This document shows, one piece after another, positions 1 through 49,139 of a stretch of DNA of 49,139 nucleotides. The stretch comes from Cyanophora paradoxa CCMP329. Taxonomy: Eukaryota > Plantae > Glaucophyta. Location of the stretch: positions 1 to 49,139 of the forward strand of contig QPMI01000140.1 in the NCBI GenBank assembly GCA_004431415.1, given 5' to 3'. A program made the translations under genes and the position numbers. The stretch's first letter is position 1; the number at the start of each line of letters is the position of its first letter. The notes under the pieces are model-generated. The model made no database searches. It saw nothing but the letters and a program-made list of their open reading frames with translations, and was not told where the DNA came from.

Positions 1-482
1 AGGCCCTCAACGAGCTCTTCGTGGCGGGGCGCCACTACAAAATCATGACCCTTATCACGACGCAGTATGCCAAGGGCATCAATCCCGTCCTGCGCTCCAA
101 TACTGATCTGGCTGTCATTTCAAGTGCTCGCAGGCGACGCGAGCAGCGCGAGCCTCTCGCAAAGGGAGTGGGGCGCGACATCATCTCCCAGCGCGCCTTC
201 TACTACCTGCTCGATAAGTACACGCAGGATAACCACTGCCTTATCATCGATTCTTCCAACAACTCTACGACCCTCTGGACGTTTTGTACGTCTACAAGGC
301 CGAGGAGCCGCCCCCCTTCCGCATCGGATCCAAGGAGTACTGGGAGGGCGAAAACCGTCAACGGAGAAAATCTCGTGGGTCCGGACGACGGCACGGTGGA
401 CAAGACGCTCCTCGGCATGATAGATAATTTCCAGGAAGCACCGCGGCTTCGCGCTGATTATTTTCTGAGGCTTCGTGCGTAA
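1..482 (+). CDS. A32-like (FtsK-HerA family) virion DNA-packaging ATPase, C-terminal part, frameshifted
   Basis: ALNELFVAGRHYKIMTLITTQYAKGINPVLRSNTD contains the GRH, TTQY and LRxNxD motifs. An alternative frame gives VLYVYKAEEPPPFRIGSKEYW, typical of NCLDV/PLV ATPase C-termini. Confidence 0.9.
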   Translation, partial: ALNELFVAGRHYKIMTLITTQYAKGINPVLRSNTDLAVISSARRRREQREPLAKGVGRDIISQRAFYYLLDKYTQDNHCLIIDSSNNSTTLWTFCTSTRPRSRPPSASDPRSTGRAKTVNGENLVGPDDGTVDKTLLGMIDNFQEAPRLRADYFLRLRA

Positions 483-484
483 GC

Positions 485-835
485 ATGTCGCCCAGCGCCC
501 ACATCGCCTCCGTCTTCCGCGTCGAGTCCATCGCTTACGACTGCCTCCTGGAGGCGAGCCTCGACCCCTCCTCGCCCTTTAACGACGGCGAGGTCAGCAG
601 CGCCCTGGAGAGGATCTGCGACGCGCTGGGAATTAACTGGGAGCGCCTGACCGCGGAGGCGGCGGACGAGGCCGCGGCCGAGTCGCTGGGCATGAGGACA
701 CCAGCTCGGAGGAGATGACAGACGAAGAGGGAGAACAGGGTGATTTACGTGCGCGACCCGCGGACGATTTTGCGACCTCGGAATCGGCTCGGAGGAGGAG
801 GAGAGGAGACCGAGGACGAGGACTCCGACGCCTAG
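485..835 (+). CDS. Small acidic hypothetical viral protein (frameshifted)
   Basis: ORF 485-718 continues in other frames to an acidic tail ending at TAG 833-835. Preceded by the TTTTCT motif. Confidence 0.5.
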
Positions 836-870
836 GCGCGCCCCTTAAAAATTTCCGAGGCGCTAGGAAA

Positions 871-1209
871 ATGTCAAAGGTGCTCCTAGGGCTCTCCAGG
901 CTATCGTGCAGTACGCCCTCGGCCTGGCATCCGGCTCCCTCATCGACGCCGCCTTCTCCTCGCACGAAGGCGAAAACAGGGCGGGCCACGCAGCCGAGCT
1001 CGCCGCGCAAGGTCGCCGTCAACGGCCTCTCCCTCGGCCTGCTCTCGAAATACGTGCTCACCCTCAAGTTCTTCGACGACGACCCCACCGGCGGAATTAT
1101 GTTCATCCTCGGATTCACACACGGGCAGACGAACATGCTAATCAAGGCTACCAGCGCCAGCTTCGGAATCAAGCAGGCGCTCCGAGCGGAAGGCCGCCGC
1201 GATCACTAA
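871..1209 (+). CDS. Small hydrophobic/membrane viral protein (frameshifted)
   Basis: AAAATG start. Joined frames give MSKVLLGLSRL.QYALGLASGSLIDAAF...VAVNGLSLGLLSKYVLTLKFFDDDPTGGIMFILGF. Confidence 0.55.
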   Translation: MSKVLLGLSRLSCSTPSAWHPAPSSTPPSPRTKAKTGRATQPSSPRKVAVNGLSLGLLSKYVLTLKFFDDDPTGGIMFILGFTHGQTNMLIKATSASFGIKQALRAEGRRDH

Positions 1210-1216
1210 AGAGTAG

Positions 1217-2174
1217 CTAAAGAGTAGGAAAGAAATGCAGTCGTTGTACTTCGCAGATCTGTTCCAAATCGAATCTAACTCCGAGAGTTTCTGCCTGCTC
1301 TTGAGCAAGGGGAAAAAGGGAGGTGCTGGGGCAAATCCAGCAGCACGAAAATCTGCCTGAAAACGTAATTGTAGTTGAGCATGTTCTTCCTGCCCTGCGA
1401 CTTGAACATGCTGAAGGGGACCTCCACCAGGGCGAACATCTCCTGCACCCGGTCCATGTCCTCCGCGCTCATCGGAGGCGGGCGCTCGCCCGTGATGCGC
1501 CACTTGATCTGCGCCCAGCGCTCGATGTACTTCTGCTGCTTCAGAGCCCGGAGAACTTGGCGGATATTGTCTTTGCTCCACTCCTTCCCCGCCATGCGCC
1601 TCGCAATAGCTGCCAGCACGTCCTCGGGTACCGGAGAATCCTCCAGGCAGTGCTGCTTAAGTCGCTCGGAAACGTGGTACTTGCGCAGGTAGTTGCTGTG
1701 GAGCTCGCTGACAGCCAGGGGTTGATGGTCCGGATAATAAAGATCCAGGACCAGACCGCAAGCCTTGGCAAACCAGATCCCCATCCAGGTGAACACCAAC
1801 GAGGGCGGTAGAGCTGCAATTTCCGCAGGGACAGCGCTTCGCCTTGGGGGCCTTGGGTGCGGCGGTTGCGCTTGCGGGGCGCTCTCCGGCCCCGAGGTAG
1901 GAGTTGGCGATGGCGGCGGCGGCGGCGGGGTACGGTGCCGGAGTGTCGAAGTCTGGGTCCCCCTCGTCGTGAAGGATGGCGCCGTAGCGCTGGATCTGCT
2001 CGAAGTTTCGGAGGAGGAGATCGATTTCGTTAGAGTCTGCCATTCCTCTGAGTCCTCGTACTGCAGCTGAGCTATTCCCCTGCAGAACCAACAGGTTGGC
2101 TTCTCAGAGGAGAGTGGGTCCCACTTGCAAGTGAGGAAGCACTTGTTGCAGAAGGCGTTGCTCAGGTGATTCAT
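1217..2174 (-). CDS. VLTF3-like (poxvirus A2L family) late transcription factor with Zn-ribbon, frameshifted
   Basis: Zn ribbon CPCGNC...DGDLVCQ.CGLVL. Conserved segments YHVSERLKQ, RKNMLNYNYVFRQIFVLL and PFFPLLKSRQKLSELDSIW. After a frameshift the C-terminus reads QICEVQRLHFFPTL*. The start may be 2043 (MADSNE) or 2174 (extra CxxC...CxxC). Confidence 0.9.
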
Positions 2175-2272
2175 GTGAGGCTCAGTGATGCTCAGGTGAG
2201 GTGCGGACGTACCCCGGGGCCCACGTGGAAGCTCACCCCAGCCTCGGAAAATTTTCTAGGCCTTGGTCTGAC

Positions 2273-3118
2273 ATGCTCAACCTCATCGCGAGGGGCGTGG
2301 CAGCAAACAGGCAAGCCCGGGCACCGAACCCTCACCTCCGCATGGACGCCTCCGGCCGCCGCTCCGGGTAGAGACGCACATCGTGGTGGGCAACATCAAC
2401 GACAAGGTGCTGGCGCCCGACAAGACGTGGTTCCAGAAGGTGCTGGACGCGGCGCCCGTGAGGAAACTGAACGGGGAGGATCGGCCGCAGCGCGAGTCGA
2501 ATTTCATGATCACCATCCAGACCAAACTACAAGCCGCGGAGCAGGGGAGAGGGCTCCAAGGTGCAGGACGCGTTTCACAGGGGCTGGAGGCCCTCTTCTA
2601 CGACGACAGGCAGCTGGCGCGGTGCATAAAGATGGGGTGTACCCGACAAGGCGAACCCCAAGGGCTTCGATTTCAAGTCCGACCAGTACGACACGCACGT
2701 GGAGAAGGGCAACGCGAACATCGGCATCGAGTACGGGCCGCGGTCGGGGCGGCTCCACGCGCACATCCGCTCACGCTGCGTGCACGTACTCGCGCGTGCA
2801 ATTCGACGGCAAGAAGGCGTCGGATTTCCTCATCAAGTTCATGCAAACGGAGGGGCAGGCGGCCTGCCGAATTTCTACAAGGACGACTGGTTCGGGGAGG
2901 AGTACCAGAAGACGGCGGTGCGGCCGATACGGAGAAAGGACGCCCTCGGCATGCAGTGGACGGGCAAGGGACGGGCTACAGGAAGCGAGAAAACCGCCAG
3001 GCAGATGCACGTAGACGTACAAAAATTGCTGCCGCAGAGCAACCTTAAGGATCTGCTGCAGCTGTACATTACGAAGACGGTAGAGGCCCTCGAGACGGGC
3101 GCTGTAAAGCTCGTGTAA
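2273..3118 (+). CDS. HUH-superfamily (rolling-circle Rep-like) endonuclease 1, frameshifted
   Basis: Motif I-like RESNFMITIQT (~2491-2523), motif II IEYGPRSGRLHAHI (~2726-2767) and motif III LQLYITK (YxxK, ~3065), in the canonical order. Confidence 0.8.
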
Positions 3119-3139
3119 ATTTTTTCTCGTGTCCAATAA

Positions 3140-4149
3140 ATGCCTCCGAAGCGCCGAGGCCGCAAGAAGAAGCCAGAGAGCTCGAGCGAGTCAGAGGAAG
3201 AGGAGCCCACGTCCCGTCCTCCGAGTCGGAGGAAGAAGAGGAGGAAGAGGAAGAGGAGCCGGAGCCTAAAGCCGAAGGGCAAGGGCAAGGGAAGGGAAAG
3301 GGAAAGGCAAAGGGAAACGCGCCCGATACCGGCGTGGACGAGCTCGAGACGCCCGTCGTTGAGATTCCGAAGCGATACGTGCTGGTTCAGGGCGAGGACG
3401 GCATATTCCAGCAGCAGAAGAGCATATCCGATTACATCAAGCTCTCGGCCACCAAAGAAGTTCAGATGCTCCATCGCTGCTCGATAAATCATACCACGAG
3501 CCCGCGACCCTCTGGAGCATCCACAGCGAAAATCGAGTACGATAAACTCCCCGAGGAGCGACTGCGCGCCATACCGCGCACTGTACCAGAGCGCGCAGAA
3601 ATCGCCGCCAATCTGCTACCGCTGCCTTCGCCTCATGTACGAAGCCACGCCCGTGCCGAGCGCCAAGGGGGCCAACACGCCAAGAAAATCGCCGCGAGGG
3701 AGGCAGCGCAGGCGAGGAAGGATGCCGTGTACGAAGAGTACGTCGCGGTCATAGAGAAGGCAAATCGCGTGGGCGGCCAAGCAAAACGGCAAGGGAAAGA
3801 AAAAGGGCCAGGAGCCGTACCCCTCATCAAGGACAAAGAAGCCGGCGCAGGTGCCCACGGTGTCGCCCAGAAACTCGTGGCTCTGCCAGAAGTGCGTCAC
3901 GTTCTGCTCGGCAACAAGGGCCTGCTTCGTGATCTTGGGCCTGCAGAGGCGAAAGAGGGGCGACACGGCTCCACGCTCCAAGCAGACGCGCGACCAATGG
4001 TCGAGAGCGTGCTCGGCGGGCCGAAGCCAAAGACCACGAAAAAGGCAAAGGATACGGCCGCTGACTTCGGATCGTCCGTCATCGAGCCCAACTCTGCGCA
4101 GTCGAAAATCAGAAAGGCGAAAATCGTGGCGCGAGCATGGAAGATTTAA
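3140..4149 (+). CDS. Basic/acidic low-complexity protein with NLS-like start; possibly the N-terminal part of a long HUH protein
   Basis: MPPKRRGRKKK start, poly-Glu, KGKGKG repeats and a coiled coil. Overlaps the start of the HUH2 ORF at 4137 with no promoter motif between them. Confidence 0.55.
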
Positions 4150-5100
4150 TGGCAACCTTCGCGGACGCGCAAGAGGTAAAGCAGAACATAGAGAAGGCGA
4201 AAACGGGACTGCAGGCGGCGCAGGCAAACGGGCTGGAGGCGCTCGAGAAGGTGATCACGGAAATCAGCGAGACGGGGCGGTCGGTCTTCATCCTCAACAA
4301 AAAGAATCCCGACGGAAGCACGCGGTACGACATACGACAGGCGCGCCAGTCGCGCTACTGGGTGCTCTTCAACACCCACAAGCGCCTGGGAGAGGCGCGA
4401 GAATTCGAGGCGCGGCGCTGCGCGACAGCCTCGCAGAGGTGCTCTCGGATGCAGAATCTACAAGTTCATACGCTTCAATATGAAGGAAGAGAACGGCAAG
4501 TACAAGGACGACACGTACGCCAACGCAATCATCGGAATTCGCGTGCAAGGGGCGTGGAGGTGGGGCCGACGGACGCGCGCTGCACGCCCACGTGCTGGTG
4601 ACGATCGATCACATATCGAATTTGCAGGTGCTGTGGGCGAATTACGACTGGGTGGTGCTGCTGAAGGAGAAGGAGCCGAGCACCACGACGGTGTACGAGC
4701 GGCTGCACCAAATTCTGTCCGCGAAATTCACGGCGGCGGGGCAGCGCCTCGTAGACCAGAAGAGGGCAGAGGCAGGGCCTCAACCGAGCATCGATACGAT
4801 GGTGGAAATCGCAGAGCTCGAGCGCATGCTGACGAAGAGAAGATAGGCATGGGGAAAGATCCGCCCACCGTCCTTGCGTCGCTGATCCCAGAGGAAAATT
4901 ACGCGAGCAAGCTGCAGGAGTACCTCTCAAAGACGCTGCCCCGACAAGCAGAGGCGCGATTTACTGAAAGAGTGGTCGCACGCGCGAACACGAACAACAC
5001 CGACAACAACACGGACGGTACCTTCACGATTTTCCAGGCGGACGCGGCCAGGCGGACGATCCCCGCTTCGCGCCGCAGGCCGCGGAAATCGGCGACCTGA
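4137..5100 (+). CDS. HUH-superfamily endonuclease 2 (paralog of 2273-3118), frameshifted
   Basis: RQSRYWVLFNTHK (motif I-like). VEVGPTDAR/LHAHVLVTIDHISNLQV across a 1-nt shift at ~4580. SLIPEENYASKLQEYLSKT (YxxK at 4921) aligns with KLLPQSNLKDLLQLYITKT of HUH1. Confidence 0.78.
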
Positions 5101-5185
5101 GGGCCAGGGGCCGAGGGGCGCGGCAAAGGCAAGGGGCGCGGAAGGGGAAGGGGTAGCGGATAATAAATCTGACGGGCCCGCGAAA

Positions 5186-5447
5186 ATGTTCCAGGGGGAA
5201 TGCACCCACTCGGACATCATCACCGTCGTCTGCGGCGCGCTCTTCCTGGTCTCGGAGCTGCTGGGCGGCACGGAGCGCGTCGCCCCAACACAGTGCTGGC
5301 GCCCTGAAGGCGGCGGCCCTTAGGGTCGTCCGCCGCGGACAGCCCGAGCCGAACCCCACCGGAGCAGCAGAGGCGCGAGAGCACGCAGAACATAGGGCCG
5401 CACCACGTCGACATTCAGATGACGCAAACGGTACCCGTTTTTTCTAG
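5186..5447 (+). CDS. Small membrane protein (end uncertain because of frameshifts)
   Basis: AAAATG start; MFQGECTHSDIITVVCGALFLVSELLGG is a hydrophobic segment. Confidence 0.45.
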
Positions 5448-5459
5448 AGAACATGGGAA

Positions 5460-5822
5460 ATGGAGACTCCCGCGACACCAGCCCCAGCGCAGAGGCTCCA
5501 GCGCCAGCAACTCCAGCAGCAGCACCGCGGCCTACCTTGGCTTCTTAGGACTTACGCGCGAAAGAAGCAGCAGCAGCCGAAGGCACCGGCGGAAATGGCG
5601 GCTGACCTGGATCGGTGCACCCGCCGCGCCATCGCGAGCTACGCCAAGCGCGTCGAGCAGTACCACCCCAGATGGCAGAGGACGCCCGGGCGTACGCGAA
5701 GAACCCGCCGCGAGCCCGCCCGTGATGGCCGCCGTCATCGACCGGCTGCAGTGGCGCTGCACGAGGAGGGAGAGCGCGTCAGGAATTTCTTCATGCCAAG
5801 TAAATTTCTGAATGGCCCTTAA
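5460..5822 (+). CDS. Hypothetical viral protein
   Basis: ORF preceded by TTTTTTCT-N14-ATG; Gln-rich N-terminus. Confidence 0.45.
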   Translation: METPATPAPAQRLQRQQLQQQHRGLPWLLRTYARKKQQQPKAPAEMAADLDRCTRRAIASYAKRVEQYHPRWQRTPGRTRRTRREPARDGRRHRPAAVALHEEGERVRNFFMPSKFLNGP

Positions 5823-6010
5823 CAATGTCGTCCATGCTCCCGAGCTCGATGATATCACCAGCGATTCCCGCTACCTGGGCAGCCTGCTGACCCTCGGCGC
5901 GGTCGCCTACATGTCGCCCGCGCTACTACCTCGTGCGGATCCTCGCCGCGCAGTTCGCGGGCTACTACTTCGTGGGGCCCTACCTCCTCAACGGCCTGAG
6001 GAAGGCATAA
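5812..6010 (+). CDS. Small membrane protein (frameshifted)
   Basis: YLGSLLTLGAVAYMSP joined to RYYLVRILAAQFAGYYFVGPYLLNGLRKA* gives two hydrophobic segments. Confidence 0.45.
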
Positions 6011-6033
6011 TTTCTCAGGCCCCTTCCTAAATA

Positions 6034-6480
6034 ATGTCTGCGTCAACCTCTACGTCCAGTCGAACGGAGAGACGCAGGATTCCGAGGGCTTCTGGCGCCT
6101 CAGGCTGAACCAGATCCCGCCGACATCGACACGCTGCAGATCAAGGGCGTCTACCTGGAGCTGGACACGACCGCGATTCCGGACCCCACCGCCGCGAAAA
6201 ACCGTCAACGTTCTGCTGATGACGTGCCCGACTTGAACGTCACGACCATCTCGAACGTCAACACGTGCATCAACAAGGTCGTGATCCCGACGTGGGGCCA
6301 CGACGGCCTCGAGAACACCATCCTCTACTGGTTCGAGGTGCCCATGGCCGTGCGCCCGAACTACGTCGCGTACGACAAGTTCCAGGAGCTGCGCGTGCGC
6401 TTCACGACATCACGGGCGCCACCAAGAAGAACAACGCCTTCATCGTCAAGAACTTCGGCCTCTGGGCCTTTGCGAAATAG
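6034..6480 (+). CDS. Beta-rich hypothetical protein, possible minor virion protein (frameshifted)
   Basis: Joined frames: NLYVQSNGE...DTLQIKGVYLELD...KVVIPTWG...YWFEVPMAVRP...ELRVRF...FIVKNFGLWAFAK*. Alternating hydrophobic strand pattern. Confidence 0.45.
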
Positions 6481-6500
6481 ATTTTCGCAGGCCCCCTTAA

Positions 6501-6972
6501 ATGCGCCTGATCATATTCCCGCGAAAGGGCTCGGGCGTCAAGACGCGCACCTTTACGGGCGTGCCTGGCTACCCTCGCCCCTCACTTACAGAGTCGATCT
6601 TGTAACCGCTCTGGTCCAATTAAATACGGGCTGCTGCACAGCCTCAGTCACATCCGTCTCGGCGAGAGCGCATGGCAGGACTTGGCCTTAATCGTAGAAT
6701 TCGAGTACAGGGGGGTAGACACGCTAACGGGCGAGCACGTTTACAGGGTACGGGTAGCAAGGGAGGGTACTCGCTGCCGAACGGCACGGGCGGGGAATAC
6801 TGGGAGCCGAAAATACGCGACGCCTCCGAGGCTACCGCTGGCTGCGTGACGAGCAGATCACTATCAGGCCCGATTACCCCTACGCGACGTTTTCTGGCAG
6901 GTGCCCGTGGGCCGTTGGACAACGGGCGAGGTGAGCGGCAAGCTGAAGTGGACGTGGGACGCGGAGCATTAG
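6501..6972 (+). CDS. Hypothetical viral protein (heavily frameshifted)
   Basis: TTTTCG-N13-ATG (TAAATG) start. Fragments include LALIVEFEYRGVDTLTGEHVYRV and VSGKLKWTWDAEH*. Confidence 0.35.
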
Positions 6973-6997
6973 TTAATTTTTCTCTCTCGCGGATAAA

Positions 6998-9900
6998 ATG
7001 TCGATGCTCGACGACCCCTGGCGCATGGCCATCCCGAATCCGGACGAGGTGCTGAACGGCGCCTTCGCGATAGACGGGAGCCTGAGCGTGAGGGGAATTT
7101 ACGCGGACGAGATAAGGCTGCGCAAGGGCGCGACCTACAGCGATTTCCTGACGTCCGTCGGTACCTTGGACGATTACGGTGACCTCACCGCAATTATCAA
7201 GGGGCTCTGGGGCGTCACGACCGAGACGGGCGTGGACTGGAACATTATTAAGAGGGCGGCCGACGTGAAAATCGCAAACTCCGTTACAGCGAAAGACGCC
7301 ACCCTGAACCTCGTGAAACTGACTCTAAAGGGCGCAGAGGGGGACGTGAGGCCCGGGTACAACGCACTCGAGCGCATCGCGGGCCCCTGCGCCACATCTA
7401 CTGGAGCCGCCAGGCGCTGCCGAGCATGGAGCCCGAGCAGTACAGGCGCGACAGGGAGGAGTTTTCGCGTGGTTCGACCACTTCAAGGTGAACATCCGCG
7501 CCTGAGCGCCGACAGGACGGGCGAGACGCCGGAGACGACGGGCGGGGGCCGCATCCCAACGGCACCCGACGTGCTCCCGATCGCTCAGACTGGGCGAAGA
7601 CGCAGAACTGGGCGCTGAAGGACCACTTCCACGACGAGAGGTACGCCCTCGTCAAGCACCCGCATGTGAAGGCCGACATCACGGACTGGGCGCACCGCCA
7701 CCTGTACGACGACATCATCGGCGGGCCCAAGGTGCCGGCGCGATTCCGGGTGGGGTACGGGCGGCGGAAGCACGGGAGGTGGGGGTACAGGCACCGGGGT
7801 GGGGTACAGGCACCGGGGTGGGGTACAGGCACGGGGGGCGGAGGGGCTCCAGTGGCACGCCCGTGGGGGGGGGCGGGGTAGCAGCGGCTCGGGTGGCGGC
7901 GGCTCGGGCGGAGAGAGCGGCGGAGGGGGTACGCTCGTGCCGATCCTTGGTACAACAACGGGAATCTTCGGCGCGGCCCTGATTGCAGGCGGTGCAAAGT
8001 ACTACAGGGATCGGAAGGCGTACGAAAGGGACATTGCAGAGCTGCAGAAAGATAACAAAACGATCGTTTACTCAGACGAGCAGGTGAGAATACTGGCAGA
8101 GGAGCTGAAGACAAGGGAGCGGCAATTTAACGAAATGAGGACAGCGGCCGAGAAAAAGATAGCGGACGATTTGAAAGAGGCGAGCGATAGAATTGAGAAA
8201 TCCCTGGAGGCCGAGGAGAAAGCCGAGATCCGGAAGAGAGAGGCGATAGGATCGTGGAAAACGCGATAAGGGAGGCAAAGGAGCAGGCAAGGACCGAGCT
8301 GGAGAAACTGGACATGGAAATAGCAAACAAGGTCAACATAGCAAACGAGGTCGAAGAGGCACAAAGATGCTGGACGATGAGCGAAAGGCAGCGGAGGAGC
8401 AAGCCAGAAAAGCAAAGGAGGATTTAAGGCAGCTCGAACTGCGAGAACAGGAGAGGCAGAAGGCAGAGGGGCTCGCATCCACCATACGATTCAACCTAGA
8501 GCAGCAAGTGAAAACGCTGACGGCCGAGCTGCAGAGGATAGGGACGGCTGTGCCAAGGGGCACAATGGAGACGCAGACGACGCCAAGGCCCGATCCAAGG
8601 CCGGCCGCCGAGAGGCTGCCCTTCGCGCGGCTGGGTAGGAGCGACCAGGTGGAAGAGCTCATTGGCCTCACGCTCGAGGATCAGAGGGCCCTCTTCGACG
8701 CGTTAGAGCAGCGGCGCAGGGCGGACGAGGAGGCAGCTGCCAAGACAGAAGAGGAACGACTGAAGGCAATGCAAACTGCATCAGACGAGGAATTTGCACG
8801 GCTGGAGGAGCCGAAGGTAGCGGAGCGTAAGCGACGACTGGAGACGTTCAGGGGGCGCAGATGGATTTTTACCGCTCGGAGCTCAAAAGACTGAAAGAAG
8901 GAAATGCATCGGGGACAGGTCCGCGCCATGGAAGAGAACATGCGCGACTTTAGCTACGTTATGGATCAGCTGACGGGAAGGGGTCAGAAAGACGCCGAAG
9001 AACTGAGGAGAAAGATGGCCGATGAGAAGTGGAAAAACTTTGAGCGTCAGGCTGTTCAGAGGCCCATCAGCGATGCCATCTGGATAGCATACGGCGACGT
9101 GGAGGAGATGCACAGAGAACTGCGGACGGAAGCGAGCCTGTGGCGGGGAGCCCTCGAATGGTCACTGTACCGGATACAAAAGGGGAGTTTTTGGCAGAGC
9201 TGCGAGCCAATCCGAAAACGGTGAGCGCGGGCGCACAGAGCGCGTACCTCTCCATGGTCGATTACGTGGGCAAGCTGAGCAAATTTTGGGAAATGCGAAG
9301 AGCCATCATTCCAGCGGAGGGGCTCGCGCAGTACGATGCCATGGTGCGCGATCTGGAGGCCTTCAAACGTGAGCACCCACCCGCCAAATACAAGATTCAC
9401 ATAGATACGACGGCATTCATGGGCGATCTAAGGAAGAGAGGAGACGAGGCCAAGAGTCAGATCGAGGAGCGCTACAGAAAGGCCCAAGCGGACAAGGAGT
9501 ACGCAAACAGGGTGATCGAAGAGCGGAAGCAGCAAGCCAAGGAGAACGCGGCGAGACGCAACGCCGAGATAGAAGAGCAGAGGCGGAAGATCGCAGAGCG
9601 CAAGGCGGCAGAGGAAGAGGCAAGAAAGACCAAGGTAGAGACAGAGTACCAAGCATTGAAACGGGAGGCCAATCAACTGTTAAAAAGGAGGGGAAGGGCC
9701 TACGCCGACGAGGGCGCGGGCGTGGGCTCGGCCAGCCCGGACGACATCACCTCGCGGAAAGGGACGACGTTTCCGTAGAGGAAATGCGCCCGGGCACGGC
9801 TCGCCTGCCCTCCGAGGGCGTATTTCAGACGCTCGACAGGCGCGTGATGGGCGACTCGGACGTTATTCTGCGCAACGCCCTCATGCCCTACGGCGACTGG

Positions 9901-12078
9901 AACCGCGCCACCGCCGACGCCCTTGCCGATTTCGACCTCGAGCGATTCACCACCAAAGAGCAGCGCGACGCCTTCCTGGGGCGCCCGAGGGCCAGGCGGC
10001 CCGGGGTGGCCAAGGAGGCCTTCAGCGCAGAGACCTCTTCTCCGCGATGGGTACGGCGAACAACGACGGCATGTCTTTCGGGGCAGCCGATTTATTTCAG
10101 GGGCGGGCATCGACTTGGTGGGCGCCGGGCTGGGGGGTACGGGCTCGCGGGCCATGCGGCGGGCGGGCGCGGCGGCGGCCGGCCTTGGGCTGGCGACGGC
10201 GGGCGGCCTGCTCTCGGCCTACCAGGCGCTCTCGCAGGGCAAGATAGGGGAGGCCGAGTTCTTCGATACGTTCCGCGATCAGATGATCATGACGGTCGGC
10301 TCTTTTGGCCTTCAGACGGGCATGTCGTCCGCCCTGAGCGCCCTCACGAAAATGAGGATCGGCACGGTGGGCGGACTTGGCCTGTCCATCCTCGCGGGCG
10401 CCATCGCGCAGGTGATCGTGGATATCATCAACGGGCGCAGCGCGGAAGAAATCGTGAAGAACTTTTTCAAGTACCCCGTCGACTGGGCGACCGACACCAT
10501 ACAGTTCATCGCGGAGCTCTCGCAACAGATCTACGACTGGGGCGTCGAGACGTGGGGCGACGAGGCGAGCCAGCTGCGCAACCGAATTAATCGGCTGGAG
10601 GGCGAGCTGGGCTCCGGATTTTTGGGTGTGTACGACCCTCGGAGGCGCGCGAAATGGCCTCGCTCTTGGCCCAGGAGCTGCGGTTAAACGAAATCAAGGA
10701 GCCGAAGGAGCTGCAGGCCTTCATTCGCGCGCTCGACAACAGCATCAACGATTACCGTACCCCAAGGACCAGAAGACCTGCTCGAAATCGATCGCGCGAC
10801 CGTGCTCTTCCTCTCCAGCTCACCGTTAAAATGCAGGAGGGCTTCGGGTCGACTTCGCTCGCCCTGAGTCGACTTATGCGCGACCTGAAGCAGATGATAA
10901 AGGAGGAGACCAAGGGGCGGAAGCGCGTCTTAATTGCCGTCTACCAGGAGGGCCTCAACAGGATCAATCACATCGAAGCCCTAAGGCGCGAATTCGGCTC
11001 GGCCATCCGTCACTCGGGCGTCTCGTCGAACGGAGGGGCGCAGGTGGCCGCCTGGCGGACGCCAACTCGCGCCTCGAGATTCCCGGGACCTTCCGCATGC
11101 AGGATTGGTGGGAGGCCGAGGCCTTCAGGAATTACGGGCCTTCATAGACAACGGGATCAATTCGCAGAGCCCCAAGGCAAACTGGCTGGTACCCAAGGCC
11201 TACGTCGATAAATTGGTTGACAGGCCTGCAGCACCATACACCAAGAAGATCGCCAAAGGCATCGAGTACTGGGCGCCCGAGCCAGGCCAGCCCGTGTTTG
11301 CATCGCAGAACTACGAGTGGCACATGGCGCCGGGGGCGAGCCAGGCCGTGAGCACCGTGGGCGTTGCCGTGCCGCAGCTGGCGACGGTGGCACACACGGG
11401 GGCGTATGCAGATCTCAGCGGGAGGCCGACGATACCCGTGATACCAACAACGTGGGCGTGGATAGCATCACGGGGAAGCCGAGTACGTATCCCCACGCAG
11501 ACCACCAGCACACCATCTCTCAGATCAGCGACTGGACGGCCCGGACTTGACGAACATCTCCGTGGATTGGGACAACGTAACGGGCAAGCCACTTACCTTC
11601 CCCCCTCTACACACAGTCACAATGTGTACTGGGATAATGTCATCGACCGACCCACTTCCTTCCACCCTCTACGCACAGTCACACAGAGTACTCGCTCACC
11701 AGCCACGGGCACAGAAACGTGAACATGGATGCGTACATAACGCACGGCACGTCCTTCCACTCCTACGCTGCGTACACGGAGTTTAACATCAATTCAACAT
11801 ACACGGTGACGTTCAACATTACATTCGGACAGGCGTACGACACTGGAGGCGGACTGGGGACCCCAGCAAACCCAACGCCGGTTATTAACGTAACCCCCTC
11901 GTTCGACATCAATCCCGGCGGCAGCACGGATGTCGATTTCTACGGGGCCAACGTCACGGCGGTGAGTCACACTGGCTTTACAGTTAAAGTGAGATTCCAA
12001 CCCAGAATGACGGTCACGCCCACCCAAATTGTCCAGCTTTTTATTCATTGGACCGCGATCGGCAAGCTGCTTATGTAA
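6998..12078 (+). CDS. Giant virion protein (probably one gene with many frameshifts): Gly-rich linker, long coiled coil, tape-measure-like hydrophobic helices, phage fiber repeats and gp53/H-lectin-like C-terminus
   Basis: Chain of overlapping + strand ORFs with no intervening promoter motif. E/K/R coiled coil at ~8000-9700. GTVGGLGLSILAGAIAQVIVDII. Fiber repeats VAHTGAYADLSGRPTIP, SITGKPSTYP and WDNVTGKPLTFPP. C-terminal VTAVSHTGFTVKV...IHWTAIG. Confidence 0.65.
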
Positions 12079-12102
12079 TCGATTTTCTGATGCAATCCAA
12101 AA

Positions 12103-13161
12103 ATGTCGGTCGCTGTCCCTCTATTTACCTATGCTGCCAGCGTGAATCACAAGGGCGATCACACGATTAAGGAGACCACCCTCGGAAACCAGGCCACCGA
12201 GGCCCCCTACAACGCCACGGCCGTCCCCTTTTCCGAGGCCGACCTCGTCCGCGTCGGCGAGCTGCGCTGCGACAAGATGCGCACGCGGGAGGGCGGGTCG
12301 GCCGTGCCGGGGCGCGTGAGGACGCAGAGGCTCACCGTCACGAACGGGGCCTGGGACGGGAGCGGGTACACCACGAATCAGGTGACCTTTAATGGGACTG
12401 TGAACGGGGAGGGAATGCGGCTCTGTATGTGCAAGGAGGCGGAGCAAACGTGGTGGGGGGCTTAGGGTGAGCGGGGCTTCAAACTTGGCGGGCATCGTTA
12501 CATTGGACGATAAGCTGCAAATTACCGGAACGTCACCGTACATAAATGGCGGTGGTTCAGGCGTAGCTATAAAGTACAACGAAAACGATAGACTCCTCTG
12601 TGGGACTCTTGGCGTTGGTGTTACAGGTACTCTATTTACCTCGGCAATCGAAGGCCCTACTAATGGCCTAAGCATAGCAAACACTTCAATCGTTGATAGC
12701 GGAAGCGTCAGCTCTGGTCTATCCTTGAGAAACAACGGCACCGAACGACTGCTGTGCGGAACCGTCGGCGTTGGCATCACGGGTCGGCTCATCGTCTCGA
12801 CGCTCACGGGCGATGGAAACCGAGCCGTTTATTCGGATGCTCAAGGATACCTGACAAACTCGTCGAGCGATAGCCGCCTGAAAGAAAATGTCGCGAGCAT
12901 GTCGGGCATTCTCCCTCTTCTGCTGCAGCTGAATCCCGTGTCGTTCACCTGGAAGAACACATCCTCGGGGGGTTCGAAAACGGATTACGGTCTCATCGCA
13001 CAGGAAGTCCAAGGCGTCTTCCGAGTCTCGTTTTCGAGAACGCGGATGGATTTCTCGGGGTAAACTACGACAGGCTCATTTCCCTGTCGTTGAAGGCAAT
13101 TCAGGAACTTTCACAAGAAGTTCAAACTCTCAAAGACCAGGTAGCGGCACTGGCGAGCTGA
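12103..13161 (+). CDS. Fiber protein with C-terminal Peptidase_S74 intramolecular chaperone domain (frameshifted)
   Basis: SSDSRLKENV...LNPVSFTWK...YGLIAQEVQ, then GVNYDRLISLSLKAIQELSQEVQTLK coiled coil. Internal repeat RLLCGTxGVGxTGxL occurs twice. Confidence 0.88.
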
Positions 13162-13181
13162 TCTGGAACAACTAGGAATAA

Positions 13182-15316
13182 CTACACCGCGAGTATCACA
13201 ATTCGACCGTTGCCACCGTCGCTGAAAGACGAGCCACCGTTGCCGCCCCTACCAATGCCTGCTGCGTAGTGAGCGTCTCCGCTATTTCCTGCCACCTGGC
13301 CGGACCCAGGATACACCGTAGCATCCGTCAAGTTTCCTATGTAGCTCGAGCCACCGCCACCTCCAAACATTCTTGCTATTGGGTTCTCTGACACTCCGCT
13401 CCTGCTGGACCCAGAGCCTCCACCGAAGTAACCACCACCACCACCACCACCGAACCTGTAGCCGCTTGAATCAGGCCCAGTCTCTCCACCTTGGCGCAAA
13501 GTTCCCGGGTTGCTGGGCCTGGCCCCTGAGGCCACAACACCGGCTCCGCCAGCGGTTTGGGTGCCTCCTTGAGCCGGTATCTCTCCGGTTACTCCAACCA
13601 ACCCAGCCGCACCACCGGTCAACCCCCGCCTACTCCCCCGCCGCCATTCGAATCACATGTACCCCCACCTCCGGCCCCTGCAACAACCAAGTCGGTCCCT
13701 GCAACGCGCTGAATTGCAGAACGACCACCACCGGCGCCGTTTTTGTACTCCGGATCGACGCTATGGCTCCAGCCCCTTCCACCACCTCCGTAGACGGTAG
13801 CAGTGGCAGTCCCCGATACACCCTTTGGGCCGCCGCATCCAACAACAAGGATGAGCGTCTCCCCCGAGGACACAGCCAATGTACCAACTACGCAAGCACC
13901 CGCGCCTCCACGGACCCCCGTACCTGCGCGTTCTCCGCCTCCACCCCCGGCCGCCCATACGATGACACGCACAGCCACAGTCCCCGTTGGTACTACGAAA
14001 GTCTGGTCGGCCCGGTGTAGGAGAATGTACCCAAAACAGGAGCGTTTGCAGTTGTTGCACTGGCAGACGAGGACTGAGGGCCTTCCTCGCCGATCTGGTT
14101 GACGCCCTTGATGGTGTAAGTGTAAGTGGTTCCGTAAACGGTCGTTGTGTCCGAAAAGGGCTGCTCGTGTCGCTGGCAAGGAACACGCCACCCCTGTAGA
14201 TGTTGTAGGAGACGGTGACGCCCGTCACCGGCACCGACCACTCGAGCACAACAGGCTGTGCTGCCCCGCCGCGGGGGTTGCAGTGAGCCCAGTGGGCGCC
14301 CCGGGTCCGTGGTGACGTACGCCGCAATACTCTTCGGCCCCTCCCCTCCGTGTTCGTCGCGGAGATCTGGTACTCGTACCCTGTACCCCAGACGGTGGTC
14401 GTGTCGCTGTAGGAGTTGGTCGCGGAGTCTGTGAGGTAGGCCCCGTCTCTGTAAATCTTGTATCCCGTCGCTCCCGTGGACGCAGTCCAGCTGAGGCTGA
14501 CAGGCTGCTGCTGGTCGTTGGGTGCTGATGCCGTCACGTTCGTGGGGGCGTTTGGCATAGTCCAGACCAGGAGCGGATCGGACTTGTCGTATTCGACACC
14601 GCCCACGATGCCGGCCACCTGGTAAGAGTATTCCGTGCCCCACGTAAGAGCAGTGCTATCGTCAATGTACGAGGTAGACAGGGCACTGCTCGCAAATCCG
14701 ATTGGCGTACCGTTCCTGTAAATTCGAATCGAGTCCGCGCCCTCCATGGCCACCCAGTTGATTGTGACGACTATGGCGGGTTTCGGGAAGCCCGAAGACG
14801 CGGGGCCGCCCCGGCAATAAAATCGCCGTAGGTCTGGGCCGTGGCGGTCGTGAGCGTGGTGTAGGCTTCGATCTGCGGGCTGAAGCCGCCTATGCCTTGG
14901 AAGAGAATGTAATTGCTCATGGCACCCTCGTGGGTGTAGAGAAGCGACTGTGCGTAGGTTGTGGGCGGGGCTTTGCCATCAGAGCCCGTGCTGCTGCTGC
15001 CCTGTTCGCGAACCGCCGCCACGCGGTAGAGTCGCTGGGCCCCCAAACTAAAGGGAGAGTCCGTGTAGGTGACGGTTGGCGCATTCACCGTGGCCACGAG
15101 ATCCCAGGGGCCGTTGATGCTGGTCGCCCTGTACACCTTGTACTTGACGGCGTTGGTGACCGCGACCCAGTTCAGCTGAAAGCCGTACGTACTGTTCCCG
15201 TTGTTGAGCACGGAGCCCGATCGCACCTGGGGCCTGCCCACAGTCAGCGAGATCGGCTCCACGCCATACTGCGGAGCCTGCACCACCTGCTTTTTCACGA
15301 ATACGAAGCGGGGCAT
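13182..15316 (-). CDS. FN3-repeat protein with C-terminal glycine-rich (ALK/LTK-like) domain; putative receptor-binding fiber (frameshifted)
   Basis: About four FN3-like units (LNWVAVTNAVKYKVYR, LSWTASTGATGYKIYRDG...YEYQISATN, LEWSVP...SYNIYRGG). Then [41 protein letters not shown] and GGNGRIVI. Confidence 0.85.
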
Positions 15317-15355
15317 TTTCCTCTACGATCCGAAAAAATATCTGCCCCGGGGTAA
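15317..15355. promoter_or_regulatory. Compact bidirectional viral promoter
   Basis: 39 bp between divergent ATGs. The minus strand reads TTTTTTCG-N14-ATG and the plus strand AATATCT-N12-ATG (TAAATG); both match the element-wide motif. Confidence 0.55.
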
Positions 15356-15994
15356 ATGACTTCCAACTGGTACCAGACCCTCAGCGGCTCACTTGACGTT
15401 GGCAACAACACCAAGGATTTCGCACGCCTACGTGATTCAGGTCGTTCAGAACGCCTACGCCACGCCCAAGATTTATTCCTACCAGCTCTTCTTCGACCCT
15501 CTGAGCCTCAGCGCAGAGGTTATCGAGCTGCTGCACGAATCAGGACTCGTGAAAAAGGTGGCACCTGCCACGGCCACTGCCAACGTCTTGCGCTGTCTCG
15601 AGGTCAAGTTCAGGGAGACGGGGTACGGCCCCACCGTGAACCGGTACCCCAGTTCTTCGAATCTTCCGGGTACGGGAACTTACCAGATGAGGGGTACGCT
15701 CAAGGGCGACGTGCTCTTCACGAAATTCAATCCAAGTCCCGCGACCCTGGGGCCCTCTACACGGGCGGCAACCCACGCGGCTCGACTCTACCCCGCTTCC
15801 CCTTCACCTTTTTCAGGTTCCAGGTCTTCCCCCTCTCCTACGCCGCCGACCAGCCCCACTTCAGCACGGGCGCCAGCCTCTGCGCGGAGCTGCGTGAGTG
15901 CTCGATTTCCTACGCGTACGGCACCGACGCTGACTCTGTGCCTGGGGCCCGCGTCATGAACATCGGTGGCGACATCACCCTCTTTCACGGATAA
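15356..15994 (+). CDS. Beta-rich hypothetical virion protein A (paralog of 16018-16829), frameshifted
   Basis: Shares blocks with the next gene: FFDPLSLSAEVIELLHESGLVKKVAP, RCLEVKF, NPRGSTLPRFPFTFFRF, GASLCAELRE. Confidence 0.6.
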   Translation: MTSNWYQTLSGSLDVGNNTKDFARLRDSGRSERLRHAQDLFLPALLRPSEPQRRGYRAAARIRTREKGGTCHGHCQRLALSRGQVQGDGVRPHREPVPQFFESSGYGNLPDEGYAQGRRALHEIQSKSRDPGALYTGGNPRGSTLPRFPFTFFRFQVFPLSYAADQPHFSTGASLCAELRECSISYAYGTDADSVPGARVMNIGGDITLFHG

Positions 15995-16017
15995 TCTTTC
16001 TCATTTGAGGTCGCAAA

Positions 16018-16829
16018 ATGCCGACCACCTCGGCCACCATCGTGAAGACCGTGTCTGCCGGCTCGATCGTCCCGATTTCTACGGCAACGCTGGGAACGTG
16101 GCCAACGCAGGGACGGACAAGGTGGAGTGGGACGGAAACTACGCCACCCCGCTCACCGTGAGGGTCCAGAATCCCGTCATGTTGCGCGTCACCTCCAACG
16201 ATTTCGAGAATCCCGCCTCCTGCTCCGTGTACGTGTACTTTGACATCGACTCGGGCGTGAGCGCGGATGAGGCGGAGGCGCTCTGGCTCTCGGGCCTCCT
16301 GAAAAAGATAGAGCCCTCTGTGCCTGATCGGCCCGCCATTCGCGTGCTCGAACTCAAGTTCACCGCTAACACCGCCCTCACTCGCAAATTCGGGAATGGT
16401 GCGAATCCGAACATCAAAACGCATTTAGATGGCGCCCTCATCGATGCCACACACAAGACCACGCAGGCCGTTCCCTTTGAGATGTACAACCTCTGGAAGA
16501 TGACCGCAAAGGAGATGATGACGAATGCCACCACGGGCGGCGCCTCGGGTACCGATTATTCATACGGCGCCTCGAATCCCCGTACCCAGGTCTGGCCCCG
16601 GCTCCTCTTCACGAAATTCACTTTCAAATTGTACAACAACATCGCCGGAATGCCTACCTCTGGAATGGTCGTGGGCTCTACCCTCATGGCCGAACTAATT
16701 GAGGCAGAGGCGGACTACACGACTGCGACTACCAACTCGACAGCGCCAGGCGCCGGAGCCGAAGTTTACGTGGCCTGGGAAACGGTCGGTCGCGAGTACG
16801 ACACCAAGATTCACACCACTAGCGTCTAG
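16018..16829 (+). CDS. Beta-rich hypothetical virion protein B
   Basis: AAAATG at 16018 (MPTTSATIVK, then a frameshift). YFDIDSGVSADEAEALWLSGLLKKIEP, RVLELKF, NPRTQVWPRLLFTKFTF, GSTLMAELIE. Confidence 0.65.
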
Positions 16830-17182
16830 ACTGGCTAAGCTGCATTAGCACCTGTGTCGCCTCCATCATCTCCCGAATCTCCTCGCTCTTCTCCTGTAAA
16901 TTGGCGTACCCCCTCCTCTTCTTGCGAATCTCCGACATTGATGCCCAGCGCAGGTTCTCCCTCCTGTAGTCCAGCGGGTTGCCGTTGATGTGTTCCACGT
17001 AGCGTCCACGTGGCGACTTCCCGAGGATCAGCTGGAGAGGTAGTGCTTGCGCCCTCCAAACGTCTTGCTCACCCTGTCCCTGTCCACTCTCCAGGGAAAC
17101 TCCAAGGCACTCGGGGTACGTCCGAGTTGACCAGGACGTTGTAGGCGACGTCTTGCGAGTCGGTGCACCGGAGCAGGGCCAT
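16819..17182 (-). CDS. HNH_3-type (I-HmuI-like) homing endonuclease domain protein, probably catalytically degenerate; not in the ORF track
   Basis: TTTTCT motif upstream of an AAAATG at 17182. Manual translation: MALLRCTDSQDVAYNVLVNSD...FPWRVDRDRVSKTFGGRKHYL.QLILGKSPRGRYVEHINGNPLDYRRENLRWASMSEIRKKRR...QSRR*. Confidence 0.75.
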
Positions 17183-17206
17183 TTTGCCCTAGGTTCAGAA
17201 AAACCT

Positions 17207-17285
17207 GGGACTTGGGACTTGGGACTTGGGACTTGGGACTTGGGACTTGGGACTTGGGACTTGGACTTGGGACTTGGGACTTGGG
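17207..17285 (+). repeat. (GGGACTT)n heptamer array, copy 1 (11 units, one with GG)
   Basis: Read directly; bounded by CCT on the left and GGGAAGAGTT on the right. Confidence 0.97.
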
Positions 17286-17436
17286 AAGAGTTGAAACCCA
17301 GGTCCCGGCCCAGACTTTCTCCAGGATCAGAAATTTGTCAGACAAGTCAGGTGAGTTTTTCTACCGACTTTTTTACTCCTACCACTCCTCATACTCTTTT
17401 TTACTCGTAGTCTTTTTTACTCGTAGTCTTTTTTAC

Positions 17437-17628
17437 TCGTATCCCATCTCGTACCCTCCTTCTCTCGACATCTCACACGAAAACTCCTACCCCTCTTCAC
17501 ATCCGTTTTCGGTTGCATACTCTCGTGAGCTTTCATGTCCAGTATCATGCTACAAGTCGTACACCAGTTCAGACTCTACCTCGCTTGAAATCTCACCTGG
17601 AATGTCACCAGAAACGTCATATGCAGAT
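17437..17628 (+). repeat. Degenerate 12-bp-period array: 16 units of TC+N10
   Basis: TC at 17437, 17449, 17461 ... 17617 without exception. Preceded by 16-bp CTTTTTTACTCGTAGT repeats. Confidence 0.85.
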
Positions 17629-17728
17629 TTCCGTACCCCTCTACATGTCTGCCCGGTGGTTAGGGACTTGGCGCGGCAAACTCTCAGATCCAGAGAGATT
17701 CTGGGCCCAGACCCTGAGTCTAACTCTT

Positions 17729-17780
17729 CCCAAGTCCCAAGTCCCAAGTCCCAAGTCCCAAGTCCCAAGTCCCAAGTCCC
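17729..17780 (-). repeat. (GGGACTT)n heptamer array, copy 2 (7 units), inverted relative to copy 1
   Basis: CCCAAGT x7 on the + strand, with the same AACTCTT/CCCAGG boundaries as copy 1. Confidence 0.97.
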
Positions 17781-17854
17781 AGGATCGCGCCAAGTCGTAA
17801 CTGAATAGTCGGCCAATTTTTACAAGTATGTACAATGGAATGACGCAATACTAT

Positions 17855-18916
17855 TTACAGCATCTCAAAGTCAGAGTCATCGTCATCGGAAACCAACTCA
17901 ATGAGGCCCTCGGGCGCCGACTTAAGGGGAATGCGGGGAAGGGACTGCGCTGCCTGCACCAAGTCCTGCCGCTCGCGCTCGCGCTGCGCCGCCAAGGCCG
18001 CTGCCGCCTCTGCCTCGCGCTGCTGCTGAGCCTCGATGCGCGCCTTGAGCTCGGCCGCCTCCTTCTGCTTGCGCTCGGCGATCCGCGCCTTGTTGATCTG
18101 GTACTGGACAAGGCGCTCGTGGCGCCGCTTGCGCTCCAACTCCTTGCGGAGCTCGTTGCAGAGGACGCGCTTCTCAATGGTCTTGACGTGCTGAGTCAGG
18201 CGCTCGCTGTAGTGTGACGTCACGCGAGAACGGGCAATGCCGGCGCCGAGCTTCAAGTCCTTCTCGTGTGCCTTGGCGGGGTCCTTGACGCGCTCGGAGT
18301 TGTCGGTGAATGACGTAGTCTCCATGAACTTCTTCTTGACGATTGACTTGGTCTTGATAATGCGGCGCTTGCGAGTCGGGTTTTCGTTGTCGCCTTCAGA
18401 GTCAGAAGACGACTCAGAGTCGTATGGAATCGGCACGTCAAAGTCGATGAAGTCGTTGATGTCAGACTCGACGTCAGAGGCCTCGGACTTGGCGTCATCG
18501 GCGGGCTCGGGGCGGGCTCGGCGACGGGCTGAGGGGCAGATGACGACGATGACGGAGGGGGTAATTCGTGAAGACTTGAGGGGGTAGGCCCAGGCGAGCG
18601 TCTCGGCAGCAGACTCGGCGAAAAGCTTGGGGTCGCCCCAGCCGTTGGCGGTCTTGACCCAGCCGGGACGGGGGCACGTCGACGGGGGCTCGGGCTTGGG
18701 TTGCTTGGACTTGGATTTCTTGGCCTTGGACGTGAAGGCGGACTTGGGAGAAGTTGCACTTCGGGGCCAGTGGCGCGTAAGATGCATAATTGTAGATGTA
18801 CCCCAGAGCGTCGGCGCGCTGCTCCATCTCAGGGTAGCCCCTTGAGTGCCACCGGAGTTAGCCCACGTTGCTTGGACAAAGGCGAAGTCCTCGGCAAGCT
18901 CAGCGGGAATCGACAT
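17855..18916 (-). CDS. Hypothetical nuclear protein: acidic tract, NLS-like RKRR, coiled coil, C-terminal SIM-like motif
   Basis: ATG at 18916 (MSIPAELAEDF) immediately after a splice-acceptor-like tract. Ends LIELVSDDDDSDFEML*. Confidence 0.65.
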   Translation of the reverse strand: MSIPAELAEDFAFVQATWANSGGTQGATLRWSSAPTLWGTSTIMHLTRHWPRSATSPKSAFTSKAKKSKSKQPKPEPPSTCPRPGWVKTANGWGDPKLFAESAAETLAWAYPLKSSRITPSVIVVICPSARRRARPEPADDAKSEASDVESDINDFIDFDVPIPYDSESSSDSEGDNENPTRKRRIIKTKSIVKKKFMETTSFTDNSERVKDPAKAHEKDLKLGAGIARSRVTSHYSERLTQHVKTIEKRVLCNELRKELERKRRHERLVQYQINKARIAERKQKEAAELKARIEAQQQREAEAAAALAAQRERERQDLVQAAQSLPRIPLKSAPEGLIELVSDDDDSDFEML

Positions 18917-19255
18917 CTGCGCAAAGGGAAAAGAAATCAGCAAAGGCAAAACGTGAGGTGACTGTGAGGGCGGACTTGTGAAAATTCGGAGAGGCGGGGT
19001 TTCCTTGGGCTGAGAGAAGGCGGCGAACCCGTTTCAAGAGTGAGCCAAAATGGCGGCGGACCGCGGTTTTGTGGGCGATTTTTTTCGCGGTCTAGTTCGC
19101 AACGGAAAACGTTGCCAACTGGCCTGAAAAAAGCCAAATTTAGCGTTGGACCGAAGGCAGAAAAAGGGAGCCGGCCTGACGGAAATCGCCCGAGTGCGTC
19201 CGCCGAAGGTCGAGTCTCGGATGGGGGGTACACCCTCAGGGGCCCCCCTGGCCCC

Positions 19256-19726
19256 TCACCCTGGTAGTGCCCTCTCAAAGGGATTTTCGAAGCCGTACAA
19301 TTCTTGGTAAGTCTCGTAATCCGGGCTGTACCCCCTCACAATCTGCGGGAGCCCCATTGAAAGCCTCCGTCTATCCTCTCTCAATTCCCTGCGGAAAAGT
19401 CTACGGTCTTCTCGAGCTTCGCGTGTCACGCCAGCTGGGCGTGGTCTATGATTGTTAGGGTTGTCGTAGCCTGGTCCCACCAGCCTCACGAAATTTTCGC
19501 GTATGGCCTCGGGGAGGCTCTGGAAACGGCTCGTCGCGTGGAACTCAATCCATTCATTGAATCGACGCGGATATTGACGGATGACTTCAAGCACGCCCTG
19601 TGTGTTGGGCTCTGGTGTTACGTCGGGGATGTCATGTCCCGTGAGGTGCCAACGCCAGAACTCGCGCAACCTCTCGAATGCCATATTCAACTCAAAGGGA
19701 AAATCGTAATAGAGATTGCCTGACAT
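19256..19726 (-). CDS. Hypothetical viral protein, 156 aa
   Basis: Intact ORF MSGNLYYDFPFELNMAFERLREFW..., preceded by TTTTCG-N13-ATG. Confidence 0.65.
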   Translation of the reverse strand: MSGNLYYDFPFELNMAFERLREFWRWHLTGHDIPDVTPEPNTQGVLEVIRQYPRRFNEWIEFHATSRFQSLPEAIRENFVRLVGPGYDNPNNHRPRPAGVTREAREDRRLFRRELREDRRRLSMGLPQIVRGYSPDYETYQELYGFENPFERALPG

Positions 19727-19784
19727 TTTTCTCCCCGTCCGAAAATTTCCCCGCTTTTGGGTCCAGACTCTGATTCCAACTCTT

Positions 19785-19843
19785 CCCAAGTCCCAAGTCC
19801 CAAGTCCCAAGTCCCAAGTCCCAAGTCCCAAGTCCCAAGTCCC
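19785..19843 (-). repeat. (GGGACTT)n heptamer array, copy 3 (8 units)
   Basis: CCCAAGT x8 with the same flank (GGGTCCAGACTCTGATTCCAACTCTT) and CCCAGG end. Confidence 0.97.
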
Positions 19844-21280
19844 AGGTCACATTTTTCTCCCATTTTGACTCGAGATTCTGACCAAGTCCAAATCCGGGCC
19901 CGGGATTCGAACCCTCGTTTTCGATCGATTTCACGCGTGAAAACGGCACTTTTCGGCCTTTTCCGATTTTTCCTTTCTCGCGATCGCATTAATGTCCCCG
20001 ATCTCGAAATCGCGATCGAAAAGGGTCGCGATCGGGAGAAAATCGCGATCGCCAGGGTCGTGATCGCCGCGATCGCCAGCCTCGGAGGGGGTACCCCCAC
20101 AGCTGTTGCGGCGGTTATAAGAACCTCCGCAATCCAAGCGTCACTTCCGAGTCTCGAGCTCTCGGAGTTGACTTTTCGCGTTTGGCCCATTGATGGCCCT
20201 CCTATATAGATACATATGTACGATTTCGACGTCTCGAACTCATCGGTCGCGTTTGTTTACGAAGTCTAGGTTTAATGTCATATATCGCCATTGCAGCGCA
20301 CCGGGTTGTCAAGAGAGCATATCGGATACAGTCCGCGTATCCACAAGAAGTCTCATGTTCCCTTGGAACTTCTACGAATGCTGCGCGACATCGGTTTCGA
20401 TCAGAAGAAGGATTCCAGAAAGTCCGGAGTCCGGAATAGTACTCGCTCGCCCTCAGTTGATTTAACCGATTGAATATATATATGCCGTGCAACATCTAAA
20501 GTGTCGACGTCCCCGATCGCGAGTGCGGCACGGAACGCACGGGCGCCGCAGCTGGATCCAACGCGGTGGAGGAGGACGAAGGTTGTGCCGGTGGGGCTCA
20601 GAGAGGGCGCAGCGGCGAGCGCGGACAGCACGCGAGAGTGGTGGCCCGAGCCCGCGCTCTCGTAATCCTCCTCCGCATCGCTGGCGTCCAGGTCCGAGGG
20701 CGAGGGCGAAGGGGGGCAGGACACCAGATCGGCCATCGAGCGGGGGCTGCAAGAGCCAGCGCTGCGTGTGCTTGGGTCCGTGGCCGCAACACGGCTGGCC
20801 ATGGCGCTGGCTATATTTGTTGGCTGGCCCGCGCAATCCGCGGTTGCCTGGGGCGCGGGCCCGGGGCGCTGGCGACTGCGGCGAGAACTTAAGCTGCACA
20901 TCATATCCGCCGCGTTCTCCATGCGAAGATCTAGCAAGACCAGTACGTATCTGTGCGGGCCGCCAATTGCAAGGAATACTTCAAGGCTTGCGCCCGGCTG
21001 CAGATCTAGACAGCAGCGCTCAGCGGCTAGATATCGATCGCCTTCTCTCCGTAGCCGCCGCGCGCGTGCGAATCCAGTGTCGAATCCAGCTGCAGCTGCA
21101 GGTCGATCGATCTCGCTTGAAGAGTCGCTTCCGCCCGCCGGGCCGGCGGCCGGCGTACGTATATCATAGTATATACGTATACGTACAGCAGCAGTCCGCC
21201 GGGCTGCGGCGACTCGGAGCCTCGGAGCAGCGGCTCAGCGAAGCCGCGATCGATATCCCGCGGCCGGGAGTCCGCACGAG

Positions 21281-21750
21281 TAGGGCACTGGCCAGCCTGC
21301 CCTCCCTCTGGCCAGCGGGCCAGCCCAAGCCGACGAAACCTTGCCAGCGGCCGGGGCTGGCCGCCAGCTTCCAGCGAAAACTTGGCCGGCCAGCTGGCAA
21401 CCAGCCTCCAGCTAGGAGCCGAAGACTCGGCTAGGCCAGCAGGCCAGCCGACCAGCCGCAGAGCCCACGTTCTTAAATGAAAACGGTGTCTTGGAAACGC
21501 TTTTGTAACTGTTTTATTGTGCACAGTTAAGAATATTAGCTGTTGATCTTATCAAGCCACCCCCTCAAGCCCCACTCCTAGCCTGGAGTCGGACCCCCAG
21601 CCAGACTGAGCCAGTGTCGCCGACCGGCTGGTCGCCCGATAAAGCCGAAAAAGGCTGGCCCGGCTGGTCAACAAATCGGGCGGCTGGGCCAGCCTAAAAG
21701 TCCAAAACCAGCCAGCCAGCTGTTCGGCCGGGCCGCTGGCCAGTGCCCTA
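21281..21750. mobile_element. hAT-type MITE
   Basis: Perfect 16-bp TIR TAGGGCACTGGCCAGC; 8-bp TSD CGCACGAG (21273-21280 and 21751-21758); GCCAGC subterminal repeats. Confidence 0.93.
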
Positions 21751-22064
21751 CGCACGAGCTGCACATGCGGCTGTTGATGCTCCTCGCCAAGGGGTACAAT
21801 GCTTGGGCGGCGATGGAAGCTTGCCATTGGCAGCTGGACGGAGGGGTCACAAATCGTGATATATGCCAATATATGCACACCGTGAACTATGAATCTGTGA
21901 TAGGAGAGCATGTGCATGCCAATGATGCTGGCGGCCATGTGCATGCCAATGATGCCATTGCAATTGCGCCGAAAAACAAAACTTCGGAACTCCACTGGCC
22001 ACTAGAAATCTAGAACGGTGAAAACCGTGGTACTGTACAGTCTGTACTATAGCGCGAGCCTATA

Positions 22065-22314
22065 CCGTGTAACACAAAAATATGGCTGACAGATTTATGT
22101 CGTTATAAAACTTGACCCTTCTCTTGGTGAAATATGACGGTCCCAAATTATGTCGTTATGAAAGTTTCAGGCTTGTATGGGGCGGTTAATTGTATGGGGC
22201 GACTTACTGTACCCGTTTTATGACGGTCCCAAATTATGTCGTTAGATCCTGTCCGAAACGACATAATTTGGTACCGACATAGTAAAGTGTCCGTCATATT
22301 ATTGTGTTATACGG
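22065..22314. mobile_element. Tc1/mariner (pogo-like) MITE
   Basis: TIR CCGTGTAACACAAAAATATG vs CCGTATAACACAATAATATG; TA on both sides; internal direct repeat TGACGGTCCCAAATTATGTCGTTA. Confidence 0.8.
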
Positions 22315-23454
22315 TAGCCAAGTAGTGGCGAATTCACTGAAAAGTGTTCACTGAAAAAGTTAACGGCCCCGGCGGTTCCGTGAAGGCGAACCGTTAACAC
22401 GAACCGTTAACCGTACGTTGACGTGCTTCGCACGTTGTGCCGCTTCGCGCTCGCAGACTGGACTCTGAACAATTCTTTTGCTTCCTCAGGGCCTGCAAAT
22501 CACTGATCGTCTTCGAATTCGCCGCCTCGCCGGCGCCGGCGCCGCGCGCGCGGGCCGGCCGGGCCCGGCCCGGGCCCGCGCCCGCCGGGCCGCGCCGGGC
22601 CGGCGCCGATCGCCGGCGCGATGGCCCGGGCGGGCCGGGCGGCCCGGGCCCCGGCGATGGCCCCCGCGGCCGCCGATGGGTGAATCATTTGAATTGTGTC
22701 AGTGCATATGCATTTGCATGTCGATGTCGCAAATCAATTGGTCCGATCCGTCCCGGTCACCGACGCTACTATGCTACGTACCCCCCGGACCTCGGGTTTA
22801 ATAGTATAAAAAACATTAGTAGTCGATTATGCCTGAAAACTTTAGTACTATTAATATCCAACCTCTTAAATGTTTCAAGTTCCTGTTTTACAGTACGGTA
22901 TACAGATCTAGACACCAGCAGTATACGTACGGTATACCGACTCTATTACCGAGTCGTACGTATACCGTATATATATATATATATACGGTACAAAATTTGG
23001 TCCGTACAATACCGTACTGTAACTCTGTAACCGTAGTAAACTGTAGAACTAGTTCATTTAGTACAGGAAAATAATTAGTAGCAACTTTTAACAGTACGCC
23101 AAAACTGCCACTTTAGCAGCTGGTAAATCTTTAGTAGGTCGGTCAGACTCGGTTAGGGCTCCGGCCCGGGTCGCCGGACCCGCGGGTGGACCCGTGGGTC
23201 GCCTGACCCGCGGGTCACGGGTCCAGGTGGTGACCCGGCGGGTCGGGTCCATACAAAGGGTCGGATCCGTGCGAGGGGGTTCCCGGTGGCACCGTAGAGG
23301 TGGCGGCAGCTGCAGCGAAGCAGCTCAGCGATGGCGGCAGCACCACAGCCGGACCGTCGGACCTTGTTCCCGCGGGACAGAAGCGTTCCGAGATATGGAA
23401 TCACTGCAGCGTCCGCCGGGAGGTATACGTAGTCAAGGCCACGTGCGGCGGCCC

Positions 23455-24250
23455 CCGCCACCGCCCGCCGGCGCGCGCCGCGCCTTCGCCCCGTGCGGCG
23501 AGCCGCGCCGCCGCCGGCCCGGCGGCCGCGTCCCCGCCCCGTGCGGCGAGCTCCTCCGACGCCCGCAGCGTCTCCGCCCTGTGCGGCGACCCCCGCTGCC
23601 GTCCGCCGCGCCTTCGCCCCGGGCTACGAGCCCCGCTGCCGCCCGCCGCTCCGCCCCGGGCGGCGAGCCGCGCCGCCGCTCCGGATCCGCCCCGGGCGCC
23701 GGCGGCGAGCCGCGCCGCCGCCCGCTGCGCCTTCCGCCCCGTGCGGCGAGCCCCGACGCCGCCCGCCGCGCCTCCGGCCCGCCCGGCGAGCCGCGCCGCC
23801 GCCCGCCGCGTCCCCGCCCCGCCCGGCGACCCCCGCCGCCGCCCGCCGCGCCTCCGGCCCGCCCGGCGACCCCCGCCGCCGCCCGCCGTGCCTACGCCCC
23901 GCCCGGCGAGCCGCGCCGCCGCCCGCCGCGCCTCCGCCCCCGCCGGCGAGCCGCGCCGTCGCTCGCCGCGTCTCCGTCCCGCCCGACGAGCCCCGACGCC
24001 GCCCGCCGCGCCTCCGGCCCGCCGGCGAGCCGCGCCGGCCCCGCCGCGCCTCCGCCCCGTGCGGCGAGCCGCGCCGTCGCTCGCCGCGCTTGCGTCCCGC
24101 CCGGCGAGCCCCGACGCCGCCCGCCGCGCCTCCGCGCCGCCCGGCGTGCCGCGCCGCCGCCCGCCGCGCCTCCGCCCCCGCCGGCGAGCCGCGCCGCCGC
24201 CCGCCGCGCTTGCGCCCCGCCCAGAGAGCCCCGCCGCCGCCCGCCTCGGC
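23455..24250. repeat. Extremely GC-rich minisatellite (~36-bp unit) inside the hAT element
   Basis: Repeated GGCGAGCCGCGCCGCCGCCCGCCGCGCCTCCGCCCC-like units. Confidence 0.9.
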
Positions 24251-24989
24251 CTCCTCTCCCTCCCCCGTTGACTTAGTCACTCCCCCCCGCCCCTCGGCGA
24301 CAGCAGCTAGCAAGTAAATATGATCATGAGTAAGAGCAAGCGCACTGCGGCAAGCGATATACAGCTGAATGGGGGCGGAGTGACCGTGCCGGGATGTGGA
24401 AGAGAACGTACTCGGGGCGGGCCGCGGGCTGCAGATGATCATGATCATGAAGCTGCAGATGCAAAGTCACTGTTAGTCGGCAGCCGGCCCCCCAAAAGAA
24501 CTAGATAGGTTCTATTTAAGCTTATATTACATTTTATTACGTTAGTATATGCTGCAGGGGCGATGCTGAAGCGCTGGGAATAAAATGGTCCGAAACTCCC
24601 CTCCTTCCAGCCCAAAGTGACTAGACCAACTGTACGGCGTAGTCTAGCCTTCTGGCGACTCTAGAAGCCGTACTTTTCTGCCACTTTATTCAGGCAGCCC
24701 GCGCTCTTAGGATAGCGTTATAGATGCGTTTGAATAGATATTATAAGATATATTATAGCGTTTAAGGGCCCTCCCGCAACGCCCTGATTGCCGATTCACT
24801 CATTCACTCTCTGGAACCAGCCAGGCTCTCTGGCGGGCTGGAATCGACAGCTACACATCTTTGGAAAGTAATTCAAGCGAGCTTTAATAATATGTTCATC
24901 GTTACACATGCACGGCTCAAAACAGACAGAAACAACTCGGCGGCGGCATGGGGGGGGAGGTGCGTGGAGGGGGCATCTGCAGCTGGCTA

Positions 24990-25690
24990 CGGCGAGGCGC
25001 ATTCGCCGCCCGCGGCGCGTCGGGCCGCGAGCGCCCGCTGCGAAGGAGATTACATCGGCCTGAAGTGCGCGGAAGCACGCGTGGCGCCCCCGCCCCCGCC
25101 CCGCGGCCGCCGCACCTTGGCTCGGCCGCAGTCCAGCCTGGTATCGGTAACGACGAGGCGCGCTCGCCACACGCGGCGCGTCGGGCCGCGAGCGCCCGCT
25201 GCGAAGGAGATTACATCGGCCTGAAGTGCGCGGCAGCGCGCGCGGCGCCCCCGCCCCCACCACGCGGCCGCCGCACCTTGGCTCGGCCGCAGTCCAGCCT
25301 GGTATCGGTAACGACGAGGCGCGCTCGCCACACGCGGCGCGTCGGGCCGCCAGCGCCCGCTGCGAGGGAGATTACATCAGCTCAAAGCGCGCGGAAGCGC
25401 GCGCGGCGCCCGCGCCCCCGCCCCGCGGCCGCCGCACCTTGGCTCGGCCGCAGTACAGCCTGGTCTCGGTTACGACGAGGCGCGCTCGCCGCCCGCGGCG
25501 CGTCGGGCCGCCAGCGCCCGCTGCGAGGGAGAATACATCAGCTCAAAGCGCGCGGAAGCGCGCGCGGCGCCCGCGCCCCCGCCCCGCGGCCGCCGCACCT
25601 TGGCTCAGCCGTAGTACTAGTCCAGCCTGGCCTCGGTTACATGTACAACGCGGCGCGCTTCGAGGAGGCGCGCTCGCCGCCCGCGGCGCG
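24990..25690. repeat. 161-bp tandem repeat, ~4 copies, inside the hAT element
   Basis: GGAGATTACATC-type anchor at 25045, 25206, 25367 and 25528. Confidence 0.9.
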
Positions 25691-28439
25691 CCGCGGGAGC
25701 GTAGTGTGGCTACAAAGAGCGTAGAGTCAACAGGGAGGGCGCACGTGGCAAGCTTAAGACTCCCGCGGGGCGCGGCCACCGGCGCCGCACCTTCGCTCGG
25801 CGGCCGGCAATGGAGAGCCGGCCTTCGCTGGACACATGGAAGAGCATCCTGCGGCAATGCTCCAACGTTGCGTGCATGTTCTAGCCGCCCTAGCGGTCCG
25901 ATCATGATCAGCGGCGCGGCCGCTGCGCGACGTCGACCTGCACGGGAACGCGCAGCGGGAGGCCAAGAGCGCACGCCATAAGCTATAGCCCTCACATCGA
26001 TCCAGTGATTCAGGAGGACGAAGGCTGCGTCGCACCTGGCACACAAAACGCCGTCGACCGGAGCTGCGCCAGAGAAAGTACGGGGGCCGACGAGGATGAT
26101 GCACACGATAGCTATGGAGCTAACCGAGCAAACACAAGACTAAGACCGCGCCGCTCAACTGGCTGCCGACCGAGTTCGGGGCGCCGCTGACAGAAATGTC
26201 TCAGTCGGAAGCGAACCCGTGTTTTTTTAGCGGTTTTTCGGTGCAACCGGTACCCCCCCAGCGACCCGGGTCGGACCCGTGGGTCACGGGTCAGGGGGTC
26301 GACCCGACCCGCGGGTCGCGGGTCCAGGTTTTAGGACCCGGGCCGGAGCCCTAGACTCGGTCTTCGCAGGGCTATTGTATGGCGGAGACGGGACTACCCC
26401 TACAAATTCTCGGCTTTAGCAGGCGGGAAATATTTAGTAGATCGCCCAAAACCTTTTAGTACTATAAATATGCAGCCTACTAGTACTAAATATTTATAGT
26501 TCTACAGTAGTACGTACGTATACGCGTACGTACGACGCGTATATATATATTTTAACGCGTTTATAAATATTTCATTTCAGCTGCAATCACCGTTCGAACG
26601 CTTATATAATTACTAGTACTGCAAACGTACGAATATCCGCCAGCACTTTATTCGCCAAAACCCGAAAATCCTGGCGGAAATTAGTCCGCCAGCATCTTGA
26701 TTTCGCCACCATGTCACCTTCGCCATAGACGAGTCAGCGGCTAGTACCCCTCTCTCCATACAAAAGCTCAATTCGCCAACGTCAAATATTCGCCAACGCA
26801 CGGGTCTGGCGAAAATAGTCGAAATTATCCGCTGGCGAACTGTTGAACAGTCGACTTCCTCTTTTTAGGTTCCGATCGCGAGTTCTTTAGATAATTGCCG
26901 AAGTACTCGGTACTGGGGCGTTCAGAAAGAGCTTGAAGAATCAGAGAAGATTGGCCTGGATATCACGTGGATTTGGCCAATTGCAAGCATCATCTGGGCC
27001 CTAATTTTTGTTCTTTAATTACCGTACGGTACCGGCCCGCCTCCCCCCGCGCCGGGCCCGGCCGGGCCCCCCGGCGCCCCCGCCCCTCCCACCTCCCTCC
27101 CGGCCCTTCACGCCGTCCCCCCCCCCGGGCCCCTCCCCCCCTCCCGCCCCCCCCCCCCCCCCCCCCTCCCATGGACTTCCCATATGCATGCATATGGCCG
27201 GGGCGCCCGCGGCCAGCTGCAGCCTCTGGCAGCGCCGGCGAGCCCTCGAGCTTCCCGGCCCACCGAAGCGCGGCCGCGCGCGGCGCCGGGCGCGGCCCAT
27301 ATGCGCATGCATCGCCCGGCCGCGGCCCGCGAGCTCCGTGCACCATGACCAACTGGGATCGGATGCATACGATCATGATCATGAGTCAAGTGTACGTACG
27401 CGTGGCCCAGTGGCAATGGGCCGACCGCGGGGGCGACGTGCACGTGGGGGCGCGGGCGGCTACGTATACATCATGGCATATCCGATGATCTAGATCTCGC
27501 GATCGAGATTCGAGCCTGGTATTTAGAGGCAGAGGTGGCGAAAGAGGTCTAGAGTGCCGCAGTGCAATGCGGCATGCGCAGCTGAGAGGGGAGCCGGGGC
27601 TGGGGGGGGGGGGGGGGGGGTGGGGCCGGGGAGGCCGGCGCCGACGGGCGGATCCCGAGGTCGACGCCGAGCGGGGAGGGGGGAGGAGGGAGGAGGGGCG
27701 GGAGGCCGCGGCCGGGGACGCGGGCGGGCGGGCGGAAGAGCGCTAGCGCTAGCGCTGTCGCGCGCGATCGGTCCGACGGTCCATGGCCAGTCGTTGACGT
27801 CACGGATCTGGATTGAGAGCTATATATATTATCTGCGCATGCCACGCATCGCGATGAATTCGAAAGCCGCTGAGCTTAAAGCTTGCACCCTTGCGCTTAG
27901 CTTGTACACGTGCACGTGTCGTGCGGCGACACCGCCCCACGTGCACGTGCACACCCCTCTTAAGCTTTACTAAAAAGTTCAACGGTTAATTATAACTTAG
28001 TAAGCTAGCTATAGATCTCTCCGCTTAAAAAGCTTCCTCCGGATCCGGACTCCCGCCCTCGAGTTCTGCGGCCGAGTTCCGAGCTTACCGAGTCCGGATC
28101 CGCCCTGCGCATGCATCGATATCGATATCGATATATATCGAGTCCCGGGTCCCATATATATGTGCATTTTATACTCAGTGTGACTATGATATGATTCGTT
28201 ACGTTGCCCCAGAATTACAGGGGCGCTGCCGACGCCCGCCGCCGGCGTACGTGCACCGCACAGCCTCGCGGCACAGGACCGCAGTTAGCATGTAGTTAAC
28301 TCGCATGCGGGCTCGCATGCAATTGCAAACGACAAAAAACAAATCTTTTTCTTTGGGGCGAGAAAATGAGGGAGTGGGCTGGAGGGGGGTACGACTCGTA
28401 CGAGTGCCTTGCGGCGCCACATTGAGGCACGAGCCCAGA

Positions 28440-30941
28440 ATGCATCCCGCTCCTTGCGGCTTTGTGTTCCTGGGCTTACCGCAACACCCATCGAGGTGCT
28501 TAGACCTGCGTACATCGCGCCGGCGCAGGCTGAACGAGCGGCGCAGCGGCGTTTACGTTGGCGTGAGCTCCTTGGCGTGCAGGCGTAGCGCGCCACGCTT
28601 TCGAAGGTGGGACGCTGTGCTTGGGGCAATCGCGGTGCCGAGCCCGAGTCGCGCCGGTGAGGTTGAACCCACGTCGACCGTCGCTTGCAGGCCCGGCGCT
28701 GGACATTGCGAATTCAGTGGCTCACTCCGCGCGCGGCGACATGCCCGCGCGGGGCGCGCGGCAGCAGCACGCCGGCGTCGGACGCGGGAGAGGCGCGGCC
28801 GCGCCCGCCAGCGGTCGCCCAGGCGCGCATGCAGGCGGAAGAGCGTTCTCTGGACGATCCCGTGAGCGCGCTGCCCGGCGTGGGACCCGTGAAGGCCCAG
28901 CGGCTGCGCAGCTGGGGCCTCGGGACGGTCCGCGGCCTCCTGGAGTGGGTCCCAAGGGACCGCGTCCACGCCGGCGACCGCGCGAGCGTCGCGGCGCTCG
29001 CGGGCATGGGCGGCTCGCGCGCCACGGTCGTCGGGCGCGTCTCCCGCGTCCGCGCGGCGCCGGCGCGCAGTCGGCCCCGCCTTGTCGTCCTCACGCTCGC
29101 CATCTCCGACGACTCCGGCGCCTCCGTCGAGGTCGTCAAGTTCTACAACGGTACCCCCGCCGCCTCCCTTCTCGCCGCGTTCCAGTAAGCCGGCCCCCGC
29201 CCCTTCTTTCCCGCGCGGCCGCCTTCCGTCCGTCGACGCCCCTGCGGCGCAGGCTGGGTACGCTGGTGTCCGCGTCGGGCACCGTGGAGGTGGCCGGCCC
29301 GGCGGACGCGCAGCAGGGGGGGTACCGCAAGCGCCCGGGGAGCGTTTCTCTCAAGTCGGCCGAAGTCAACATTCTCCGCCCGGTCCGCAGGGGCGACTTC
29401 CCGCCCGGCCGCCCCTCCGGCCCACCTCCGCGGGGCCGCGTAGGCGTGGGAGGCGGGCCCAGACGCGGCCGACCCTGAACCGCCCCGCGTCACGCCCCTG
29501 TACCGCCTCCCGTCGGCACGTTCCACGTTCCTGTACACCCCTCCCGCCCGCCGTCCTCCCCCCTGAGCTCCGCGCAGGCGCCGGGGGAGGCGGGGAGCGG
29601 GCGCCGCGGAGCCGCGGCGGACCTGCGCCTGCTCGGGGCGGCCATACAGGCGGCGCTGCCCTACGCCGAGCTCTTCGTGCGGTCCTACCTCTGCTTCGCG
29701 AAATGCGGCGCCGCCGGGACTCGAACCGGGCGCCGTCCCCGCGCGCGCAGGAGGACCCGCTGCCCCCCGACATCCTGGAAAAGCTGGGCCTACCCCCCCT
29801 CTCCGAGGCGATGCAGAACGTGCACGGGGCCGCCGGTCCCGACGGTGCGGCAGCCCTCTACGCGCCCCCTCCCTCCCCCCCCCCCTTCTCCTCGTTTTCA
29901 GCGGGACTCGAACCCGCCCCCCAGAGATGGAGGCGGCGAGCAGACGGCTCGTCTTCGACGAGCTCCTCGCCCTCCAGCTCGGTACCCCCCCGCCGCTCCG
30001 CCCCCTCTCCTCCCTTAGCGCAGTCGCCGGCAGCCCTGCTGCTTGGCAAGGCCAAGCGGAGGTCCAGGCGCTGCTCTGTACCCCCCTCGCCGCCCGGCGA
30101 GCTCATTCGGCGGGTCTGCCGTACCCCCTCTCCCCCCGCCTGTGCGTACCAGGCGGCGCCCTCGCCCTTCGCGCCTGTGCGGGACCCTCCGCCCCGCCCC
30201 GGCCCGCCCCTTCCTCCTCCTCAGAAGCGGCGGCGTAGGAGGAGGAGGCGAAGCGGGTGAGACGGGGGAGGAAAAGGAGGGGGCCGGGATCGACGCCGAG
30301 GCGGCCGGGTACCTAATGGCCGGCGCCGAGGGCCCCGAGGGGGCCCCCGCCCCGCACGGTCCGCCTCGCCGCCCCGGCCCGGCCCGGCCCGGCCCACCCG
30401 GGGCCCTTCCGACCGTGCTTGGTGGCTTTGCAGTCCTCTCTATGTCAGCAACGCCGATCCCCCGAACGTAAGCGCCCCCCCCCCCCCCCCCCCCGCCCTA
30501 TTTCCTTCTCAGTTCTGTACCCCCTCCTTATCTTCGCCGCAGGCTGGCGCTTGCCCTGCACGGCGATCTTGACATCTCCGTCCTGGACGAGGTACCCGCC
30601 GTGGCCCCCTGTACCCCCACCCCTGAGCCGCGTCTGAACCGCGTCTGAGCCGCGTCTGAATCTGAATCGCCGCCTTCAGATGCCTTCCGGTCGCAAGCCG
30701 ATCCGCACCCGCCTTCTGCGCCCCGAGGCGCGCCCGCGCGCTTCCTGTACCCCCTTGTCCGCCTCCTCACCGGGGTACAGGAGCGGGAGGACGCGTACAG
30801 CGTGATCCGCGAGCACTGCGCCCGCGGGCACCAGGTCCGCGACCATTCCCGTACCCCCTACCTTCTCCAGCCCACGGATTTCGGCCGCAGGCGTACGTTC
30901 TCTTCCCGCTGGTCGAGGAGAGCGAGGCGATGGCGCACCTG
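28440..30941 (+). pseudogene. recG: Truncated duplicate of RecG (lacks helicase motifs I-II and the C-terminal half)
   Basis: Near-identical to 37819-41378, but ~39530-40590 ([17 protein letters not shown] exons) is missing at ~30140. Similarity ends after [11 protein letters not shown]. Confidence 0.85.
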
Positions 30942-31249
30942 GTATGCCGTATGTATTACCCCTCTAGCTACCGGGGGGGCCCGTCTAGGGCGCTCCAGAC
31001 GCCTCGCGGCGGCCCCTCAGCGGGGCCGCCCTTGTGCCCTCCTCTTCCTTCTCGTTCTGCGGCGGGGCCCGAGGCGGGCGGCCTCGCCCCAGCCAGAGCG
31101 GCCCTGGGTCCTCCCCCCCTCCCTTCCCCCCTCCGCCACCCCACCCCCGGGCCGCGGGCGCGGGCAGCCGCCGCCCGCCGCGGGGATGGGCCGGGACGCG
31201 GCGCGCGGCAGCCGCCGGGCCGAGCCCGAAGCCACGGGGCGGGGCAAGC

Positions 31250-32197
31250 GGCCGTTCAGCCCCGGAGTTCACTGCGGCGCGGGCGACGGCGGCGCGCGAC
31301 GCGGCGGCCGCCCCTGCGCCGCGGGCGGGGCGCACCGGTACCCCCCGCCGGCTCTCCTGGACACCTCAGCCTCTCAGCCGTCGACCCAGCCATCCAGGGC
31401 CCCCGGCGCGCCCCGCCGCGGCCTCCCTGCCGTCCTCCGCCTCGCCCGCATCCCCCCCCGATGCCCCCCCCCCCGGGCCGCCCCGAGAGCCCCGAGAGCC
31501 CCGAGAGCGGCGAGAGCGGCGAGGAGGCCTCGGGGGGGTGCGAGACCGATGACGACCCGCCGCTGTGGCCGCGGCGGCCCTCGCACCTGCCGCCCTACCT
31601 GGCCCCACGTTCGCGGGGGACGCCCGCGGGGCGATGCGGAACCGAGTCCCTTCCGCCGCTCCCTGCGCAGCTCCTCGCGCTCGCCGCAGCGCGCCGGCGC
31701 AGGCGCCGCGATCCTAGAGGAGCACTTCCGCGAGTCGCACGGGCCGGGCTGCGCGGGGGACCTTGAGACCCTCCACGGCCTCTGCTGCGACTGGGGCGCC
31801 GGCCGCCTCGCCCGCTGGCGGCCTGTCCGGGCGCTCCTGCGCGCCTTCGACCAGTTCTTTTACCGGCGCATCCACAGGGCCTACCATGCACGCCGGTCCT
31901 TATACCCCCTCCCCTGCTCTATTTTTAGAGCCGACGGCGTCGCAGCGGGGTACACGGCGGCCGGCGAGGCGCTCGCTCCCGTTCGCGGACGTGCTGACGG
32001 GGCCGCCGGTGCTGCCCGCGGGTCCCGCGTACGGCGCGGAGCCGTACCCCGACTCGCCCGCCGCGGCCGCGCCGCCGACGCCGAGCGCGCCGGCGCCCTC
32101 CTCGGAGTTGCCGACGCCCGCGGCGGGCGAGCTCGAGCGGCCGGTGCGGCAGGCGCTGGCCGCCCGCTTCGACGACGGCGACTTTGCCGAGATCTGA
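31250..32197 (+). CDS. Exons of an unidentified host gene fragment adjoining the RecG duplicate
   Basis: Coding-like segments (AILEEHFRESHGPGCAGDLETLHGLCCDW...FDQFFYRRIHRAYH; ...LAARFDDGDFAEI*) separated by intron-like C-rich tracts ending CGCAG. Confidence 0.35.
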
Positions 32198-32599
32198 GCA
32201 TCTGAGCCCTTGTGAGAGGATTCTGAGATTGATCCTCTTTAATTCCAGATGCACGAGGAAACCGCTCAGCGGCTTGCGAGGCGAGGCGAGGGGAGGGGAG
32301 GGGAGGAGAGGCGAGAACAAGATCTCTGGAGCTTCTCCCCCTGTCTAGAGGGGAGAGAAGATCTAGAAGAGGAAATATCGATCGATCTATATCGATCATG
32401 ATCATCAGCACAGTGATGGTTGGGGAAGGGGAAACATCTTCCCCTGTCCCACTTTCCTGTGCACAACCCGACCAAAATTCCAACTTTTTCATGCCCGCAA
32501 TTCCGGTTACGGGCCTTGGAACCCGAAACTAGACCAAAAATGCATTCCGGAAAGCCGACGAACGGGGCCCCCGGTCGCCCAGGAACCGTGCCTGTTGCT

Positions 32600-33250
32600 G
32601 CAGCACGTTTTTTCAAGTTTCGAATTCCCCTTCCCCGGACCCAGGTGGCGGCGTACCCCCGCCCTGTCGAACCCTTACCCCCCTCACCGCGGCGCAGGCG
32701 ATGTTCCGGGCCTCGTCGCGGCTGCCGAACGGGCCGCGGCAGGCCCGCCTGTTCATAGAAGCCTTCGCAATCGTGCCCGCGCTGACGAGGGCAGATGCGC
32801 ATGCGGGCGGAGGTCGAGCGGAGGCGGCGCGCCGACGCCCTCTTCTCTGCACTCGGGCGGCGCGCGGCAGCGGCGGCGGCGAGCGGCGCCTCACTGACCG
32901 AGCGGCCGCTGCGGGGCGGGCGGCCCCCCACCGTGCTACAAGGCCGCCGTGAAGGAGTACCAGCGCGCCTGCGGCGCCGCGGTACCCCGGCCCTCAACGA
33001 GTACGCCTTCAAGGTCCGCTCGCGGGGGTACCGCTTTTTAGATCCCGAGTCGCCCGCGCTTACCGTACCCCGCGGCCGGGCCCGCAGTACTCGTACGTGC
33101 TGGCGAACTTCTGCGAGGCGGGCCTACCCCGGCCCCCGGGGCCGTCCGCGAGGTGCTCTGGGGGGTATGCGCCGAGGAGTCCGCCCCCTCCCTCCTCCCC
33201 TAGACGTACCCTCCTCGCTTACCTGTATACCCCCTTACCTGCATGCACGC
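32600..33250 (+). CDS. Unidentified multi-exon gene fragment
   Basis: GTACCC...CGCAG and GTCCGC...CGCAG introns flank MFRASSRLPNGPRQARLFIEAF, MRAEVERRRRADALFSAL and ALNEYAFK/YSYVLANFCEAG. Confidence 0.35.
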
Positions 33251-33585
33251 ATATGCGAAAATCCAGCGAGAAATCTTTAATCATGATCCCGGTACCCCGG
33301 GGAATTTAATCATGAACAAGAATCTTTTATATCCCGCTCGGGAAGAAGAGCATGCATGTGAGTACAAGGGGCCAGACCCTGCGAACTCGATTTAATGAAG
33401 CGCGCGCGCGGCGATCGTACACGTACAATGACAGTCGTACATACGTTATTGTAACGGCCAAAGAGGCCAGGAAACCGACATTCGATTGCAAAATCATTAT
33501 ACACGAACAAGGCGAGGGCCGCTAGCTCGAGGAAGCCGGCGCCTGCCTATAACCCGCCGTGCAGCCTGGCAGAACGACTAGAAGC

Positions 33586-34785
33586 CTAGAGGAGGTGCTC
33601 GGTCGGGCCGGCGGCGGCGAAGCCGGCGTCGTGCACGTCCGCGTCGGCGAAGGCAGAGTCGGCGCCGGCGGCGCCGACATCCGCGGCCTCCTCCACCTGC
33701 GCAAGCGGGACTCAGTGACTCTCACAATTATAATTAATTCAGAAAGAAGAGTAACGCACGTCGCCGATGGCGCCGGTCTCGACGTCGTCGAAGCCGGTGG
33801 CGGTGTACATGTAGACCTGGTGATCGGACTTGTCAGGGCGGAATCGACATCGAACCTCGGAGGGACTCGATCTACCTTGAAGGACTCGTCGACGGTCAGG
33901 GGGTCGGCGTCCGCCTGCAGCTGGCGCGCAGACGCGATGCTTCCAGTGCCCATACTGGTCGGCTGCGATCGATCGCGACCCTGAGATCGAAACTGTACGA
34001 TCGAAAGCCGAAACGCGATGGACGCACTTGGCCGAACGGGTTGGTTCCATCTGCCGTTGATCGGAAGCAGGCGATGGTGCCGTTGATCATCTCCGCGTAG
34101 TTCGCGCCGTTCGGGCAGCAGGCCGCGGCGCTCTGCGCCCGCGGCAGGTCAGAGGATCCCGGAGGCCGACAGTTCTTGATCTACAAGGACGAAAGCGAGG
34201 CCCTGAGGGACGGACCTCACGCCAGCCCTTGACGGGCAGCCCAGCTGTGCCGGAGCTCGCGTAACGGATCCACCCATCGTCCGTCTCGATGACCGGCTGC
34301 CCGTTCACGGTGGCCTGGTCGAGAATCTGCGGGGATAGGGTCGTCACATTCTGGCGCCGGAGGCCCGAAGGTGCGTATTCGCGAGGACAAAGTCGGACCG
34401 ACACGGAGACAGCGCCGGCGGGGCAGTGGAATTTCCCGCTGCCCCCAATGTCTGCGCGCCGCTCGACTAGGCGCGAGACGGGACGCGTTCGCGGGCGCAC
34501 TATCGTTGACCACCTTGATGTTATGCGTGTAGGGCAAGGAGCCGGCCCTCACGACGTGATACTGATTGGGCGGTCATCATCATGATCAGGCGGGCACTGG
34601 AAGGCGGGCGCCGCCGTCCGGCCTCTCTTACCTGATCGAAGTAACCCAAGTTTTCTTCCCGGTAAATGCCCAGAGACCTTCTCGGAACCGTCTTGCTGTT
34701 CTGCAATGCATACGTATATATATACGGGGTCAGCGCGTTCACGGCGCCTGGTGGGTTCGGGGGAAAGCGCTAGCGTGCGCGCCAT
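33586..34785 (-). CDS. Host multi-exon gene of unknown function
   Basis: Exons NALTPYIYTYALQNSK...GYFDQ, ILDQATVNGQPVIETDDGWIRY, MINGTIACFRS, QVYMYTATGFDDVE and VEEAADVG...TEHLL*, separated by short GT-AG introns. Confidence 0.6.
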
Positions 34786-35391
34786 TTTCAGAAGGGGTGT
34801 TGAACGTGCGTCGCGATCGGGTGCGCGGGGGCGGCCGGGAGGGCCGATGCGGGTGAGGCGCGCGGTGCGAGGGAAATGGGCCGCGCCCCAACTTGGACCC
34901 AAGCTTCATCTCGCGAGTCGCGACCGATGGCCATGGTCAGGGTGGTCGCCGGGTACTCCCAATTTCGTCGTTTTTTTGGACTTGGTAGCTCCAAAGAGGT
35001 ACTACGGTACTTGAAAAAAAGCATTAAATCAGCCTCAATTGCAAGGTGATCATGAAAGTTTCAAGATCACCAAAGTCGAGTGTTACCAAAACATTAGAGT
35101 ACCCGCGCGCTGATCAAGATCGGTGACGTCACAAATGATTTCGCACACGTGCGCACTGCGCATGCACACCGAGACAATACAGCGAAAGATATATAGGGCT
35201 GGGCTGTCTGTATACGTATACGTATAGTCGTCGTATACGTAATACGTATACGTAAAATATCAAGTCGGGCCGGGCGGGACTCGGGCCCGGGACTCCGGGA
35301 GACCTCAGAGATCTAGATAGATTAATACCAGTAGAGCCGTCGAGGCGTGCCACGGTGCGTAGTACTGTAGCTGGTAGCTGGAAAGGAAAGC

Positions 35392-35395
<4 letters not shown>

Positions 35396-35476
<81 letters not shown>

Positions 35477-35526
35477 CCCTCCGCCGCCGATCGCGAGGCT
35501 CCGCGCGCGCGCGCGCGCGCGCGCGC
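35396..35526. repeat. (TA)n microsatellite (35396-35474) followed by a (CG)n tract
   Basis: Read directly. Confidence 0.97.
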
Positions 35527-35842
35527 ATATGCATGCGCACGCGCACCGTGGCACCGGCTGGGATGCATATGCTCGCACCCGGCCGGCCCGCGCGCCTTAA
35601 ATTTCGCTCACTTATATTTAAGCTTTAATTTGCAATTGGCTTCAGCTGCAGTCTGCAGCTGATCATGACGTCGACCGCCGGTATTCGAAATTCAGGGCAC
35701 AACCGGCGCGGGACCGTTATTTATATATAAGCTTCGCGCGCGCGCGCGTATACGTACGACGACGCCCGCCCGGCGGCCCCGGCCACCGGGCCCCCGGCCC
35801 GGGGGCCGGGGGTCGGCCCGGCCGGGGCGCGGCCGCCGCCGT

Positions 35843-36863
35843 CAGTGTTGGGTAAACTTTACTCCCCCAAAATTGCCGCAGTGCTTTGGAAAAGATTGTG
35901 CAAATATTTGCACCATATATATATATATAGAAAACATTCGAATTCCAAGCACCGTAAAAGCACCGTATTCCTTGGCAAATAAAATAAGCGTCTAAACGAG
36001 AGATATAAGCTTTATAATGATACCTGTGAGTTTAAATTCAAAGTTTGCACGCGTTTAGTCTTGTTAACGTTTTGGCCTTCTTTTCAGGGTCGACGTCGCC
36101 CAGAGGGGGGTACCCATTTGAAGGAGGCGACCTTCGAATTCGCCCTCCTGACACCCATGTAACTCTCTCAACTCTAGAATTATGTCAGAACGTTTAACCG
36201 AAGGGAATGCCGCAAGCTAGCAGCCGGTAGATCTTGCTCGGTCTCGTGGGACGCGCCTATAGCTATGGGACTCCTGACTTGCTCAATTGCCATTTCTCTC
36301 GGGACTCCTGACTTGGGATCTCCATGGGCTACAAAACTAATTGTTCGAGTTGATCATTAGTTCCCAGAGATACGAAGTTTCCAGTATGGAGAATTTGGGA
36401 AGTTCGAATTCGTTGTTCCGAAACCGTAATTATATATATAAGACTATCTGATTCCGAGCTATTGGGACTCGACTGGGGGGGCCGGGGCCCCACTAGTGTC
36501 CCGGTCTCGTTTGGACGCGCCTCGCGAGGGAGTGAGCTGAACTTGAAATCCACTCTATAATCTACGGTCTCGTTTGGACGCGCCTCGCGAGGGAGTGAGC
36601 TGAACTTGAAATCCACTCTATAATCAATATTTAAAAAAATTTTCCGGTCCGCTGATCCGGCTTCGCAGGCCGGCGACCGGATAACAGGCGGTGGGGTGGG
36701 GTGGGGAGGGGGGGTTAAGTGCAAATAAACTGAAAGTTTTCTAGGGCTGTATACGTAGCTATAGCTATATAGGATCGAGGGGGTGAAAATTAACTGAAAG
36801 TTTTCAAGTACTACGGTAAGCTTTCAAGAGAAAGTTTACCCAGCGCAAACTTTCCGAACACTG
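35843..36863. mobile_element. Older non-autonomous hAT-type element
   Basis: Imperfect TIR CAGTGTTGGGTAAACTTT vs CAGTGTTCGGAAAGTTT; degenerate 8-bp TSD GCCGCCGT/GCCACCGC; internal ~60-bp direct repeat at ~36503-36624. Confidence 0.65.
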
Positions 36864-37818
36864 GCCACCGCCGGCGCCGGCGGCGCCGCCGCGCCCCGGC
36901 CCGGGCCGGCCGGGCCCCTTGATTCATGATCAAGCAAGCTCCTCCGGATCCTACCGCGACTGCCGCCGGCGCCACCCTTCGAATTCTGGACGTCGTGATC
37001 ATGAGTTCGGAGGAGCACGGCCTTGGACTCGCTTGAAGCCTCGGATCCGGAGCCTCGGAGCGTCATGATCAGGGGCCGAGAAGGCCGCCGGAGCTCGAGC
37101 GCGCGGCGGCGCCGGCCGCGCGCGGAGGCTGATCACTGACTAACACTGAGTCATGACGGAGCGCGCGGCGCCGGACATGTACAGGGGCCGGGGTTGCGGC
37201 GCTGCTAGCGCTGGATCCGGAGACGGCAGCGTCGACGTCGGCGGCGGCGCAGGATCCAGACGATCGCGACTCCCGCGACTCGGCGACGCTGAGATTTATA
37301 ATTACCGTACCTCCGGCACAGGCGCCGGGTCGTCCGATCGCGATGCTTGCAAATTGATGCACATGCATATGATCGCGGCGGATTGCGACTAAAATTTTGC
37401 GCATGCGACTCTGATGCGAGTCAAAATTTGCGACCCGCGAGATGCATATGCGCATGCATATGGTCCGGCTCATGATCATGATCAGGGATCATCGGATCGG
37501 ATTCGGATCCGGAGCTCGCGATCGAGCCCAAGGAGGCCAAATTAAATTAAACTTGAAATAACAAGCTTAAGCATGCGCACGCGAATACGTATTCACCACC
37601 TGCACGTCGCCGTGAAGTCGCACGCGTACGTGCACCGCACAGGACCTCGGAACGGGTTAGCATGCAATAAACTCGCGTGCGGGCTCGCATGCAATTGCAA
37701 ACGAGAAAAACAAATCTTTTTCTTGGGGACGAGAAAAATGAGGGTGTGAGCTCTTGAGGGGTATATACATAAGTGCTTGGACGTTCGACACGGCGCCACA
37801 TCGAGGCACGAGCCCGGA

Positions 37819-40800
37819 ATGCATCCCTCTGCTTGCAATTGCGGCTTAAGCTTTGTGTTTCCGGGCTTAGTGCGACACCCATCGAGGTGCCTGGCCTGCG
37901 TACATGGCACCGGCGCAGGCTGAACGAGCGGCGCAGCGGCGCTTACGTTGGCCTGAGCTCCTTGGCGTGCAGGTGTAGCGCGCCACGCTTTCGAAGGTGG
38001 GACGCTGTGCTTGGGGCAATCGCTGCGGTGCCGAGCCCGAGTCGCGCCGGTGCTTGAAACCACGTCGACCGTCGCTTGCAGGCTCGGCGCTGGACGTCGC
38101 GAATTCAGTGGTTCACTCCGCGCGCGGCGACATGCCCGCGCGGGGGGCGCGGCGGCAACGCGCCGGCACGGGACGCGGGGCAGGCGCGGCCGCGCCCGCC
38201 AGCGGTCGCCCAGGCGCGCATGCAGACGGAAGAGCGTTCTCTGGACGATCCCGTGAGCGCGCTGCCCGGCGTGGGACCCGTGAAGGCCCAGCGGCTGCGC
38301 AGCTGGGGCCTCGGGACGGTCCGGCGCCTCCTGGAGTGGGTCCCCCGGGACCGCGTCCACGCCGGCGATCGCGCGAGCGTCGCGGCGCTCGCGGGCATGG
38401 GCGGCTCGCGCGCCACGATCGTCGGGCGCGTAACCCGCGTCCGCGCGGCGCCGGCGCGCAGTCGGCCCCGCCTTGTCGTCCTCACGCTCGCCATCTCCGA
38501 CGACTCCGGCGCCTCCGTCGAGGTCGTCAAGTTCTACAACGGTACCCCCGCCTCCTCCCTTCTCGCCGCGTTCCAGTAAGCCGGCCCCCGCCCCTTCTTT
38601 CCCGCGCGGCCGCCTTCCGTCCGTCGACGCCCCTGCGGCGCAGGCTGGGTACGCTGGTGTCCGCGTCGGGTACCGTGGAGGTGGCCGGCCCAGCGGACGC
38701 GCAGCAGGGGGGGTACCGCAAGCGCCCGGGGAGCGTTTCTCTCAAGTCGGCCGAAGTCAACATTCTCCGCCCGGTCCGCTGAGGCGCCTTCTTGCCCGGC
38801 CGCCCCTCCGGCCCACCTCCGCGGGGCCGCGTAGGCGTGGGAGGCGGGCCCAGACGCGGCCGACCCTGAACCGCCCCGCGTCACGCCCCTGTACCGCCTC
38901 CCGTCGGCTCGCTGTTCCCCGTTCCTGTGCCCCCCTCCCGCCCGTCGTGCTCCCCCCTGAGCTCCGCGCAGGCGCCGGGGGAGGCGGGGAGCGGGCGCCG
39001 CGGCGCCGCGGCGGACCTGCGCCTGCTCGGGGCGGCCATTCAGGCGGCGCTGCCCTACGCCGAGCTCTTCGTGCGGTCCTACCCCTGCTTCGCGAAATGC
39101 GGCGCCGCCGGGACTCGAACCGGGCGCCGTCCCCGCGCGCGCAGGAGGACCCGCTGCCCCCCGACATCCTGGAGAAGCTGGGCCTACCCCCCCTCTCCGA
39201 GGCGATGCGGAACGTGCACGGGGCCGCCGGGCCCGACGGTGCGGCAGCCCCCCCCCCCCCCCCCCCCCCCCCCGCGCCCCTTCGCGCTTTCAGCGGGACT
39301 CAACCCGCTCCCCAGAAATGGAGGCGGCGAGCAGACGGCTCGTCTTCGACGAGCTCCTCGCCCTCCAGCTCGGTACCCCCCCGCCGCTCCGCCCCCTTCT
39401 CCTCCCTTAGCGCAGCCCCGGCAGCCCTGCTGCTTCGCAAGGCCAAGCGAAGGTCCAGGCGCTGCTCTGTACCCCCTTCGCCGCCCGGCGAGCTCATTCG
39501 GCGGGTCTGCCGTACCCCCTCTCCCCCCTCGCCCGCCACCTCCCCCACCTTCCCAGCCCAAGCGATCTAGCTCACTCCGGTACCCCCAGTTCCGGGAGTC
39601 CCTTCCCTTCGAGCTCACCGGCGCCCAGCGCCGCGTCCTCGATGACGTACCCCCTCTCCACCCGCTTCCTCTACCTCCCCCTTGCCCCCCGACCCACGGC
39701 GGTTGTATCCCCGGCGCGTGCAGATCACGAGGGACCTGGCTGGGGAGGCACCGATGTCCCGGGTACGCCCGCCCTGCCTCTGCCTCCCCCTTGCCCGCGA
39801 GCTCTCACCCCCCGCGGGGGGTACGTGCACGCAGCTGGTGATGGGGGACGTAGGGTCGGGCAAGACCGTGGTCGCTGTGGCTGCCCTCCTAGGAGCCGTC
39901 GAAGCCGGCGCCCAGGCGCGCCCCCGTCTGCCCCGCCCGCTGCCTTCGCCCCCTCCGCGGGCCCCTGACCCGCCCGCCCCGCCCCGCCCCGCCCCGCCGC
40001 GCTCCAGGGAGCCCTGATGGCCCCAACCGAGGTCCTCGCCGCCCAGCACTTTCGCAACGTCGAGCAGTGGTGCCGGGTACGCGATATCGACGCCGCTGTC
40101 CTCCTCGGCCCGACCTTGTACCCGGGCTGGCAGCCCCTGGGCGTCTCTGTGGCGCTTCTGACGGGATCGGTCACGGGCCGGGCCCGGGCCCGCGTGCTCG
40201 AGGGGATTCGAACCGGCGCCACCGCCGTGGTCGTGGGGTGCGAGGGGGCGGGCTCCTCTCTACCCCCCCGCTTCCGCCGCCCCTGTCTGACGGGTCAGTC
40301 TGCCACGGGGGTATGCAGGACCCACGCTTTGTTGGAGCCTAGCGTCCAGTTCCGTCAGCTGGGCCTCTGCGTCATCGGTCCGCGTACCCCCCTCCCCCAC
40401 GCCCCCGGGTACCGTCCGATTCGACCGCCGCACGCCCGCCCCCGCCCCCGACGCAGACGAGCAGCACCGATACGGGGTACCGGTCCCTTCGTTCGCTCGA
40501 GGAAGCGGCGCTCCTCACTTACCGGGCGACGGGGCGGCCGGGGGCCCAGGTGGAACAGCGCTCGCGCCTCACTTCAGCGGCCGCCGGCGGCCAGGCGGCG
40601 CCCTCGCCCTTCGCGCCCGTGCGGGGCCCTCCTTCCGCCCCGCCCCGCCCCTTCCTCCTAAAAAGTTGCGGCGCAGGAGGAGAGAGGCGGGGCGGGGGAG
40701 ACGGGGGATGAAAAGGAGGGGGCCGGGATCGACGCCGAGGCGGCCGGGGACCTAATGGCCGGCGCCGAGGGCCCCGAGGGGGCCCCCGCCCCGCACGGTC

Positions 40801-43512
40801 TGCCTCGCCGCCCCGGCCCGGCCCGGCCTGGCCCGGCCCCACGCGGCCCTTCCGACCGTGCTTGGCGGCTTCGCAGTCCTCTCTATGTCAGCCACGCCAA
40901 TCCCCCGAACGTGTGCCCGTCCCCCCGCCCCCTTTCCTTTTTCAGTTCTGTACCCCCTTTTCATCTTCGCCGCAGGCTTGCGCTCGCCCTGCACGGCGAT
41001 CTAGACATCTCCGTCCTGGACGAGGTACCCCCCGTGGCCCCCTGTACCCCCGCCCCTGAGCCGCGTCTGAACCGCGTCTGAATCGCTGCCTTCAGATGCC
41101 TTCCGGCCGCAAGCCGATCCGCACCCGCCTTCTGCGCCCCGAGGCGCGCCCGCTCGCTTCCTGTACCCCCTTGTCCGCCTCCTCACCGGGGTACAGGAGC
41201 GGGAGGACGCGTACGGCGTGATCCGCGAGCACTGCGCCCGCGGGCACCAGGTCCGCGCCCCTCCCCGTACCCCCTCTTCCCCCCCTCCCCCCCACCCCGG
41301 CCGCGGCCCACGGATTTCGGCCGCAGGCGTACGTGCTCTTCCCGCTGGTCGAGGAGAGCGAGGCGATGGCGCACCTGGTGCGCCGTAACAACGTAGAACC
41401 CCTCTAGCTGGCAGGCTTCGGGGCGCTGTGCCGCCCTAGGCCTGGGCCTATTTTGCAGAGGGGCCCCCGCTAGCACCATTCCGACCGTGCCCCCCCCCCC
41501 CCCCCCCGGCAGCGGGACGCGACGCGGGAGAGCCAGCGGCTTGCGCGGGAGGCATTCCCCGACCTCCGCGTCGGCCTCCTCCACGGCCGCCTGCCCCCGG
41601 CGGTGCGTGCACGCTCGAGCTCGCTCGCCCGCCTTTGCTCAGGGGCTCAGGAGCTTCTTTCGCTAGCTTAAGCTAATCATATAACTAGCTTAAGCTAAGC
41701 TTAAGCTTAAGCTCAGCTAACCCCCGCCCGTGCGTGCACGCTCGAGCTAGCTCGCCTTGTCTTTGCAGGGAGGAGAGAGAGAGAGAGAGAGCCGCGGGGC
41801 TCACGGGCTTCTTTCATCAGCTTCTAACTATCTAATCTCGAGCCAAGCTCGGCCGCTCAGCTAGCCCCCGCCCGTGCGCCCTCGAGCTCGCCTTTGCATG
41901 AGCTCGAGCCGAGGAGCTCGGGAGCTTCTTTCACTAGTTTGAGCTAATCTCGAGCCGAGCTCGGCCGCCTAAGCTAGTCTCGATCTGAGCGCGGTCGAGC
42001 GTTGGTTTGCTCCCGCGTCGGCCTCCCCTGCGGCCGGGAGGCGCTGGCCGAGGACCCGAGGGGCTCTTCCGCCAGCGCCAGCTCTTCCGAGGGAGCTCAA
42101 GCCAAGCCAAGCTAATCGGAATCAGCTTAATCAAGCAGCTTAAGCCGATTCCAATCCGAGCGTCGGCCGGGCGCCTCCTCCGCCGCTCGGGGCCCCTCAA
42201 TAAGCTTCACAACTGAGGAGCTTCGGTCCCCCCCTCTTCGCCCCACTTTGATCCGCGCTTTCCCCCCCTCTCCCTCTCAGGAGCGGGACGCGGCGCTGGC
42301 GGAGTTCGTGGAGGGCCGCACCGACGTCCTCGTCTGCACCACGATCGTCGAGGTCGGCGTCGACGTCGTGCGCACGCGCCCCCCCCCCCCACTCCCCCAC
42401 CCCCGCTTTCCTCCTGGGAGAGGAGGAGGAGCCTTTCCTTCTTCTTCTCGCTTGCTTGCTCCGGGCTCTCTCTCTCTCCCCCCCCCCCCCCCCCCCCTCT
42501 TCTCTCCCCTCTTGTTGTTGTCTGTCGCAGGCGAACGGTCCCTCGCAGGCGAACGCGACGGTGATGGTGATCGAGGGGGCGGAGCGCTTCGGTCTGGCGC
42601 AGCTGCACCAGCTCCGCGGGCGGGTCCGGCTCGCCTGAGCCTCTCACCTGAGATCCGAGCGCCTCACCTGAGCCTCCGCGCAGATCGGGCGCGGGGAGGC
42701 GGAGAGCGAGTGCCTGCTGATCGCGGGGGCGCCGACGCCGGAGGCGCTGGGGCGGCTGGCGGCGCTCGTGGAGTGCAGCGACGGCTTCCGCGTCGCCGAG
42801 GAGGACCTCGCCATACGGGGCGCCGGCCAGCTCCTCGGCACCCGCCAGGTCTGTCTGTCTGTCCCCCGCCCCTCCCCGCCCCGCCCGGCCCGGGCCCTCG
42901 GGCGTGGGCGTCTGACGGGGCGGGGCGGGGCGGGGCGGGGCGGGGCGGGCAGAGCGGGGTGCCGGGCCTGAGCCTCTCGGACCTCTCCAATCCGGACCAC
43001 GCACTCCTCCTCGTCCGGGCCCGCGAGGCGCGCCCCGCCCGCCCCCGCGCCCCCCGCCCCGGGACAGATGCATTAAAAACCTCTTAGATACATTGTCCGC
43101 CCCGCCCCGCCCCCTCCTGCCCCGCCCCGCCTTGGCCTCCCTCCCCGCCCTCCCGCCACGCCCGGCCCCTGACAAGAACCTTCTCTTAACTTCCAAAAGA
43201 ATCCACCATCATGATCATGATCAGCCCCGCCCCACACCCGCCCCGCCCCTAAACGCCACGCCGCCACGCCGCCCGGGCCCGCGGCCGCCGGGACGCGCCC
43301 GCAAGCCGACGTCGACGACCCGACATCGATCACGAGCCTCGCGATCGCCGGCGCTCGCCCGGACGCGCAGGTGGCGGAGGAGCTGGCGGGGGCGGGGCGG
43401 GCCCCCCGGGGAGCTCCCGGCGGCGCTCGCGGCGCGGCACCCGGCCCTGCACGCCGCCCTCCGCCGTCGCTTCGGGGCCCTCGGCGTCGACGCCGCCGCC
43501 CTCTTCAGCTGA
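37819..43512 (+). CDS. recG: ATP-dependent DNA helicase RecG, multi-exon, probably organelle-targeted
   Basis: [103 protein letters not shown] and [25 protein letters not shown]. The conserved domain begins at ~38220; the upstream R/S-rich extension needs a 1-nt correction. Confidence 0.95.
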
Positions 43513-43830
43513 TGCATATGGAGACATAGCCTAGGCCTAGCCGCCTATAGCTATAGCTAGCTAGAGGTTTCTGAGGTGGCTGAGGTGACTAGCCTAGTAT
43601 CCCCCCCGGCCCTCCCGGGTCCACCGGTACCCCCCGCTCCCGTTGCAATTGGTCCCCCAATCGCAATCGTGCTTGTCCGCCGACGAGTCGCAATCGGCGC
43701 GCGACGACCAGTCGCAACGGTCGATTCCGGCGCGCGTGCGGCGCGGCCGGGCGCCGGCGCGCGGCGGCCGCGGGGCGCCCGGCCGCGCGGGCTCTGCGGC
43801 CTCTGCCGCAGTGCCGCCTCTAGCTATAGC

Positions 43831-44334
43831 CAGTGATGTTATCATGATACGGCCGCCCAAAAAGTCATGATATCATTATCATCATCATATCATATCATAT
43901 CATATCATTATCATCATACAAAGTTCCCGGCGCTGTGAAACAGTGAAAGTTGCTGCAAAGATGGTCGTTTTGACACGAAAATCGACAGAAGAAGCATAAA
44001 GCTGCACTATAATCCTACTCAGACACATCCTCTACACCTGGCGCTAGCGCTGTGATGGCGATGGGCCAGAGGGGGGTACCGGTGGAGGCGCTGTGATGGC
44101 AAGAACATCGCTATTTCGGTGCGGTTTCTGCTAAAGATCATGTTACTCACTCTCTCGATTACTTATTTAACTCTGCTGAGGTGTTTGGAGCGTGAGAAAC
44201 TCGCGGTTTGGGGGGTCTGGGGGGGGATCTATCATCATCATGATAGCCATGATGACAGGGGGGTCCGTATCATGATGATATCATGCATCATATCATTATC
44301 ATGATAGAACATCATTATCATGATAACATCACTG
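43831..44334. mobile_element. hAT-type MITE
   Basis: 19-bp TIR CAGTGATGTTATCATGATA; 8-bp TSD GCTATAGC; ATCAT subterminal repeats. Confidence 0.93.
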
Positions 44335-44681
44335 GCTATAGCTACTAGCTAGATCTGCGGCGGGCCGCCGCCGGCCCGCCGGCGCCGGCCCCGCCTCCCG
44401 CTGGCTCCCGGGATCCCGGGATCGGACGTCGGACGATCGAAGAACTCGAAGCCCTTTTTTTGCGCTTTTCGTCGACGTAAGTGTTGAATTATATAATTAA
44501 TCCATCCCGGCGATACTGTAAATATATATCATATGCATATACAGCTTGTGTATTATAATTGTATATACGTACACATATATGCTGTTGATCTAAATCTAGC
44601 TATATATATATTCTTTCAGGTGCAATTAGAATTTTAATAAATTCAATTTTCTTGCGCAAGTTCGATCTGTCGAGACAGCCA

Positions 44682-47343
44682 ATGGTCGTCGACTTGAATT
44701 CGAAAGTTGCTGCAGCTAGCTGCGAAAACAATTTAATTGCACTGGAAAGACTTAAACGACTTGTACCCTGCCTTCGCTCCCGTCCGACGGTCCGAAGGGC
44801 TGGCGAATTCCGAAGGCGCGGCGCCGCCGCCCGGCCGCCCGCGACCATGGCCAGCTGGGAGCTGCACAGCCTGCTGCAGCTGCACTGGTACTGTGCAGAC
44901 AGTGCAGATCGAGACTTGGCAGACTCTCTGAGAGCACCGGTACCTAGGCCGCGGGCCTGCACGCGTACGTGACACTACGTGATAGTACGTGTACGCGCTG
45001 TCGGGCGCGCCATCTAGATCCAGCAAGATCTGCCGCCCGGCGGCCAGGCGCGGCCGGCCCGACAGCATCGCTGAGGCGGCTGAGCTGGTAGACCAGCGTG
45101 GCGGCATGGTCCAGCAACCGGCGGGCCTGGATGCGCAAAGAGAAGGGGCGATTAGAGAGCTCATAGATCAAGTGCGCCGCTGCCTCGCGGTGAACCTGCG
45201 GCTCAAGCTTGCACGCTAAGATCGATCCCGCTGGATCGCCCGCGCCGCAGAGCGAACATGTCGGGCTCCGCCGTGTCGTCGCTGAGCGGGCCGCTGGGGC
45301 GGAGTCGTACAGGGGCTTTGCGGCGCCCCCGGGAGCCGACGTCGAGCCGCTGGTCCAATCGAGCGCCGAGGGCACATACGCGCGCCTCTCTGTCCGCGTG
45401 GACGCCCTCCGGCCCCACGAGATCCTTGACATCCTTTGGTGCGAGCGGCGGCGCGCGCGCCCGCCGAACGCCCGCCCAACGCCCGACGACGCGCAGGAAC
45501 CGGGAGAACGAGCAGTACTGGAACTTCTTCACGCAGACGACGCTCGTCGCGGAGCTCGATCCCGACACGCGCGTCGTGAAGGGCGTCGTGCGCTCCGACG
45601 CCCGCCCCCGCCCGCGCCCCCGGACCCCGGTCCCCGGTCCCCGCCGAACCCGCCGGCCCCAGGTGCGGGTCTTCTGGATGTACCAGAAGACGTTCACGCC
45701 CGTCCGGCGGCGCCGCCTGCTCCCTGACGGCTCCGCGCTGTACCTGGTGCGATGCGCTCCTGGCGACCCTCCCGCTGGACCGAGGCGACCGGCCCGCGCG
45801 CGCGCGTTTGCGGGCGCAGGACATCAACTCGGACTACCCGTGCAGGCCCGAGGAGTGCGCACGCCCCGCGCCGCCCCGCCCCGCCCCGCCAAGCCAAGCC
45901 GCTGGGCGCTTGGCCGGGATTGAAGTTGACGCGGGGGGGCAGGATTGGGGACGGGGCGGTGTACCACATCTCGTGGAGGCCGGACTTGCAGGCGAGCGAG
46001 CTGCTCATCCGCGGCTTCTGGCCCAGGCACTCCCTCCTCCCCCGCTTCCGTGCGCCCCGTGCCCCGTACCCCCCCGTCGCTCGCCCCCCCGACGAACGAA
46101 CGAGCGGGAGCGCAGTCGCGGAGCGGATCATCGACAGCGTGGGGCGGGCGAGCTTCACGCGGCTGAAGCGGCTCCTGCTGGGGCGCGCCCTCGGGAGGAG
46201 CCCGGACCGAGCCCCCGGGAGCGGCGCCGCGAGCCTCCCCGGCGTCAACAGTCCGCCTATCCCTATCCCCCTGCTCTGCGCTCTTGCCTATGCCCTCTGC
46301 CCGCTCACCCCGCCAGCGCAGTGCTGCAGCCGATGCTGAAGGAGGGCGGCGGCCGCTTCGCGGACGGAAAGGCTCCGGCCTCGCGTGACGTCCAGTCCAT
46401 ATCCGTCATGCTATCCCAGGTCCGTTTTCCACGCCCCCTCCTCTCCTCTTCTCCGCGCCCTCAGAAGAAGAGGGCAGGCGGCGGAGATCGAGGCGCTGCG
46501 GCTGAGGCTGGAGATGGCGGCCCTTGCGGACGGGGAGGGGGGGACGCCCTCCGCCTCGTCCTCCGCGGCGGGGGCGGGGGCGGGGGCCGGGGCCGGCTCC
46601 TCGGGGTCGCCCCCCAACCGAGGCAACAAGCGCCGCCCCAGCGTCGCCGCCCTTACGGACGGGCCGGCGGTCGGGCTCGCCGTCGCCCTCCCGGGCCCCG
46701 GCCCGCCCCCGCTCGCCCTGAACTCCCCGGTACCCGTCGGGCCCCAGCTCCCCCCCTCCCCTTCGCCCCTCTCGCCCACGGCGTGGCCCGGCGCCTCCGC
46801 TGCCAACCCGGGCGCCCCCTTTTTCTTCTGGGGCCCCATGCAGGCCCCGCCCCCGGCCGGCCCCGTCCTGGCGCCCGCCCCCGCCCCCGCGCACGGGCGC
46901 AAGGGCCACGTGCCTTCCCCAAGAGGCAGGGACTACCCCCCAGTGCGCCCCCCCCCCCCCGCTCTCCCCCCCCCTCTTTCAGACGAAGGGAGCCAGCAGG
47001 GCGCGATTCCAATGGGGCCGCCACAGACGGCGGGGCCGCCGCTGCGGCCCCAGCCTGCGCAGGAGGCGTCGCCGCATGCGGCGAGGCACCCCATCGCACC
47101 GGCAGCCCCGCGCGCCCAGCAGCTCGCCCCGCAGCCGCAGCCGCAGCCGCAGCCGCAGCGGCAGCCGCAGGGCGCACCGGTGCCGACCCAGGCCCAGCGC
47201 CGTGAACGGCACGTACCCCCCCTTTCCCCCGCCGCTCCCGGGGTCCCGCTGATCCGGCGCTCCCGCAGGCTGATCCTACCCCGCCCCATCGCCCCCGCGC
47301 CCAGCGCGCCCCCCGCCGAGCCGCAGCGATGGCGAGCCCCACT

Positions 47344-47374
<31 letters not shown>

Positions 47375-47907
47375 CCCCCAACCCCAACCCAACCCCCACC
47401 CCCCGCGCCGCCTCGCGTCGCCAGCGGCTCACCGCCCCTGCCCTCAGGTCCTCTCCCCTGGCCCAACCTCTACCCTTGCCCGGAGCGATCGCCGCCCCAG
47501 GCGGATCCGCCGCCCCAGGCGGATCCGCCGCCCCCGGCCCCCCCTCCCCCGGCGCCCGAGCCGCCGGACCGTCCGCCCACCCGGCCCCGGGGGCCGTACC
47601 CCTGGGGGAGGCGACACTCCGTCTGGTGAAACGCCGCACTTCGGAGTCCTCGTCCCCCAGCACGCCCCCGGGCGCGGGTTCGACTCCGGAGGGGCCCGCT
47701 TTCGCCGGCGCCGCCCTGCCAGACGACGGCTCGACCCCCATGAACTGGCCCCGGCCCATCCTTCCGCGGCCGCCCCCGCCGCCCGTCCAGCCTTCGGGAT
47801 CCGCATCCGAGCCCCCGCCCGCCTCCTCTGGCTCGGTCGCCCCGAACGGCCCGGCTCCCCCTCTTAAATCTCGTTCAGGAATGAGCATCTCAGCGCTCCT
47901 AAGTTGA
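44682..47907 (+). CDS. Host multi-exon gene: START/SRPBCC-like domain, short coiled coil, long Pro-rich tail ending MSISALLS
   Basis: Spliced ARLSVRVDALRPHEILDILWCE-NRENEQYWNFFTQTTLVAELDPDTRVVKGV-VRVFWMYQKTF resembles a helix-grip fold; short introns. The start position is uncertain. Confidence 0.55.
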
Positions 47908-49139
47908 TAGCTTCTTTCAGCGCTTCTAAGTTGATAGCTTCTTTCTTCGTAATTGCTTCCACTCAGTGACTGGCAGGCGCCGACCCGGCGGCGCGATACA
48001 CGGCCGATACCTGCAAACATGCCCTCTCACATCTCCTTCATTTAATCCGTCTGATTATCTGACGCGTGACTTATGTAATTTAGGTAACTGCACATGTTTA
48101 TTCACGCATATTTTTGCTAGTAGACTTTCTGGTCATCCGGGTCCTCCGGCCCTGCAGCTGATCATGAGAATCATGAGATTAATTAGTTTTCAACACAGGA
48201 CTCGTATGGATCTCAGCACTTAGTGACACAGTGCTAGTAGTAACCGGACCTTTCCGATCGAATCGAAGTTCCGTGCAAGCTGCAAATCTAGCTTTAGCTG
48301 CATGTGGTAAATGAATAAACAGCGAACTTCGGAAACTATTATGACTCAGTGATATCCTGTTGAACTTCGGAGATGACACCTAGGCCTGCACAAAGATCGG
48401 ATGTATGAAGCGACGGCCCCGTCCTCATGGGGGCCGGGCCTGAGCGGAGGATATTATATTATTATATATTATTAATATTAATGATCATGATCATCGGATC
48501 ATCGCGCCGTCTGCAGCTGCCTCGATCCGGATCCCACGCGCGGCCGCCGCCCCACGCGTGCGAACGTTTAATTTCGTCGGAGCATGCACATGCGCATGCG
48601 CAAGGCTCGGAGCAGGCCTAGGCCTAGGCTGAGCAGGATCGAGCAATTGCGACTCTAATATTAATTTGCGCATGCGAAACTCCGGAAGTCGGCCACGAAG
48701 CACTAGCGGCTGAGCACTCCCCGGAGTTGAAAAATTTCAAAAGTTTGACGATCATCGGATCATTGAGAGAGGAGCTAACTTAGTAACTAGTATGAGCATG
48801 ATGGCGCCGGTGTACTTGTTTACACGGCCCGCGGCCGCGCGTGGCGCGGCGCCCCCCGTCACACACGGCGTGGCCGCCGCGCCGCTCCCTGGCCATGGCC
48901 GCACCGCGCCGACAGCCCCTGGCCGCGGGGCCCGGCCTGCGCGCCCATGGCCAGGCTCCGTCGGCGGCGATCGCGAGGACCACGTACGTATACGCGTACG
49001 CCAGGCGGGCGATCGCGATATCGATGGCGCCGGCGAGCGCGCGGATGCGCGCGGCGCACTGCGGCAGGAAGCGCACGGACCCGGCCGCGGCGGCCTCCGG
49101 ATCCAACGCACCCGCGGCACCGCGGTCCGCGGGGCGGCG

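Follow-up and report, generated by a model that had tools for sequence, protein, structure and literature searches.

Positions 1 to ~20,210 of the window (the 49,139-nt stretch of Cyanophora paradoxa CCMP329 contig QPMI01000140.1 that was analysed) form the right-hand portion of a mriyavirus related to gamadviruses, which continues into chromosomal DNA of the host. The left edge of the window cuts the ATPase, and the visible part carries the end of this A32-type ATPase, VLTF3, a short and a long HUH gene, fibre genes and an HNH nuclease (Table 1). The element very probably belongs to an endogenous, many-copy mriyavirus-like family, as the deep terminus, the differing flanks and the 18 VLTF3 and 25 long-HUH copies together indicate amplification with a fixed, hairpin-rich end. 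A preliminary description of this DNA had presented a single integrated virus; integration stands, but what is integrated is a family with many copies rather than one insertion.

Table 1. Features of the viral segment, the junction and the host flank
Feature	Position	Strand	Evidence or remark
A32-type packaging ATPase, C-terminal third, frameshifted	1..424	+	runs off left window edge
Small ORF, function not assigned	485..715	+	no Pfam family match
Small conserved gene between ATPase and VLTF3	871..1209	+	profile matches E 1e-4, 5e-3
VLTF3 late transcription factor	1215..2043	-	Pfam
Short HUH endonuclease, motifs I, II, III, frameshifted	2272..3115	+	motifs, profile
Long HUH protein, C-terminal HUH domain	3140..5160	+	~676 aa in sibling copy P0130
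Several small genes	5186..6970	+	frames; no profile match
Long fragmented charged, glycine-rich region, function not assigned	6998..11300	+	weak matches only
Fibre-type genes: weak H-type lectin domain, then protein with C-terminal Peptidase_S74 chaperone	11324..13160	+	
Fibronectin type III (fn3) repeats and glycine-rich domain	13170..15316	-	Pfam
Two genes, function not assigned	15356..16829	+	
HNH endonuclease	16822..17182	-	Pfam HNH_3 E 4e-7; PHROGs
Two inverted 7-bp tandem arrays around pyrimidine-rich spacer with 16-bp repeats	17203..17783	.	
353-aa ORF with acidic, basic and coiled-coil-like stretches	17855..18916	-	no family
156-aa ORF, last gene before end	19256..19726	-	no family
Third 7-bp array copy with flanking motif	19755..19848	.	
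Hairpin-rich, high-depth terminal segment	19860..20210	-	six 10-nt palindromic repeats at 19978-20076
Virus-host junction	20207..20212	.	other contigs exit into other flanks here
Inverted-repeat element, 8-bp target duplication	21281..21750	.	high depth
Inverted-repeat element, 8-bp target duplication	23154..26353	.	
Spliced RecG helicase gene	38058..43509	+	exons match successive parts of RecG model

Gene content and affinities

The gene set first described, an A32 ATPase, VLTF3, two HUH endonucleases and fibre genes, was confirmed by Pfam, profiles and motifs. The C-terminal third of the ATPase had no match in Pfam; it matches a profile of related ATPases (E 9e-27) and shares 57% identity with the L001 ATPase across 83 aa. 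Gamadvirus-like contigs (for example, the L014 map) have the same small gene between ATPase and VLTF3. The Pfam match of VLTF3 lies at 1278-2255(-) with E 1.4e-14, and intact VLTF3 relatives possess an N-terminal zinc ribbon. Identity between this VLTF3 and the fetched gamadvirus-like set is 31-41%, whereas members of that set share a median of 51% with one another. In a midpoint-rooted tree without an outgroup, its long branch lies outside the 56 gamadvirus-like rows; as a source of outgroups, the phage collection yielded one weak mollivirus VLTF3 and zero ATPase. VLTF3 is present in 71 of the 74 fetched loci and an NCLDV-type MCP in 35, the loci having been chosen by similarity.

Both HUH domains are present, the second being the C-terminal domain of a longer protein instead of a separate endonuclease. 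In the first domain motifs II and III lie at 2753 and 3065, in the second at 4580 and 4921; the motifs are intact and align with those of gamadvirus-like HUH and HUH_long, both domains match the gamadvirus-like HUH profile (E 4e-9 and 1e-3), and the order HUH then HUH_long is the same as in L015-L017. No helicase domain was found in the HUH proteins, which end without one. The long HUH proteins (~610-720 aa) form their own clade (support 84/93) with two subfamilies that are 67% identical, the HUH domain being 88-94% identical between them and the N-terminal body 48-64%. Scanning viral contigs with the long-HUH alignment returned one gamadvirus-like locus, and a search for closer relatives with context gave nothing useful among VLTF3-bearing viral contigs and prokaryote genomes. 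The predicted fold (model pLDDT 49) is consistent with HUH but not specific, as ACT domains (Z 7.6) ranked above ISHp608 TnpA (Z 6.7) and SIRV1 ORF119 (Z 6.2). Foldseek against the PDB gave no match at E ≤0.001, the weaker rows including ISDra2 and ISHp608 transposases, TraI relaxase and unrelated proteins; the best viral-structure match was an unnamed entry (E 7e-9), and searching PDB sequences with the HUH profile turned up unrelated proteins only.

Nearly all viral genes are frameshifted in the assembled sequence, and the many frameshifts look like assembly errors, decay being judged a less likely cause. The Peptidase_S74 match in Pfam has E 1e-12, and the fibre-type genes also match phage tail-fibre families; the fn3 protein is probably a surface protein. 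The single-sequence fold of 15960-16826 reached pLDDT 29.5, and Rfam found nothing in 17790-19750. A stretch at 6034-6480 looks minor-capsid-protein-like by eye only, with no profile match. An AT-rich motif, defined post hoc and therefore descriptive, lies 5′ of 13 of 18 hand-picked gene starts and of 22 of 339 other ATGs. No profile matched an NCLDV-type double jelly-roll MCP in the window. Of the other Mriyaviricetes genes RuvC, PDDEXK nuclease, helicase and VLTF2, the first two are represented among 38 cluster profiles from relatives, which gave no match for them there; in relatives, ssb, PDDEXK, MCP and RuvC are encoded left of the ATPase.

The visible 20 kb had been described as free of integrase and DNA polymerase, and the scan agrees: no integrase, DNA polymerase or RNA polymerase family appeared in 177/177 viral-side frames, which are fragmented and cover only the right-hand part. 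A frameshifted integrase could escape Pfam, which likewise gave no match for the ATPase or for either HUH gene. The marks of Polintons and PLVs (pPolB, RVE integrase, tyrosine recombinase) were likewise not found in the visible right-hand 20 kb, and no integrase family was seen among 124 cluster representatives from 74 related loci (partial contigs, ORFs of at least 150 aa).

The initial label, mriyavirus/yaravirus-like, holds for an endogenous mriyavirus-like element and is refined to the gamadvirus side, because of the tandem HUH pair and the order ATPase-small gene-VLTF3, within a comparison set that contains no yaravirus sequence. Among the fetched sequences, the element is closest to gamadvirus-like contigs of mriyaviruses, so called because their gene order matches Table 1 of PMC11253617. 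Of the marks of Mriyaviricetes, the element has the A32-type ATPase (as its C-terminal third), VLTF3 and HUH with motifs I-III, and it has the duplicated HUH of Gamadviridae, but the long VLTF3 branch and the separate long-HUH clade place it outside the Gamadviridae clade. The ten gamadvirus-specific proteins (mCP, ssb and others), HUH_long apart, had weak or no profile matches in the window. Gamadviridae (Pleurochrysis endemic viruses and NCLDV-like dwarf viruses; PMC11253617) share an A32 ATPase and VLTF3 facing each other across a small gene, HUH_long downstream of a short HUH, the motifs being intact, and no polymerase seen. In contrast, their HUH_long has 1,590-1,760 aa, their HUH genes lie ~10 kb from VLTF3 instead of adjoining it, and the phage-like fibre genes and HNH nuclease set our element apart. 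At least 20.2 kb of genome is seen here, against 35-45 kb for Mriyaviricetes. This family also adds a lineage outside the sampled gamadviruses.

A recurrent end joined to host DNA

The region of inverted 7-bp arrays is a candidate replication origin; comparable short tandem arrays were absent from 75 related loci, save one 5-bp array and a run of TA. Folding of the terminal 353 nt is better than that of all 100 of 100 shuffled versions (z -3.4). On the minus strand the terminus reads 5′-TC at 20210, and host A precedes TC in this copy; at least four other junction contigs have no A before TC, and the TC dinucleotide is itself common.

The junction reported at ~20.2 kb is real, being found in short-read contigs of 4/4 runs, and the element end is corrected to ~20207-20212, inside an 8-bp palindrome. 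One exact contig (20183-21308/10) spans it with 0 differences at depth 62-117 in 4/4 runs, with 28-30 letters on the viral side against a bridge rule of 31; the four runs possibly represent one strain and possibly include the source sample. Depth drops from thousands to ~100 within 8-11 bases of 20200. In the terminal contigs, the last ~350 bases stand at 50-63x flank depth, and one terminal variant class at a steady 31-34x in 4/4 runs, which fits fixed integrated copies; depth does not equal copy number, and these figures cover the terminus and flank. Among the loose ends listed are exits after 20210 (4 contigs, X1) and 20212 (4 contigs each, X1 and X6); loose ends have a median of 255 nt and agree at 0.49-0.59, and the flanks therefore differ among copies. 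No empty site was seen in the short-read contigs, which drop rare variants.

The search for other copies that the preliminary description had proposed was productive: EukProt holds 5 VLTF3 clusters with 18 members and 10 long-HUH clusters with 25 members, the copies are named on 14 different eukaryote contigs, and they represent at least 17-24 sibling gene copies. The novelty claimed for an endogenous member was overstated. Integrated mriyaviruses are already known, from Phaeocystis (yaravirus-like/NDDV elements; PMC12480563; bioRxiv 2022.07.28.501842), chlorophytes (bioRxiv 2026.06.19.733378) and a Glaucocystophyceae assembly (bioRxiv 2025.04.19.649669). The Phaeocystis and Glaucocystophyceae elements are likewise mriyavirus-type and embedded in chromosomes, Phaglo-G of Phaeocystis reportedly has short tandem repeats on its flanks, and the Glaucocystophyceae report may concern this very family; the portions available of both give no terminus, target or insertion enzyme. 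In the literature, we found no report of a fixed many-copy mriyavirus end or of HUH-driven insertion.

Routes of insertion

We tentatively favor that the element inserts through HUH nicking and strand transfer at its sharp end, in the manner of a Helitron and without an integrase. This route is preferred because the HUH motifs are intact, one terminus enters several flanks, the start is A then TC, the terminal segment forms hairpins and no integrase was found. The genome would be replicated in the nucleus by host polymerase, beginning with HUH nicking near the 7-bp arrays or the terminal hairpins; VLTF3 would take part in transcribing the late genes, the ATPase would fill the particles, the fibre proteins would attach them, and one HUH, probably the long one, would join the 5′-TC end to AT-rich host DNA. 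It is possible, if somewhat more speculative, that a rolling-circle HUH has turned integrase, so that the virus spreads like a Helitron with a capsid and the duplicated long HUH is the insertion enzyme. Helitrons begin with 5′-TC and in most cases go in after A (PMC11417382); for HLE1 the site lies between A and T. With Helitrons (HLE1) and Replitrons (PMC11417382, PMC10288648) the element shares an HUH enzyme, terminal hairpins, many copies and, for this copy, 5′-TC after A. The Helitron 3′ end, with its hairpin plus CTRR, would have its counterpart at the end outside the window. Unlike Helitrons, it has no Rep-helicase fusion and carries packaging, late-transcription and fibre genes.

Because the left end and part of the genome lie outside the window, an integrase, terminal inverted repeats and a target duplication could be present there. 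An integrase or tyrosine recombinase in that left part may insert the family while the HUH proteins only replicate it, which we consider rather unlikely. A precise end suits a recombinase, the palindrome at the junction could be a crossover core, and the depth of the terminus is about twice the 25 long-HUH models, which fits inverted repeats at both ends. According to the part of bioRxiv 2026.06.19.733378 available, small NCLDV-related viruses (Zoravirus VC102, VC218, VC134 and Zephyrvirus) include some with HUH (Zora, VC218) and some Zephyr with VLTF3, and RVE or YR occurs in most of Zora, VC218 and VC134; compared by description only, tandem HUH with VLTF3 is not described there. The same portion reports mriyaviruses as having no integration genes, and the failure to find an integrase in the visible 20 kb or in the relatives, whose DNA left of the ATPase carries other genes, also weighs against this route.

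Integration without any viral enzyme is less probable still: a linear genome with hairpin or inverted-repeat ends, captured whole many times by host repair at AT-rich breaks, would give one end in many flanks, and two long-HUH subfamilies suggest repeated entry. Against such capture speak the tens of copies that a single genome holds and the apparent sharpness of the end, to within a few bases, as repair usually trims ends. Some mriyavirus maps do mark inverted terminal repeats, and accidental insertion is the probable explanation published for such elements in the available part of the glaucophyte preprint (bioRxiv 2025.04.19.649669). We doubt even more that a separate Helitron-like repeat of the host, lying beside the virus or carrying it, contributes the terminal 350 bp as its 5′ end. 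The Helitron-like start, the repeat-rich flank and the restriction of depth data to terminus and flank would allow it, but the segment directly adjoins a 7-bp array motif found three times in the viral part, the two upstream loose ends listed inside the segment, at 19871 and 19917, run back into that motif, and no second copy occurs in 29 kb of flank. A chimeric assembly of free virus and host DNA is largely refuted and has almost no likelihood left: indels abound in the viral part and the contig across the junction falls 1-3 letters below the bridging rule, but that contig is exact and at flank depth in every run, other junctions share the same end, and the gene copies lie on named eukaryote contigs.

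It has been proposed that, among living groups, mriyaviruses stand closest to the ancestor of giant viruses; they are found in algal genomes yet have no integration genes, while the second gamadvirus HUH has no explained role. If HUH-driven insertion is true, an HUH acting as integrase would explain the endogenization of integrase-less mriyaviruses and connect HUH transposons with Nucleocytoviricota. The insertion route is directly testable in this family, because a single sequenced organism offers tens of copies, one defined end and a conserved pair of HUH proteins.

The host flank

The flank had been described as rich in transposons and introns. A scan of 112 of the 241 flank frames turned up no transposase. 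The flank does contain three inverted-repeat elements with 8-bp target duplications, the first of which (21281..21750) we take to be hAT-like. Splicing is evident in the RecG gene, which is duplicated, with a partial second copy at 28.2-31 kb and the other at 37.6-41.4 kb.

Placement of the family and its HUH proteins

The first 20.2 kb of the window are dense in genes, with about 51-67% GC and few TA dinucleotides, and the sequence beyond carries many repeats and AT-rich spacers. A Pfam scan covered all 177 stop-to-stop frames of at least 70 aa starting before 20,500 and 112 of the 241 later frames; on the viral side, the cut-off was passed by VLTF3 (E 1e-14), Peptidase_S74, fn3/RGI_lyase, HNH_3 and one glycine-rich domain. 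Consistent with the preliminary description, which reported no visible integrase, the Pfam matches of these 177 frames included no integrase, recombinase or polymerase, a soft negative because Pfam also missed the ATPase and HUH genes, which were recognised via relatives.

The comparison set comprised 75 partial loci chosen by similarity, namely one metagenome contig (L001) and IMG/VR loci. Among the first 74 of these similarity-picked, partial loci, ATPase was found in 73, VLTF3 in 71, MCP in 35 and HUH in 7. L014 and L015 are one 36.9-kb contig that carries, in this order, MCP, RuvC, a YqaJ-type nuclease, the ATPase, a gene of 114 aa, VLTF3, HUH and a 1,755-aa HUH_long, named gamadvirus-like because this list agrees with that of gamadviruses (PMC11253617). 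Profiles from the relatives' loci matched the window's ATPase, small gene, VLTF3 and both HUH regions, with one weak coiled-coil-like match at 9044-9775. They found no MCP, RuvC, PDDEXK or ssb in the window, whereas in relatives they lie left of the ATPase.

A full library search with the long HUH protein gave 28 proteins, including three full-length orthologues at 30-32% identity. Motifs I-III can be aligned with those of gamadvirus-like HUH and HUH_long, and the tyrosine and lysine of motif III are among the matching residues. A 36-row HUH tree, from which 6 of 42 matches had been removed for shortness or duplication, groups the family with the three orthologues in a clade that excludes gamadvirus HUH and HUH_long; its support is 84/93, and the tree carries long-branch warnings. 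In a VLTF3 tree without outgroup, the family's long branch falls outside the 56 gamadvirus-like rows. Over 83 columns, its ATPase fragment shares 36-57% identity with 66 relatives, which in those columns are at least 60% identical to one another. Based on these three placements, the family is, as judged by sequence comparison, a separate lineage adjoining, but outside, the sampled gamadviruses. The predicted long HUH structure is weak overall (pLDDT 49), with a HUH core mostly at 60-88, and resembles ferredoxin-like folds such as ISHp608 TnpA (Z 6.7, rmsd 3.6, 106 aligned) and SIRV1 ORF119 (Z 6.2, rmsd 2.9, 92 aligned), both ranked beneath ACT domains.

The sibling model P0130 (676 aa, 12 members) covers 3140-5160, with 648 identical residues, 14 mismatches, no stops and 19 single-base shifts. 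Because single-base shifts are more numerous than substitutions relative to the nearest sibling, stop codons are absent against the gene models P0130, P0003, P0134 or P0141, and breaks in sibling gene models fall at differing positions, uncorrected long-read errors in a repeat appear to fit the frameshifts better than decay. The terminal 350 bp show no single-base indel against short-read contigs, which gives this reading no help. Intact long HUH (611-724 aa) and VLTF3 orthologues come from other sources (P0140, P0141, P0144, P0003 and P0006), which suggests that the lineage is present beyond this host.

Junction, copy number and terminus

Of 24 runs listed, 14, each labelled organism A, contain 75-80% of the words from 14.5-24 kb; since the flank makes up only 40% of that interval, these runs include the viral part as well. 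Four of them, possibly one strain, were compared with 19860-22380. The ~20.2 kb junction noted in the preliminary description recurred in all four, each with a single contig from 20183 to 21308/10 and zero differences, although its 28-30 letters of terminus are below the method's bridging rule, a length to be expected at a branch in a graph of 31-letter words. Depth drops at the junction from thousands to about 100, with an excess of 8-11 bases in the 20200 bin, and the loose ends listed (median 255 nt) depart after 20210 and 20212 with low mutual agreement. Terminal contigs reach 50-63 times flank depth, and one variant 31-34 times, values that do not equal copy number. EukProt holds 18 VLTF3 and 25 long HUH members; since P0002 and P0129 are probably the present locus itself, the other copies would number 17 and 24. 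The endogenous, amplified family related to gamadviruses is real.

The last 353 nt have a predicted fold of z -3.4 and contain six 10-nt palindromic repeats. The three 7-bp arrays have one flanking motif in common and are possible Rep-binding sites, by analogy with the 7-bp and 11-bp repeats of the pMV158 origin (PMC10288648).

Features of the viral end and host flank
Feature	Position	Remarks
Two 7-bp arrays	17.2-17.8 kb	facing each other, pyrimidine-rich spacer between
Third 7-bp array	360 bp from element end	
Inverted-repeat element, 3.2 kb	23154-26353	contains 40-bp GC-rich array and 161-bp array (23438-24254, 24989-25615)
RecG copies	28245-31000 and 37624-43509	86-92% identity; first copy looks truncated
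Third inverted-repeat element	43831-44334	8-bp target duplication
Gene-like host regions	33500-34900 (-) and 45200-47900 (+)	no Pfam match

Possible routes of insertion

Our leading reading, held tentatively, is a nuclear virus without its own polymerase that would replicate through HUH nicking, with the HUH enzyme also joining the element end to host DNA. An integrase encoded in the unseen left part is a less likely source of the insertion. Capture of a linear viral genome by repair is rather unlikely. At the element end the minus strand reads host A, then TC, then an AT-rich run, matching the Helitron pattern described in PMC11417382; TC is a common dinucleotide and the A before it is missing in some junction contigs, so this likeness is a lead only. 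That the terminus is a separate host Helitron-like end is improbable, and a chimeric join, set against the exact contig in every run compared, is hardly credible.

Endogenous mriyaviruses are already known, and Mriyaviricetes regions have been reported from a Glaucocystophyceae assembly (bioRxiv 2025.04.19.649669). In the literature searched, no paper describes for mriyaviruses either HUH-driven insertion or a terminus fixed across many copies; preprint supplements and figures may map the family's ends. HUH insertion is offered as a testable idea.

Host flank and further observations

The flank is eukaryotic DNA, with a spliced RecG, whose best-scoring models are long (795-826 aa), and three inverted-repeat elements, each bearing an 8-bp duplication. 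The host is probably a glaucophyte alga, in agreement with the Mriyaviricetes regions of the Glaucocystophyceae assembly and with methylated endogenous giant-virus genes reported in Cyanophora paradoxa (PMC12344493).

On the viral side, many gene starts between 485 and 19726 have an A-rich context and, some 15-25 nt upstream, a T-rich motif; the motif, defined post hoc, occurs at 13 of 18 hand-picked gene starts vs 22 of 339 other ATGs, and is a possible late promoter. At 18916-18960(-), the ATG of a 353-aa ORF lies behind a pyrimidine tract with CAG that resembles a spliceosomal acceptor, and this gene may have a 5' intron. The gamadvirus-like contigs L058, L060, L005 and L011-L013, several with frameshifted ATPases, may be integrated copies in a different eukaryote; in L058 (stretches 1-135 and 1357-2700), the contig opens with a lengthy run of TA and with 1.2 kb matching L060 alone among the matches listed.

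What the first reader, a model, noticed from the sequence alone, without database searches (positions are those of the whole stretch)
17377..17628. Cryptic 12-bp-period array: invariant TC followed by variable 10-mers, enclosed by the inverted heptamer arrays
TC occurs at exact 12-nt spacing 16 times in a row (17437-17618). The fillers differ (TCGTATCCCATC, TCGTACCCTCCT, TCTCTCGACATC, TCACACGAAAAC ... TCATATGCAGAT), and position 6 is a pyrimidine in 15 of 16 units. To the left it grades into near-identical 16-bp units. An ordinary decayed minisatellite would not keep two positions and the phase perfect while the rest diverges. The + frame is open (Ser every fourth residue) but uses only TCN codons and has no clear start; the - frame has stops. 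Hypotheses: a phased protein-binding or nicking scaffold (origin), a record of sequentially added short sequences, or an S-x-x-x repeat peptide or ncRNA. A perfect CAG|GTGAGT donor lies just upstream at 17348-17356.
Basis: partly seen in the sequence, partly recalled or inferred. Interest (0 to 1): 0.85.

Follow-up and report, generated by a model that had tools for sequence, protein, structure and literature searches.

The report
Serine-phased 12-base repeat in endogenous virus
Sixteen 12-base units that all begin with TC sit between two inverted repeat arms inside a virus-like element carried in many copies in one protist genome; the copies differ by whole units of the same family, so this is likely a small serine-repeat gene or its remnant and not a record of captured DNA.

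Summary
In detail: 16 in-phase TC dinucleotides at 12-nt spacing, against a next-best run of 10 in 49 kb. The array fills part of the loop of a ~580-bp imperfect palindrome with heptamer arms, in a multi-copy endogenous Mriyavirus/PLV-like element (VLTF3).

Contigs of public runs show three variant classes, A ~59%, B ~31%, C ~10%. C keeps the 12-nt register, has 11 units instead of 16 and shares the five right-hand units. Its visible private units are near-copies of A units (0 of 20000 shuffles reach this), which argues against capture of foreign DNA.

Best reading (0.5): a Ser-x-x-x tetrapeptide repeat, active or recently lapsed. The frame is open, the one TC exception gives Ala, a stop follows in B and C, and an AAG sits where a sister module has its ATG. 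Against: no ATG, no homologue, no significant codon signal, and the upstream 16-mer count shifts the frame in B.

Main rival (0.3): a register-locked cis element in the palindrome loop. No relatives of the array were found outside this organism.

The parts
17437..17628 (+). Core array: 16 units of 12 nt, each starting TC; reads Ser-x-x-x in an open + frame
17569..17628 (+). Five right-hand units shared by variants A, B and C (4 differences in C)
17437..17568 (+). Eleven left-hand units; replaced in variant C by six units in register (129 skipped, 69 letters between, net -60)
17377..17400 (+). Two more TC starts (17377, 17389) in phase with the core in this copy
17389..17441 (+). T-rich 16-nt units; one unit fewer in the variant-B-like contig of run X15; acceptor-like TAG ending at 17410 and 17426
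   Evidence: acceptor reading is inference from the sequence
17631..17642 (+). Degenerate 17th unit, 2 nt out of phase, has lost the T
   Evidence: sequence, comparison by eye with unit 4
17644..17646 (+). Codon that is a TAA stop in the Ser frame in variants B and C, read through in this copy
17344..17356 (+). AAG at the same 51-nt offset from its module as the ATG of the 19726 gene, in the Ser frame in this copy; followed by the donor-like site (GT at 17351)
17204..17353 (+). Left arm: heptamer array plus ~65-nt module pointing into the array
17680..17783 (-). Right arm: inverted copy of the module pointing into the array
19724..19847 (-). Third copy of the module, directly upstream of the ATG of ORF 19726-19256
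16819..17182 (-). HNH_3-like gene, in two frames in the window; EH..Y in place of the usual DH..N motif (motif recalled)
17855..18916 (-). Multi-copy viral ORF with variable N-terminus and conserved C-terminus; no family match
15356..16829 (+). Two paralogous ORFs; the second resembles single-jelly-roll capsid clusters (score 0.84, lead only)
1275..2174 (-). VLTF3 homologue, marks the element as Nucleocytoviricota/Mriyavirus-like
   Evidence: PF04947, E 1.2e-14
2383..3118 (+). HUH-endonuclease-like ORF in two frames (LHAHI and Y-x-x-K motifs by eye; no profile hit)
   Evidence: motif definition

Best explanation
The array is a tandem repeat of related 12-base units that gains and loses whole units between virus copies, and it is likely the coding sequence, active or recently lapsed, of a short protein with serine at every fourth residue. 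Shown: the register, the unit-wise change in copy number, and the paralogy of the units. Inferred: slippage or unequal exchange in 12-nt steps keeps the phase; selection for Ser keeps TC while the third base and the other three codons drift; turnover is concentrated at the left end. Inferred and weakest: the left module is a duplicated gene start whose ATG is now AAG, so expression would need a non-AUG start or splicing from the donor at 17351 across the T-rich 16-mers. The peptide is predicted to be unstructured; a phosphorylation or glycosylation scaffold is a guess.
For: The period is a multiple of three. TC fills codon positions 1-2 of a fourfold box and all four bases occur at position 3. 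The Ser frame is open in A and stays open under the B and C changes listed. The only in-register TC exception seen, in 1 of 2 private C units whose start is visible, is T>G, giving Ala. A stop follows five codons after the last unit in both B and C. AAG-TCA-GG lies at the same 51-nt offset as ATG-TCA-GG of the sister module's gene, in the Ser frame. 4 of 8 array SNPs are synonymous against 25-33% expected (p 0.11-0.25, not significant). The shared units differ less between A and C than the flank does (4 of 61 vs 16 of 90, p 0.053). The window's only AGGTGAGT lies just before a pyrimidine tract ending in TAG, which would absorb the non-triplet 16-mer variation (noticed post hoc). Precedent for coding tetramer repeats in a large DNA virus: the B602L central variable region (PMC7674587, passages).
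Against: There is no in-frame ATG upstream (first at 17602, inside the array), and no listed contig differs at the AAG. An open frame is weak evidence: P 0.11 under filler shuffles, 0.33 under column-preserving shuffles, and the +1 frame is open too. There is no third-position excess among 12 close unit pairs (4.75 vs 4.33 differences per column) and no BLOSUM excess (p 0.36). The B-like contig lacks 16 nt upstream, which takes the AAG out of the Ser frame, and neither simple splice model puts both A (first acceptor) and B in frame (worked by hand). The peptide has 0 hits among 1.84 billion representatives, no Pfam match, and no gene model among 19 hits, 7 of which were read and matched through the translated heptamer.
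Confidence: 0.5

Rival explanations
1. A non-coding, register-locked cis element. The inverted arms would extrude as a hairpin or cruciform, the heptamers would act as iterons, and the pyrimidine-rich loop would present TC every 12 nt to a ring-shaped or polymerising protein (helicase, packaging ATPase, HUH initiator), much as Rho reads YC dimers.
For: The arms fold as DNA at z -12 (0 of 20 shuffles). The loop is C>G (95 C, 34 G of 291). Rho's primary site binds YC dimers with 9-13-nt linkers (PMC6144790, passages). Mriyaviruses are proposed to replicate through an HUH initiator (PMC11253617). There is no start codon and no codon signal among paralogous units. Out-of-phase units at both ends are tolerated.
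Against: Two bases carry little information. A 12-bp period is off the helical repeat for duplex DNA (established knowledge). Rho tolerates variable spacing, so the analogy does not demand an exact phase. It leaves the triplet period, the open frame, the following stop and the start-offset match as coincidences. The HUH assignment here rests on motifs only.
Confidence: 0.3
2. A non-coding RNA or double-stranded RNA source, transcribed from the two inward-facing modules or as one long hairpin.
For: The third module precedes a real-looking ORF, so the modules may be promoters. One RNA-guess run holds a single unspliced B-like contig over the whole stretch (RNA status not established). RNA fold z -2.0, 3 of 100 shuffles.
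Against: No Rfam match to E 1 over 3501 bases. The fillers have no targets in the window beyond chance. No per-unit structure is predicted.
Confidence: 0.1
3. A neutral, old minisatellite whose TC columns survived by chance.
For: The units are paralogous and turn over at one end, as minisatellites do (recalled).
Against: Invariance has probability ~1e-8 at the conservation of the best filler column (1.3e-3 even at 13 of 16). There is no off-register indel in 16 near-saturated units.
Confidence: 0.07
4. A CRISPR-like record: 10-mers of foreign DNA added one at a time at the left end with a 2-nt TC duplication.
For: Variants share the right-hand five units and differ at the left.
Against: The three visible private pieces match A units at 7 of 7, 8 of 10 and 8 of 9 filler positions; 0 of 20000 shuffled, 0 of 20000 random viral and 3 of 20000 column-profile nulls reach this. 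Fillers are more alike than chance. 1 of 16 fillers has an exact match elsewhere in the window, about the chance rate.
Confidence: 0.03

Closest known systems
Coding tetrapeptide (12-bp) repeats of large DNA viruses, e.g. the central variable region of asfarvirus B602L
   Same: Amino-acid tetramer units of several types, in strain-specific number and order (PMC7674587, passages).
   Different: There the repeat lies inside a long, normally started gene. Here there is no ATG, no homologue, no sequence relationship, and the array sits in a palindrome loop.
Mriyaviricetes and Mriyavirus-like PLV groups
   Same: VLTF3 next to a packaging-ATPase-like gene end, HUH-like motifs, endogenous state.
   Different: Major capsid protein, RuvC, helicase and integrase were not identified in the window part. 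The two of seven text parts of PMC11253617 that I read describe no such array.
Rho utilisation sites, (YC)N9-13 repeats
   Same: YC dimer every 12 nt on a C>G strand.
   Different: Bacterial RNA signal with loose spacing; this is a eukaryotic virus with exact phase and no Rho homologue seen.
CRISPR arrays
   Same: Constant plus variable parts; one end shared between variants.
   Different: The constant part is 2 nt, the variable parts are paralogues of each other, and no integrase or cas gene was seen nearby.
Minisatellites with polarised turnover (recalled)
   Same: Whole-unit gain, loss and shuffling at one end.
   Different: Fillers are near saturation (33% identity) while two columns stay fixed.

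Membership tests
Coding tetrapeptide repeat | 12-nt unit, copy number changes in whole units | tested here: met
   16 vs 11 units, net -60 nt, register kept
Coding tetrapeptide repeat | Open reading frame through the array | tested here: met
   0 stops; chance 0.11-0.33
Coding tetrapeptide repeat | Canonical start codon upstream in frame | tested here: not met
   No in-frame ATG; AAG at the homologous place
Coding tetrapeptide repeat | Excess of synonymous change | tested here: inconclusive
   4 of 8 SNPs synonymous, p 0.11-0.25; no third-position excess among paralogues
Coding tetrapeptide repeat | Transcript or peptide observed | not testable with these tools
   Only contigs, RNA status guessed
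CRISPR-like acquisition array | Spacers unrelated to one another and of foreign origin | tested here: not met
CRISPR-like acquisition array | Polarised difference between variants | tested here: met
   One comparison only, A/B vs C
Ordinary minisatellite | High unit identity, no protected columns | tested here: not met
   TRF does not list it
Rut-like loading site | YC dimers 9-13 nt apart on a C>G strand | tested here: met
   Pattern only
Rut-like loading site | Cognate ring motor binds in register | not testable with these tools
   Needs biochemistry
HUH-type replication origin | Inverted arms with iterated short repeats | tested here: met
   Pattern only
HUH-type replication origin | Defined nick site | not tested
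   No nick-site motif for this virus group appears in the text read
Mriyaviricetes (host element) | VLTF3 | tested here: met
   PF04947 E 1.2e-14
Mriyaviricetes (host element) | HUH endonuclease | tested here: inconclusive
   Motifs by eye; no Pfam, PHROG or PDB hit
Mriyaviricetes (host element) | Packaging ATPase | tested here: inconclusive
   C-terminal piece at the window edge looks A32-like (recalled); no profile hit
Mriyaviricetes (host element) | NCLDV-like double-jelly-roll capsid protein, RuvC, helicase | tested here: inconclusive
   Not found among 26 ORFs scanned; the left part of the element is outside the window
Mriyaviricetes (host element) | Genome of 35-45 kb | not testable with these tools
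   Element cut by the window start; no genome held

The most novel reading that the evidence does not exclude
The palindrome is the replication or packaging origin of an HUH-replicating endogenous virus, and its single-stranded loop is a ruler that shows TC every 12 nt to the subunits of a ring motor: a rut-like loading code in a eukaryotic DNA virus, with lineage-specific unit number and heptamer sequence giving specificity among co-resident copies.
Probability: 0.17. Interest if true: 0.85.

Novelty: new variant of a known kind. Interest (0 to 1): 0.42.

Why it matters
Cis signals and small genes of Mriyavirus-like endogenous viruses are hardly described in what I read. If the array is coding, it is a case of a viral repeat peptide expressed without an AUG or through a host-type intron, or a dated example of how such a repeat decays. 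If it is a cis element, it gives a concrete candidate origin for a virus group whose rolling-circle replication is so far inferred from gene content. Either reading can be tested with data from one cultured protist that carries about 50 natural variants. The CRISPR-like reading, which drove the first score, is close to excluded.

Tried and rejected
Searches for relatives carrying the region found nothing. DNA motifs: viral contigs and metagenome contigs, 0 each. Flanking proteins: viral contigs, metagenome contigs and genome contigs; no candidate was confirmed.

No whole genome is held, so full copies could not be read, and only 30 of the 69 private letters of variant C were seen.

Array peptide: 0 hits, Atlas score 0.75, AlphaFold pLDDT 53 and pTM 0.13 with no secondary structure. 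The fold of the neighbouring capsid-like protein failed (pLDDT 34), so no fold search was run.

No RNA holder is on record. Run X16 laid nothing and run X15 one unspliced contig; neither speaks to expression.

Rfam gave 0 matches and the sigma-70/terminator scan 0. Adjacent units are not significantly more alike than random order (p 0.16). The minus D/E-x-x-x frame looks protein-like but has two TAG stops and no start, so it was rejected as an active gene. The 19-of-30 match of the C letters near 20004 is chance level (second best 18).

Earlier-findings look-ups returned nothing. One search fetched an unrelated paper through a wrong id and was not used. PMC10120064 has 0 occurrences of the five terms searched. 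A survey of how often such periodic arrays in other viruses are coding was not done.

Full report
Observation. TC opens 16 consecutive 12-mers from 17437. A scan of all dinucleotides and periods 4-40 over the window gave a next-best run of 10 among runs with divergent fillers. Autocorrelation peaks at 12, 24 and 36, and the rough chance expectation is 4e-8. The fillers are related but near saturation (3.3 of 10 against 2.56 +/- 0.12), with soft purine or pyrimidine preferences in several columns. Contigs of public runs reproduce the listed variant-A pieces without a difference.

Context. Bases 1 to about 20,150 are a virus-like element. Of 26 ORFs scanned, Pfam gave VLTF3 (E 1.2e-14), Peptidase_S74, fn3 and a weak H_lectin match. 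An HNH_3 gene lies just left of the palindrome. VLTF3 is described as diagnostic of Nucleocytoviricota affinity, and an HUH endonuclease as universal in mriyaviruses (PMC11253617, parts 2 and 3 of 7 read). An ORF here carries HUH-like motifs by eye but has no profile hit, so I call the element Mriyavirus/PLV-like and do not file it.

The element is multi-copy. The right-hand neighbour gene has 28 clusters, 55 member sequences by my sum, and 27 of the 28 are named from one EukProt-style gene set. The left-hand neighbour has 14 clusters, 2 of them from other sources at about 60% identity. All 20 runs that hold the stretch are one organism. The host is likely the glaucophyte Cyanophora paradoxa. 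This rests on the recalled style of the gene names and on a passage that mentions a tail-fibre plus H_lectin gene in one of its PLVs (PMC12220804, passages).

Anatomy. The array lies in the loop of an imperfect palindrome, 17204-17783, whose arms are a heptamer array plus a module of about 65 nt. A third module lies upstream of the ORF at 19726. There ATG-TCA-GG follows 51 nt after the module core; in the left arm AAG-TCA-GG follows at the same 51 nt, and in this copy it is in the Ser frame. The donor-like site overlaps this spot and is the only AGGTGAGT in the window. Its first half may simply be module end, so it is suggestive only. T-rich 16-mers with TAG ends follow, and a degenerate 17th unit lies 2 nt out of phase on the right.

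Variation among copies. Seven runs were laid in two calls (X4 twice), and one laid nothing. Three classes appear, with depth shares of about 56-59%, 30-32% and 9-12% in three runs; depth is only a rough guide to copy number. B differs from the window at 6 of 192 array sites, and its contig in run X15 lacks 16 nt upstream. C shares the five right-hand units with 4 differences and replaces 129 nt by 69, that is five units fewer. The 30 visible letters of C, identical in three runs, stay in register. They match A units 12, 2 or 3, and 2 at 23 of 26 filler positions; 0, 0 and 3 of 20000 nulls reach this. One of the two visible unit starts is GC. None of the 8 array SNPs hits TC, which alone is not significant (p 0.23). 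B and C both have a stop in the Ser frame five codons after the last unit.

What follows. The array evolves by duplication, loss and shuffling of its own units, mostly at the left end, so capture of foreign DNA is close to excluded. Neutral decay does not explain two fixed columns. That leaves constraint at the protein level or at the nucleic-acid level.

For coding: the triplet period, a free third base, the open frame, Ala as the exception, the stop, the start-offset match, 4 of 8 synonymous SNPs (not significant) and lower divergence than the flank (p 0.053). Against coding: no ATG, no codon signal among 12 close unit pairs, a second open frame, the frame shift in B, and no homologue. Each point is weak alone. 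Coding tetramer repeats are a known class in large DNA viruses (PMC7674587, passages), while an exactly phased two-base scaffold has only a loose analogue in rut sites (PMC6144790, passages). I therefore give 0.5 to coding-derived (about 0.3 active, 0.2 relic), 0.3 to a cis element, 0.1 to ncRNA, 0.07 to neutral decay and 0.03 to acquisition. These weights are my judgement.

Novelty. Eight literature searches, read as listings, and passages of six papers gave no description of this array. Only targeted repeats in such viruses, and supplements were not read; the PLV tables of PMC12220804 may list the element. No relative of the region was found in three public collections. The feature is real, constrained and apparently undescribed, but most likely a variant of a known kind. 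Interest 0.42; the cis-ruler reading (0.17) would deserve 0.85.

Noticed in passing
window 19723-19735 and 19849-19861: A 13-bp direct repeat that includes the ORF's start codon brackets the third heptamer module, like a target-site duplication (family D18).
   Followed up: no
window 19978-20075: Six copies of a CGATCG-centred 9-mer, several 15-17 nt apart, near the apparent right end of the element; possible terminal binding sites.
   Followed up: partly
window 17855-18916 (-), P0001-P0028: The N-terminal ~60 residues differ sharply among copy groups while the C-terminal part is near-identical; might co-vary with array or heptamer type.
   Followed up: no
variant C, beyond window 17718: C runs into a 24-letter flank with altered heptamer-like units, so the arm repeat differs between lineages.
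   Followed up: no
window 15356-16829: Two tandem paralogues with a single-jelly-roll-like lead; could be minor capsid proteins or a split capsid gene.
   Followed up: partly
window 16819-17182 (-): The HNH_3-like protein appears to lack usual catalytic residues (motif recalled) and may be a DNA binder next to the heptamer arm.
   Followed up: partly
upstream of several viral ATGs (485, 3140, 6034, 6998, 15316, 17182, 19726): A T-run followed by C lies about 15-25 nt before the start codon; candidate promoter motif (by eye).
   Followed up: no
window 28245-30137 vs 37624-39528; 30149-30969 vs 40591-41409; 23466-24254; 24989-25615: Host-side duplications (92% over 1.9 kb, 86% over 0.85 kb) and GC-rich tandem arrays of 40 and 161 bp.
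   Followed up: no
window 1-20150: Many viral ORFs are frameshifted, and gene models of sister copies break at different places, which suggests long-read indel errors and not real decay (inference).
   Followed up: partly
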